Source of the DNA: Victivallis vadensis
GTDB taxonomy: Bacteria > Verrucomicrobiota > Lentisphaeria > Victivallales > GWF2-50-93
Direction of reading: 5' to 3'
Length of the DNA: 42,176 nt
NCBI GenBank assembly: GCA_020718525.1
Contig: DYRX01000002.1
Coordinates: forward strand, 1-42,176
The notes beneath the pieces were generated by a model that did no database searches, was not told the DNA's origin, and saw only the letters and a list, made by a program, of their open reading frames with translations. This document shows, one piece after another, positions 1 through 42,176 of this stretch. How positions within the stretch are numbered: the stretch's first letter is position 1; each line of letters starts with the position of its first letter. Position numbers and translations under genes: made by a program.

Positions 1-39
1 GCCCATTCCCATCGGTCCTGTTCCATCTCCTCTTGGCAT
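1..39 (-). CDS. DUF5320-like small Gly/Arg-rich protein; only the first 13 codons are present and the gene runs off the left edge
   Basis: The minus-strand ATG at 39..37 is preceded by AAGGAGA (rc of 47..53) with a 7-nt spacer. It translates as MPRGDGTGPMGMG, and its first 11 codons are nucleotide-identical to the downstream paralog at 72..230. Confidence 0.55.
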   Translation of the reverse strand, partial: MPRGDGTGPMGMG

Positions 40-71
40 TTTGATTTCTCCTTATTCCATTTGTTTTTTAT

Positions 72-230
72 TTAGCGGCTGGCAGACTGACCGCGTCCTC
101 CGCGCCCCTGTCCTTGTCTTTTGCCAGCTCCTCCCGCCGGCGCTTTCGCCTGTCCGGCACTACAAGAACCACGCCCGCGCCCAGTTCCCGCCCCTTTTCC
201 CATCGGTCCTGTTCCATCTCCTCTTGGCAT
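72..230 (-). CDS. DUF5320-like small protein (52 aa), absent from the ORF track because it is shorter than 60 aa
   Basis: My own translation of the minus strand gives MPRGDGTGPMGKGAGTGRGRGSCSAGQAKAPAGGAGKRQGQGRGGRGQSASR with a stop at 74..72. AAGGAGG (rc of 238..244) lies 7 nt upstream of the ATG at 230. From memory, the MPRGDGTGPMG...GRG..C N-terminus is the hallmark of the DUF5320 family, which clusters with NifX-like and Mrp genes in anaerobes. Confidence 0.75.
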   Translation of the reverse strand: MPRGDGTGPMGKGAGTGRGRGSCSAGQAKAPAGGAGKRQGQGRGGRGQSASR

Positions 231-310
231 ATAATCACCTCCTTTTTAAATTAGGCTCGCTACGCTAGCAACTTCTTCCAGTCCGACCAGTCCGACCAGC
301 CGCCGGAAAA

Positions 311-691
311 TCATCTGAAACCAGCGCAGGCTCCCCTGCGCATCTGCCTGCGTCTGCCACAGCATCCTGGCATCACGTATCGCGTGTCTGAAAGCTTGCC
401 ATTCAAGATGGCGTCGAGCACCGCCTCCGTATCTCCGCAGACAAAGCCGGCGACATCTATTCCGTTGTTTCTGACAGCCGCCTCCTGCTCCCCCGAAATA
501 GCGCCGCATACGAGCATCTTGATGCCCAGATCTGAAAGTGCCTTGGCCCTTGCTGAAGGACCTACGCCAGAAATCATCGCATGAACGCGCCTTTCGATCC
601 TGCCGTCTGCAAGCTCGATCAGAAGAATATTCTCGGAGACATCGAAGACCGGAGATATCCTTCCCTGGCAATGAGACACCGCTATTTTCAT
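311..691 (-). CDS. NifB/NifX-family (dinitrogenase Fe-Mo cofactor biosynthesis domain) small protein with a Cys/Arg-rich tail
   Basis: The 126-aa ORF starts MKIAVSHCQGRISPVFD and contains MLVCGAISGEQEAAVRNNGIDV. This is the MKIA..../G..HFG-type fold pattern shared with the paralogs at 2580 and 3940. The overlapping ORF at 246..671 is treated as a shadow frame. Confidence 0.8.
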   Translation of the reverse strand: MKIAVSHCQGRISPVFDVSENILLIELADGRIERRVHAMISGVGPSARAKALSDLGIKMLVCGAISGEQEAAVRNNGIDVAGFVCGDTEAVLDAILNGKLSDTRYVMPGCCGRRRQMRRGACAGFR

Positions 692-742
692 TTTTCAGCT
701 TTCCTGATTCCGCTGAATATGCTCTTCTATGTTAGGCAGTTT

Positions 743-758
743 AGCATCATTCATGCCA
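743..758 (-). promoter_or_regulatory. Sigma-54 (-24/-12) promoter for the NifX-like/DUF5320 transcription unit
   Basis: The minus strand reads TGGCATGAATGATGCT, so GG and GC have the canonical 10-nt spacing of TGGCAC-N5-TTGCW. The element ends 52 nt upstream of the ATG at 691, and a sigma-54 activator gene lies next door. Confidence 0.65.
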
Positions 759-825
759 CTGGAATTTATTTAAGTCATATCTAATTGTATATAAATATGT
801 TATGTATCTTATCCAAAATCAGAGC

Positions 826-856
826 TTGACAATATCATCTTATTGTGCAATACTAT
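826..856 (+). promoter_or_regulatory. Possible sigma-70-type promoter for the activator gene (TTGACA, about 17-19 nt spacer, AATACT/TACTAT)
   Basis: TTGACA sits at 826..831 and AATACT at 849..854 (or TACTAT at 851..856). It is part of an 11-mer plus 10-mer module that recurs at 5142..5175. Confidence 0.3.
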
Positions 857-868
857 AAGGAGAACAGA

Positions 869-881
869 ATTGCATTATGCA
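869..881. promoter_or_regulatory. Palindromic candidate enhancer (UAS) ATTGCATTATGCA, copy 1
   Basis: It has a TGCAT-T-ATGCA palindrome core centred at 876. The 13-mer is identical at 2366..2378. The centre lies 119 bp from the first G of the GG in the minus-strand sigma-54 promoter. Confidence 0.5.
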
Positions 882-2322
882 TGCAGTATGCTTGAATCCT
901 GTACTTCGCAAATCATCGCTTAATTCGTTTCCGGCACTGCCGGGTCTGGACTTGTCAAAGATGGATCACAGCAACAGCATAGTTCTCGACTCGATCAACG
1001 AGGGCGTATTCACGGTCGGCCTCGACTGGCGGATACAGTCATTCAACTCAGCCGCCGAAAGGATAACCGGCATATCCAGGAAGGATGCGATCGGAAGAAA
1101 CTGCTCCGACGTATTCCACGCCGAGATATGCGAAAAGGAATGCGCCATCAAGCGCTGTCTTGAGAGCGGAAAACCCGTTGTGAACAGCACCGCGCACATC
1201 ATCACGAACCGTGGTCTGCGTCTGCCGATTCGCGTCTCGGCCGCCGCACTCAAGGATGCGAAAGGCAATGTGCTCGGCGGAGTCGAGACATTCCAGGATC
1301 TCAGCCAGATCGAGGCGCTCCGCAAGGAACTGCAGAAGACTCACTGCTTTGAGGACATTGTGGGGCGCAGTCCCATCATGCAGGGACTTTTCGAAATTCT
1401 CCCCCAGATAGCGGAAAGCTCCAGCACCGTCCTCATCGAAGGGCCGAGCGGAACAGGAAAGGAGCTCTTCGCAAGGGCGATACACAGGCTCTCCCCCAGA
1501 AAAAAGAAAAATTTTGTCGCCATAAACTGCGCCGCGCTCCCAGACACTCTGCTGGAGAGCGAGCTTTTCGGGCACAAGGCCGGCGCCTTCACGGATGCCA
1601 GGCGGGACAAGCCCGGACGCTTCGTGCTAGCCGAGGGCGGAACCATATTCCTCGACGAGATCGGCGACATCTCCCCCGCCCTGCAGGTCAGGCTACTGCG
1701 GGTCCTCCAGGAGCGCACCGTGGAGCCATTGGGCTCTGTGGATACAGTCCCGATCAATGTGAGGGTCGTCGCCGCCACAAACAGGAATCTGAAGGAGCTG
1801 GTTGCCTCCAAGAAGTTCCGCGAGGATCTCTATTACCGTATCCGCATCGTGCATTTGGAACTGCCAGAGCTCAGAAAACGCAGGGAGGACATTCCACTGC
1901 TTGTCGAGCACATTATCTCAAAGTTCAACCGGCTCCAGGGCAAGTCAGTGTCCGGACTGTCCCCGGAGGCGCTCGAGCGCATCATGTGCCACGACTATCC
2001 CGGCAACATACGCGAACTCGAAAACATGATAGAACAGGCGTTTGTCCTCTGCAGGGGTTCGCAGATCGAGCTCCATCATCTTCCCCCAGAACTGCGCCCG
2101 GAAACCGCGCACAAGACTGCGGCAAATTTCGGATCAATGACCCTGAAGGCAATGGAAAAACGCATGATAGAGGAAACTCTTTCAAGGCTTGGCGGCAGTA
2201 GGAGGAAGGCGGCGAAGGAGCTGGGCATAGATCCGAGCACCCTGTTCAGGAAGATGAAGGAGATGAAAATCGAGTTCCCCGAAAACGACGGCAGAAATGC
2301 AAAAAAGTCCTTCCTCCACTAG
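877..2322 (+). CDS. Sigma-54-dependent transcriptional activator (bEBP): Cys-rich PAS sensor, AAA+ sigma-54 interaction domain and Fis-type HTH
   Basis: The PAS region reads NEGVFTVGLDWRIQSFNSAAERITG. Walker A is GPSGTGKE, the GAFTGA-type loop is GAFTDA, and RELEN and a C-terminal HTH (AAKELGIDPSTLFRKMK) are present. The start is uncertain: ATG 877 sits inside the palindrome, and ATG 961 (MDHSNS) is an alternative. Confidence 0.9.
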   Translation: MHAVCLNPVLRKSSLNSFPALPGLDLSKMDHSNSIVLDSINEGVFTVGLDWRIQSFNSAAERITGISRKDAIGRNCSDVFHAEICEKECAIKRCLESGKPVVNSTAHIITNRGLRLPIRVSAAALKDAKGNVLGGVETFQDLSQIEALRKELQKTHCFEDIVGRSPIMQGLFEILPQIAESSSTVLIEGPSGTGKELFARAIHRLSPRKKKNFVAINCAALPDTLLESELFGHKAGAFTDARRDKPGRFVLAEGGTIFLDEIGDISPALQVRLLRVLQERTVEPLGSVDTVPINVRVVAATNRNLKELVASKKFREDLYYRIRIVHLELPELRKRREDIPLLVEHIISKFNRLQGKSVSGLSPEALERIMCHDYPGNIRELENMIEQAFVLCRGSQIELHHLPPELRPETAHKTAANFGSMTLKAMEKRMIEETLSRLGGSRRKAAKELGIDPSTLFRKMKEMKIEFPENDGRNAKKSFLH

Positions 2323-2365
2323 CTTTCTGATTTTCCACCATTCTCCTCTGACAAGGACAACAAGT

Positions 2366-2380
2366 ATTGCATTATGCAAT
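2366..2380. promoter_or_regulatory. Palindromic candidate enhancer (UAS) ATTGCATTATGCAAT, copy 2
   Basis: It is a 7-bp-arm palindrome centred at 2373. The centre lies 119 bp from the first G of the GG in the promoter at 2491. Confidence 0.5.
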
Positions 2381-2490
2381 GAATGAGTTGCCAATAGGCG
2401 ACAGCGCTGTCTTGAATATTTTATTATGACATATGTAAGTGTTTGTATTTAAGCATATTACATATTTATCTTTCTCTTATAAAATATTTC

Positions 2491-2506
2491 TGGCACGCAT
2501 ACTGCT
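2491..2506 (+). promoter_or_regulatory. Sigma-54 (-24/-12) promoter for the NifX-like/Mrp unit
   Basis: TGGCACGCATACTGCT matches TGGCAC-N5-TTGC apart from one position in the -12 element (CTGC for TTGC), with correct GG/GC spacing. It ends 74 nt upstream of ATG 2580, and the intervening stretch is AT-rich. Confidence 0.7.
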
Positions 2507-2579
2507 AAGCCATGAAACACGTTTTTGGCCTTGTCAGCAATTCAGGGCTCTATCAATATGATTACAAAGGGGAATTTTC

Positions 2580-2942
2580 ATGAAAATCGCGGTGACTTCT
2601 CAGGATGGAAAAATTGACGGAAAACTTGATCCCCGTTTCGGGAGATCTAAGCATTTCATCGTTTTCGACATCGAGAGCGGCAAGTCGGAGCTTGTTGACA
2701 ACAGCATCAACCTCAATGCGGCTCAGGGAGCTGGAATACAGGCAGGCAGAAATGTGGCGGAGCTCGGTGTCGGCGCCGTAATAACGGGGAACGTAGGACC
2801 GAAGGCGTTTGCGGTGCTCAACGAATGCGGGATTAAGATTTACACCGCCGGAGACTGCAGTGTCAAGGATGCCATAGAGAAATACAGGAACGGAGATCTT
2901 AAGCTTGTTGAAAACGCTAACGTCCAGGGACACTGGGCCTGA
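2580..2942 (+). CDS. NifB/NifX-family (Fe-Mo cofactor biosynthesis domain) small protein
   Basis: The 120-aa ORF reads MKIAVTSQDGKIDGKLDPRFGRSKHFIVFD...AVITGNVGPKAFAVLNECGIKIY, the classic pattern of this domain. Confidence 0.85.
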   Translation: MKIAVTSQDGKIDGKLDPRFGRSKHFIVFDIESGKSELVDNSINLNAAQGAGIQAGRNVAELGVGAVITGNVGPKAFAVLNECGIKIYTAGDCSVKDAIEKYRNGDLKLVENANVQGHWA

Positions 2943-3048
2943 TGCCGGAGCCGCGCATTCCTGTTATTTCTTACAATGTCCAATGACCAATCCGCCGAGG
3001 CGGAAATATCCAAACACCGAATTCAAAAAAATAAAGGAGGCAAATAAC

Positions 3049-4278
3049 ATGGCAGAAAACAAGTCTGACTGCTGTCCCAGGACTTCCGGGAACTGCGAAT
3101 CGGCATCCAGGAAAGATGATCTGGATCTTAAAAACCGGATGGGAAAAGTATGCAGAAAGATACTTGTCCTTTCCGGCAAAGGCGGAGTCGGAAAGAGCAC
3201 CGTTGCGGTAAATCTTGCATATGCTCTTTCAATGAAAGGTAAAAAGACCGGGCTCATTGATGTTGATCTTCACGGTCCCAGCGTGCCCGGAATTCTCGGA
3301 CTCAAGGGGAAGATGCTCGGGAATACGGCGGACGGCAAAATAAGACCAATGGAAGTGAACTCTAACCTGAAGGTGGTCTCGATCGGACTTCTCCTTGAAA
3401 ACGAGCGGGACGCAGTCATCTGGCGAGGTCCGATGAAGCACAATGTGATAAAACAGCTCCTGAAGGATAGCGAATGGGGCGAACTTGACTATCTTGTGAT
3501 AGACTCTCCACCGGGAACCGGCGACGAGCCTCTGGCGGTTGCACAGCTTGCCGGTGCCGGCTCATCAGCCCTGATCGTTACAACCCCGCAGTCGGTAGCT
3601 ACCGACGATGTCAGACGGAGCATATCCTTCTGCAACGAACTGGGGCTCGAAATGCTTGGACTTGTCGAAAACATGAGCGGCTTCACATGCCCGCACTGCG
3701 CAAAGGATGTCCCCCTCTTCGGATCCGGCGGCGGTGAAAACCTGGCGAAGGAAATGTCAGTGCCTTTTCTGGGCAGAATCCCCTTCGCCTCGGAAATAGT
3801 CACATGCGGAGAGGAAGGATCAGCATTTGTAGGATCCTCGTACAATGGCCCCTCGCTTCTGGCTTTCGAGAAGATTTTGGACAGAATATGTTCTGTTGAC
3901 AATAAAGTTTCGAACCTAAAAACAAAGGAAGAACAAAAGATGAAAGTGGCAATCCCAACAGCGGATGGAAAACTCTGCATGCATTTCGGACATTGCGAGG
4001 AATTTGCGCTCGTCGACGCGGACGCGGAAGAAAAAAAGATTATGGGCGTGACAAAGATAGTCCCACCGCCGCATGAGCCGGGACTGCTCCCCAAATGGCT
4101 TCATGAAAAAGGGGCAACTGTCATAATCGCCGGAGGAATGGGACAGAGGGCGCAGGATATTTTCAAACAGAACGGCATCAAGGTGCTGGTTGGCGCCCCG
4201 GCGGACAGCCCCGAAAACCTGGTCATGTCCTATCTTGACGGCACGCTGAAGGAAGGACAAAACACCTGCGACCATTGA
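3049..4278 (+). CDS. Mrp/NBP35/ApbC-type P-loop Fe-S cluster carrier ATPase fused to a C-terminal NifX-like domain
   Basis: I chose ATG 3049 (AAAGGAGG upstream) over the track start at 2905. The N-terminus is Cys-rich (CCPRTSGNC), the deviant Walker A is SGKGGVGKST, and a CPHC motif is present. From 3940 the sequence MKVAIPTADGKLCMHFGHCEEFALVD is NifX-like. Confidence 0.9.
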   Translation: MAENKSDCCPRTSGNCESASRKDDLDLKNRMGKVCRKILVLSGKGGVGKSTVAVNLAYALSMKGKKTGLIDVDLHGPSVPGILGLKGKMLGNTADGKIRPMEVNSNLKVVSIGLLLENERDAVIWRGPMKHNVIKQLLKDSEWGELDYLVIDSPPGTGDEPLAVAQLAGAGSSALIVTTPQSVATDDVRRSISFCNELGLEMLGLVENMSGFTCPHCAKDVPLFGSGGGENLAKEMSVPFLGRIPFASEIVTCGEEGSAFVGSSYNGPSLLAFEKILDRICSVDNKVSNLKTKEEQKMKVAIPTADGKLCMHFGHCEEFALVDADAEEKKIMGVTKIVPPPHEPGLLPKWLHEKGATVIIAGGMGQRAQDIFKQNGIKVLVGAPADSPENLVMSYLDGTLKEGQNTCDH

Positions 4279-4477
4279 TCTCGGAAATCATCAGAATCTT
4301 TTTATAATCTTTGAGGCTCCCAACACTTGGGGATCGCTGTTAATTTGCCGCTTTTGCCTTGCCGGAGATTCTTCTCAGGTGCTTTTGCGGCGAATGATCG
4401 CCGCCAGGAGAAAACGGTGAATAATCACCGCCCAGCGACAAGCTCTGGGCAGGCAGTCCAAAGAGCTTCGCTCTGGG

Positions 4478-4511
4478 CTTGTCCTCGCACAAAGGCACGG
4501 AGGCACAAAGA
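4478..4511. repeat. 34-bp perfect direct repeat, copy 1 (CTTGTCCTCGCACAAAGGCACGGAGGCACAAAGA)
   Basis: It is identical to 4690..4723. Internally it is three tandem 8-mers, GCACAAAG/GCACGGAG/GCACAAAG. Confidence 0.9.
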
Positions 4512-4689
4512 CGAAAAGTTTGTTGTGCCCGTAGATAGCAGGCGACTTTTTCGACTTACTGGGAAAATCAGTGTTCATCCGTGTCCATCTGTGGTTAAAA
4601 TATTCTTTTCTGCCTCTGACTGTTAAACTGTAAACCGAAAACGTTTCTTTTCACGCCAAGTCGCCAGCCGCGAAGTTAAGAGACAAGAA

Positions 4690-4723
4690 CTTGTCCTCGC
4701 ACAAAGGCACGGAGGCACAAAGA
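4690..4723. repeat. 34-bp perfect direct repeat, copy 2
   Basis: It is identical to 4478..4511, and the flanking sequences do not match each other. Confidence 0.9.
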
Positions 4724-4740
4724 TTTAACCCGGGAACACC

Positions 4741-4812
4741 GAGCACCAGCTCGGTATCTGAAAGAGAGCCCTCCCCTGGGAACGCTGAGCTCCAGCTCGG
4801 CATCCGGAAGAG
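4741..4812. repeat. Pair of imperfect 26-nt direct repeats (GAGCWCCAGCTCGGYATCYGRAAGAG) at 4741..4766 and 4787..4812
   Basis: The copies match at 22 of 26 positions and start 46 nt apart. A 7-bp-stem hairpin, GCCGACA-GGA-TGTCGGC, follows at 4814..4830. Confidence 0.7.
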
Positions 4813-4923
4813 TGCCGACAGGATGTCGGCGTTCCCATCCCGAAACTCTATCCCCTAAAGCCTTCGTATTTCGCATTTTTCAATTCGCATTTAGCATTTT
4901 GCACTCTTTCTGATTTTCTTCCG

Positions 4924-4942
4924 TTCAATATTCAATATTGAA
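4924..4942. repeat. AT-rich 19-nt palindrome TTCAATATT-C-AATATTGAA
   Basis: It has perfect 9-bp arms. The CAATATTG core recurs at 5126..5133 and CAATAT at 5170..5175. It could be an operator, but that is unproven. Confidence 0.6.
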
Positions 4943-5165
4943 ATTCAGTATTCAACAGCCGCAAACATGCGTATGGCGCTCTCCAAGATAATCTGGGCAT
5001 AATTCTTTCCGCAGACTTCCGCCCCAGATTATCTGATGAAAATTGCACCGTAATTTCCTGCAGGGTGCCGCGATCGTTCGTAAAGATTCGCTGAACGACG
5101 TAGTTCTGTGAATATTTACTTCCTGTCAATATTGCTCCTTGATTGTGCAATCGCAGGAAATTGTC

Positions 5166-5194
5166 TTGACAATATGCGATGTCGGATGATTGTA
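5166..5194 (+). promoter_or_regulatory. Possible sigma-70-type promoter of the 18.8-kb operon (TTGACA with a weak -10)
   Basis: TTGACA at 5166..5171 lies inside the 11-mer CTTGACAATAT, which is shared with 825..835. The only -10 candidate at 17 nt is ATTGTA, which is weak. Confidence 0.25.
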
Positions 5195-5253
5195 CCACAC
5201 TGAAGGTCATAACAGAAGAAGGCAATCTCATAAGTAACGAGGAGGAAGAGGAG

Positions 5254-6273
5254 ATGAAAAGAGTAGCGGAAAAGTTCAGAAATTCACTTGCAGGAGTATT
5301 GGGGATTCCGATCGCGATGCTTCTTGCGGCGCATCTCTTGGGCGGGTGCGTGAAGCAGAAGGTCGTAATTAAGGTGAAGCCTGACGGCTCAGGCAAGATC
5401 GCTTTGACCAGAACCTACAGCAAGGAAGGCACTGCGATGCTCGAACAGCAGATGAATGAGATGAAAAAACAGATGGCCGCCAACCCACAGCCGTACGGGT
5501 TAAGCATGGTTGACCAGGATCCCTTTTACAACGAGGGCATGCTTAAAATGGAGGCCGCGCAGTATGGTGATGATGTCGAGTTCGTCAGTGGGAAGAAAAC
5601 TGAAAGTCCTTCCGGAAAAGGTTGCATCGCCGTATATAAATTTTCAGACATCAACAAGCTGACAATCCCGCTCGGAAACAGTATAGGAGTTCCCAGCGGA
5701 ATGCCGGGCGGCGGGGTTGATTCAATCAGCTTCAAGTTTGAGAAAAAGGGGGATCTGGGATTTCTTAAGATAATTGTCCCGCAGGGAGAAAAAACGGTGG
5801 CGGAAAAGGTGGAAAAGAAGGAAGACAAGACTCCGGCAAAGCAAGAAAATGCGGAATTGCCTGCTTCGTCCACGGCTGATGCCGCTTCCTCGGAGCAGAT
5901 GACGTCCGAAGAGAAAAAAATGTTCAAACAGCAGATGGATGCCGTTGGAAATCCATTTGGCTTCACCGGGAACGAGTCGGAGGATGAAATTACAATGAAG
6001 ATGTTCAAAGGCTTCGGGCTGTCCCTTGCGGTCGAAGTCGAATCCGATATTGTCAAATCGGACGCTTCATATCCGGATGCCAAGAAGAAAAACCGCTTCA
6101 CACTTTACGATATTGACTTTGACACGATGATGAAGGATCCTGGATTCCTGAAAGACATGAGAACTGGCGGCGGCGGAATGGAGGCGATGATGAGGTCTTC
6201 CCCCATGTCGTATTCAGGCAAGCCTGGAGTGGTCTGTGAACCTAAAGAGGAAATAAGCGTGGAGTTCAAGTAA
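5254..6273 (+). CDS. Orphan lipoprotein (339 aa), first gene of the operon
   Basis: I chose ATG 5254 (GGAGGAAGAGGAG upstream) over 5179. The signal peptide plus lipobox reads IPIAMLLAAHLLGGC. I recognise no family; the middle of the protein is Lys/Glu-rich. Confidence 0.7.
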   Translation: MKRVAEKFRNSLAGVLGIPIAMLLAAHLLGGCVKQKVVIKVKPDGSGKIALTRTYSKEGTAMLEQQMNEMKKQMAANPQPYGLSMVDQDPFYNEGMLKMEAAQYGDDVEFVSGKKTESPSGKGCIAVYKFSDINKLTIPLGNSIGVPSGMPGGGVDSISFKFEKKGDLGFLKIIVPQGEKTVAEKVEKKEDKTPAKQENAELPASSTADAASSEQMTSEEKKMFKQQMDAVGNPFGFTGNESEDEITMKMFKGFGLSLAVEVESDIVKSDASYPDAKKKNRFTLYDIDFDTMMKDPGFLKDMRTGGGGMEAMMRSSPMSYSGKPGVVCEPKEEISVEFK

Positions 6274-6275
6274 GA

Positions 6276-9200
6276 ATGAAGAATATCTTTCATTTTGCAG
6301 TCTTTGCCATTGCCGTAGTATTGCTTGCAACATCTTCTTCAGCGCAAAGTGGGGCGCCGACCGAATCGGTAAAGCAACTGCCCGATGGAACCATTGTCAG
6401 GAAGGTCAATGGCGGCACAATAACAATGAAACCGGTAAAGAAGGAAAGCCAGCCTGCCGTCCAGCCGGAGGCAAAGACGGAAGACAGATCAGCAAGCACA
6501 GCCGCAGAGGACTACACAAAGGGATTTGAAAAATTTTCGAAACTCGGGCTTCCGGACGTGAGCAGTGCAGTATACGTCAAATTGAATGCACACGGGCTAA
6601 AATTTTATTCTGGAAGAAACAGCATCTACTGGATAAAAGGGGTGAAAGGCAACGCCTGGATGCTCTCTGAAGACAAGAAAGGCAGAAGCAAATTCGTCAC
6701 CGACGAGTCTTCCGTCGTTGAAGTTCTTGACAGCAAGACATACCAGGAGGAGCGGAGCAAAAAAATTCAGGAAGAGGTAAAAAAACAAAAGGAGTCAGGC
6801 AGTGGTCCGGCAGACATGCAGAACATCTTCATGGACTTCTCAGTGGACATGGAGATATCCGGGGACTGGTTCCCTGTCGATCTCAAAGCCGATGTCCAGT
6901 CGGTGACTAACGCGCTCGTGGAGAAAAACGCCCAGACCGAAAAATACCAAAGATTGATTCATTCCAACGAGATGGGACAGCTTTTTCTATTTGCAATCCA
7001 TGTCAGCCAGAAGGGGATGAAAGATGATGCGAACAAAATTGTCTCCCTTCTTTTCGAGAATGCCGGAGGGAGCAAAAATGTCATTCTCGCGGGGCTCAAT
7101 CAGCTCGCAAATTCCCAGTATGATGATGTCTTCCGCACTTATCAGAAGGATGGAGACATCAAAAATTATTCCAATTCCATAGATGCCCTCCTTGCCAAAT
7201 TTCCAGCAGGCTGGCTATATGCGCCCGCGCTGAAAAAACTTAACGGCATCTTGAAAAACCGCATCGCCGCAAAAACGGCGCCGGAACTGACAGGCGAGGG
7301 CATGACCGACGAGGACAAGAAGCTCGCCTCGGAGCTGGCGGATGCCAAGGACAGCGACATGAAGTCCATGAACGGCTATGGCTCAATGATGATGTTCCGT
7401 GGAGCTTACGGTTCAGGGGGACTCTGGATTTTCGGCGACACCGCCAGCAAAGGGAGAAATAACGCCAGAAAAAATGAGGAGCCTGGAGCATTCCAGAAAA
7501 TCCAGATGAGAGGCATGAAGTCTGTGCCACTGCTGATAGCCCTCCTGAAAGACGATTGGCCTACGCAAATTATGGATGATTCAAATTCTCGATTTTCTTT
7601 TTCGGATCTCAGTTCTGTAAGCGAATCGGAGCTGAAAAACATCTATCGTTCAATTTCGCGCCCTCTCACCCGCGGGGAAATCGCACAACAGATGCTGGCG
7701 TCAGCGTTATTGTCAGAAGACGGGGAAAATTCAATGTTCAGGCATTCAATTTACGATGAAGACAACCTGGATGAATTCGCGGAAACATGCCGCGAATGGT
7801 ACATTGCCAACAAGGACAAATCTCAATTTGATCTTGCCAAGAGCTATCTTGAAAATGGGGACGATTTCCAGAAGCAGGAGGCTGTCTCGCGGCTGATCAG
7901 CCTATGCAAAGGCAAAGATGCAAGCCTTGTAGAGGAATATTTTCTGAACGCCGAACAGCCCATGAACAGCATCAATCTTGTCTTCAAGTATGTCGAGGGG
8001 AGAGGTTCCGAGGCAAAACCTTTCGTAGATAAATTCATAAAGCTCATAAAACCTGACAAGGAACAAAACGGAAAAGAAAAAGGGAAGAACGGAAAAAAAA
8101 CGACCGCTGTGATCAAGAAAATAACAGAGGTGCAGGGAAAGGAGTCTGCAACGGAAGCGGCAAAGACTGAGACTCTTGTTGTTGTTGACGGCGTAGAAGC
8201 CATATCGCCTGCGACTCTCGGGGAGCTCGTTAAAGCTGAAGCAGAGGACTCGTTCGATGACGAGTTCTTTATCGAAGATAACGACAGTCAGAACGAATAC
8301 AGGCAGAAGGAGATAGAAGGCGCGGTGAAGCACCTCAACATGCTGGTGTCCAACGAAAATGTCTCCGATATCGTCGCCAAAATAGCCGCATCGGCATCGG
8401 CGGACGATGAAGTCGTCAATTCATATGAGATGCGGACGCTGGCGATGAAAAAACTTAAAAAGGAGCCTATTGACAAGGCTGTCAGCATTGTTTTGGAAGA
8501 GGCGATAAAGAGCAATGCGAAGGAAGCCCGCGTGCGGCTTCTCAACATGCTTCCCGATCTCAACGCAGACGATAAAAGTGCCAGCGTCTATTCGTTCTCC
8601 GCTGTCTTCGGCGATGAGGACGCAGAGGAAGGCGACGGTAAAGCCGTAAAAGAGAAGGCGGATATTTCAAAGACAAGGCATCTGTGGGAAAAGATAATCA
8701 ATGATTTAAAGGATGAAGAACTTGATTCTGCCATTATTGCGGTCGAAATGCTTTACGGAAGCCCTGATGAGACACCTGGGAGAACTGCCTTTTCATATGA
8801 CCGCCGGTTTAAACTTTCCTCCCTGTTGAGCCAGCTTGGTCCTAAATTCAGAGCTTTCGCAGTGGACAGGATGAAACAGCGCATTGCGGGGAAGGTCGAA
8901 AACGAATTGCCGCCGCTTCCTTCCGCAGACAAAGTGGATGACACCAGAAAAAAGGAGATAACCGGGATGCTTATTGGCGCTCCCTCGGAAAATCTTAGAA
9001 AAGTACTAGACGGGCTCAGCTTTGACGAGATGCTTGTTCTTGGAGATCTTGCACAGGACAGCAAGCCGCTCAACGAAAAACTCTTCCCGCTTTCAAATGA
9101 AATAGTCGAAATCAACATGGAATCAAAAACATTGAAAGACGGCGGCAAGATTCTGGCGCTGAAAGGTGGTCAACTGCAGAAAAGCCATGTCCAGATGATT

Positions 9201-9695
9201 CAGGAGCTCTGCCTGACGGCAGTCTCCGCCCTTCCTCCGGAAACTGAATTCAGTATCCGCATCATAAGACGGCCGACATGTAGCGGAACTGAAATTAAAC
9301 TGACAGAGAAAATCCGTGTGCAGAAAGCAAAGGCAGGCGGTGCCGTCCCGCCATCGCCGGAGCGGAAATTCCTCCACGCCAGCGTATATGGAATGCCGGA
9401 TATCCGCGAAAGTAGCGGATGGATGATTAAAGCTGAAGATGCAGGCGGAACTGCCGCAAAGGACGGATCTAAAAGCGAGGAGGATGAACTCCTTGCCGAA
9501 ATGGAAGATGAATTTAGGGACGAGCAGAACGAAGAATACATCAAGTCGCAGAAAAATTTCTGGACGAAAGTAGAGGAATTCTGCAGTCCGAAGTCCATCG
9601 CTCCCAGCGGCGGTGGAATTTACTTCAGCAAAGGCGCAGGCAATTCCGGCTATTTCCGGTCTTATCGCGGCAACAGCCACATTATTTTAGATTGA
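6276..9695 (+). CDS. Orphan secreted protein, 1139 aa, Lys/Glu/Asp-rich and predicted mostly helical
   Basis: It starts 2 nt after the previous stop. The signal peptide is MKNIFHFAVFAIAVVLLATSSSAQS. It is one long uninterrupted ORF, and I recognise no domain in it. Confidence 0.75.
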   Translation: MKNIFHFAVFAIAVVLLATSSSAQSGAPTESVKQLPDGTIVRKVNGGTITMKPVKKESQPAVQPEAKTEDRSASTAAEDYTKGFEKFSKLGLPDVSSAVYVKLNAHGLKFYSGRNSIYWIKGVKGNAWMLSEDKKGRSKFVTDESSVVEVLDSKTYQEERSKKIQEEVKKQKESGSGPADMQNIFMDFSVDMEISGDWFPVDLKADVQSVTNALVEKNAQTEKYQRLIHSNEMGQLFLFAIHVSQKGMKDDANKIVSLLFENAGGSKNVILAGLNQLANSQYDDVFRTYQKDGDIKNYSNSIDALLAKFPAGWLYAPALKKLNGILKNRIAAKTAPELTGEGMTDEDKKLASELADAKDSDMKSMNGYGSMMMFRGAYGSGGLWIFGDTASKGRNNARKNEEPGAFQKIQMRGMKSVPLLIALLKDDWPTQIMDDSNSRFSFSDLSSVSESELKNIYRSISRPLTRGEIAQQMLASALLSEDGENSMFRHSIYDEDNLDEFAETCREWYIANKDKSQFDLAKSYLENGDDFQKQEAVSRLISLCKGKDASLVEEYFLNAEQPMNSINLVFKYVEGRGSEAKPFVDKFIKLIKPDKEQNGKEKGKNGKKTTAVIKKITEVQGKESATEAAKTETLVVVDGVEAISPATLGELVKAEAEDSFDDEFFIEDNDSQNEYRQKEIEGAVKHLNMLVSNENVSDIVAKIAASASADDEVVNSYEMRTLAMKKLKKEPIDKAVSIVLEEAIKSNAKEARVRLLNMLPDLNADDKSASVYSFSAVFGDEDAEEGDGKAVKEKADISKTRHLWEKIINDLKDEELDSAIIAVEMLYGSPDETPGRTAFSYDRRFKLSSLLSQLGPKFRAFAVDRMKQRIAGKVENELPPLPSADKVDDTRKKEITGMLIGAPSENLRKVLDGLSFDEMLVLGDLAQDSKPLNEKLFPLSNEIVEINMESKTLKDGGKILALKGGQLQKSHVQMIQELCLTAVSALPPETEFSIRIIRRPTCSGTEIKLTEKIRVQKAKAGGAVPPSPERKFLHASVYGMPDIRESSGWMIKAEDAGGTAAKDGSKSEEDELLAEMEDEFRDEQNEEYIKSQKNFWTKVEEFCSPKSIAPSGGGIYFSKGAGNSGYFRSYRGNSHIILD

Positions 9696-9734
9696 ATTTT
9701 CATACCTGGAACACGAACTCATCACGGAGGCTTT

Positions 9735-10714
<980 letters not shown>

Positions 10715-10718
<4 letters not shown>

Positions 10719-11590
10719 GCAGACCTCTCTACAAGTATCTGAAGCCGGAGGATATCCGCAAGCTCTCGAGCTTCGAGTTCGCTCCGAAACTTCTTGTAGA
10801 GGGCTTCTTTGCGGGTCGGCACTGTTCCCGCATGCAGGGGCTTTCAACCGAATTCCGCGACTACCGCCAGTATGTTTCCGGCGATGACATCTCCTTCCTG
10901 GACTGGGGCGTATTTGCAAGGACCGACCGCTATTATGTGAAGACATACGAGCAGGAGACCAACACTGTATGCCATATTTTTCTTGACAGCAGTGCTTCCA
11001 TGGGCTTCGGAACCAAAGCGACAAAGCTCGAGTACGGATCTTTCTTTGCCGCCGCGCTCTGCTATCTTGTCACCAGGGGCGGCAACACTGTCTCCCTGCA
11101 GATATTCGATGACCGCATCAGGAATTTCAATCCGCCGGGAAGCACCCCCTCGCATCTGCACAATCTCCTGCATGTCCTCGAGAAAAACAGACCCGGGAAC
11201 GCCACAAATTTGGGGGAGGCGCTCAGACGCTCATTCCCCCTCCTCCATCGCCGTGGTTCGCTGGTGATAATCTCAGATTTCTTCGACGATCCGGTTGAAA
11301 TATTCTCCGCATTGAACCAGTATGTCCACAGAGGCTTCAAGATCTATCTTTTCCACATACTAGCGCCTGAGGAGCTTGACCTTGGAACAAGAGGACTGCT
11401 CAAATTCGTTGACATGGAGAACGACTCTGCGCTCACGGTCCATACGGACAGCATCAGGCCGCACTACGAAAGGGCTATCGCAGGCCACATTGGAGCGATG
11501 CGCGCGCTTTCATGCAGGAAAAAAGTCGAATATACTTTCGCGACAACAGAGACACATTATTTTTCCCTTTTCGAAAAATTGGTCAAATGA
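10715..11590 (+). CDS. DUF58-family protein (VWA-like fold), the usual MoxR partner
   Basis: The GTG start overlaps the MoxR stop (GTGA). Motifs are FRDYRQYVSGDDISFLDW and a DxSxS-like IFLDSSASMGFG. Confidence 0.9.
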
Positions 11591-11600
11591 GCTGATTCCA

Positions 11601-13625
11601 ATGGAAATAGTATTTCAAAATCCGGGATTTCTGCCCTTTCTCCTGCTTGCGGCGGCGCCACTGATTCTCCATCTTTTCGCGCGCGCCAGACCACCTGTGT
11701 ATATGTTCAGCTCAAACAGCCTTCTGCGGAAAATATTGAAATACAGGATGCGGCTAAAAAAACCGCGCGACATGATTCTCCTCGCTGTCAGGACTCTTCT
11801 TTTCTTTTCGCTTGTCATGCTTTTCCTTCTGCCGCTTCTTTTCATGAACAGCAATTTTGCGGCGCCTTTCGAGAAAAAGACAGTGCTTATTATTGTAGAT
11901 GCGACCGCTTCGACCAGCTATCTCGAGGGAGGGCAGACCCGCTTTGCCGCGGGGTGCGCGGAAGCCTCCGAAATAATTTCCGGGCTTGGTTCCGGCGACA
12001 GGGCCAATGTGATATGGCTGAAATATCAGTCATCGGCAGTCTATCCAGCCCCCGGACCGAACATGAATTTTCTACAGCAGGAGCTTCGCAGAGCCTCTGT
12101 AACTGCCGAGACATCAGACATATCCAGCGCCGTCAGCCTCGCTGTCGGCATGCTTGAAAAAGCAGAAGGGCGCAGGCAGATATGCGTCATTTCCGACTTC
12201 CAGGCGTCTGAATGGGGTGAAATCGCCGTGAAAATTCCGAAAACCGTTGACGTCATGACAATATCCACTGGCAAGACTGCGGCGTCAAACCAGTCTGTCG
12301 CGAGGGTTTTCAGCCGCCCGGCAAGTCCGGTCATTGGCGAAGATCTGACGCTGTTCTGCGAGATTCGCAATTTTTCACCTGAGCCGCGCCAATGCACCGT
12401 CTACTTGAAAACCTCTGAAATCCGCCATGAAAAGGAAATCTCAATACCCGCATGGGGGTCTGCGGTGCCAGGCTTCAAATGCTCATTTAAGAATTCCGGA
12501 ATCGTGCCGTATAAATTTGAAATTGGCGAGGATCTCTTCCCGGACGACAATTCAAGGTGGGGCATTCTAAATGTCAGAAAATTCATCAGCGCCGGCGTAG
12601 CCGCAGGAGACGAGAAAAATCGCTCATGCTGGTACAAGGCATTGAAATCAATCGGATGGATCAAGACGGACACAGTTGATATTGACACTATTGGGAAGTC
12701 GCAGGCTGACATCGTTTTCCTCTCTGCATGGAACGGAGAGAACCCGGAAGCGCTTGCATCTTGCATAGGAGCAGGGCACAACGTCGTATGCTGTCCGGCG
12801 GACGGCGCCGATCTCGCAAAATTCTTCAGCATATTGGTTCCGGGCTCCGCCCCCCGGGATACGAAATTTGCGCTCGAAAGCTCTAAAAAGCCGCGCAAAA
12901 TGAAGCTCGCAAGGCAGGACGCGGAGATATTCTCCCTTTTCGCGACGGGAGAATTTGGAGATCCGCTGAAAGGTAATTTCATGACGAGGCTGAATTTCCC
13001 GCCGCTGGCGCTTCCTCCCACCGGAGATGTCCTTCTCGAATATGACGACGGCATCCCGGCATTGGCATCCTACCGCCATGGCAGAGGCGTTTTTTACTTC
13101 TGGAATATTTTTCTTGGAGAAGAGCGCAGTGACTGGGCTTCGAGTCCGCAGTTTGTGCCCTTTATGGGAGAGCTTGTGATGAACGTCTGCCGCGATCCGC
13201 TGGATCTTCCGGAGAAGACAAGCTTTTCTCCAGGGCAAAAAATGGTGTTTGATCTGAAAGGCGACGAATCAGCCGAAGATCTGTCTCTCGCCGGCGAGGA
13301 TGAAAAAATATTGCCGGTGCATCAGATCCTTTCCGCGGATAAGAGATTTTTTGTCAGCGATCCGGCGGAGGAATGCGGTCTCTACACCTGGAAACACAGG
13401 GACAGCACACTGGGATATTCGACTGTGGATTTCGTGCCGATCGAGTCGGATCTCAGGACACTGCCAGAGCAGACGATAGCAAAAATCGGCGCAATATCAT
13501 CCTCCGGTGGCGGAGGAATAAGGGACTTCGTCCATGGAATTGAAGTCTGGCCGTATTTCCTCCTTTTAGCCGTTCTGCTCATTCTGCTTGAAGGTTCTGT
13601 CGCCTTATGGATGGAGAAAACATGA
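11601..13625 (+). CDS. BatA-type N-terminal double-transmembrane domain protein with a degenerate VWA-like module and a C-terminal TM anchor
   Basis: I chose ATG 11601 over the track start at 11376, which overlaps the DUF58 gene. The N-terminus FQNPGFLPFLLLAAAPLILHLFARAR matches the aerotolerance-regulator N-terminal pattern. VLIIVDATASTS is also present, and the last 25 aa are hydrophobic. Confidence 0.8.
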   Translation: MEIVFQNPGFLPFLLLAAAPLILHLFARARPPVYMFSSNSLLRKILKYRMRLKKPRDMILLAVRTLLFFSLVMLFLLPLLFMNSNFAAPFEKKTVLIIVDATASTSYLEGGQTRFAAGCAEASEIISGLGSGDRANVIWLKYQSSAVYPAPGPNMNFLQQELRRASVTAETSDISSAVSLAVGMLEKAEGRRQICVISDFQASEWGEIAVKIPKTVDVMTISTGKTAASNQSVARVFSRPASPVIGEDLTLFCEIRNFSPEPRQCTVYLKTSEIRHEKEISIPAWGSAVPGFKCSFKNSGIVPYKFEIGEDLFPDDNSRWGILNVRKFISAGVAAGDEKNRSCWYKALKSIGWIKTDTVDIDTIGKSQADIVFLSAWNGENPEALASCIGAGHNVVCCPADGADLAKFFSILVPGSAPRDTKFALESSKKPRKMKLARQDAEIFSLFATGEFGDPLKGNFMTRLNFPPLALPPTGDVLLEYDDGIPALASYRHGRGVFYFWNIFLGEERSDWASSPQFVPFMGELVMNVCRDPLDLPEKTSFSPGQKMVFDLKGDESAEDLSLAGEDEKILPVHQILSADKRFFVSDPAEECGLYTWKHRDSTLGYSTVDFVPIESDLRTLPEQTIAKIGAISSSGGGGIRDFVHGIEVWPYFLLLAVLLILLEGSVALWMEKT

Positions 13626-15847
13626 ATCCACTGCTTCCATCTGAATATCTGGCGCTCGTCTTTGCCTCAGTACTTGGCGCTGGCACATGGCTTTCATGGA
13701 AATCATCAATTAAAATGCGACCGGGGCTGAGAGTACTCGTGACTGCCCTCAGAATCATTTCCATAGCCTGTCTTGCAGTGATAGCCTTCAATCCAGGAAA
13801 TTGGAAGTCCCCCGGCGAGCAGAAAAAGAAGGAGATCGCCATTCTCGTTGACAGAAGCCGGAGCATGGATGTCAAAGACAGCGGGGCTTCCTCGCGATGG
13901 GCAGAGGCATGCCGTCTCGCCTCCCGGACTACGGAATTCTTGAAAAAACCGGATTGCATCGAGTCCAGAACATATCCATTTGCAGAAGGTCTCGAGAAAT
14001 CCGCCGAAACAGTTTCTGATCTTGGCGGACTCAAGCCTGATGGCACCGGCACAGGAATTCTCAAGTCATGCTCCATGCTCCTTGAAAAATACAGGGGCTC
14101 CGAGAGACAGCTTTCAGCAATAGTCCTGCTTTCTGACGGCAGAAACACCTGCGCCGGAGATTTGAAGGAGACGACACTCGCCCTCCGTTCCGAAGATGTC
14201 AAAGTCCATGCTGTCGCCATTGGCGGCTATGTGCCTCTTAAAAATCTTTCTGTGATACTGCCGAGAAGGCATTATACGGCTTTTCCGGGACAGTCTGTGA
14301 AAATAACCCCAAAAGTCGCGGCGATGAACACAGGTCCACTGCAAGTGGATTTGACGCTCTCTGATCCTGGCGGAAAAGATATTGAAACGAGGAAACTAAG
14401 CTTGGAAGACAATTCATCCGGGACTGTAGAGTTCAGAATAAATTTCGAGAAGCCTGGCTACTTCAGCTACAGATTGACAGCAAGATCAGCGCTTGAAGAA
14501 AGCAACGGGAGCGACAATCATATGGATTTCCATGTGAGCGTCCTTGAAAAGAAGCTTAAGATCATCTACATCGAAGGCATGCCATACTGGGACAGCAAAT
14601 TCCTCGCACAACTCCTGCGCCAGGATTCGAATATCGAACTCACCACAGTACATCGTCTTTCATCGGAACGCTATTACTCAGTCGGAACCGACACTTCCCG
14701 GACAGAAGAGTCGTCTCAGCCGATCTTCCCGGACAGCATCGGCGAACTGCTTGCCTATGATGCCGTTATAATTGGAAAAGGCGCCGAATATTTTCTGAAT
14801 GCATTCCGTGTCACCCTGCTGAAGGAATATATAAGAGATCATGGAGGTGCAGTTCTTTTCGCAAGAGGACGTCCGGCTGAAAGCGAAGTCCCCGGGCTTG
14901 ACAGCATAGAACCTGCAGTCTGGGGCGAGACAATCAGGACTGATTTCTACTGGGAGCCGACGCCTGATGGCGAGGAGACAGGACTTTTCGGAGATCTTCT
15001 TCCCGGCCGCGCCGATCCGATCTGGAAAGAACTGCCGCCGCTGACATCCGCCCTGCAGGTCGTTGAACTCAAGACATTTGCAAAAGTGCTTGCCGTCGGC
15101 ATTCCATCATCGCAGATTGGCGCGTCGCGCATTTCATTCCCCTGCGTGATCAGCAGAAAATATGGCAAAGGAATCGTCATGACTGTGAACTCCGAAGGGC
15201 TCTGGAAATGGGACTTTTTCCCGGTTTCGGAAAAGGCTCAAAAGTTCTATAGGGAATTCTGGATCCAGGCGATACTCTGGATGGCAAGGCATTCAGACTA
15301 TATGCCAGGGCAGGATTATTCACTGAGGCTCGGCAAAAGAAATCTCATGCCATGCGAGCCGCTTATGATCTCGGTCAGCAGACGCCGCGGAAATGATGGT
15401 ACCGCCAAGCTTCCGCTCGTCAAAGTATTCGATGGAGACAAGGAGGTGAAGCAAACGCCGCTTTCAGAAAACGCAGGCTCCGGAGACAGTTTTTCGGCGC
15501 TCGTCACGATGGATTTTCCAGGAGACTACACCGTCGCCCTTGTAACGGAAAAAGGCTGTAGAATAGCCAGGGAGGCATTCAGCGTGGGAAGACTCCCGCT
15601 CGAAAAGGACAATCTCAGCGCAGACGTGAAATTCCTCGAAACGCTTGTCTCTGAAACGGCGGGACGCATGCTGGAGGAAAAAAATCTGGACGAGATTTTT
15701 CACGACGAGTTGAAAGAGACTGCGGCTGGCGCGGAAAGCTCCATGGCAGTCTGGGATCCGCACTGGGACACTTGGACTGTACTGGCGCTGATGCTCCTGG
15801 TTTTATGCGCGGATATTTATCTGAGAAGAAGGAGCGGGCTGTCCTGA
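13607..15847 (+). CDS. Membrane-anchored VWA-domain protein with a central glutamine-amidotransferase-like (DUF1355/ThuA-like) region
   Basis: It has N-terminal TM helices and a MIDAS-type ILVDRSRSMD. KIIYIEGMPYWDSKF...YDAVIIGKGAEYF suggests a GATase-like fold, and there is a C-terminal TM helix. An alternative start, ATG 13622, forms an ATGA overlap with the upstream stop. Confidence 0.8.
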   Translation: MDGENMNPLLPSEYLALVFASVLGAGTWLSWKSSIKMRPGLRVLVTALRIISIACLAVIAFNPGNWKSPGEQKKKEIAILVDRSRSMDVKDSGASSRWAEACRLASRTTEFLKKPDCIESRTYPFAEGLEKSAETVSDLGGLKPDGTGTGILKSCSMLLEKYRGSERQLSAIVLLSDGRNTCAGDLKETTLALRSEDVKVHAVAIGGYVPLKNLSVILPRRHYTAFPGQSVKITPKVAAMNTGPLQVDLTLSDPGGKDIETRKLSLEDNSSGTVEFRINFEKPGYFSYRLTARSALEESNGSDNHMDFHVSVLEKKLKIIYIEGMPYWDSKFLAQLLRQDSNIELTTVHRLSSERYYSVGTDTSRTEESSQPIFPDSIGELLAYDAVIIGKGAEYFLNAFRVTLLKEYIRDHGGAVLFARGRPAESEVPGLDSIEPAVWGETIRTDFYWEPTPDGEETGLFGDLLPGRADPIWKELPPLTSALQVVELKTFAKVLAVGIPSSQIGASRISFPCVISRKYGKGIVMTVNSEGLWKWDFFPVSEKAQKFYREFWIQAILWMARHSDYMPGQDYSLRLGKRNLMPCEPLMISVSRRRGNDGTAKLPLVKVFDGDKEVKQTPLSENAGSGDSFSALVTMDFPGDYTVALVTEKGCRIAREAFSVGRLPLEKDNLSADVKFLETLVSETAGRMLEEKNLDEIFHDELKETAAGAESSMAVWDPHWDTWTVLALMLLVLCADIYLRRRSGLS

Positions 15848-15848
15848 C

Positions 15849-18647
15849 ATGAATACGAATCCTGTGGCAATTTTCCAGAAAAGACTCGCTTCCTTGAGAA
15901 GGCGGAGGCAGGCGGCTCTTCTCGCTATTGACATTCTGGCGCTGTCCGGAGAGGCGCTGATGCTTCTGGCAATATACGCGCTCGCCGACTTCTTTTTGGC
16001 GTTTCCTCCCGCCGCCCTTGTCATAATTGACGCTTCCATCGTTGTCCTCCTGCTTCTGCATTTTATCCTCCGCGCAAGCAGGACGGCATCCTATTCGGAT
16101 GGAAAAATGTCGGAAGATCTCGACAAGGCGTTCGAACACCGCAGGCAGGATATCCTGAGCGCATATGAACTGCGGAAAGAAATTCGGAGCCGGGACGGAG
16201 ACACCGATATCCGCGAATATCTCGTCGCCCGCGTGATGAAGAAGGCAAGCCACATTATTGAGGAAGCCGGATTCAGACAAATCATGCCGTTCCGCGAATT
16301 TCGCAACGTCGCAAAAATGTTTCTTGTCCAGGTGCTTGTCTGCGCGGCAATACTTGGCATTCCGCGCCATGCGAGCGCCATTATTCTCGCGAGAATTTTT
16401 CATCCGTTCGATGACAATCCCCCATACAGCTCCTACACCTTTGAAATAGATCCGGCGGAGCCGGAGGTCATATACGGTGGAAACATTGAGATTTCAGCGA
16501 CTGTCAGAGGAGCAAAGACGCTCTCACAGGTCTGGCTGATGACCAGGGACGAGACCGGAATGATTCACAAAGCACCATGCTTCCGCGAGGGCGGAAACAA
16601 GTTTGTCCAGCGCATAGAAAAAGTCACAGCTCCGCTCAGTTTCTGCTTCTCGACGGGCAGGGCTAGAAGCAGATGGACTAATCTGGAGCTCCTCCTCCAG
16701 CCGCAGATATCCATGGCTCAGATCAGTCTGGCTCCGCCCGCCTACAGCAGGCTTCCAGCAAAAACTTTTTATGCTGGTGCCGCCGAACTGCAGGGATTGC
16801 CCGGCACCATTGCGGAACTCTCGATAAGCAGTAACAGACCCCTTTCCCATGGAAGACTTTCTCTGAAATACAAGAAGACAGGAGCGACAGAAATCATAGC
16901 CGCAGAAAAAAGCGGCGACAAGAGTCTGCTTTTCAGATGGGAGATAAAGGAAGAGGCCCAGCTCAAGGCGTATGTCAGCGATTTTATCGGCACTGAATGC
17001 CGTGAACCGCTATTGATGGCGCAGACTTTGAAGGAAGATGCGCCCCCCAGGATCCATCTGCTGTCGCCGGAGACATTCCTGCTAGCCACCCCGTCCGTCA
17101 AAGTACCTGTATCTGCACGTGCAGAAGATGATATCGGCATTAAACGGATAGATTTTGTCAGATCCGTGACTGGCTTCAGAGACAGGGCTGTCTTTGCAGG
17201 TCCTCGGGAACACACCCGCAGTTACAGTTATGAAACATCTCTAGATCTCAAGGTACTCGGAGTAGTGCCGGGAGAGACAATAGAACTATATTTCGAAGCG
17301 TCTGATTTCAATCCGAGCATGCTCGGCTATGCGGTTTCAGATGTTGCGAAGATATCTATAATTTCCGAAGAGGATTATGCCAGACAGCTCAGAGACAGGA
17401 CAGCCTGCGAACAGTTCTTTGAACGCTACAGAGTCATGGAGGCGGAACTGCTTGAGCTGAAAAAACTTCTATCCGAAATGAAACAATCCCTTCAGAAAGG
17501 GGAGCTTGACTTGGAGGGAAAGGGATCCATGATAAAGAAAATAAAGGAGGCAAACGACCGTGCTAGAAATTTATTTGGCGGGCTGGAGAAAGACTTTCCA
17601 ATATATGACATCGAAAAGGAGCATGGGGGGATTCTGGAAGAATTCACAAAGTTATTTGATAAGAATGAGCTGGCGATTTCCCAAATGAAGCCTTCAGATT
17701 CCAATCCAGATCTGGAAACAAAGATTGATGAGCTTCTGAATCAGACGGAGTCTTCGCAGGGGAGCATGGACGAGATGACAAAAGATGCCGGAGAACTCGA
17801 AAAACTAGTCAAGGTGCTTAGGCACTCAGTCAAGTTCATGGCTCTCCTCGGCCAGCAGGAATATCTTGCGAGGCGCCTCCAACGCTATGCCTCGGAAAAC
17901 ACACCCGTTGCAGGCAGTCCAATGCTAAAGACATTGGGAATCAAGGAGATGGAAATCAGAAAAGAGCTGATGCTTCTGTCTTCACAGCTTGCGGAAGATG
18001 CCAAGGCAATCACGGACGCGCAATATGACGACCTAAAGAAAAGCTCTCTGAAATTTTCCAGGAGGATCGATGAACTTGAGATTCCCGAGCTGATGAGGAA
18101 ATCGGCTGAGACGGCGGAAAGCGGCAATGGCGAAAGAGCCCATCACCATGGAAAGCTCGCCCTGGAAAAAATGCGCCAGATAGCATCGGAATTCGAAGAG
18201 TCGGAATTTGGATCGTGCTGTCTCGGCAACGAGGGGAGATTCAATCCTTCGTTCAGCCTAAGGACTAGGGACAGAATCCAGAAGACCCTCGGCGAGCTTC
18301 TCCAGTCGCTGATCTGCCAGCAGAAAGGCGGAAGGGGAGCAGGATCAGGGCTCGGAATCGGCGGAGGGGGGCTCGGGAATCTGAATGACGGCTATTCCGC
18401 TGGCGATTATTCGCCGCTGAAAATTCCAATCATCGGTCCGGACAGACTCGAGCTTTCGCAGTCCGAAAATACAGGAGCTTCCAACGATGATGGCGCAGTC
18501 GCGGCGGGGAAATCCGGCATCGGAGCGGAGAACAGGGAACTGCTCAAAATTGATGATCGCACAAAAACTGGAACCGAAAGCATTCCGCTCGACGAAGTCC
18601 CGGAAAAATACATAGATGCAGTGAAAAACTATTTTGGTCAAAACTGA
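15849..18647 (+). CDS. Large membrane protein (932 aa), DUF4175-like: N-terminal TM hairpin, beta-rich middle, coiled-coil C-terminal half with a Gly-rich patch
   Basis: It starts 1 nt after the previous stop. The TM segment is LAIDILALSGEALMLLAIYALADFFLAFPPAALVIIDASIVVLLLLHFIL. The family assignment is tentative and rests on position in the operon and on architecture. Confidence 0.65.
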   Translation: MNTNPVAIFQKRLASLRRRRQAALLAIDILALSGEALMLLAIYALADFFLAFPPAALVIIDASIVVLLLLHFILRASRTASYSDGKMSEDLDKAFEHRRQDILSAYELRKEIRSRDGDTDIREYLVARVMKKASHIIEEAGFRQIMPFREFRNVAKMFLVQVLVCAAILGIPRHASAIILARIFHPFDDNPPYSSYTFEIDPAEPEVIYGGNIEISATVRGAKTLSQVWLMTRDETGMIHKAPCFREGGNKFVQRIEKVTAPLSFCFSTGRARSRWTNLELLLQPQISMAQISLAPPAYSRLPAKTFYAGAAELQGLPGTIAELSISSNRPLSHGRLSLKYKKTGATEIIAAEKSGDKSLLFRWEIKEEAQLKAYVSDFIGTECREPLLMAQTLKEDAPPRIHLLSPETFLLATPSVKVPVSARAEDDIGIKRIDFVRSVTGFRDRAVFAGPREHTRSYSYETSLDLKVLGVVPGETIELYFEASDFNPSMLGYAVSDVAKISIISEEDYARQLRDRTACEQFFERYRVMEAELLELKKLLSEMKQSLQKGELDLEGKGSMIKKIKEANDRARNLFGGLEKDFPIYDIEKEHGGILEEFTKLFDKNELAISQMKPSDSNPDLETKIDELLNQTESSQGSMDEMTKDAGELEKLVKVLRHSVKFMALLGQQEYLARRLQRYASENTPVAGSPMLKTLGIKEMEIRKELMLLSSQLAEDAKAITDAQYDDLKKSSLKFSRRIDELEIPELMRKSAETAESGNGERAHHHGKLALEKMRQIASEFEESEFGSCCLGNEGRFNPSFSLRTRDRIQKTLGELLQSLICQQKGGRGAGSGLGIGGGGLGNLNDGYSAGDYSPLKIPIIGPDRLELSQSENTGASNDDGAVAAGKSGIGAENRELLKIDDRTKTGTESIPLDEVPEKYIDAVKNYFGQN

Positions 18648-18658
18648 AGGAGTGCAGA

Positions 18659-19339
18659 ATGAAAAGTATACCTGGCATTGCTTTTATTTATTCATCCCTA
18701 TTTTTCTTCGCATCAATTGCTTTGCTGTTTACGGCGGACTTGTCAGCCAAGGATGAAGTTGTCCAGTGCGCGAACCTGATCTATGCCGGAAATAACACGT
18801 CGAGATGCTTCAGCGATGAGTTTCTCAGCATAGTACAGCGAAAAACCGCCATATCTACAGAGAGAAGATTCAAGAGCGTAAAACTAGATTCGGAAGAGCT
18901 TTTCAAATATCCTTTTGCCATGATGACGGGCGAAGCTGATTTCATATTCAGCCAGAAGGAGAGGGAAAACCTGAAGAGGTATCTGGCAAGCGGCGGCTTC
19001 ATGCTCGTCTCCGCCGGATGTTCTAGCAGGAACTTCGACCAGGCTTTCCGCAGGGAGATAAAAGCAGTCTTCAAAGATGCCAAACTCGAGTCAATCCCGA
19101 TCGAGCATCCTCTTTTCAGGACGGTCAATGATATAAGGAAATTGGAATTGAGCCATGAATCCAGCGAAAAGGTTTCCCTCGAAGGACTTCAGATAAACGG
19201 CAAAATCGTACTCATATATTCCCGGCATGGCCTGAATGACACTGCCAACACTCGCGGCTGCTGCTGCTGTGGAGGCAATGAACTCAGAAACGCCTCGGAT
19301 ATAAATGTCAACATATTGGTCTATGCATTACTGCATTGA
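18659..19339 (+). CDS. DUF4159-family exported protein with a CCCC motif
   Basis: It has a signal peptide and the DUF4159-like pattern YPFAMMTGEADFIFSQKERENLKRYLASGGFMLVSA. Four consecutive Cys codons lie at 19259..19270. Confidence 0.75.
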   Translation: MKSIPGIAFIYSSLFFFASIALLFTADLSAKDEVVQCANLIYAGNNTSRCFSDEFLSIVQRKTAISTERRFKSVKLDSEELFKYPFAMMTGEADFIFSQKERENLKRYLASGGFMLVSAGCSSRNFDQAFRREIKAVFKDAKLESIPIEHPLFRTVNDIRKLELSHESSEKVSLEGLQINGKIVLIYSRHGLNDTANTRGCCCCGGNELRNASDINVNILVYALLH

Positions 19340-19366
19340 AGGCGGAACCCGGAAGACAGGAGACAA

Positions 19367-22300
19367 ATGAATAGAGCGGCAAAGCAATTGTCAGCATCCT
19401 TCCTATTTGCGATGCTCATTGTTTCCACAGCGCATTCCAACGTTCCCTTAGGGAAAACGCCGAAAATCCCGGAGGGGGTGCCTGGCGGCATTTTATTGGA
19501 AGCGCCTGCCGACATTGCAGGAAAAGGCAAATCAGAGGAACTTCCACCCATCTGGCAGAAATCTCTTTCGACCGCCCTGATCATGGCAGGCATGGAGTAC
19601 CGTCCAGTCTTCCTTTTCTTCCATTCCCCAGAATGTCCGTGGTGTGCAAGGCTCAAGGAACTTTTTGAGGACAAGGATATTGAGTCCGTGCTTAAACATT
19701 TTATTCTCGTGGAATGCGATGTGAACAAAGATCCCGCCACCGCCCATAATTATCAGGTGCAGGGAGTCCCGCTGATTCTTTTCATTTCCGGAGACGGCCG
19801 TATCAGAGGCGCGGTTCAGGGATTTACAACAAAAGATGAACTCCTCAGTGCCATAAGATCTGTAATCAGCAACCAGATACAGGTCAGGAAGGATAAGGAA
19901 TCTCTTATGTTGATAAGCAAGCTGGATCAGAATTCCTTTCCCGACGAAAGATGGCCGGATCTGATCCTGCTCATCGGCGACAGAGCTGACGGCAAGGAGG
20001 AGATTGTGAAGCGCATCATGAAACTCTCGCCGTTCCCGAAGGAGAAAATTGTCGCCCTGCTTGAGCACAGGCTTCTTGCCGTCAGGACTGGAGCTATCGA
20101 AATACTCGAAGAGATAGTCGGAGACGAGTTCTCCTACGATCCGTGGCGGAGCAGAGAGGAGAACGCTGACACCATTGCAAGATGGAAGGAATGGGCGGCC
20201 AATAAAGATCCCGTTTCCACTGACAGGCATTCTCCGCTGACAAAGGAAAAATGCGATCGGCTTCTGAACGAGATTATATCCGACAATAAAGACCGCTATT
20301 CAAGGGCGCTAAGAAGCCTTGAAGACTGTGGAGACGGCTGCATCGCGGCGATTGATGAGTTTATCGCCTCGCATGGCTCCCTTTCCGAAGGCGCAAAAAA
20401 CCGGCTGAAAGAAGTAAAGTACATGACAATCCTGTCTGACACGGCGGGAATAGATCCCGGTCCACTGGCGCATCAACTGCTTTCAGGGAGTCTTGACAAC
20501 AGACTCAGGGCAGTGCTGGAACTGAAGAAGGCGGGGCTCCGCGGGGTTCCGATCCTGAAGGACTTCCTTGAACATCCAGAGCCAGTGTTAAGGGAGACTG
20601 CGATAGACACTATTGTTGATACAGGCGGAAGGATGGCGGCGCACATAATTGAAAATCATATCGCGTCGGAAAAGGACAGCGATGTGCTCTTCTCGATATT
20701 GAAAAGTCTTGGGAAGCTGAAAACTAAGACAAGCGCGAAGATACTTGCTTCGTTCCTTTCAAACGGGAACGAGGATCTGGCTGTCATTGCATTGAAAGGC
20801 CTGGCGGACATCAGGGCGGCCAGCATGATAGATCAGATTGCCGGCTGTCTTGATGATCCAAGATGGAGAGTCAAGGTAGCGGCGCTTGAAGCAATCACCG
20901 AACTGGGCGACAAAGGCAAAAGCGCTCTCACAAAAAGCGCGGTGGCAAGGACAAAAATTGAATCCCTGATGAACGACAGCGACGAATATGTGCGCTTCAA
21001 GTCTGTCCTTGCCCTGGCTCACTTCACGTCCGGCGGAACCATGAGGAAGCTCGAGGAAGCCTTCATGAAGGATGACAGCATAAAAGGCGCGGTTATAAGC
21101 TCGTATGGCAGTAGGGACTTATGCATCCCTGACAAATTTGTGAAGGGCCTGGTCGGCAAGGATTCTGCAGTTCTTCTCACGGTGGTCCGGGCGCTTGACA
21201 AGTGCGACGAGAAACAGCTCCATCTCGCTAAATTTCTAGCCGCAAATACGAATCCGGACATATCGGTTCCGGCGGCGGCATTCATCGCGAAAAACGGTTT
21301 TTCCGATCCTGACTCCATTGCGCTCATGGCGGAACTTCTGAAAAATGGCAAGAGGGAAGCTGTTCTGGCCGTGCTGAAAAATCTAAAGATACCAGACAGC
21401 AATTCGAGAAGCTCCGACTATCGGAACGTGCTCGAAGAACTTTCCTTCGCCAGCTCTTCTGAAGGAAGCTCGGATTCCGCCAATTCGTCTATTCCCCCCG
21501 GAACAAGCAAGGATCTGGAGGATCTTTTTGCCGCGTTTGAAAGCGGTGTAGACACTGCAAAGCCTGCCAAGACCGGGAGCCGAGTCGAGATCCCCGCCTC
21601 CGCAAAGCCGGCGCCGCCAGCGGAAACAATATCAGAGCAGAAGGAAAAGCCTCCAGATCTGAATGATATTTTCGAGGCGTTCGGCGACTCCCCCACTCCT
21701 ACTGCATCCTCAGGGAAAGCGGATAAACCAGGAAGAATCTCGCAGAACGACTTTTTCAGCGAAATAAAAAAACTGGCAATGGAGAGCGACGACGAGGAAC
21801 TGAAATTTGCCGCGGCATTAGTGATGATAAGGAAGGGGGACGAGGAAATACTTCCCCTGATGGAAAATCTTTTCCCGTCCCAGACCGAGGAGCTAAGAGC
21901 CGAAATTGTGGACTCGGCTGACAGCGGAACCCTTGCCGCAGGCAAATTCCTTCTCAAGGCGCTTTCGGATCCTTCCATGCAAGTCAGGAAAAATGCGGCG
22001 GCAGGGCTCCTAAAATCGAAACACCCGGAACAGCTTGCAGAATTCCTGAACTCAATTGGAAGGCCGGATTCAAAGCTGAAAATCTATGAATTGGACTGGA
22101 CCAGAATCAGCCTCGGGAACCACTATGACACTAGCGTAAAAGATAAAAAGCTTCGAGCCGTCCTCAGATCCTGGGCGATAAATACGGTGAAAAACAATCC
22201 CGATCCATCATTTAAAGACGCCGCTCTTTTTGTAATCGGAATGACATGGGCCAAAGACGACGGAAAAATCGTGTCGGAATATTTCTCGTCGGAAAATGTC

Positions 22301-24067
22301 TGGCTCCGACGCGCCGCATACTACACACTTTCAAATTCGCTTGACGCTTTCATACTGCAGATACCGGACATGCTCAAGGACAAGTCAGACCGGATAAGGG
22401 AGCTAATTCCGGCGATCGCGTCCGCAAAATACGGCGAGAGCTCCAGATACAGCTCGGAATCTGTCTTTTTCTTTGACGAAAAGAATTTTTTCAGGAACTA
22501 CAACTATGCCAATATCCGGTCATACTCATCACGACGCCCAAAAATGAATCCAGCTGTGAGGGATGCGCTTTTCATGCTAACTTCAGACGAGTCAATGAAA
22601 ATCCGCCTAGATTCGTTTCTGGCTCTTCTTGACGCCCGTGAACCGCTTGATCTCAGGGAACTGATCCGAACGGCAAACTCCTTTCCGGATCAGAAAACGA
22701 TCTCTTCTAAAATCACCAATTTCATAGAAAAGAACTACAAAAGCCTCGGGCGGAATTTTGAGGTGCTTCTGTCATACCTTGACGAGGAAAGCGTCTCGCC
22801 TGAAGATCTTGCAAAGATATACAAGCATTTCAATGTTGACAGCGAATCGCTGAGCTCCTCGCTGGATTTCAAGGCGTTTTACAGAAAATCCGATCCCGTA
22901 GAGGCGGAATTTATTCTTTCGGCAGAAGCCTTGGCGGAACCCGCGCTGGAGAAGATGGAAAATCCGCTCATCGTATATTTTGACAAGCCCGGATGCTCGG
23001 ACTGCACCCGTGTGAAAAAAATCCTCCGCGAAATGAAGGAGCTTTTCCCGGATCTTGAAATCGAGACATACAATATTTCAAAAGTAGATGCCATGCGCCT
23101 TAACGAGGCATACAGCGAAAACGCAGGCACGCCGACTTCGACAAGACTTGTCGCACCATCGGTTTTTTCTGGGAAAGGCTATCTTGTCAAATCGCAGATA
23201 GATTATGACGGCATCAGAAGGCTCCTTTCCGAATCGGCTCCGCTCCCGAGAACTTCGTGGCGCATAAGTCCAGCCAGCGCGGAAATTTTCCGGAACGACA
23301 CCAAGCTCGCCGAACGTTTTTCCAACATAACTTGGCTTGTCGTGGCTTCCGGCGGTTTCTGGGACGGTCTAAATCCGTGCGCCTTTGCGGCTATGATATT
23401 TTTCATTTCATATCTGCGGATTGCAAGGAGGAGTCCCGCTGAAATCGCACATGTTGGAATGGCATTTGTCGCTGGAGTGTTTATCGCATATTATCTCCTC
23501 GGACTCGGCATCTCTGAAATCATCTACCATATATCTTTCTATGAAAATGTTAAAACGTGGTTTGACCGAGCTATGATAGCAATGGTCTTCATTCTTTTTG
23601 TCATGAGCGTATATGACGGAGTCATGAGTGCCAGGGGCCGCACTGAAGATATAAGCCTACAGCTTCCGGAAAGACTGAAGGAGAAGATCAGAACCACGAT
23701 AAGGATAGGGGCAAGGCATCGCCGTTTCATCTCCGCCGCATTCGTCACGGGGCTGACAATTTCTTTCCTCGAGTTTGCATGCACAGGGCAGGTATATCTT
23801 CCGGTAATTCAATATATGCTTGAAAGCGGCGGCAAAAAACTTGCCGCACTGTATTATCTGCTTGTCTACAACGTCGCCTTCGTCCTTCCCCTAGTCATTG
23901 TTTTCATCATCGCATTTTCCGGAATGAAAAATGAAAAACTTGTAGATCTTATGCGAAAGAACGCCGCAATCGTCAAATTTGCGACTGCGCTTCTCTTCCT
24001 CCTCATACTCGTTTTCCTTATATCTCAAAACAAATTTATGATTGCGTCTATTTTTCGCCTGAACTGA
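19367..24067 (+). CDS. 1566-aa exported multidomain protein: thioredoxin-like (CPWC), long HEAT/armadillo-like array, low-complexity linker, second thioredoxin/glutaredoxin-like domain (CSDC) and a DsbD/CcdA-like 6-TM domain
   Basis: AGGAGA precedes the ATG and a signal peptide is present. FFHSPECPWCARLKE places the Cys pair at 19634..19645. There are repeated PBS-lyase/HEAT-like units (DDPRWRVKVAALEAITELGD, DSDEYVRFKSVLALA, DPSMQVRKNAAAGL, and others). VYFDKPGCSDCTRVKKIL places the second pair at 22994..23005. Six C-terminal TM helices carry Cys in TM1 (GLNPCAF, Cys codon 23378..23380) and TM4 (FACTGQ, Cys codon 23780..23782). Confidence 0.85.
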   Translation: MNRAAKQLSASFLFAMLIVSTAHSNVPLGKTPKIPEGVPGGILLEAPADIAGKGKSEELPPIWQKSLSTALIMAGMEYRPVFLFFHSPECPWCARLKELFEDKDIESVLKHFILVECDVNKDPATAHNYQVQGVPLILFISGDGRIRGAVQGFTTKDELLSAIRSVISNQIQVRKDKESLMLISKLDQNSFPDERWPDLILLIGDRADGKEEIVKRIMKLSPFPKEKIVALLEHRLLAVRTGAIEILEEIVGDEFSYDPWRSREENADTIARWKEWAANKDPVSTDRHSPLTKEKCDRLLNEIISDNKDRYSRALRSLEDCGDGCIAAIDEFIASHGSLSEGAKNRLKEVKYMTILSDTAGIDPGPLAHQLLSGSLDNRLRAVLELKKAGLRGVPILKDFLEHPEPVLRETAIDTIVDTGGRMAAHIIENHIASEKDSDVLFSILKSLGKLKTKTSAKILASFLSNGNEDLAVIALKGLADIRAASMIDQIAGCLDDPRWRVKVAALEAITELGDKGKSALTKSAVARTKIESLMNDSDEYVRFKSVLALAHFTSGGTMRKLEEAFMKDDSIKGAVISSYGSRDLCIPDKFVKGLVGKDSAVLLTVVRALDKCDEKQLHLAKFLAANTNPDISVPAAAFIAKNGFSDPDSIALMAELLKNGKREAVLAVLKNLKIPDSNSRSSDYRNVLEELSFASSSEGSSDSANSSIPPGTSKDLEDLFAAFESGVDTAKPAKTGSRVEIPASAKPAPPAETISEQKEKPPDLNDIFEAFGDSPTPTASSGKADKPGRISQNDFFSEIKKLAMESDDEELKFAAALVMIRKGDEEILPLMENLFPSQTEELRAEIVDSADSGTLAAGKFLLKALSDPSMQVRKNAAAGLLKSKHPEQLAEFLNSIGRPDSKLKIYELDWTRISLGNHYDTSVKDKKLRAVLRSWAINTVKNNPDPSFKDAALFVIGMTWAKDDGKIVSEYFSSENVWLRRAAYYTLSNSLDAFILQIPDMLKDKSDRIRELIPAIASAKYGESSRYSSESVFFFDEKNFFRNYNYANIRSYSSRRPKMNPAVRDALFMLTSDESMKIRLDSFLALLDAREPLDLRELIRTANSFPDQKTISSKITNFIEKNYKSLGRNFEVLLSYLDEESVSPEDLAKIYKHFNVDSESLSSSLDFKAFYRKSDPVEAEFILSAEALAEPALEKMENPLIVYFDKPGCSDCTRVKKILREMKELFPDLEIETYNISKVDAMRLNEAYSENAGTPTSTRLVAPSVFSGKGYLVKSQIDYDGIRRLLSESAPLPRTSWRISPASAEIFRNDTKLAERFSNITWLVVASGGFWDGLNPCAFAAMIFFISYLRIARRSPAEIAHVGMAFVAGVFIAYYLLGLGISEIIYHISFYENVKTWFDRAMIAMVFILFVMSVYDGVMSARGRTEDISLQLPERLKEKIRTTIRIGARHRRFISAAFVTGLTISFLEFACTGQVYLPVIQYMLESGGKKLAALYYLLVYNVAFVLPLVIVFIIAFSGMKNEKLVDLMRKNAAIVKFATALLFLLILVFLISQNKFMIASIFRLN

Positions 24068-24228
24068 AAATTGCCGTGTTTTTCCTGACATGTCTCTTGA
24101 CGATGCCATAAACCTTAAAAAAGCAGTTGGATTTTTAGAGAGGAGACATTAGCAAGTATCCTACGCATCAAAACGTCGCCTACGGGTTCCAGACACAGAA
24201 GGCGTAAATAAAACTTTTCTGAGCCCCT

Positions 24229-26133
24229 TCAGAGGGAAATCATTTCGACAGACTCGTTTTCTGCTGGGCAGTGGCATTCGATCTGGTAGTTTTCCGACAT
24301 TTTCCCTTTCGGAATCGTTTCAGAATATTCTTTCTTCTCGCCATTTTCGATCCATTTGTGGACGAGAAGGATGGGCGTGTCGAGCTGTTGGGTGTCTTTT
24401 TCCAGATACTGCAGTCTGAATTTCGCGAGCAGTGCGCCCGTGTGCGCTGTAAATCTGATGAGGCATGAGGAGCATTCGCTTTCGATTGCAGTTTCGGCGT
24501 CTGCCAAAAAATGCCACTTTTGCGTATAGATCCGGACCTGCTCGTCAAAAACCTTGCGCCAGGTCTTGCCCGCGTCCTCGGAAATCTCGCAGAGTACTCT
24601 GTCCGTTCTTTTTTCCTCCTCAAGTACGTATTGGAAAAGCCCCATCACATAAATGTTCCGCAGAAATCCCGAAGGTGAGTCCAGCTTGAAAACGATGCTG
24701 AATGGATTTGATGCGTCCCTGGGGGAAAGAATCGCGGCTGAGTGCGGATTGTATTCAAGATTTTCAGACGAATGCAGAAAACGCTTGAAAATTGCAGGAT
24801 CTCTGAAGTCAACACAATGGATTCTTCTCGAGCACGCTTCTCCGTTTCCAGCACCGGATCGGTAGGTGAAGGAGTTGACTCCAGTTTTCAGCGCTGGCAG
24901 AGACGACTGCGTAAGAATGAAAAAATTGACGATCTTAAGCTGTTTCATTTCAATTTCAGCTTCGCCTCTACTCTCGATTCTGAAACGCAAGACATATCGG
25001 TATCGGTTGCAGACATGCTCTGAAATGTCCAAGACAGCCTTTCCATGCCCTGCAAAATTTCCAGCGAAAGACGCAATCTCATTCCACTGCTGAAGCCTTT
25101 CATCCAGGATTTCCACGGATATCCGCGATGAATCCGAGCCCTTTTTGAAGTATTCGAAGCTGACGACTGAGCCTCCGCATGGAGCGCCACTTGCGTCCGT
25201 GTCCGGAATTGCCGCGAAGAGATACGGCGAATCAAATTCTATTGCGAAATTCGCAGTTTTCCCTTTTTCGCCGCTAATGCCTCCGTTGCGTATGACAATA
25301 TTTTCATGGGAAAGGAAAAGCGCCTCGTAATCTTTCGCATCTCTTTTAAAATCAAGGTCTAATGTCAAGCGTCCATTGCCATAGGTTCTGTATGGGGAAA
25401 ATCTTTCCCATGGGCCAATGGGCGACCATTCCTTGGGGAATTTCTTCTTCAGATCGCGGTAGTCCTTGAAGTATATCCAGCGTCCCTCGTTTTTCCAGGA
25501 ACGCAGGATTCTTTCGCCGGGGCGCAGAACAAAGTCCATGGAATGTGTCTTCTCAAAACAGAAATCCTGATATTCCAGCTTCTCAATTTTGTACAATTCA
25601 GCCATGTCTTTGGCTGTTCTGTCCGGCAGATAATATGGATCCGACGGATTTTTCTGGGAGTGGATCAGGCTCGGATCCCTGACGCATTCCTCATAGCTTG
25701 CGATCTGTCCGTGATTTGGTGGATGCTTCATATGATAGGCATGCAAATCAGGATCGAACAAATGCCAGGCACCGTCGTAGAAGACTTCGGCGATGTGATG
25801 CCCGCGAATCTGCACGTTCCTCGCCTTTTCCAAACCTGCGAAAGAGAATAGGCACGAAAGAAGATTTGCCTGCACACCGCATACGCTGAAGCCGAATACA
25901 TTGAGCAGTTTGAGCGGATCTAGCACGCTCATTCCAGTTTCACGTTCGCATGGAGCCCAGAAGTGATATGTGCCGCTTTCAGGTGAGACCAGATAGCGCC
26001 AGAGCTCAATTGCCAGCTCCTGCCCCTTCTTGCCTTTGAAAGCTGAGTGCCCCATCAAAGATTCAAGGGAACTAGGATCGGGATGTCCTGACAAAGTTAT
26101 CCTAGGAGAAACGGGCATGGGATATCCCTCCAA
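24229..26133 (-). CDS. Transglutaminase-like (Cys-His-Asp papain-fold) domain protein, 634 aa, cytoplasmic
   Basis: FSVCGVQANLLSCLF followed by RGHHIAEVFYDGAWHLFDPD fits the transglutaminase-core Cys...His...Asp spacing. I see no signal peptide. The start could be ATG 26133 or ATG 26118. Confidence 0.65.
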   Translation of the reverse strand: MEGYPMPVSPRITLSGHPDPSSLESLMGHSAFKGKKGQELAIELWRYLVSPESGTYHFWAPCERETGMSVLDPLKLLNVFGFSVCGVQANLLSCLFSFAGLEKARNVQIRGHHIAEVFYDGAWHLFDPDLHAYHMKHPPNHGQIASYEECVRDPSLIHSQKNPSDPYYLPDRTAKDMAELYKIEKLEYQDFCFEKTHSMDFVLRPGERILRSWKNEGRWIYFKDYRDLKKKFPKEWSPIGPWERFSPYRTYGNGRLTLDLDFKRDAKDYEALFLSHENIVIRNGGISGEKGKTANFAIEFDSPYLFAAIPDTDASGAPCGGSVVSFEYFKKGSDSSRISVEILDERLQQWNEIASFAGNFAGHGKAVLDISEHVCNRYRYVLRFRIESRGEAEIEMKQLKIVNFFILTQSSLPALKTGVNSFTYRSGAGNGEACSRRIHCVDFRDPAIFKRFLHSSENLEYNPHSAAILSPRDASNPFSIVFKLDSPSGFLRNIYVMGLFQYVLEEEKRTDRVLCEISEDAGKTWRKVFDEQVRIYTQKWHFLADAETAIESECSSCLIRFTAHTGALLAKFRLQYLEKDTQQLDTPILLVHKWIENGEKKEYSETIPKGKMSENYQIECHCPAENESVEMISL

Positions 26134-26209
26134 ATTTATTTATTTTCTTGCTGGAAAATCTGAAACAAAGTGTCATATTACAGCCTTCCATTTAACTTAA
26201 TTATCACAA

Positions 26210-28564
26210 ATGAAAAGGCAAGCTGAAATGAAAAGGAATATTGGGAAAGCTAAATGTTCTGAGAGTCTTCATCTTTTGCGGGGAGACGAAGCCGAGCTTC
26301 ATATTGACCTTTCTTCGGGTGCGATTGTCTCTGCGGCAAAGAGTGGCGGCGCGGACGACATTTTCAAGATATTGAGAGGTGGCATTCCTTCTTACTCCGG
26401 GCAAATCAGGATCTACGACGAGCTTGACGACGCCTGGTATTCCGATTCGGAATGCCTCTGCAAGACGGATCTCTTGAAAACTGCCCCGTCGCATGCCTCC
26501 TTCCGCAAGCAATACAAATCCGCACCGTTCGTTCTTTTCATCACGATAAGCTATGAAAAGGGTTTCTTCAAGTGGCGGGTAGAGGCGGAAAAGCTATCTT
26601 CGAAAGTTCCAGACAGATCGCTGAGAGTCTATTACAAGATGCCTGCAATTCCGGGCTGGCACATCTGGGCGCCATGCAAGGGCGGAGAAAAAATTGTTTT
26701 CGACGGTCTGACAACTTTCAACTTCGAGTATTCCCAGAATTCATGGGTCAGCGACACCGACATCATTTTGCCGATGATGTCGCACTTCAGCCCCGAGCTG
26801 GATTTTGGCTTCAGCATGCTCAACCCGATACACGAGCGCATTCCTGCGTCTAGATTCTTCTATTCAAACGCCGAAAAAGGGTTCAACTGGGGAAGCATGG
26901 TGAAAAATCCGGCGAGGAGCCCCCATCTTGAAGCTTGCAACTACTACATTGGCCTGGTCGGGAAGCGCAGGCTTGCGACCGAGCTTGATCTCTGCTTCCA
27001 TGAGGGATGCTGGCGCCCGGCTCTCAAAAAAGTCTTCAGCAGATGGAACGAGTATTTCGTGCCCAACAACGACAAGATCAACGACGACGACGGCGTTTTC
27101 CACTGCCATGGCATCGGCAACATGGACGTGCAGACATTCGCCAAGTCCCATCTCAAATTTGTGGAAGTCCACGAGCATTTCGAGTTCTACGGCGAATATC
27201 ATCATGGAACTAAGAAGAAGTGGTTCAGAAATCAGCACAGGGAAGCGTTGTGGAGGGTCTTCGGAGGAAACTCGAAATCCGGCAAGAACGACAGCGAAAT
27301 TGACGAATGGGTGAAATCGAAGAGCGACCGCGAGATTGCGGCGGAAATCATCAAGGACAAAAGATTCCAGAAGCATCCGGACTACTTCTTCTGCTCCTAT
27401 TCGGGAAGGACTCTTCCGCCAGACGTTTCAAAGTGGAGCAACGCCGAAGTGGACGAATTCCTATACCACACAAAAGAGAGGATCTCGAAAGTCCTCGATC
27501 TCATGAAAAAGCTCGGGATGCGTCCATACTGGTACTTCAACTACACCGACGGAACAAGAAAACTCATGGACGCAAAGTTCTCCGACTCCAGAACCCAGGG
27601 AGAAAAAGGAGAATTCCTATCGAGCGGATGGATGATGTGCCACAACATGAACAGCGATCCGAAATTCTCATTCGGAGCATCGCTCATCAAGGAAAGCGAC
27701 AGGATACTCAGGGACTATCCACAGTTGGATGGATTTTTCCTCGACTGCTTCAGGCACTACGAAATTGATTTCGCACACGACGACGGTGTCACTGTCGTGA
27801 ACAACAAGCCCGCATACAGCATGATATTCTCCTATGACGAAGTAAACGAGATCGTCAAGAAAAAGCTTCTTAAGAAAAAGCTCTGCTCCTTCGCTAACAA
27901 GCCCCAGACGATAAGAATGATGAGATGGGTTGACGGAATGATGCTGGAGGGGTCAGGTGATCAGTTTGAAGAGAAATACTATTGGTCGGCTGTTGCCAAG
28001 CCAATCGTCTTTCTATGGGGCGATACTGGAACCCCGGACGACGAGAACTACAGAAGATCCGTCCTGCACGGATGCTACCCTAAGATGGTGGCGAGAACCG
28101 CAAAGGACATAGCGCTTCTTGAAAGATATATGCCTCTCTTCGCGCAGTTCAACCGCCGCGTCATATGCTTCGATCCCGATCCGATTCGTGCGCCGAAAGG
28201 CTCGAGGACTAAAATATACACTGTAGGCAGCGACTACCTGGCCTCCATTGTGAACACGGACATTGACGGGGACTGCGTCGTGAAGCATAAGAATCCGCCG
28301 TATGCAGTATTCCGCGTGAAGCGCGCTTGCGATGTGAGCAAGGTGGGCATCATGTATCCGGGCGACAAGGAATATTCTTTCCCTGAAACGAAATTCGACG
28401 GAGCCTTCATCTACGTGCCGATGGAGAAATATACGAACTGCGCAGTGATAAGGCTATTCGTAACGAAAAACACAGGGAAGAAGCCGGAAAGAAAGCTCTT
28501 CAAATCATCGTCGAGCTGCTGCCCGGATCCCGAGTCAGCCTTTACTTCCCTCGCCGAATTGTAA
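26210..28564 (+). CDS. Hypothetical 784-aa cytoplasmic protein, possibly a glycoside-hydrolase-like barrel
   Basis: It is a long clean ORF divergent from the transglutaminase-like gene. I recognise no confident motif. DGFFLDCFRHYEIDF and the Trp/Tyr-rich composition only hint at a carbohydrate-active fold. Confidence 0.6.
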   Translation: MKRQAEMKRNIGKAKCSESLHLLRGDEAELHIDLSSGAIVSAAKSGGADDIFKILRGGIPSYSGQIRIYDELDDAWYSDSECLCKTDLLKTAPSHASFRKQYKSAPFVLFITISYEKGFFKWRVEAEKLSSKVPDRSLRVYYKMPAIPGWHIWAPCKGGEKIVFDGLTTFNFEYSQNSWVSDTDIILPMMSHFSPELDFGFSMLNPIHERIPASRFFYSNAEKGFNWGSMVKNPARSPHLEACNYYIGLVGKRRLATELDLCFHEGCWRPALKKVFSRWNEYFVPNNDKINDDDGVFHCHGIGNMDVQTFAKSHLKFVEVHEHFEFYGEYHHGTKKKWFRNQHREALWRVFGGNSKSGKNDSEIDEWVKSKSDREIAAEIIKDKRFQKHPDYFFCSYSGRTLPPDVSKWSNAEVDEFLYHTKERISKVLDLMKKLGMRPYWYFNYTDGTRKLMDAKFSDSRTQGEKGEFLSSGWMMCHNMNSDPKFSFGASLIKESDRILRDYPQLDGFFLDCFRHYEIDFAHDDGVTVVNNKPAYSMIFSYDEVNEIVKKKLLKKKLCSFANKPQTIRMMRWVDGMMLEGSGDQFEEKYYWSAVAKPIVFLWGDTGTPDDENYRRSVLHGCYPKMVARTAKDIALLERYMPLFAQFNRRVICFDPDPIRAPKGSRTKIYTVGSDYLASIVNTDIDGDCVVKHKNPPYAVFRVKRACDVSKVGIMYPGDKEYSFPETKFDGAFIYVPMEKYTNCAVIRLFVTKNTGKKPERKLFKSSSSCCPDPESAFTSLAEL

Positions 28565-28742
28565 GGATCTGCATCCAAGGGGCATGAAGAAAATCATAAG
28601 ATTCTGGTTCCGTGCGACGTTTTTCCATCCGTGCATTTCAAGACGTTTGACGATTTGCGCAAATCAGTCCTTGCCGCATTCGGAAACCAGTGTCCTGTTT
28701 CCTAAATAACGATACTATGTCTATTTAATAATTCAGACCAGT

Positions 28743-29144
28743 AGAATCTCGAATACTCTGGATGCCACCTTCTGTATCGAGGTGCTGAAGGAGGCTCTGG
28801 GAATATACGGAGTTCCTGAAACATTCAACACGGACCAAGGATGCCAGTTTACATCCACAGATTATATTTCGGTTCTGGAAAAGAAGAATGTCAGGATAAG
28901 CATGGACGGCAAGGGACGTGCCCTTGACAATGTCTATGTCGAGAGGCTATGGCGTTCCCTGAAGTATGAAAATATTTTTCTTAACGAATACAAGAACTTG
29001 AAAGAACTGAAAGGAGGTGTATCTTCATATTTTGAGTTTTATAACAGTGAAAGATATCATCAGTCGCTGATGTATCTGACTCCTGACGAGGTCTACTTCT
29101 CAGGCATCTGCCCCGAGGAGTCAGCTCAGGTGGAGGCTGCATGA
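28743..29144 (+). pseudogene. 5'-truncated IS3-family transposase (OrfB integrase-core C-terminal third)
   Basis: The translation SNTLDATFCIEVLKEALGIYGVPETFNTDQGCQFTS...ISMDGKGRALDNVYVERLWRSLKYENIFL...YNSERYHQSL is the conserved C-terminal DDE/rve region of IS3-family transposases. The frame is only open from 28710, so the N-terminal two thirds and OrfA are missing. Confidence 0.85.
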
Positions 29145-29271
29145 AAATGCAAGACTGGCACAGTGGTCCCTGCGGGACAGAATCCGTAGGGTGCGCCCTC
29201 CCTTGCGGGAGGTATATATTGCGCATTTGGGAACGGTGTTTCACACCTTAAACAAAGGCAGATACTGTTCA
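28743..29271 (+). mobile_element. IS3-family insertion-sequence remnant (right-hand part only)
   Basis: It contains the transposase fragment plus about 125 bp of tail. The rc of 29233..29271 reads TGAACAGTATCTGCC..., a plausible TG-initiated terminal inverted repeat. No left end is present, and the right boundary is a guess. Confidence 0.5.
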
Positions 29272-29583
29272 GAGAAAAAGGCACACTTCAGTTTTGCTGG
29301 ACTTGAAGGAAAGGCTAGCAAGGCATCTTGCGAAATTCGCAAATCCATTCGATCTTGCGAAGCAGGAATTCCTTGACAGCCCCGAATATGCGAAGCTAGT
29401 GGAAAAGGCGAAGAATGACGACTCTGTCAAAAATAGCGACTGGTTCAAGGAAGATGCATTCTAAGAATAGAGCCAGCTCCAAAAGTCATAAGCAGAGCAG
29501 TTGCGGAAAGCATTGGACGGCTCGCAAATATCGAAACGAGGTGTAGTATCAAAAAAATACTTGTTCTTCTCTTTCTCATCTCA

Positions 29584-30777
29584 TTGTTTTCGGTGTCTAG
29601 ATCAGAAGAGATGCAAAAGGTGAAAATGAAGCTCCAGTTCTTCGATTCAATGTCCTCGCCTGCCGAAGCCTCTCCTGGCGAGATCCGCGTCGAGGCGATG
29701 GTCGTTTCCATCCGAGGTAAAGAATCCTCAATGCTGGTATCTTTCTCCAATGGATACATGAGAATGGAAATGAGAGAAACAGGCGTCTCTGAGGGCAGAA
29801 CGCCACATTCGTTCATCTCCAGCTATGCGGGTCTGAAGCCAGGCGATGAGATCTGCTTCCAATTTTTTGCGGAGAAGCTTTCGCAGGAAGCCGCATCCAT
29901 TTCTGGAGAGGCTCTATTCCTGGACAGAGCCTTCAAATGCGAAATGAATTTCTCAAGGCTGAGCACTGCGGACACAGAGTTCCTGGAGAAACTTAAAAGC
30001 TTGGATGGTGAAATCACGGAGACATACAAAAGAACGCCCCAAGGCGATCTGAAAATCCACATCTTCAAGGACGACAAGTTCGCAGAAGGAAGCTTGAAGC
30101 CTGCACTAGTTCTTTTCCATGGCGGTGGCTGGGCGACGGGGAGACCACAGCATTTTGAAAGACAGGCAAAACATTTCGCGTCGCTGGGATTTGCCGTATT
30201 TCTTCCCGAATACAGACTAAAACGGGAACATGGGACAAGTCCTTATGAGTCAGTGAAAGATGCAAAATCCGCAATCAGGTGGGTGCGCCAAAATTCTGCG
30301 AGATTCGCAATTGATCCGGACAGGATAGTCGCAGGCGGCGGCTCTGCCGGAGGGCATATTGCCTTGATGACTGCGATGACAAGTGATTTCGACGACGAGA
30401 AAGCTTCGCCTGTCTCATCTGTCCCAAATTTTCTGGTTCTCTACAACCCCGTTGTTGACTGCAGTCGCGAGGCTGGATTCGGATGGGGCAAGTTCAAGGA
30501 AAAATACAAGGAGATTTCGCCGGCCGAACTTGTCAAGCCTGGGCTTCCTCCCTCGATAGTTCTCCTTGGCAGTTTGGACAAATGCATGAAGCCGGAAGTG
30601 GTGAAGATATTTGTTGACAGGATGCTGGCGGGTGGGAATGAATGCAAGTTCATCCTATATGAAGGCTATGTCCACGGATTTGAGGACTGCATCTACAAGC
30701 GGCCGCCCTTTGACGAGGCTGTCTCAAGATCGAACAGGGATGTCGAGGAATTTCTCAAAGCAAAAAATGTTTTCTGA
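29584..30777 (+). CDS. Alpha/beta-hydrolase esterase (HGGG-type, Abhydrolase_3-like) with a roughly 170-aa N-terminal extra domain
   Basis: The oxyanion motif is VLFHGGGW and the nucleophile elbow is GGSAGGH. The start is uncertain: a signal-peptide-like stretch lies in frame upstream without a canonical start codon (see findings). Confidence 0.8.
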   Translation: MFSVSRSEEMQKVKMKLQFFDSMSSPAEASPGEIRVEAMVVSIRGKESSMLVSFSNGYMRMEMRETGVSEGRTPHSFISSYAGLKPGDEICFQFFAEKLSQEAASISGEALFLDRAFKCEMNFSRLSTADTEFLEKLKSLDGEITETYKRTPQGDLKIHIFKDDKFAEGSLKPALVLFHGGGWATGRPQHFERQAKHFASLGFAVFLPEYRLKREHGTSPYESVKDAKSAIRWVRQNSARFAIDPDRIVAGGGSAGGHIALMTAMTSDFDDEKASPVSSVPNFLVLYNPVVDCSREAGFGWGKFKEKYKEISPAELVKPGLPPSIVLLGSLDKCMKPEVVKIFVDRMLAGGNECKFILYEGYVHGFEDCIYKRPPFDEAVSRSNRDVEEFLKAKNVF

Positions 30778-30800
30778 ACAATTTCAACAGGAGCGATTGA

Positions 30801-33239
30801 ATGCAGGAGAGTGAGAAGGACAAAGAATCCGCCATTGATCCGAATCGGTCTGAGATTGGGGAAAAGGAGAAAGTTGAAGCTGTCGCCCCCGATATGCATC
30901 CGGAGGATGCCAGCACAAAAGAGGTGGCAATATACGCGTTTGGGAACATAGAAAATGCTGGTGCCAACCAGTTCTTCAATGTTCTCCAGCAGATCATGAT
31001 TGTTGCAATGGGAATCAATCCACTCCTGATCGGTTTGGCGCTGAGCATAAAAACCTTTTGGGACAGCGTCACAGATCCTATCATGGCATACATAACAGAC
31101 AACACGAAAAGCCGATGGGGACGCAGGCATCCGTATATTCTTAGTGGCGGCGTGATCCGCATAGGCGTGCTCCTCTTTGTAATAGCTTTTTTCCCTGTTT
31201 CTGAAATCAAGACAAACAAGGAGCTTGATACACAGAAGCAGGACGACAGCGCTCTGGAGCTTGTGAACAAGCAGTCGAAGGCCCTCAAGGAGAATTCGCT
31301 GGACGCGAAGAAATTCGCCGCCATGATCTCAGATCTGGAAAAACTCAAAGCGGATGAAAAAGATGAAAAGACACTTAGCGCAATCTCCTCCCTGCTCGCG
31401 ATTGCATCCGCTGAGAAGTCCATTCAGGCAGGGGAGGTGAGTGCATCCGCCCGAAAGGATGAACTGCATGAATCATTCTCTCAGCTTATTGAAGTCCTCA
31501 ACAAAAGAAAACTCCTGCATCAGACCGAAACTGTTGCCAAGGATCTGGCTAGAGCCGCTACCGCAAGATATGTAAGCGTGCATAAAATTTCCGAGGCAGA
31601 TGAGATAAAATTTTCAGCCGAGTTTGAAGATGCTCTCAAAGAGGATCTTTTGTCCCCGAATTCCAAAACCATTGTTCAAGCGCTGTCGAAACCGGAAGAA
31701 ATGGTGGAGGCAAAGATAAAAGTCAAGAATTCCGTCTCGGCAGGCTCCGTCCAGAATATCAACTCGCCAGCCAAGCTTCAGAAATCTGTCTTCTCGGATA
31801 TTCTTGCATGGATGGATATGAAGAATGCAAAGGCGGCATCTAGAAAAAGCATAGAAATAATATATCAGAATCTCTCTAAATCATATTCCTCGGATCAGGA
31901 CAAATCAGATGCGCTCAGTCTATGCAAGGAAACCGCTAGGTCCCTGTCGGCTGAACTGTTGAAGTGGAAACCCCCGAAAGAACTGTCCGATCTTGCCCAA
32001 GACCTCGCGTTGAGTCTGGACGATCCTTCCGCGTCTGAAAAATTGGAGGCAATAAAGGAAAAGTCCAAATCGATGCTTGGAATGATGGAGCAGAAAAAAC
32101 AGGGCAAGTCGGTCTTTGCGAATCTCGCAGACGGTCTGAAGGCCTTCAACGATCCTGACAACGCGCATCAGCGCCACGTGATAATGTATGTCCTCGTAGT
32201 GATGCTTCTATTCACAACATTTACGACAATGAACTCTGTCCCGTACTACGCGCTTGGGATCGAGCTCTGTTCGAGCTACGACGGCAGGACAAAGGTTGTA
32301 ACATGGCGCTCGATAATGGACAAGATCGCGGGGCTTCTTACACCCTGGGTGCCAGTCTTCTGTTTTTCGATGCTCTTCGTAAATTCCCTGCAGGGCTTGT
32401 TCTGGGTTGCAGTCATCACAGCTTCAGTCGGTATCCCTAGCACAGTGATAATGGTTATGTTCACGAAGGAGCGCGCCCATGTCTCGGCACGAAAGAACAA
32501 ACTGAAAATGGGATTGTGGCAGTCTATCTGGATGACCATGCACAACAGGCACTTCATCAAGATTTTCCTGCTCTACGCCAGCGTCGGGCTCTCAATCGGA
32601 CTTTTTACGCAGATTGGCTTTTTCCTGAATGTATACTGGGTGATGAAGAGCGCGGTCGGCGGTGCCAAGATGGGGGCATGGGTGCAGATGGTCGCCTGGG
32701 GATTGGGCTTGATCTCTCTGCCTGCGATACAGTGGGGATGCAAAAAATATCAGAAACACATCATAATGGCGTTCGCAATGATCATGATGTCCATAGGATG
32801 CATACTCAAATGGTGGTGTATGACTCCGGACTATCCATATCTTCAGCTCATCCTGCCATTCTTCTTCTCGATCGGAATTGCCAGCACATACACAGTGCTT
32901 TCGACTATGATGGCGGATGTCACAGATGTTGACGAGCTCTACACTGGTGAAAGGCGAGAGGGCATGTTCGGCGCAGTAAATGCATTTCTCCTCAAAATGG
33001 TCGGAACCATAACTCCGGCGGCGGCTGGTGCAATACTGGTAATCTCAGGATTTGACGCAGACCTAGGCTTCGAGCAGAAGGCTTCGACCATCTTCAATAT
33101 GCGGATACTCTATTCATTTGTTCCCGGGATTTTGACTCTCCTCTGCCTCCTCCTGCTCTACCGCTATCCGCTGACAAGAGAGAAACTCTCCGAAATAAAG
33201 GAAGAGCTCAGACTGCGCAGAGAGAAGGAGCACGCGTAA
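30801..33239 (+). CDS. GPH-family (glycoside-pentoside-hexuronide:cation symporter, MFS_2) transporter carrying a 323-aa hydrophilic insertion
   Basis: The GPH signature is WDSVTDPIMAYITDNTKSRWGRRHPY, and TM helices lie on both sides. Residues 136-458 (31206..32174) are charged and helical with no TM segment. Confidence 0.85.
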   Translation: MQESEKDKESAIDPNRSEIGEKEKVEAVAPDMHPEDASTKEVAIYAFGNIENAGANQFFNVLQQIMIVAMGINPLLIGLALSIKTFWDSVTDPIMAYITDNTKSRWGRRHPYILSGGVIRIGVLLFVIAFFPVSEIKTNKELDTQKQDDSALELVNKQSKALKENSLDAKKFAAMISDLEKLKADEKDEKTLSAISSLLAIASAEKSIQAGEVSASARKDELHESFSQLIEVLNKRKLLHQTETVAKDLARAATARYVSVHKISEADEIKFSAEFEDALKEDLLSPNSKTIVQALSKPEEMVEAKIKVKNSVSAGSVQNINSPAKLQKSVFSDILAWMDMKNAKAASRKSIEIIYQNLSKSYSSDQDKSDALSLCKETARSLSAELLKWKPPKELSDLAQDLALSLDDPSASEKLEAIKEKSKSMLGMMEQKKQGKSVFANLADGLKAFNDPDNAHQRHVIMYVLVVMLLFTTFTTMNSVPYYALGIELCSSYDGRTKVVTWRSIMDKIAGLLTPWVPVFCFSMLFVNSLQGLFWVAVITASVGIPSTVIMVMFTKERAHVSARKNKLKMGLWQSIWMTMHNRHFIKIFLLYASVGLSIGLFTQIGFFLNVYWVMKSAVGGAKMGAWVQMVAWGLGLISLPAIQWGCKKYQKHIIMAFAMIMMSIGCILKWWCMTPDYPYLQLILPFFFSIGIASTYTVLSTMMADVTDVDELYTGERREGMFGAVNAFLLKMVGTITPAAAGAILVISGFDADLGFEQKASTIFNMRILYSFVPGILTLLCLLLLYRYPLTREKLSEIKEELRLRREKEHA

Positions 33240-33429
33240 ATATTCACCTACTTCGTTCAGCGAATCTTTACATAAAATATAATGCGAAATCAGAAATTTT
33301 TCATTGAATAATGGTATCAAAATGAAAAACTGGAGATGAAAGACTAGGCTTCAGAATTTGCCTCCGACTGCGATTGTTGTTCCGTCGAGAAGGGAGGCGA
33401 TCACGATCCCGTCGGAGGCGATGGAAAGA

Positions 33430-35604
33430 CTATCGCAGACAGGTTCCGACGGCAGAGGAAGCTCCCAGATGACTTTGCCCTCGGAGAGGGTGCGCCTTCA
33501 TCTTCCATTTGCCTGGAAACTGCTCTTTTTTGGAGGATGCTTCTCCCTCGAGTGAAATCAAAGCGTTTTCAGCCATGGCAAGTCCGTAGAGAAATTGCGC
33601 GTCAGACTTCCAGAGGAGCATCGGATAGGTGAGAGGAGCGTCCCCCCTCATGCCAATGCCTTCGAAGGAAAGTCCCTTCTTCTTGTGGTTCTGCGCTTTT
33701 GGCGTCGGATAGTTCTCCTTCAGATACGCGCATGTCTTTTCGATTGACCAGCATTCGATTGAGCGCTGTTTTTTTCTGATGCATTCAGATGCGAAATATT
33801 TTCCATTCCATACCGGCGGATGCTGGCTTCTGGTCAGAATCAATTCAGGAAACTGAGGCGTGGAATTTGCAATTCTGCAGAATGCCCAGTCGTTGCCGCG
33901 CGCAGAATCTTTGATCCACTCGGACTGGGAGCTGTGTATGGGCGTGCCGCCGTGTATCAGCATCTCTTCGGAAAAGGCTCCGATATAGGATCCTCGGGGA
34001 ATGGGATCGTACGCATCCGCGCTCACATATGGAGCTAGGACAGTCTTTCCGTCCTCGAGCCTGTAGCCCACGGGATTGACTTTGTTCCCGGAAGCCATCC
34101 AAAGGACGCCTCCCGCGACTGTCAGCATTCCCGAAACTGTCGCCCCTTTGCGGCTGTCTTTGTCCACGATGTGCCCCGACTCGAAATTCTTCCACTTCAA
34201 AGCGCCGCTTTTCGCGTCAATGGCATAGACCCAGGTGCCGTCTCTGTCCACAAATCCAAAGGCGGCATAGGCTACCCCATTCTTCAGAAGGATTCCGGAT
34301 AGGCATGGCCAGGCCGACATGAGCTTCCCGTAAATGTGTATGCGGCGTTCGGCGGGTGCGCCTCGGAAACGCCAGACAAGCTCCCCGCTTCCGGCGTCAA
34401 TACAGTATGCATGTCCGTCTGAGGAGCCTGCATAAATTTTTCCATTGTCATAAGTGACTGACTGGCATATGCTTCCACCTGTGGGAAAGCTCCATTTCTC
34501 CTTGCCGTCCTTGAGATTCAGGCAGAGGACAATGCCATCGTCGCCTGCGAGGTAGATCGAATCGGCGACCTCAATGGACTGTGTCATGATCGCATCTTTT
34601 GAAAATTTTCCAGACCATCTTATCTTTGCTTCGGACGGGACGGACGCCCTAGACGCTCCAGTTCTTTCCTGAGAAGCTCCCGATGTCGGCCAGTCGAGAG
34701 GCGAAGCTGGAGGGGTGGCGGAGTCTCCTGACTTTCCTTTCTCAAGCAATCCGCCACTGTCGGCGAGTGGCTGGCTCAGAGGAGCAAGAATGTTGAATCC
34801 CCTAGTGAGATAGTTGCACCCACATGTGTATGGCGTGTTCCACAATTGTCCGTGCGCCACAAAGGAGTCCTGCCAGCAGCCGGATCTGTATGCGGCATCG
34901 GAAATCTTCAAATTCCCGATCCTGTCCCATTCCACGCCATGCCTTCCGCAGAAGACATTAGGGCTTGCAGTTATGGGACCGCATCCAGATACGCTCCACC
35001 CAAACTGCGAGGGGTCTTTTTTCTTCGGCGCCTGCTTTGCATGCAAGTCTGCAGAATCAAGCTTTCCAAGCCCTTCGACGTAAAGATCGCCGCCCTCGAA
35101 GATCGAGTTGAATCTCCTGCCCCCTGGAAGCGCACCAATCATTTTTCCGGTTTCCGCAGAAATAACGACAAGGTTTTTCCTGCCCTTTCCAGAAATGCTG
35201 AGAAGTCCCTTTCCAGCCAGCACGCATGGCTGAAGACTCCCAAGCGAAGAATGCCCAAAAGCGCCAGGGAGGCTGACCGCGTCAAGGAGTTCCTTGCTCT
35301 CGTTTTTCCATTTGACTTTCCCATTATCGGCATCGAGAGCTCCCGCATGCGAAGAGATGGCCAGATAGAAGACGTTCGAATCCCTAACGGCAATATAGCG
35401 AGCATCAAGATCGGAGCCGACATCGTGCTTCCATCTGATTTTTCCAGTCTGAGCGTCAAGGGCAATTATTGTCCTGCCAAGTCCCCAGACGCGCTTGAGC
35501 AAGGCGGGGGAGTCATTTCCTGCCGCAAGTCCTGCCGGTCTTTGGGTCAAGGAGAAGAATCCTGTCGTCATCAAGGAGATAGAAGCAGTTTTCCTCTGCA
35601 ACAT
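33430..35604 (-). CDS. PQQ-like beta-propeller repeat protein, central and C-terminal part; probably one gene with 35513..36397, split by frameshifts
   Basis: PQQ-type blade motifs repeat: LDAQTGKIRWKH, LDADNGKVKWKN, LKDGKEKWSF, AGSGELVWRF, AKSGALKWKN. The last blade continues in another frame down to the stop at 33351..33353. Confidence 0.8.
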   Translation of the reverse strand: MLQRKTASISLMTTGFFSLTQRPAGLAAGNDSPALLKRVWGLGRTIIALDAQTGKIRWKHDVGSDLDARYIAVRDSNVFYLAISSHAGALDADNGKVKWKNESKELLDAVSLPGAFGHSSLGSLQPCVLAGKGLLSISGKGRKNLVVISAETGKMIGALPGGRRFNSIFEGGDLYVEGLGKLDSADLHAKQAPKKKDPSQFGWSVSGCGPITASPNVFCGRHGVEWDRIGNLKISDAAYRSGCWQDSFVAHGQLWNTPYTCGCNYLTRGFNILAPLSQPLADSGGLLEKGKSGDSATPPASPLDWPTSGASQERTGASRASVPSEAKIRWSGKFSKDAIMTQSIEVADSIYLAGDDGIVLCLNLKDGKEKWSFPTGGSICQSVTYDNGKIYAGSSDGHAYCIDAGSGELVWRFRGAPAERRIHIYGKLMSAWPCLSGILLKNGVAYAAFGFVDRDGTWVYAIDAKSGALKWKNFESGHIVDKDSRKGATVSGMLTVAGGVLWMASGNKVNPVGYRLEDGKTVLAPYVSADAYDPIPRGSYIGAFSEEMLIHGGTPIHSSQSEWIKDSARGNDWAFCRIANSTPQFPELILTRSQHPPVWNGKYFASECIRKKQRSIECWSIEKTCAYLKENYPTPKAQNHKKKGLSFEGIGMRGDAPLTYPMLLWKSDAQFLYGLAMAENALISLEGEASSKKEQFPGKWKMKAHPLRGQSHLGASSAVGTCLR

Positions 35605-36397
35605 ATGCGGATCTTCCGACAGGCTGATATTCCTTTATTGGATGCGTCCAGTAGAGATGGCCGCTGAATGCGTTCCTGGCGCTTACCTGAAGCTCATCGG
35701 GCTCCAGATTTTTCTGGTCGACAGGGTTTGCATAGGCACTGCCCATTATGCTGTATGCTACGCCGCCACCGACAACGCTGATTGTCGGCTGTGGACTGCG
35801 CCATGGAAGAGCGGTCCACTGAACATAGGCAGGCCATCTGAAAACTGTGTCGGAAGAGACCGGATTATTGTCGCCAAGATGAAACCAATGGCTCCAGGAG
35901 TCCATTCCCTCCGGCAGGGGCTTTGTAGCCGCAAGCCAACCCTGTGGCGCATTCCGGAGAGGCTTGGCGGAAGTCCTTGAAAGCCAGTCGGGGTCTGCTC
36001 CCCTGGCAAAGAGAATACCGCCTGGAGTCAGCGCCCTGACGGCTTCTTCAGGCTTTACACGGGACGGGTTCTGAATTATGAGAAGGTCCGCATAGTGATC
36101 TGCAACAAGCAGTCCCTGCAGTTTTTCTGCGTATAGGGATTTGTTGAGCATATCGCCAGACTTCAGCCTCAGAGGAAGGACTGAATTGCCATCGTCAAGA
36201 AGCGCAAGGATCTCCCATCCTGGTCGTCTGGCAATATCCAGAGCAAATTCGGGGTTGTCCGCAACAACAGCGAAGCCACTCTTCAGATTGAGCAAGGACA
36301 GGAACTGCGACGCATCGGCATTTAGGTGGCATGTAGCTCCGCAGAGGGCAACGCATGCAGCAAAAACAAATAGGACAAGCGATTTATTGCAACGCAT
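35513..36397 (-). CDS. Exported N-terminal part of the PQQ-propeller protein (signal peptide plus a methyltransferase-fold-like domain plus the first blade)
   Basis: I chose ATG 36397 (AAAGGA upstream) over 36451. The signal peptide is MRCNKSLVLFVFAACVALCGA. LLVADHYADLLIIQNP...ALTPGGILF looks like a class-I methyltransferase fold. The ORF ends inside a blade (LLLDPKTGR) and overlaps the next ORF by 92 nt. Confidence 0.7.
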   Translation of the reverse strand: MRCNKSLVLFVFAACVALCGATCHLNADASQFLSLLNLKSGFAVVADNPEFALDIARRPGWEILALLDDGNSVLPLRLKSGDMLNKSLYAEKLQGLLVADHYADLLIIQNPSRVKPEEAVRALTPGGILFARGADPDWLSRTSAKPLRNAPQGWLAATKPLPEGMDSWSHWFHLGDNNPVSSDTVFRWPAYVQWTALPWRSPQPTISVVGGGVAYSIMGSAYANPVDQKNLEPDELQVSARNAFSGHLYWTHPIKEYQPVGRSAYVAEENCFYLLDDDRILLLDPKTGRTCGRK

Positions 36398-36408
36398 TCT
36401 AATTCCTT

Positions 36409-36813
36409 TCAGTTGGGGATTTTCCTTCTCCAGGGCTCGTCTGCAAAGCATCCGTTCGGCCCCGGCCCCCTTGCGACCAGCTTCATCCCATCGCGCAGAA
36501 TCATCTGCCCATGATCGCTGGCATATGCAATCAGAGTATTGTCAAGCTCCCCGATGTTTTCAAGCTCATCAATAACACGTCCCATCTGCTCGTCTATGGC
36601 TGAGACTGCCGCGTAGTAGTGTGGGACGGCTGATTTGAAATCCTCCTCCCGGCTCTTGCCAGGGGCACCGGATGGAAATCCATGATCCCGGGAAAATTCT
36701 TCACCAGGAATGTCAAAAAATGACGATTTCAAATATTTTGAGACCAGCCTTGGCGCATCTCCAGAGAACGGACCATGCGTGTCCGTGTAGCCGACATATA
36801 GGAAAAATTGCAT
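36409..36813 (-). pseudogene. Sulfatase gene remnant (internal roughly 120 aa only)
   Basis: FFLYVGYTDTHGPF and YYAAVSAIDEQMGRVIDELENIGELDNTLIAYASDHG are the conserved mid-region motifs of type I sulfatases. The N-terminal catalytic C/SxPxR region and the C-terminal half are absent. Confidence 0.75.
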
Positions 36814-36816
36814 CTT

Positions 36817-37485
36817 CTATTCATTCTTTTTCTTGTTGTCATCCTTGTCCTTGGCATCGTCCTTCTTTTCCTCGACTTTGATCGGGATTTTGTCTGACTC
36901 CTTGTAGAGCGAATCAATCTTATTCATTATCGAGGTCCGCGAATTGACAAACGCCTCGATTGATTCCAGATAGACTTTCAGTTCCTGGTTGAACTCGTTC
37001 CTGACCCTGAGGATATGCGGATATATGGCCTTCGCATCCGGAGAATCGGAAATCCAAAGCGAGTCGAATTTGTGCGGTTTAGGCGGGGCGCACTTGCCTT
37101 TTCCCTTTTTCTGCTTGCCCTGATCCTTTTTCTCGTTCTCCTTCGCTGTCTTTTTCCACTCGGCAAGCTTCTTGTTGTAGGCGTCGTCCTCGGCCAATGT
37201 CGCCTTGTCCTTTTCAAGCCTCGCCTCCGCCGCAACCAGACTTTTTCCATATCTTTCCAGGGCCTTCGAAATCCCCTCGAACTGCCTCCTGTAAAAATTG
37301 CCCATAGTGTCGTTCTTGGACAATATTTCGCCGAGAGGCAAGATTTTCTCTGACGCTATATCTGTTTTTGTTTCAGCCCCGACTCTGTTTGGCAGGGAGA
37401 TGAAAAGATAGACAACGCCAAGAGAGACTAGAAAGCTTTGCGGCACAGCAGTTCCGCCAACAAAGATTAAACTGCGGATTTTCAC
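36817..37485 (-). CDS. Hypothetical membrane-anchored/secreted coiled-coil, Lys-rich protein (222 aa)
   Basis: The N-terminal hydrophobic segment is LIFVGGTAVPQSFLVSLGVVYLFISL, the body is charged and helical, and the tail is KKDDAKDKDDNKKKNE. I recognise no family. Confidence 0.6.
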   Translation of the reverse strand: MKIRSLIFVGGTAVPQSFLVSLGVVYLFISLPNRVGAETKTDIASEKILPLGEILSKNDTMGNFYRRQFEGISKALERYGKSLVAAEARLEKDKATLAEDDAYNKKLAEWKKTAKENEKKDQGKQKKGKGKCAPPKPHKFDSLWISDSPDAKAIYPHILRVRNEFNQELKVYLESIEAFVNSRTSIMNKIDSLYKESDKIPIKVEEKKDDAKDKDDNKKKNE

Positions 37486-37545
37486 AATGACGAGCTTTCC
37501 TTTTCAGCGTCCGAGATAATGCCCAAGATGATCAAAGCATTGTTT

Positions 37546-38304
37546 TTAGGGCGTTCCTGTTCCTGCAAGCCATTCTCGCCTTGTGAAGTAAGGCTTGTTT
37601 GGGAATACGTTTATATCAGTATGCCCGTCCATGAATACCATATTGCCGCTCTTTCCATTTCCATGCCTCATTGCAAATCCTCCGACGGTCATGCGTCCAG
37701 TTTCATCCACATCATCTCCAGAACCTGCCTCGCCCATGCCCTGCCAGCCACTGTATCCGCCACCTGTCTCATACTGCATTGCGCCATCAAGCATGTATGG
37801 GACATCTGAAAGTGTCCTTACGGATGTTCCGCCTTGCTTAATTTTCAGATCCATATATGCCTCATAATTCAATCCATCGTACAGAACCTTCCTCACATCA
37901 ATTCCATAGCGCCAAGTCTCGGTTGGGAAATAACTGCCGTCACTCGACCTGACTCTCCCGTACAAGGCATGCTTGTATGTCCATTTCCAGTAAAAGTTAC
38001 CCTCGAAATATCTGAACGGACTTTTAGTGAAAGCTGGGCAAATTCTAATGTCGTCCTTGTAGTAATCGTCCCAGTCTATCATCCAATCATCCGGAGTGGA
38101 AGATTGAATGCAGTTCCAGTCAGAAAAATAATTCTGCATTCCTATGCCAATCTGCTTTAGATTGCTCTTGCATATGGCGTCTTTCGCCTGGTCTCTGGCA
38201 CGTTTAAGCGCAGGCAGAAGCAGTCCTGCCAGAATTGCGATTATCGCGATTACGACCAGCAGTTCGATCAGTGTGAAAAGCCCCCTTTTCCCCCGTTTGC
38301 TCAT
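37546..38304 (-). CDS. Prepilin-type N-terminal cleavage/methylation domain protein of the DUF1559 / H-X9-DG class
   Basis: The N-terminus reads [28 protein letters not shown] and the C-terminus has [17 protein letters not shown], an H-X(11)-DG variant. The ATG forms an ATGA overlap with the upstream regulator stop. Confidence 0.9.
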
Positions 38305-39200
38305 TTGAGTTTCCTTTGCTTTATTGATGATACTTTGCTTCTTTTAGGCGCTATGAGAATCATTTCAGAGTGCGACGAGTCGCCGTCCATTCTTGAAAAC
38401 AGTCTTTCGGCGGCGACTCCCATTATTTTTGGCCAGTCATGGGAGACAGGCGCAAAGGATTCTATCCCGTAATAGGCGCCCGGCGAATCCGGGACATGAT
38501 ATCCTTCGCCGACGCAGATGAGGGAAATATCGTCCGGAACCTGGATTCCCTCTCTAGCAAGGACAATGAATAGGCTGTGTGCAATAGGCTCCGAAACCGT
38601 GAAGACCGCATCGAAATGCGAATTTCGCAGAAGCCCGATAAGTCTTGCGGCATCGTCCTTGGGTGAAACCCAGTTCAGCTTTATTGTGAGCGTCTCTGAA
38701 GAGAGCCCTAGCTCTTTGGAGACTTTTATGAACGTTTCGGTCCTGATGCGGAAAGACATGTCTTCTATCTCAGTGGCGACGAAGAGAATTCTGCGGTGCC
38801 CGCTCTCGAAAAGGATTTTAACAGCTTCACGCACAGCGTAGACATTGTCGGTTGTAACAGTGTCGTAGCCCTCTTCCGAATGCAGTCCCGCACACACAAG
38901 AGGAACTTTTTCTTTTTTAACTGAAGATAGGAATCCCGAAGGGACTGGAACACCTGTCATCGCAAGTATTCCGCCAATTTCGGAAATTGGTAGACTCTCC
39001 TCCACTGGCCGTGAAAAGTCTTCGAGATAGAAGTGAGTTCCTATCCCCTGGGAAGACAGTTTCTCTGCCACCGTGTCAAAGATGTTTTTGCGGGAGGACG
39101 TTCCCATGAGGGCGGCAAGCCTGGGCTTTGCGATTTCATTCGTGGTCTGCACCTGCCAGCCTTTTCCGTTCAAAGGTCGCAGTATTCCCTCGCCGCTCAA
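38301..39200 (-). CDS. Periplasmic-binding-protein (LacI-type sugar-binding) effector domain of a GntR-type regulator; the HTH is split off by a frameshift
   Basis: The body has PBP type-1 character ([27 protein letters not shown]). The frame stays open upstream of the annotated TTG and reads [13 protein letters not shown], the second half of a GntR winged helix. Confidence 0.75.
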
Positions 39201-39205
39201 ACGGG

Positions 39206-39358
39206 TCAGCGCGCACGGACTGGCGTTCTGCTCACCTTGAAGTGCTCAATAAGTCCGTTTTCGCTCGGAAGAAATGTCCCGGGCGGAAATGCGCCAGAGT
39301 TAATCCTCTCCCTCAGGCGCTCGTAGATCTCGTCCTTCACAAGGGTTCTTGCATTCAT
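39206..39358 (-). CDS. GntR-type winged-HTH N-terminal fragment (50 aa), belonging with 38301..39200
   Basis: My own translation gives MNARTLVKDEIYERLRERINSGAFPPGTFLPSENGLIEHFKVSRTPVRAR, then a stop. The expected continuation, [11 protein letters not shown], is in the adjacent frame. Confidence 0.75.
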   Translation of the reverse strand: MNARTLVKDEIYERLRERINSGAFPPGTFLPSENGLIEHFKVSRTPVRAR

Positions 39359-39666
39359 AAGCTATCACCTACCTTTATTCTACCTGTTTATACCTGTATT
39401 TTTGCACAAAAATAATGGAATGTCAAGGGGGATTGCAAAAAAAGATAATTCAGTAGAACGCAGTTTTACGTAGCTTCTTTGACATGTAAAAATCAAAGTG
39501 GCACTTTTTTAACAGCGGAGTGGCGGAGGGACGTAGCCTATGGCTTCAACCAGGCATGCAATACGCAGGCACCAAGTCCAATCGCAGTCCTTGAAAAAGG
39601 TCTTCTCGGAGCTATTGTCGCTCCCGTCAATGCTCTCGTGTGCATTCAAATAGGGAAGCGTTTAAA

Positions 39667-40680
39667 ATGGGGAAAATTACAAGGGAGGAAATTGCGAGAG
39701 CCGCCAAGGTTTCCCCCTCCACTGTTTCGCGTGCGCTTTCAGGAAACCCGTTGATTCCGGAAAAGACCGCCCTCAAAATTAGACGGCTTGCCCTGGAAAA
39801 AGGATATGTTCCGAATATTGCCGCAAGACGCCTCGTATCCAGAAAAAGCTGGCAGATCGGCTTTGCAATGGAATTTGACGGACAGAGGGTGCGCAGAGGG
39901 CCAATACAGATGGGATACTATTCCGGGATACTCGACGGAGTCATCTCCGCCGCCTCTCCGGAAGGATATTCTGTTTCGATTCAGCCATACGTAGCGGACA
40001 ATCTTGAATCTGCGATAAACTTCCTGAACATATTGGAATCTGGTGCAGTTGATGGATTTGTCTTTGCCGGACTGCGCCGCGAAAGTCCAATGCTCGAGCA
40101 TCTGAAATCGCATCAGGCTCCGATAGTCCTCATCGGGATGGCAAGCCAAGGACTTCCCTCCGTCGAACTCGACTACCTTTGCGCATACAGGGAAGCCTTT
40201 TCCTCCATCACCATCGGCCCCCGCCAGAGAATCATCTTTATTGAAGGCGACAAGTCCTTCAGCTATGCGATCAAACAGAGGAAGGCTCTCGAAATTGCAG
40301 TAAAAGAGTCTTCCATCAGAATTGCGAAGATTTTTTCTGGCGACTATTCGATGAGCTGTGGATATTCTCTTGCCCCTGAAATATTGAAATCTTCCCGGCG
40401 CGGTGACTGCGCAATATTCGCAAACGACAGAATGGCGGCAGGCTTTTACAGGCATTGCCATGAAAACAAGATCGAGATCCCAGCTAGGATCGGTGTTGTT
40501 GGATGCGACAAGGATCCGAGTTCCGAAGCTCTTTTTCCTCTCCTTTCCACCATTGTTCAACCTCGGCTCGAAATGGGGGCTTCGGCATTCAGGCTTCTGC
40601 TTTCCATTGTCAAAGGAAAAGGCTTGCCAAAGCAAATCATTTTGGAACAGAGATTTCTCAAAAGAGATTCCTCATGGTAG
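39667..40680 (+). CDS. LacI-family transcriptional regulator
   Basis: I chose ATG 39667 over 39640. The HTH reads ITREEIARAAKVSPSTVSRALSG...KIRRLALEKGYVPN, followed by a PBP type-1 domain. Confidence 0.9.
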   Translation: MGKITREEIARAAKVSPSTVSRALSGNPLIPEKTALKIRRLALEKGYVPNIAARRLVSRKSWQIGFAMEFDGQRVRRGPIQMGYYSGILDGVISAASPEGYSVSIQPYVADNLESAINFLNILESGAVDGFVFAGLRRESPMLEHLKSHQAPIVLIGMASQGLPSVELDYLCAYREAFSSITIGPRQRIIFIEGDKSFSYAIKQRKALEIAVKESSIRIAKIFSGDYSMSCGYSLAPEILKSSRRGDCAIFANDRMAAGFYRHCHENKIEIPARIGVVGCDKDPSSEALFPLLSTIVQPRLEMGASAFRLLLSIVKGKGLPKQIILEQRFLKRDSSW

Positions 40681-40805
40681 ATATCCACTGACTATATTGT
40701 TGAGCGAATATTTACATGTTTCTTTTAATAAGGTCTTCAATCTGTTTCTGCCTCCCTCTCTTATCTCTGACATTCCGCACTATTTTGAATCAAATGTCGG
40801 ACGAT

Positions 40806-42074
40806 TTATTTAATCCTCTTTTTTTTAATTGAATCTCTGTGTGAATTTTTAAAAGAGAACTTGTTGACGGGTGTGACCATTAAGAAGTTCGCTGTTAGGG
40901 TCGCATTTGTGCTTGGTGTTGCAGTTGTGGATGCCGACAGCTCATCGGCGAATACGACGGTGCCCTCACAAGTCCATTTATAGAATTTCCATCCATCTGC
41001 GGGAGTCGCATTGATTTCCACCAGCATTTGCGATGGAACGGTAATTGTTGCAGGTGCTGCGGTTCCTGCTTCCTGCGGAGAGACCTTCGTTGTCAATGTG
41101 ACGCTCTCAGGGATTTGTGTCAGGTATTTAGCGATGAAAATATCCGAAAACCCATTGCTGTTAGAAGGGATTAGGAAGCCCTCTCCAAAATAGTTAATGA
41201 TAGGAAAACGTCCACAGGAATAAAGATTTCCGGAGCTGTCAGCAGCTATATCAAATGGATACGCATTGCCTTTGTTTTCAGAAAACAAGCAGTTCCCGGA
41301 ACTGTCATATCCCATAAATATCATCCGATAGGTCGCAATGTAAATGCTCCCGCCGCTGGTTAACGCCATGGATTCGTTTCCGCTTTTACTTTTTTCGCTG
41401 ATGTCGCTCCAAGAGTATCTTGAAGCGGCGTTTTTGATTGCCCATTGGCATGAATCCTGGCTGTCATATTTCGCGAGGAAGGTGACAGAATGGACTGACG
41501 TGATGCTGATTCCGTTCCCGAAAACAACTGTTCCGTTAAGACATCCTTGCAGATAGAAATCCCCGGATACCTTGTCAAATTTCAGATTAAAAGCGGCATC
41601 ACTATACTTGCCACCAACATTCTTAGCCGACACGCAGGAGCCGGAAGGATCATATTTTGCATAGAAAGCATCGTATCCACCATTGCTTGTGAGTGTGATG
41701 TCGCCGAATGAGGATGCGGCGGAAAGGGATGTCCCGCAGATGAACGGATTGTCGGACTTGTCTAGATCAATGCCATAGCAGAAATCATCCTTCGATCCGC
41801 CAGCCTTTTTTGCCCAAGCACAAATGCCGGAGCTGTCATATTTCGCAATGAAAATATCGTATTCACCAGCACTTTCTAGGGAGGCGGCTCCGTCGAAAGT
41901 GATGGTTTTATTGAAGTGTCCTGCCACATAGAGATTCCCCGAGTCGTCAATCGCCTGTTGGAAGCAGTAGCAACTTGCTTTGTCGCCACCTGCTCTTCTT
42001 GCCCAAAGACATTTGCCGGATGAATCGAATTTCGCATTGAAGATATCGTATCCACCGATGGCCTCGATGGACAA
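40806..42074 (-). CDS. SBBP (beta-propeller) repeat protein with a C-terminal divergent InlB-B-repeat-like domain; the N-terminus continues in another frame to the window edge
   Basis: SBBP-style units repeat: GGYDIFNAKFDSSGKCLWARRAGG, GEYDIFIAKYDSSGICAWAKKAGG, GGYDAFYAKYDPSGSCV. The tail is VTLTTKVSPQEAGT...GWKFYKWTCEG. The annotated start is a TTG inside a repeat unit. Confidence 0.75.
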   Translation of the reverse strand: MSIEAIGGYDIFNAKFDSSGKCLWARRAGGDKASCYCFQQAIDDSGNLYVAGHFNKTITFDGAASLESAGEYDIFIAKYDSSGICAWAKKAGGSKDDFCYGIDLDKSDNPFICGTSLSAASSFGDITLTSNGGYDAFYAKYDPSGSCVSAKNVGGKYSDAAFNLKFDKVSGDFYLQGCLNGTVVFGNGISITSVHSVTFLAKYDSQDSCQWAIKNAASRYSWSDISEKSKSGNESMALTSGGSIYIATYRMIFMGYDSSGNCLFSENKGNAYPFDIAADSSGNLYSCGRFPIINYFGEGFLIPSNSNGFSDIFIAKYLTQIPESVTLTTKVSPQEAGTAAPATITVPSQMLVEINATPADGWKFYKWTCEGTVVFADELSASTTATPSTNATLTANFLMVTPVNKFSFKNSHRDSIKKKRIK

Positions 42075-42176
42075 GTCGCTTCTGAAATCCCGCCTACAAT
42101 CGAACCAGCCGCAAATAAATAACCTGATTCCGTGGAGGTCTTTTTAACCGCCACTTCTTTCCTTATTCTTCCGTGG

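Follow-up and report, generated by a model that had tools for sequence, protein, structure and literature searches.

A predicted nine-gene Bat-type MoxR/VWA operon in Victivallis vadensis that ends in a thioredoxin-HEAT-glutaredoxin-membrane fusion

In MoxR/VWA systems such as CoxD/E, NorQ/D and the chelatases, the MoxR family has a role in metal-cofactor insertion. An earlier proposal has the Bat proteins assembling into a complex in the periplasm that may act in signalling (PMC3557215), and the VWA domain of the BatA-type protein BB0173 has been found by experiment to be oriented toward the periplasm (PMC5700661). Within the window, by which we mean the whole 42,176-nt stretch of Victivallis vadensis DNA that was analysed, positions 5254-24067 hold nine plus-strand open reading frames packed head to tail (Table 1), and these can be read with some assurance as a real nine-gene operon, predicted to encode a Bat-type MoxR/VWA inner-membrane cassette. 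Our literature search found no paper on such a nine-gene composition, in line with the first-pass annotation of this DNA, which had considered it undescribed.

Table 1. Features of the unit and of the region upstream of it
Feature	Positions	Strand	Assignment or basis
Non-coding region, 975 nt, 5' of gene 1	4279..5253	.	only short unsupported ORFs
Gene 1, 339-aa predicted lipoprotein, lipobox LLGGC	5254..6273	+	without curated family
Gene 2, 1139-aa exported protein, unnamed family	6276..9695	+	signal-peptide-like N terminus
Gene 3, MoxR-type AAA+ ATPase (MRP-like), predicted cytoplasmic	9735..10718	+	Pfam AAA_3, AAA_lid_2
Gene 4, DUF58 protein, VWA-like MIDAS motif DSSAS	10715..11590	+	Pfam DUF58
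Gene 5, BatA-type membrane protein	11601..13625	+	Pfam BatA, VWA_2; TIGR02226
Gene 6, second membrane-anchored VWA protein (BatB-like VWA)	13622..15847	+	Pfam VWA
Gene 7, 932-aa membrane protein, distantly DUF4175-like	15849..18647	+	via P0152
Gene 8, exported stand-alone DUF4159	18659..19339	+	Pfam DUF4159 7.1e-30 (104 bits)
Gene 9, 1566-aa fusion, terminal gene of the unit	19367..24067	+	Pfam HEAT_2, Thioredoxin_2, Glutaredoxin
Gene 9 N-terminal thioredoxin-fold domain, aa 63-165, CPWC aa 90-93	19553..19861	+	Pfam
Gene 9 Grx-like Trx-fold domain, aa about 1200-1290, CSDC aa 1210-1213	22964..23236	+	Pfam Glutaredoxin
Gene 9 six-helix membrane domain, aa about 1320-1556	23324..24034	+	hhalign to DsbD

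Layout of the unit and its MoxR/VWA core

From gene 1 to gene 9, the eight junctions measure 2, 39, -4 (GTGA), 10, -4 (ATGA), 1, 11 and 27 nt. A terminator scan placed a terminator-like site in 0/8 of them, and its total count of such sites did not exceed the shuffled expectation. The recomputed junctions are identical to those first listed, and together with the ORF packing and the scan they bear out the earlier description of nine same-strand genes in a single co-directional unit with no terminator between them. The GTG start of gene 4 runs 4 nt into the MoxR stop. For gene 6 we prefer ATG 13622, because the consensus of the aligned homologues begins MNPxxP..., and for gene 1 ATG 5254, because of the Shine-Dalgarno-like GAGGAGGAAGAGGAG. 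Judged by its position, the region 4279..5253 is probably a promoter/regulatory region; a search of it returned neither a sigma-54 consensus nor an Rfam match. Short direct repeats also lie in this region: one of 34 nt has exact copies at 4478-4511 and 4690-4723, and positions 4729-4816 hold a pair of 42-nt repeats.

The proposed core of MoxR AAA+, DUF58, BatA-N double-transmembrane and DUF4159 proteins is confirmed for each member by Pfam. Gene 3 matches AAA_3 (3.9e-62, 208 bits) and AAA_lid_2 (3.2e-15), with its Walker A (GVPGLAKT) and Walker B (DEINR) motifs at least 95% conserved (n = 34 homologues), and gene 4, which has no hydrophobic segments, matches DUF58 (1.4e-44, 152 bits) and VWA_2 (9.2e-9); both products are confidently predicted to be soluble and cytoplasmic. 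Gene 5 (Pfam BatA 6.3e-8 and VWA_2 8.1e-7; TIGR02226 27.6 bits, over its cut-off) has three hydrophobic segments, the first two separated by a K/R-rich loop, in a layout of N-terminal double-transmembrane domain, periplasmic VWA, extra ectodomain and C-terminal anchor. Gene 6 overlaps it by ATGA and ends in a big periplasmic C-terminal region with a C-terminal anchor. Gene 6 had been called VWA/GATase-like, and the VWA half of that label stands, on Pfam (2.5e-5, 25 bits) and on a family profile that matches the PDB entries 5a8j (VWA, 1.6e-11), 3ibs (BatB, 1.1e-5) and 4jdu ('aerotolerance-related membrane protein', 9.9e-5), with the GATase half seen as a faint GATase1_like match in 2 homologues. 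The three MIDAS-like modules were found again and are conserved, with D91/S93/S95 in gene 4, D100/S104 in gene 5 and D77/S79/S81 in gene 6.

Gene 7 has N-terminal transmembrane segments, an Ig-like middle and a coiled-coil C-terminal half. Neither the window protein nor any of 15 homologues matches a Pfam family at cut-off, DUF4175 included, and its profile finds only coiled-coil-type matches in the PDB. The DUF4175-like label given to it thus has no direct Pfam match and comes by way of P0152, a protein from another lineage that joins gene 7 to gene 8 and ends in a CCCC-type DUF4159. Gene 7 aligns with the first 570 aa of this fusion (hhalign probability 100%, E 1.9e-47), and the gene 7 part of P0152 matches DUF4175 at 24.4 bits, below the cut-off of 27.3. 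P0152 lies inside a cassette, where a 689-aa HEAT-only protein comes next, and it would represent a physical association of DUF4159 with the MoxR cassette. Genes 5, 6 and 7 are all confidently predicted to encode proteins of the inner membrane, with most of their mass, made up of VWA, Ig-like and coiled-coil parts, in the periplasm.

The terminal fusion, its neighbourhood and the 5' genes

Gene 9 runs from a signal peptide through a Trx domain (CPWC), a HEAT scaffold and a Grx-like domain (CSDC) to a six-helix membrane domain (Pfam HEAT_2 1.8e-25, Thioredoxin_2 1.2e-14, Glutaredoxin 4e-10). The N-terminal Trx domain is found in about 40% of family members, chiefly of the Lentisphaerota type, and is missing in about 60%, the Verrucomicrobiales homologues beginning downstream of it; C90 is kept in 29/65 sequences and C93 in 25/65. 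The Grx-like domain, which abuts the membrane domain on its N-terminal side, is matched by Pfam Glutaredoxin in 27/34 homologues, has the family motif KPGCxxC and keeps C1210 and C1213 in 61/65.

The window's membrane domain reaches the cut-off of no Pfam or NCBIfam family, and its sole direct database match is a weak one, at E 3.9e-4, to ArsG, a family of arsenical efflux permeases. At the level of the family, profile A3 aligns with E. coli DsbD over 255 columns (hhalign probability 91%, E 1.1e-6), compared with 0.2% for DcuA and 0.1% for YjeH as controls. In this alignment the two membrane cysteines of DsbD, the first in TPC and the second in SPCTT, fall opposite NPC in helix 1 (C1338) and ACTGQ in helix 4 (C1472) respectively, and both gene 9 cysteines are kept in 54/65 sequences. 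Pfam itself finds DsbD_2 in 3 and DsbD_TM in 1 of the 34 homologues, and the placement of K and R residues agrees with an N-terminus-out topology. From these profile comparisons we conclude that the domain is a predicted homologue of the DsbD/CcdA transmembrane core with both catalytic cysteines kept, although its helix 4 has ACTGQ in place of the usual Pro-Cys. It anchors a HEAT scaffold on the periplasmic side that bears one or two Trx-fold domains of CxxC type. Pfam supports the Trx and HEAT parts of the Trx-HEAT-DsbD-like fusion first described, while the DsbD part is supported by the family profile and not by Pfam on the window protein.

Genomes of at least 77 species, from Lentisphaerota, Verrucomicrobiota and a small number of further PVC lineages, encode relatives of gene 9; none of the recovered loci is from Bacteroidota, barring L037, whose label as given is Cryomorphaceae, a Bacteroidota family. 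Gene 9 lies immediately 3' of DUF4159 in 66/67 informative loci, genes 3-9 are complete and in the same order in 38 loci, and median junctions across the family run from -4 to 15 nt, with a gene 8/gene 9 gap of 13 nt. No conserved gene lies 3' of gene 9 in the family loci and the flanks are likewise not conserved; therefore, the unit ends at gene 9. The first-pass annotation had regarded gene 9 as an unrecognised 3' addition and genes 1 and 2 as orphans. Gene 9 is instead the regular cassette end in Verrucomicrobiota and Lentisphaerota, already auto-named by IMG, and at least 4 relatives of gene 1 and at least 29 of gene 2 were recovered, though neither has a curated family. Synteny of the flanking genes with the MoxR core is seen in relatives both for gene 9 and for gene 2, the latter on 10 contigs. 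Homologues of gene 9 carry the IMG auto-name 'CcdA/HEAT repeat protein/glutaredoxin' and the IMG label 'cytochrome c biogenesis protein CcdA'.

The usual work of CcdA homologues lies in maturing cytochrome c and in reductive pathways of a general kind. This second label would suit a gene 9 whose CcdA-like/Trx part provides reductant to the periplasm at large, whether to mature cytochrome c or to repair the envelope, and was joined to a HEAT protein beside the cassette without being tied in function to DUF4159 in particular. We consider this very unlikely: the adjacency to DUF4159 extends over several phyla at so short a median gap, no cytochrome-c-maturation gene stands beside the cassette in the loci read in detail, and the membrane domain forms a divergent family conserved along with the HEAT fusion.

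Genes 1 and 2 are facultative. Gene 2 has no match among curated families and 15 homologues at 21-29% identity. Its AF2 model (pLDDT 71.5, pTM 0.59) is mostly alpha-helical and solenoid-like, for which Foldseek against the PDB gave nothing at E <= 1e-3 and weak HEAT/ARM solenoid likenesses at TM <= 0.2. Homology of gene 2 with gene 9 was considered and rejected (hhalign 8%). Gene 2 is often the last gene before MoxR in Lentisphaerota-like contigs. It lies directly 5' of MoxR in L006, L007, L088, L089, L091, L092, L094, L095, L096 and L099, does not adjoin it in L009, L097 and L100, and occurs also apart from the MoxR cassette; genes 2-9 are complete on one contig in L095 (the same as L012) and likewise in L007. 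Gene 1, with no match in Pfam or NCBIfam, has a single hydrophobic N-terminal segment ending in GGC, and its homologues share the start GC[IV]K.K..[IV]KVKKDGSG; it accompanies gene 2, immediately upstream of it, in only 4 loci (L006, L089, L093 and L094).

DUF4159 and a possible periplasmic thiol relay

Gene 8 is 53-66% identical across phyla, and its N terminus, hydrophobic and without a twin arginine, looks like a Sec-type signal peptide. The AF2 model (pLDDT 89) has its best Foldseek match in 4i66 (Hoch_4089, E 1.7e-12), with IFT52 GIFT, ThuA-like and GATase folds ranking next, and the modelled fold is class-I glutamine-amidotransferase-like/GIFT-like. Its cysteines, C37, C50, C121 and C201-C204 (CCCC), are each kept in 56-59/59 sequences. 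C121 forms a strand-GCS-helix 'elbow' between strand 114-119 and helix 124-137 and is conserved nearly throughout the DUF4159 family; C50 and CCCC mark the stand-alone subfamily. A protein on two contigs, P0232, joins VKOR, a DsbA-like CPHC domain and a CCCC-type DUF4159, an independent association of DUF4159 with thiol-redox hardware.

We tentatively propose, at slightly under even chances, that the unit is a Bat-like (MRP-type) MoxR envelope complex of PVC bacteria with its own periplasmic thiol relay acting on DUF4159. If so, genes 5-9, often joined by gene 2 (solenoid) and gene 1 (lipoprotein), would form one inner-membrane/periplasmic complex, in which electrons from cytoplasmic thioredoxin would cross the membrane via the gene 9 cysteine pair and pass to the Grx-like CSDC and, where present, to the N-terminal CPWC domain. 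The Trx-fold domains of gene 9 would keep the DUF4159 cysteines (C121, C50 and CCCC) reduced, or would proofread disulfides, on the pattern by which CcdA serves ResA/CcmG (apocytochrome c) and DsbD serves DsbC. MoxR and DUF58 could drive assembly or remodelling with ATP from the cytoplasmic side, via short loops or tails of genes 5-7, a chaperone role suggested by analogy with the MoxR family. Where a complex both redox-active and assembled or remodelled by MoxR had been envisaged, the redox flavour gains support from the gene 9 Grx domain, the membrane cysteines, the DsbD homology, the DUF4159 cysteines and the VKOR fusion; the assembly part continues to come from the MoxR family.

Several observations weigh against such a relay. 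P0232 lies outside any MoxR cassette, and its VKOR/DsbA-like portion points to oxidation, opposite to a DsbD-type reductant line. The DUF4159 cysteines might serve as structural disulfides and not as an active site kept reduced, and 4i66, a solved DUF4159 structure, has none of the seven found in gene 8. The AAA+ ATPase is cytoplasmic, whereas the domains to be acted on are periplasmic, and Leptospira bat mutants are without an oxidative-stress phenotype (PMC3557215).

The membrane domain is missing in about 10 gene 9 family members, and the gene 8 partners of forms without the membrane or Trx domain still have CCCC. The HEAT core is the sole part of gene 9 common to all relatives, and the redox modules are not obligatory, therefore the HEAT core may be the essential partner and the relay accessory. 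If this were taken further, the HEAT solenoid of the gene 9 core and gene 2 would only organise a Bat-like structural, adhesive or signalling complex, with the DUF4159 cysteines as structural disulfides and the Trx, Grx and CcdA modules as optional folding aids. Such an arrangement agrees with the proposed periplasmic, possibly signalling, Bat complex (PMC3557215), with the gene 9 forms that lack the membrane or Trx domain and the 689-aa HEAT-only protein that still come after DUF4159, with gene 2 as another exported solenoid-like protein, and with the VKOR/DsbA-like fusion, which is consistent with disulfide formation. We regard it as rather unlikely, however, because retention of the membrane domain with both cysteines and of the Grx CxxC is high for an optional aid, and because C121, in an elbow of the kind seen in enzymes, is kept even in DUF4159 forms without the other cysteines. 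Since DUF4159 has seven cysteines, an odd number, at least one must also remain unpaired.

The cysteine run raises a further alternative, in which the ATPase would drive metal insertion, the DUF4159 CCCC/Cys cluster would bind a thiophilic metal, and the gene 9 membrane domain and CxxC domain would carry metal rather than electrons across the membrane. A run of cysteines is a typical soft-metal ligand set, and the metal-cofactor insertion role of the MoxR family, the three conserved MIDAS motifs and the ArsG match would all be in keeping with it. It is nonetheless distinctly improbable, since the gene 9 membrane cysteines fall opposite the catalytic pair of DsbD, an electron transporter, the soluble domains on gene 9 are Trx/Grx folds and not HMA-type metal-binding domains, the independent fusion partner of DUF4159, VKOR with a DsbA-like domain, is a pure thiol-disulfide system, and MoxR is cytoplasmic while DUF4159 is exported.

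Returning to the proposed thiol relay, the presence of the gene 9 conduit beside a seven-cysteine DUF4159 makes an old idea about Bat, that it supplies reducing power for the periplasm, testable.

Organization and conservation of the operon

The nine genes of the operon (see table) lie consecutively on one strand with junctions of 2, 39, -4, 10, -4, 1, 11 and 27 nt, identical to those of the first-pass annotation, and consensus scans of all eight junctions bear out its remark that terminator-like structures are missing between the genes. The few matches to a terminator consensus on the + strand are all intragenic and do not exceed the number expected from shuffled sequence. Purine-rich Shine-Dalgarno-like stretches precede most of the non-overlapped starts, especially those of genes 1, 3, 8 and 9. 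Because a 975-nt non-coding stretch with short repeats adjoins the operon upstream and a convergent gene adjoins it downstream, the nine-gene unit is cleanly bounded.

ORFs of the operon, with positions in the window
Gene	Position	Strand	Product
gene 1	5254-6273	+	Predicted lipoprotein
gene 2	6276-9695	+	1139-aa exported protein
gene 3	9735-10718	+	MoxR
gene 4	10715-11590	+	DUF58
gene 5	11601-13625	+	BatA-type VWA protein
gene 6	13622-15847	+	Second VWA protein
gene 7	15849-18647	+	Membrane protein
gene 8	18659-19339	+	DUF4159
gene 9	19367-24067	+	1566-aa Trx/HEAT/Grx/DsbD-like fusion

An alignment of gene 9 relatives, scanned against the GTDB species at one genome each, yielded 77 loci, distributed over Lentisphaerota (Victivallales, Lentisphaeria), Verrucomicrobiales (Luteolibacter, Haloferula, Rubritalea, Akkermansiaceae), some Opitutales, Omnitrophota and Phycisphaeraceae. 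Among them, a Lentisphaeria MAG comes closest to the window protein, with 37% identity. The loci that score best against the window MoxR and DUF4159 are labelled Victivallales or Lentisphaerae, or are unlabelled metagenome. Together with a DUF1559 gene in the window (below), these affinities point to a Lentisphaerota-like PVC organism without closely related sequenced genomes. When the nine window proteins were compared with the gene 9 loci by tblastn, genes 3, 4, 5, 6, 7, 8 and 9 were all present and in the same order in 38 of them, and the family median intergenic distances from gene 3 to gene 9 are 3, 1.5, -4, 15, 1 and 13 nt. DUF4159 lies directly 5' of gene 9 in 66 of the 67 loci with at least 900 nt of sequence upstream of gene 9, the exception being locus L084. 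The genes that flank the operon in the window are not conserved beside the cassette elsewhere, nor is there a conserved tenth gene. From this shared order, the adjacency of DUF4159 and gene 9 and the unconserved flanks, it follows that the conserved unit runs from gene 3 to gene 9 and regularly ends with the latter; what the first-pass annotation took for an unrecognised addition at the 3' end is a conserved part of the cassette. The finding is real, and the synteny is much stronger than the sequence alone could show. The gene 9 family also occurs in cultured, publicly sequenced Verrucomicrobia, where annotation pipelines split it into domains automatically. In one locus (L001, 8140-9231) a DDE transposase is inserted between the gene 7 region and DUF4159 of an otherwise intact cassette.

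The two genes at the 5' end, neither of which matched any curated family, are distributed differently. Gene 2 has 15 homologues in protein databases, with 21-29% identity across the alignment, and a scan with a 7-sequence alignment placed it at 13 loci on metagenome contigs. It stands immediately before MoxR in L007, L088, L089, L091, L092, L094, L095, L096 and L099, and in L006 an RHH/PIN toxin-antitoxin pair (6248-6891) is inserted between gene 2 and MoxR of an otherwise intact cassette. L095 and L012 are parts of one contig (Lentisphaerae bacterium GWF2_44_16) on which genes 2 to 9 are complete, and L007 extends from gene 2 to a Trx/Grx/HEAT gene of 1497 aa. The relatives of gene 1 are lipoproteins with a common GC[IV]K.K..[IV]KVKKDGSG start and are found before gene 2 in four loci only. 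Since genes 2 and 1 are syntenic with the MoxR core in relatives, the possibility raised at first pass that the flanking genes accompany it in no relative does not hold. Other gene 2 relatives have no cassette beside them and stand as tandem paralogues (L009, L097) or singly (L100). By their distribution in loci with 10-kb flanks, which in Verrucomicrobiales end short of the sequence before MoxR, genes 1 and 2 are facultative, lineage-restricted additions outside the core.

The tandem gene 2 paralogues (L009, 10001-17041; L097, 9935-16865) are split by an AP_endonuc_2 (xylose-isomerase-like TIM barrel) gene and have no MoxR cassette near them. L009 and L053 belong to one Victivallis-like assembly; the cassette at L053 is without genes 3 to 5 in the 4 kb before gene 6. 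The structural model of gene 2 is mostly helical (pLDDT 71.5) and has no significant match in the PDB, only weak solenoid resemblances; homology between gene 2 and gene 9 was considered and rejected (hhalign 8%).

Within the 975-nt region before gene 1 lie both a 34-nt exact direct repeat (CTTGTCCTCGCACAAAGGCACGGAGGCACAAAGA; 4478-4511 and 4690-4723, 212 nt apart, with no third copy in the window) and, next to it, tandem 42-nt units (4729-4770 and 4775-4816, 81% identical), which in part form an imperfect inverted repeat. No sigma-54 promoter was found upstream of gene 1, despite a PAS/sigma-54 activator gene at 877-2322. After that activator gene, a near-consensus sigma-54 promoter-like site (TGGCACGCATACTGCT, 1 mismatch) at 2491-2506 lies upstream of 2905-4278, which encodes a Mrp/NUBPL-type P-loop ATPase fused to a dinitrogenase FeMo-cofactor-binding-like domain. 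No Rfam family was found in the window. Just 3' of the operon are two divergent large ORFs, 24229-26133 (-, 634 aa) and 26210-28564 (+, 784 aa), which have no Pfam match and are not kept beside the cassette in other loci. The window also holds a gene with an N-terminal methylation motif and DUF1559, and an 812-aa ORF (30801-33239) in which an MFS_2 transporter domain covers only residues ~459-793 and the N-terminal ~450 residues are without a family match.

A MoxR/DUF58/VWA core related to the Bat operons

Gene 3 combines the AAA core and lid of MoxR proteins (Pfam AAA_3, 208 bits with a cut-off of 27; AAA_lid_2, 56 bits) with Walker motifs, GVPGLAKT and DEINR, that are at least 95% conserved. 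Its neighbourhood is also that of MoxR, with a DUF58 protein (152 bits) encoded by gene 4 and the VWA proteins of genes 5 and 6 following, and the order MoxR, DUF58, VWA is kept in 38 genome loci. Gene 5 has the BatA N-terminal double-transmembrane region together with a VWA domain, as expected for a Bat operon (PF07584, 33.4 bits with a cut-off of 25.9; TIGR02226, 27.6 bits with a cut-off of 23.05; VWA_2, 30.1 bits), and the family profile of gene 6 matches solved VWA domains, BatB among them. Pfam and NCBIfam bear out most of the domains originally read from the sequence, finding AAA_3 with its lid in MoxR, DUF58, the BatA N-terminal domain and VWA_2 in gene 5, VWA in gene 6, DUF4159 in gene 8, and in gene 9 Trx, HEAT and Grx. 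Homologues also keep the three MIDAS-like motifs. Gene 6 had been called VWA/GATase-like, of which the VWA part stands and the GATase-like part is only faint.

The core belongs to the MRP-type MoxR/DUF58/VWA operon class. A close comparison is with the BatI operon of Bacteroides fragilis and its homologues in spirochaetes, Francisella and Riemerella, which comprise MoxR, DUF58 and BatA-E. As in BatI, an MRP-type MoxR comes first and DUF58 next, followed by BatA double-transmembrane and periplasm-facing VWA/MIDAS membrane proteins, all tightly packed. The window cassette departs from BatI in its stand-alone cysteine-rich DUF4159, its HEAT/Trx/Grx/CcdA-like fusion and its DUF4175-like membrane protein of 932 aa, as well as in the optional genes 1 and 2. 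Domains of the BatB-E types (TPR, BatD, SH3) were found neither in the nine proteins at E <= 0.01, nor in genes 1, 5, 6, 7 or the ends of gene 9 at E <= 5, nor in 45 homologues of genes 5 to 7, which leaves the cassette without the canonical BatB-E set. The BatA N-terminal domain is common to the window cassette and the Bat operon; the other Bat features, the TPR, BatD and SH3 proteins, are missing from the cassette. For BatI-type operons a link with periplasmic reducing power and oxidative stress has been proposed (PMC3557215, PMC11834572). A comparison drawn from the literature alone shows that RL3499-RL3502 of Rhizobium leguminosarum, an MRP-type MoxR operon linked to envelope integrity (cited in PMC5700661), resembles the window unit in its MoxR, DUF58 and VWA membrane proteins, but MRP-type operons such as this one have four genes and no redox module.

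The operon might be a metal-handling variant of the MoxR/VWA cassette, which we consider decidedly unlikely. An anti-phage MoxR/VWA conflict system was rejected, as PADLOC defence-system models gave no match for genes 1 to 8 and matched gene 9 only through a generic HEAT/ARM model.

The DsbD-like fusion and the cysteine-rich DUF4159 proteins

Alignments give gene 9 a signal peptide, an optional Trx domain, HEAT repeats, a Grx-like domain and a six-helix membrane domain, five of its segments coming from a hydrophobicity scan and the first having been read from the sequence. The Trx CxxC is kept in 25-29 of 65 sequences, the Grx-like KPGCxxC in 61 and the membrane cysteines C1338 (NPC, helix 1) and C1472 (ACTGQ, helix 4) in 54, and a minority of gene 9 relatives lack the redox modules. 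The profile built from 34 C-terminal modules aligns with the membrane domain of Escherichia coli DsbD over 255 columns (hhalign probability 91%, E = 1.1e-6), with NPC over TPC and ACTGQ over SPCTT, which are the positions of both DsbD membrane cysteines; against two unrelated E. coli membrane transporters, used as controls, the same profile reached 0.2% and 0.1%. Gene 9 therefore has the helix 1 and helix 4 cysteines and the six-helix core of DsbD/CcdA. It gave no match to Pfam DsbD_TM or DsbD_2 even at E <= 5, and among the 34 homologues three matched DsbD_2 (best 1.3e-5) and one matched DsbD_TM (2.5e-5). The original label of DsbD-like is upheld as homology with the catalytic cysteines retained, in a family too divergent for curated thresholds. 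Sequence and profile searches of the PDB with the C-terminal module found Trx/Grx domains only, leaving the membrane domain unmatched, and a tblastn search against plasmids returned a single unannotated Roseburia protein.

From the distribution of K and R, the first 1320 residues of gene 9 are predicted to be periplasmic and the K/R-rich loops cytoplasmic, which agrees with the topology of CcdA. As in the DsbD/CcdA pathways (DsbD to DsbC/CcmG; CcdA to ResA), a homologous membrane core with both catalytic cysteines aligned is combined with six predicted helices, an N terminus outside and a periplasmic CxxC domain of the Trx fold. Unlike in those pathways, the Trx-fold domain precedes the membrane domain instead of following it, ~1000 residues of HEAT lie upstream, some members have a second Trx domain, helix 4 carries ACTGQ and not Pro-Cys, the window protein falls below Pfam cut-offs, and the presumed client is DUF4159 and not cytochrome c or DsbC. 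In IMG a cluster of homologues is named [quoted passage not shown]; that the redox part of gene 9 is simply a housekeeping CcdA hitch-hiking with the cassette seems to us very improbable.

In three Phycisphaeraceae loci of the Planctomycetota (L080, L082, L086), DUF4159 is followed by a protein of 1115-1133 aa that is shorter than gene 9, is related to its HEAT region and has no Grx or membrane modules; two more conserved genes follow there (about 550 and 580-600 aa) that are absent in other lineages.

Gene 8 is a clear DUF4159 protein (Pfam PF13709, 104.5 bits with a cut-off of 25.9) and, with 53-66% identity across phyla, the best-conserved protein of the unit besides MoxR. Its seven cysteines (C37, C50, C121 and the C201-C204 run) are kept in 56-59 of 59 sequences. 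In the AF2 model (pLDDT 89) an alpha/beta domain comes after a hydrophobic N-terminal helix; the best structural match of the model is the structural-genomics protein Hoch_4089 of Haliangium ochraceum (PDB 4i66; Foldseek E = 1.7e-12, TM 0.64-0.71; profile E = 2.3e-15), a solved DUF4159 protein that shares family and fold with gene 8 but has neither Cys121 nor the CCCC run nor any other of these cysteines. Weaker matches were to the IFT52 GIFT domain, ThuA-like proteins and class I glutamine amidotransferases, those to true GATase structures being weak (E about 1e-2, TM about 0.36). In the model, a GCS turn that links strand 114-119 to helix 124-137 carries C121, which on positional comparison would occupy the nucleophile-elbow position of the GATase-like fold class.

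An exhaustive HMMER search for DUF4159 gave 2205 cluster representatives, and cysteine columns were read by pairwise alignment in the best 150 of these 2205. Among these best 150, C121 is kept almost everywhere, including in multidomain forms of 400-900 aa; C50 together with CCCC marks a stand-alone subfamily of 210-300 aa, and the long forms have C...CPxC or nothing in the CCCC loop. On the Pfam model, the long multidomain forms outscore this stand-alone, exported subfamily, to which gene 8 belongs. One cluster representative, P0232 (622 aa), joins a VKOR and a DsbA-like thioredoxin domain (CPHC) to a CCCC-type DUF4159; it is found on two independent contigs (L103, 10001-11869, NCBI GCA_039033595.1; L104), where it stands alone, outside a MoxR cassette. 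Like the bacterial VKOR-thioredoxin fusions that replace DsbB/DsbA, it combines a membrane thiol oxidoreductase with a periplasmic Trx fold, here with the CCCC-type DUF4159 added; unlike DsbD/CcdA, which delivers electrons, VKOR passes them to quinone. Because a CcdA-like/Grx/Trx fusion adjoins DUF4159 in PVC bacteria and VKOR/DsbA-like domains are fused to it elsewhere, cysteine-rich DUF4159 appears to be tied to membrane thiol-disulfide machinery in two independent ways.

A second fusion, P0152 (903 aa), bears on gene 7, which had been described as DUF4175-like. No direct family match supports that name, since gene 7 did not match DUF4175 (PF13779) at E <= 5 and none of 15 homologues did at E <= 0.01; sub-threshold, indirect support comes from P0152, in which a gene 7 homologue (hhalign probability 100%, E = 1.9e-47) is fused to a CCCC-type DUF4159 and the gene 7 part scores 24.4 bits against DUF4175, below the 27.3 cut-off. 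The fusion is present on two contigs (L105, 3287-5998; L106, 457-3168) and sits in a cassette, with gene 5- and gene 6-like genes before it and a 689-aa HEAT-only protein after it, which argues that genes 7 and 8 act together physically. Against the PDB, the gene 7 profile gave compositional coiled-coil matches only. At the extreme C terminus of gene 7 (..VPEKYIDAVKNYF..; window 18560-18647), following ~100 Gly-rich, variable residues, P918, Y921, A924 and F929 are invariant or nearly so in 16 homologues, and this conserved end may be a docking motif.

The searched literature (DUF4159, TIGR02226, DUF4175, CcdA/MoxR, Akkermansia/MoxR) is without this system, in keeping with the initial impression that its composition had not been described. 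It holds no description of CcdA/DsbD linked with MoxR/Bat cassettes and no mention of DUF4159 beyond a Pfam release note.

A putative thiol relay and its implications

In the reading proposed here, genes 5 to 9, joined by genes 1 and 2 in the loci that have them, would make up one inner-membrane/periplasmic complex. Cytoplasmic electrons would pass through the membrane domain of gene 9 to the periplasmic CxxC domains of the same protein, which in turn would act on the cysteines of DUF4159, either keeping the elbow Cys and CCCC reduced or correcting disulfides, while MoxR and DUF58 would drive assembly or remodelling from the cytoplasmic side. Such a relay is the working mode of CcdA/ResA and DsbD/DsbC. 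We regard a thiol relay from gene 9 to DUF4159 as plausible, only a little short of probable. Counting against it are the gene 9 relatives without redox modules and the oxidising direction in which VKOR runs, and a scaffold-only complex, in which the DUF4159 cysteines would be structural disulfides, is an alternative we think unlikely but would take seriously. Leptospira bat mutants, which have no oxidative phenotype (PMC3557215), also count against the relay. In B. fragilis, on the other side, bat mutants were reportedly rescued in part by reducing agents, which prompted the suggestion that Bat proteins either reduce proteins of the periplasm or export reducing power (quoted in PMC3557215; PMC11834572), and BatA-type VWA domains face the periplasm (PMC5700661). 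A further weak point of the relay is that the coupling of the cytoplasmic ATPase to the periplasmic domains has no explanation.

A bolder reading, which we entertain as a possibility but would not expect to hold, is that the stand-alone CCCC-type DUF4159 is an unrecognised periplasmic cysteine enzyme or redox protein and the functional heart of such MoxR/VWA cassettes, served by membrane thiol conduits that are CcdA-like/HEAT in PVC bacteria and VKOR plus DsbA-like elsewhere. Taken as a whole, the operon is best described as a Bat-like MoxR cassette with a putative built-in thiol relay and a cysteine-rich DUF4159, not as a categorically new system, its functional steps being those we infer.

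Bat-like MoxR/DUF58/VWA cassettes are widespread, and in several pathogens they have been associated with aerotolerance, stress resistance and virulence; to our knowledge, they have gone without a molecular mechanism for more than 25 years. The PVC variant joins a recognisable DsbD/CcdA-type conduit and CxxC domains to such a cassette, beside an exported seven-cysteine protein, and replaces an annotation of "envelope stress" with specific handles, namely the redox state, cysteines and protein partners of DUF4159, with Luteolibacter pohnpeiensis KCTC 22041, Haloferula sargassicola NBRC 104335 and Luteolibacter sp. Populi as cultured carriers of genes 3 to 9. It also provides first functional leads for DUF4159 and for the two unnamed families of genes 1 and 2. 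If the bolder reading of DUF4159 is true, the PVC operon would supply the molecular link that has been missing from the 1999 proposal that periplasmic reducing power comes from Bat-type operons. The operon in the window offers a concrete handle on the long-unexplained Bat/MoxR envelope cassettes and DUF4159.

What the first reader, a model, noticed from the sequence alone, without database searches (positions are those of the whole stretch)
19367..24067. A 1566-aa exported fusion of two CxxC thioredoxin folds, a roughly 1000-aa HEAT-repeat scaffold and a DsbD/CcdA-like 6-TM domain
After a signal peptide comes a thioredoxin-like domain with CPWC (residues 90-93). It is followed by many HEAT/PBS-lyase-like helical repeats interrupted by a Ser/Pro/Ala-rich linker. 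Next comes a second thioredoxin/glutaredoxin-like domain with CSDC (residues 1210-1213). Six TM helices close the protein, with single Cys residues in TM1 (NPC, residue 1338) and TM4 (ACTGQ, residue 1472). That Cys placement is the one used by DsbD/CcdA to move electrons across the membrane. The layout resembles a DsbD-type reductase whose periplasmic arm has been stretched by a giant protein-interaction scaffold. It is the last gene of a Bat-type (aerotolerance-linked) operon. It may deliver cytoplasmic reducing power to a MoxR/VWA-assembled envelope complex. I know of no characterised protein with this architecture.
Basis: partly seen in the sequence, partly recalled or inferred. Interest (0 to 1): 0.8.

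Follow-up and report, generated by a model that had tools for sequence, protein, structure and literature searches.

The report
Membrane thiol-electron conduit fused to HEAT scaffold
A giant exported protein, conserved in more than 50 Verrucomicrobiota and Lentisphaerota species, joins a DsbD/CcdA-type membrane module (the kind that carries reducing power out of the cell) to a 1000-residue helical scaffold, always as the last gene of a MoxR/VWA "Bat-like" operon whose function is a long-standing puzzle.

Summary
ORF 19367-24067 (+) encodes 1566 aa: a signal peptide, a thioredoxin fold (CPWC 90-93), about 1000 aa of HEAT repeats with a Ser/Pro/Ala linker, a glutaredoxin-like fold (CSDC 1210-1213) and six TM helices with Cys1338 (NPC) and Cys1472 (CTGQ).

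No Pfam model covers the TM domain of the window protein. Profile-profile comparison aligns all six helices with the DsbD membrane core (87%, E 4e-6, about 14 sd above shuffles), with both cysteines in register. Foldseek against the PDB found nothing for it.

The Grx+6TM cassette belongs to a large unnamed family (at least 6,200 clusters), almost all exported and nearly always carrying extra Trx domains. The HEAT fusion is not an assembly chimera. Collinear orthologues occur in about 55 species genomes, and every locus with enough upstream flank follows MoxR-DUF58-BatA/VWA-VWA-(~930 aa)-DUF4159. Phycisphaeraceae keep the operon and the HEAT protein but have a tetrahaem cytochrome c in place of the thiol module.

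The adjacent exported DUF4159 protein has seven near-invariant cysteines, including GCCCCGGNE, and is the best candidate client.

Best reading: a CcdA-class reductant conduit wired into a Bat-like envelope complex. Homology is shown; function and client are inferred. It is a new variant of a known kind and I found no paper on it.

The parts
19367..24067 (+). Whole gene: 1566-aa exported, C-terminally membrane-anchored Trx-HEAT-Grx-6TM protein
   Evidence: ORF list and translation. SD AGGAG lies upstream. Collinear orthologues.
19367..19438 (+). Signal peptide (residues 1-24)
   Evidence: Sequence read directly: n-region with K/R, hydrophobic core, AHS. Orthologues P0003 and P0004 and nearly all complete family members also begin with a signal peptide.
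19553..19858 (+). N-terminal thioredoxin-fold domain (residues 63-164). CPWC lies at 19634-19645, with a cis-Pro-type GVP motif.
   Evidence: Pfam Thioredoxin_2 1.2e-14, Thioredoxin 7e-10, Thioredoxin_7 2e-9. CPWC/CGWC is kept in the Lentisphaerae orthologues L020-22 and L051.
19892..22936 (+). HEAT-repeat solenoid (residues about 176-1190). It is interrupted by a Ser/Pro/Ala-rich linker at 21434-21796 that carries two copies of an L-[ED/ND]-[LI]-F-x-A-F motif.
   Evidence: Pfam HEAT_2 1.8e-25, HEAT 2.5e-14. The region aligns collinearly with P0002-4. Motif positions.
22958..23236 (+). Juxtamembrane glutaredoxin-like domain (residues 1198-1290). CSDC lies at 22994-23005; cis-Pro is P1264.
   Evidence: Pfam Glutaredoxin 4e-10. 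The AF2 model has pLDDT above 90 with beta-alpha-beta-alpha-beta-beta-alpha order. Foldseek reports probability 1.0 to thioredoxins. CxxC is at least 90% conserved and the Pro is invariant.
23333..24034 (+). Six-TM DsbD/CcdA-superfamily core (residues 1323-1556). Cys1338 (codon 23378-23380, NPC, TM1) and Cys1472 (codon 23780-23782, CTGQ, TM4).
   Evidence: hhalign to the DsbD beta core: 87%, E 4e-6, both Cys in register, z about 14 against shuffles. Motifs invariant. NCBIfam ArsG matches weakly in 59/60 members; Pfam DsbD_TM matches 4/60. The positive-inside rule gives N-out.
18659..19339 (+). Upstream neighbour: exported DUF4159 protein with seven near-invariant Cys (C37, C50, C121, GCCCCGGNE 201-204). 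Candidate client.
   Evidence: Pfam DUF4159 7e-30. Cys conservation is 96-100% in 50 orthologues. 118 of the 120 best homologues keep CCCCGG.
15849..18647 (+). 932-aa membrane-anchored protein without a Pfam domain; conserved operon member
13607..15847 (+). 746-aa VWA protein with N- and C-terminal TM segments
11601..13625 (+). BatA (N-terminal double TM) + VWA_2 protein. The likely ATG start is 11601; the longest ORF starts at 11376.
10715..11590 (+). DUF58 protein
   Evidence: Pfam DUF58 1.4e-44.
9735..10718 (+). MoxR-type AAA+ ATPase
   Evidence: Pfam AAA_3 3.9e-62, AAA_lid_2.

Best explanation
**What it is.** The protein is the periplasmic, membrane-anchored scaffold subunit of a seven-gene MoxR / DUF58 / BatA-VWA / VWA / ~930-aa / DUF4159 envelope system of Verrucomicrobiota and Lentisphaerota. 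Its C-terminus is a CcdA-class member of the DsbD superfamily of transmembrane thiol-disulfide electron transporters.

**Proposed mechanism.**
1. The Sec system exports the first ~1300 residues. The six-TM domain anchors the protein with TM1 running from outside to inside.
2. Cytoplasmic thioredoxin reduces the intramembrane Cys1338-Cys1472 pair.
3. That pair reduces the CSDC disulfide of the adjacent glutaredoxin-like domain, which plays the part of DsbD-gamma.
4. In the Lentisphaerae-type proteins, including this one, electrons pass on to the N-terminal CPWC thioredoxin domain.
5. The HEAT solenoid docks the redox heads onto the complex and presents the client. The most likely client is the co-operonic exported DUF4159 protein, whose seven near-invariant cysteines (including CCCC) would be kept reduced.

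**Status of each part.**
- Shown: domain anatomy, cysteine invariance, homology of the TM core to DsbD, N-out topology by sequence rules, strict synteny.
- Inferred: direction of electron flow, thioredoxin as donor, the Grx-to-Trx relay, the identity of the client.
For: **Anatomy.**

**TM core homologous to DsbD beta.**
- hhalign gives 87%, E 4e-6, over 210 columns covering TM1-6.
- NPC aligns with TPC (DsbD Cys163), ACTG aligns with PCT (DsbD Cys285), and the LQLP loop motif is shared.
- The real score is 48.5. The 100 column shuffles gave 13.9 +/- 2.4, maximum 23.5.
- Single-sequence controls: DsbD 33.7, RhtC 21.7, RhtB 11.6, RarD 13.3.
- IMG names orthologues 'CcdA/HEAT repeat protein/glutaredoxin'.

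**Conservation.** G..G.NPCAF and E..CTGQ.Y.P are invariant. The CxxC is at least 90% conserved and the cis-Pro is invariant, in 60 relatives. The four redox cysteines are the only invariant Cys in the full-length alignment.

**Export.** Signal peptides are present in nearly all complete family members. Positive-inside count: about 17 K+R in loops 1-2, 3-4 and 5-6, against about 5 in the other loops. This matches DsbD, whose TM1 follows a periplasmic domain.

**Synteny.** About 30 complete loci plus about 20 partial loci show the same gene order.

**Candidate client.** DUF4159 is the only operon protein with conserved Cys.

**Independent hint of a redox input.** In Phycisphaeraceae a tetrahaem cytochrome c lipoprotein sits between DUF4159 and a HEAT protein that lacks Grx/TM.

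**Literature.** The DsbD cascade Trx -> beta -> gamma -> alpha -> substrates is described in PMC3322552. The old proposal that Bat proteins export reducing power to the periplasm is quoted in PMC3557215.
Against: - The window's TM domain gets no Pfam DsbD_TM or DsbD_2 hit. Only 4 of 60 relatives hit DsbD_TM, all below the gathering score (23.9 bits against a 27.1 cut-off).
- The PDB sequence search found no CcdA or DsbD.
- Foldseek of a confident TM model (pLDDT 87) against the PDB found nothing significant; the best hit was E 0.1 to ZIP transporters.
- The 3+3 internal repeat expected in DsbD/CcdA is not detectable by sequence.
- TM4 has ACTGQ rather than the proline-flanked PC motif of DsbD.
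- The most consistent named hit is the arsenical permease model ArsG (59 of 60 members, but 24 bits against a 200 cut-off).
- Most Verrucomicrobia orthologues lack the N-terminal Trx, so the two-step periplasmic relay is not general.
- DUF4159's cysteines are equally conserved in Phycisphaeraceae, which lack the thiol module. The client link therefore rests on association only.
- In Leptospira, bat deletion gave no oxidative-stress phenotype (PMC3557215).
Confidence: 0.55

Rival explanations
1. **Thiol-based metal or metalloid handling rather than electron transfer.** In this reading the two membrane cysteines and the periplasmic CxxC domains pass a soft metal or an arsenical by ligand exchange, following MerP/MerT or ArsG logic. 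The target could be the CCCC site of DUF4159 or the MIDAS/VWA complex.
For: - NCBIfam ArsG (an organoarsenical efflux permease) is the named model hit most consistently: 59 of 60 members, best E 7e-9, over the full profile length.
- ArsG is described as an efflux transporter (PMC9144182).
- Weak hits go to SfLAP, which I recall as a member of the same Pfam transporter clan.
- GCCCCGGNE looks like a metal-binding motif.
Against: - ArsG scores are far below the cut-off (24 bits against 200).
- hhalign puts both Cys in register with the redox Cys of DsbD, and DsbD beats the transporter controls.
- The periplasmic partners are complete Trx/Grx folds with a cis-Pro, as in disulfide exchange enzymes.
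- No metal-resistance genes lie nearby.
Confidence: 0.12
2. **Same hardware run in the oxidising or isomerising direction.** The module would take electrons from periplasmic cysteines, forming or shuffling disulfides in complex subunits during MoxR/VWA-driven assembly, rather than keeping thiols reduced.
For: - The stand-alone family often carries DsbA-like CPHC N-terminal domains and Thioredoxin_4 hits.
- DUF4159 has an odd number of conserved Cys, some of which could be structural disulfides.
Against: - The DsbD-superfamily classes described in PMC3322552 (DsbD, CcdA, ScsB) all carry electrons outward.
- No quinone-linked oxidase module (DsbB or VKOR) was found in the Pfam scans of the operon and flanking genes.
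- Some CPxC DsbA-fold proteins, such as ScsC, are kept reduced by ScsB (PMC3322552).
Confidence: 0.12
3. **The C-terminal module is mainly a membrane anchor.** It would be inherited by domain capture, and its redox chemistry would be irrelevant to the operon's function. The HEAT protein would be simply a structural scaffold, as in Phycisphaeraceae.
For: - Phycisphaeraceae orthologues work without Grx/TM.
- Their N-terminal Trx-like fold has lost its CxxC.
Against: - All four redox cysteines plus the NPCAF and CTGQxYxP motifs are kept in about 55 fused orthologues, despite only 27-35% overall identity. That is purifying selection on the chemistry.
- Phycisphaeraceae carry a different redox protein (tetrahaem cytochrome c) at the same position.
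Confidence: 0.06
4. **Assembly or annotation artefact.** Two or three genes would have been fused by misassembly or a missed stop codon.
For: No positive evidence for an artefact. The gene caller's own product (P0001) starts 15 aa later, but that affects only the start position.
Against: - Collinear full-length orthologues occur in independent assemblies, including isolate genomes of Luteolibacter, Haloferula, Persicirhabdus and Prosthecobacter, one of them complete.
- About 50 clusters of 1270-1594 aa are among the best representatives.
- GC content is even.
Confidence: 0.01

Closest known systems
CcdA (six-TM class of the DsbD superfamily; Pfam DsbD_TM PF02683 / COG0785)
   Same: - Six TM helices, with one essential-looking Cys in TM1 and one in TM4.
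- [S/T/N]-P-C in TM1 and C-T in TM4.
- N-terminus outside.
- Works with an exported thioredoxin-fold CxxC partner.
- IMG's automatic name for orthologues includes 'CcdA'.
   Different: - Below the Pfam threshold.
- The partner Trx-fold domains are fused N-terminally, not separate proteins such as ResA or CcmG.
- The TM4 motif is ACTGQxYxP rather than P-C-x-x-P.
- No link to cytochrome c maturation genes in the window.
- Fused to a 1000-aa HEAT solenoid.
DsbD (alpha-beta-gamma) and ScsB of Proteobacteria
   Same: - A single polypeptide combines the membrane Cys pair with periplasmic redox domains in a relay.
- The N-terminal periplasmic part precedes TM1.
- The beta core aligns over TM1-6.
   Different: - No Ig-like alpha domain and no C-terminal gamma domain.
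- Six TM rather than eight.
- Both periplasmic redox domains are Trx/Grx folds placed before the membrane domain.
- A giant scaffold is inserted between them.
Unnamed family of exported Trx(n)-Grx-6TM proteins (400-660 aa; Chloroflexota, Thermodesulfobacteriota and others)
   Same: - The same Grx+6TM cassette at 35-39% identity, with the same invariant motifs and spacing (CxxC about 124 aa before NPC; NPC-CTG 136 aa apart).
- A signal peptide, and usually one or two further N-terminal CxxC Trx domains.
   Different: - No HEAT region and no MoxR/VWA context.
- The family itself is uncharacterised: named 'hypothetical' or given automatic CcdA/glutaredoxin names.
Bacteroides fragilis Bat (aerotolerance) operon and MoxR-VWA systems
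   Same: - MoxR AAA+, DUF58 and BatA-type double-TM VWA proteins in one operon.
- Repeat-scaffold proteins sit at the end of the operon.
- The historical hypothesis is of reducing power being exported to the periplasm (PMC3557215).
   Different: - The Bat operon has TPR proteins (BatB/C/E) and BatD, with no thiol-redox domain.
- Here the terminal genes are a ~930-aa protein, a Cys-rich DUF4159 protein and the HEAT-Grx-6TM protein.

Membership tests
DsbD superfamily (DsbD / CcdA / ScsB membrane core) | Polytopic core of 6 (CcdA) or 8 (DsbD, ScsB) TM helices | tested here: met
   Six hydrophobic segments lie at residues 1335-1552, and AF2 helices match them (pLDDT 87-89).
DsbD superfamily (DsbD / CcdA / ScsB membrane core) | Two conserved cysteines, one in TM1 and one in TM4, in register with DsbD Cys163/Cys285 | tested here: met
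   Cys1338 and Cys1472 are invariant in 60-63 relatives. hhalign pairs them with the two DsbD beta cysteines.
DsbD superfamily (DsbD / CcdA / ScsB membrane core) | Significant sequence-profile similarity to bona fide members | tested here: met
   hhalign against a 10-sequence DsbD beta alignment: 87%, E 4e-6, 210 columns. Score 48.5 against shuffles 13.9 +/- 2.4. Best among the controls.
DsbD superfamily (DsbD / CcdA / ScsB membrane core) | Match to the Pfam DsbD_TM (PF02683) or DsbD_2 (PF13386) model above the gathering score | tested here: not met
   The window protein gets no hit at E<=1. 4 of 60 relatives hit DsbD_TM, best 23.9 bits against a 27.1 cut-off.
DsbD superfamily (DsbD / CcdA / ScsB membrane core) | Fold match to a solved CcdA or DsbD structure | tested here: inconclusive
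   Foldseek of the TM-only model against the PDB gave a best E of 0.1 (ZIP transporters) and no CcdA. Whether the library's CcdA entries are adequate targets is unknown. No AFDB library was available.
DsbD superfamily (DsbD / CcdA / ScsB membrane core) | Homologous inverted 3+3 TM repeat | tested here: inconclusive
   hhalign of TM1-3 against TM4-6 gave probability 0.8%. The repeat is weak in known members too (from memory).
DsbD superfamily (DsbD / CcdA / ScsB membrane core) | Exported thioredoxin-fold CxxC acceptor on the outer face | tested here: met
   The Grx-like CSDC domain with cis-Pro lies directly before TM1, and the signal peptide plus the positive-inside rule put it outside.
DsbD superfamily (DsbD / CcdA / ScsB membrane core) | Electrons taken from cytoplasmic thioredoxin and delivered to periplasmic substrates | not testable with these tools
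   Needs redox-state assays.
DsbD proper (alpha-beta-gamma) | Ig-like DsbD_N alpha domain, eight TM helices, C-terminal gamma thioredoxin | tested here: not met
   No DsbD_N hit, six TM helices, and nothing after TM6. E. coli DsbD run as a positive control hits all three models.
ArsG organoarsenical permease (NCBIfam NF040495) | Score above the model's curated cut-off (200 bits) | tested here: not met
   19.9-24.4 bits for the window protein. 59 of 60 relatives match, but all weakly.
Bat-type MoxR/VWA operon | MoxR AAA_3 + DUF58 + BatA-domain VWA protein(s) co-oriented in one cluster | tested here: met
   The order is conserved in all loci with enough flank.
Bat-type MoxR/VWA operon | TPR proteins BatB/C/E and BatD as in Bacteroides and Leptospira | tested here: not met
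   Pfam reported no TPR family in the operon proteins scanned. The terminal genes are U932, DUF4159 and the HEAT protein.

The most novel reading that the evidence does not exclude
The Grx-6TM cassette defines a fourth, so far unnamed, class of the DsbD superfamily. Its layout is signal peptide, then Trx(n), then Grx, then 6TM, and it holds at least 6,000 clusters at 50% identity. In Verrucomicrobiota and Lentisphaerota the cassette is built, through a 1000-aa periplasmic HEAT solenoid, into the MoxR/VWA 'Bat-like' machine. This would be the first direct molecular link between such operons and periplasmic reducing power. The Cys-rich (GCCCCGGNE) DUF4159 protein would be the dedicated redox client or cofactor site, and Phycisphaeraceae would supply the same complex through a tetrahaem cytochrome c instead.
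Probability: 0.35. Interest if true: 0.78.

Novelty: new variant of a known kind. Interest (0 to 1): 0.66.

Why it matters
**The open question.** MoxR-DUF58-BatA/VWA operons are very widespread, and their function has stayed elusive since the 1999 proposal that Bat proteins export reducing power. Bat function was still called elusive in 2012 (PMC3557215).

**What this protein adds.** A subunit of such an operon carries, in one polypeptide, a recognisable DsbD/CcdA-type transmembrane thiol relay. That makes the redox hypothesis directly testable in cultured carriers such as Luteolibacter, Haloferula, Persicirhabdus and Prosthecobacter. It also points to a specific candidate client, the CCCC DUF4159 protein.

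**A wider gap.** The work exposes a large branch of the DsbD superfamily that Pfam does not cover, with an N-terminal Trx/Grx arrangement not among the three described classes (DsbD, CcdA, ScsB).

Tried and rejected
**Searches that led nowhere**
- PDB sequence search with the family profile returned only Trx/Grx hits, and no CcdA or DsbD.
- Foldseek against the PDB with the whole-module model returned only thioredoxin-fold hits. The TM-only model returned nothing significant. The fold test of CcdA membership is therefore inconclusive.
- Pfam DsbD_TM and DsbD_2 on the window's TM domain gave no hit.
- The internal 3+3 repeat test by hhalign was negative.
- tblastn of the module against plasmids, run to find annotated ArsG-like relatives, gave one hypothetical protein only.
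- The context of stand-alone family members (P0052 loci; Chloroflexota loci) showed no consistent functional neighbours beyond one Trx/SurA-like protein.
- Literature searches found nothing for DUF4159+MoxR+BatA, for CcdA+HEAT repeat+Verrucomicrobia, or for CcdA-like fusions.
- The terminator and promoter scan after the stop codon found nothing.

**Readings considered and rejected**
- Assembly chimera: rejected.
- P0006 (Trx+HEAT, no TM; 21% identity) was considered as an orthologue. It is not in a Bat context, since its neighbour is TatC, so it supports only the Trx-HEAT junction.
Full report
**1. The observation**

The window has one uninterrupted ORF at 19367..24067 on the + strand, encoding 1566 aa. 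An AGGAG Shine-Dalgarno lies 6 nt before the ATG. The product starts with a typical signal peptide, MNRAAKQLSASFLFAMLIVSTAHS. The gene call stored in the protein collection (P0001) starts 15 residues later and would cut this peptide.

Pfam finds the following:
- Thioredoxin_2, Thioredoxin and Thioredoxin_7 at residues 63-164.
- Many HEAT_2 and HEAT matches.
- Glutaredoxin at residues 1202-1244.

Translating the exact codons confirms CPWC at 90-93, CSDC at 1210-1213, Cys1338 in NPC and Cys1472 in ACTGQ. Hydropathy and two AlphaFold2 models (pLDDT 89 and 87) give six TM helices between residues 1335 and 1552. GC content is even across the gene.

**2. Is the membrane domain related to DsbD/CcdA?**

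The evidence is mixed in kind but positive on balance.

*Negative or inconclusive results:*
- No Pfam model covers the TM domain of the window protein.
- Only 4 of 60 relatives touch DsbD_TM, all below the gathering score (P0118 scores 23.9 bits against 27.1).
- A profile search of PDB sequences finds only Trx/Grx folds.
- Foldseek of the confident TM-only model against the PDB finds nothing (best E 0.1, ZIP transporters).
- An internal 3+3 repeat is not detectable.

*Positive results:*
- I built a reference alignment of the DsbD beta core from E. coli dsbD and nine diverse plasmid-borne DsbD genes.
- hhalign of the 63-sequence TM family against it gives probability 87%, E 4e-6, over 210 columns spanning all six helices.
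- NPC is paired with the TPC of DsbD (Cys163). ACTG is paired with PCT (Cys285). A shared LQLP motif lies in the TM3-TM4 loop.
- One hundred column shuffles of the DsbD alignment score 13.9 +/- 2.4 (maximum 23.5), against 48.5 for the real one. The reversed alignment scores 15.8.
- Against single sequences, DsbD scores 33.7, RhtC 21.7, RhtB 11.6, RarD 13.3, and a DsbD_2-type ORF 18.7.
- IMG's automatic names for orthologues are 'cytochrome c biogenesis protein CcdA/HEAT repeat protein/glutaredoxin'.
- NCBIfam's ArsG permease model matches 59 of 60 relatives over its full length, but at about 24 bits against a cut-off of 200.

I conclude that the domain is a divergent member of the DsbD superfamily, of the six-TM (CcdA-like) kind. 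It lies outside the current Pfam models.

**3. The cassette belongs to a large unnamed family**

- Searching residues 1190-1566 returns more than 1,360 relatives.
- A profile search of 1.84 billion representatives gives 6,201 clusters at E<=1e-3 and 2,069 at E<=1e-30.
- In all 120 listed proteins, NPC and CTG lie 136-137 residues apart. Where the N-terminal part is present, a CxxC sits about 124 residues before NPC.
- Most members are 400-660 aa and carry one or two further N-terminal CxxC domains.
- G..G.NPCAF, E..CTGQ.Y.P and the cis-Pro of the Grx fold are invariant in 60 members. The Grx CxxC is at least 90% conserved.
- Nearly all complete members begin with a signal peptide.
- In the window protein, loops 1-2, 3-4 and 5-6 hold about 17 Lys+Arg, against about 5 in the other loops. 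TM1 therefore runs from outside to inside, as in DsbD, where TM1 follows the periplasmic alpha domain.

This layout (signal peptide, Trx(n), Grx, 6TM) is not one of the three described classes, DsbD, CcdA and ScsB (PMC3322552). I found no paper on it.

**4. The HEAT fusion is real, conserved and tied to the operon**

- The full-length search found P0002-P0004 (1332-1375 aa, 28-30% identity). They align collinearly over the whole scaffold, with conserved motifs such as LDDPRWRVR and PILRDFL..VRETAID.
- A scan of one genome per species found 67 loci, and about 55 of them hold a full-length orthologue.
- The Verrucomicrobiota carriers include Prosthecobacter, Luteolibacter, Haloferula, Persicirhabdus, Akkermansiaceae and Chthoniobacteraceae, among them isolate genomes and a complete chromosome. 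The Lentisphaerota carriers include Victivallis and Lentisphaerales.
- About 50 of the best 150 representative clusters are 1270-1594 aa with the cassette at the C-terminus.
- tblastn with the six upstream window proteins shows the same order and strand in every locus with enough upstream DNA: MoxR, DUF58, BatA/VWA, VWA, the ~930-aa protein, DUF4159, then the HEAT-Grx-6TM gene.
- The best matches to the window are Lentisphaerae: 35% for this protein, and 67-72% for DUF4159. The window probably comes from that phylum.
- The N-terminal CxxC thioredoxin (CPWC/CGWC) is present in the Lentisphaerae-type proteins and absent from most Verrucomicrobia.

**5. Origin of the fusion**

Three Phycisphaeraceae genomes keep BatA/VWA, VWA, the ~930-aa protein and DUF4159, together with a 1115-aa HEAT protein. 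That HEAT protein has no Grx/TM cassette, and its N-terminal Trx-like fold has lost its cysteines. Between DUF4159 and the HEAT gene they carry a lipoprotein with four CxxCH motifs (Pfam Cytochrome_C554, E 1.7e-11).

The HEAT protein therefore looks like an older subunit of the operon that acquired a ready-made Grx-6TM cassette. A DsbD whose arm grew is the less likely history. Two different redox proteins occupy the same place next to DUF4159 and the scaffold in different phyla. This suggests that the complex needs an electron input.

**6. A candidate client**

Among the operon proteins only DUF4159 has conserved cysteines.
- It has a signal peptide and seven Cys conserved in 96-100% of 50 orthologues: C37, C50, C121, and an invariant GCCCCGGNE at 201-204.
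- 118 of the 120 best homologues keep CCCCGG.
- The one solved relative (4I66, E 3e-11) lacks these cysteines.
- The HEAT region has no invariant Cys.

A dedicated reducing arm that keeps exported cysteines reduced has precedent in DsbD-fed pathways that act on periplasmic oxidoreductases and peroxiredoxins (PMC3322552). The specific link to DUF4159 is guilt by association only. The same cysteines are conserved in Phycisphaeraceae, which lack the thiol module.

**7. Mechanism proposed**

1. Cytoplasmic thioredoxin reduces Cys1338-Cys1472 in the membrane.
2. This pair reduces the juxtamembrane CSDC domain.
3. In this protein, the CSDC domain then reduces the N-terminal CPWC domain.
4. The HEAT solenoid holds the redox heads on the MoxR/VWA complex and presents the client.

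Shown: the anatomy, the conservation, the homology to DsbD, the sequence-based topology and the synteny. Inferred: the direction of electron flow, the donor, the relay order and the client.

Rival readings:
- Thiol-mediated metal or metalloid transfer, suggested by the ArsG hits and the CCCC motif.
- The same hardware used for oxidation or isomerisation.
- A mere membrane anchor.
- An assembly artefact, which is excluded.

**8. Comparison with what is known, and novelty**

- It works most like CcdA plus a fused acceptor, or like DsbD with a different domain order.
- It fails the Pfam membership threshold and lacks the alpha and gamma domains, so it is not DsbD proper.
- It is far below the ArsG cut-off.
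- The operon shares MoxR, DUF58 and BatA/VWA with the Bacteroides Bat operon but lacks its TPR proteins.
- Automatic pipelines have labelled the three parts. NCBI records say 'hypothetical' for members of the stand-alone family and 'CcdA, partial' for one truncated Verrucomicrobiota relative. I found no experimental or bioinformatic description.

I rate it a new variant of a known kind. The interest lies in the testable link to the old idea that Bat-type operons supply reducing power to the periplasm (PMC3557215), and in the exposure of a large uncharted DsbD-superfamily branch.

Noticed in passing
window 18659-19339 (+): The DUF4159 protein just upstream has a signal peptide and seven cysteines conserved in 96-100% of 50 orthologues, including an invariant GCCCCGGNE. 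The solved relative 4I66 lacks them. It could be a metal or cluster site, a catalytic Cys (SAGCS), or a redox client.
   Followed up: partly
L082 about 8427-9840, L083 8076-9410, L084 about 8025-9410: In Phycisphaeraceae versions of the operon, a 444-470 aa lipoprotein with four CxxCH motifs (a tetrahaem cytochrome c) lies between DUF4159 and a HEAT protein. That HEAT protein lacks the Grx/TM cassette, and its N-terminal Trx-like fold has no CxxC.
   Followed up: partly
proteins P0023-P0126 and P0143 onward; loci L006-L008, L074, L076, L079, L080, L085: There is a very large unnamed family (at least 6,201 clusters at 50% identity) of exported Trx(n)-Grx-6TM proteins with invariant NPCAF and CTGQxYxP motifs. 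Pfam does not cover the membrane domain. Members occur in Chloroflexota, Thermodesulfobacteriota and others.
   Followed up: partly
window 21434-21796 (residues 690-810): The disordered Ser/Pro/Ala linker carries two copies of a short motif (LEDLFAAF at 717, LNDIFEAF at 765). A strict pattern finds the matching LDPLYDAF motif at the equivalent position in about a third of the full-length orthologues. It may be a docking peptide.
   Followed up: partly
window 19367 versus 19412: The gene call stored in the protein collection (P0001, 1551 aa) starts 15 codons downstream and removes the signal peptide. The ATG at 19367 has a good AGGAG SD.
   Followed up: yes
window 11376-11601: The longest BatA/VWA ORF (TTG 11376) overlaps the DUF58 gene by 215 nt. 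The ATG at 11601 (MEIVFQNPGF...) fits the BatA double-TM domain and is the likely start.
   Followed up: partly
window 5179-6273 and 6276-9695 (+): Two tightly packed genes (364 aa and 1139 aa, no Pfam domain) lie directly upstream of MoxR on the same strand. A gene of at least 928 aa also precedes MoxR in L086. They may belong to the same system.
   Followed up: no
L005 8140-9231 and 13664-15085: In one 1-Mb verrucomicrobial contig the operon is interrupted by DDE transposase genes, and the HEAT gene is truncated to 898 aa (P0005). This looks like a decaying copy.
   Followed up: no
window 24229-26133 (-) and 26210-28564 (+): Two large ORFs (634 aa and 784 aa) immediately downstream have no Pfam match.
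   Followed up: no
L023, L025, L027, L028, L030, L052, L057, L067 (Prosthecobacter-type orthologues): The longest ORFs carry an extra CEAC about 70 residues from the N-terminus, although tblastn detects no Trx domain there. This may be an over-extended start or a small additional redox motif.
   Followed up: no
window 2905-4278 (+): A fusion of an Mrp/NUBPL-type P-loop ATPase (Pfam ParA) with a dinitrogenase FeMo-cofactor-binding-like domain (Nitro_FeMo-Co).
   Followed up: no
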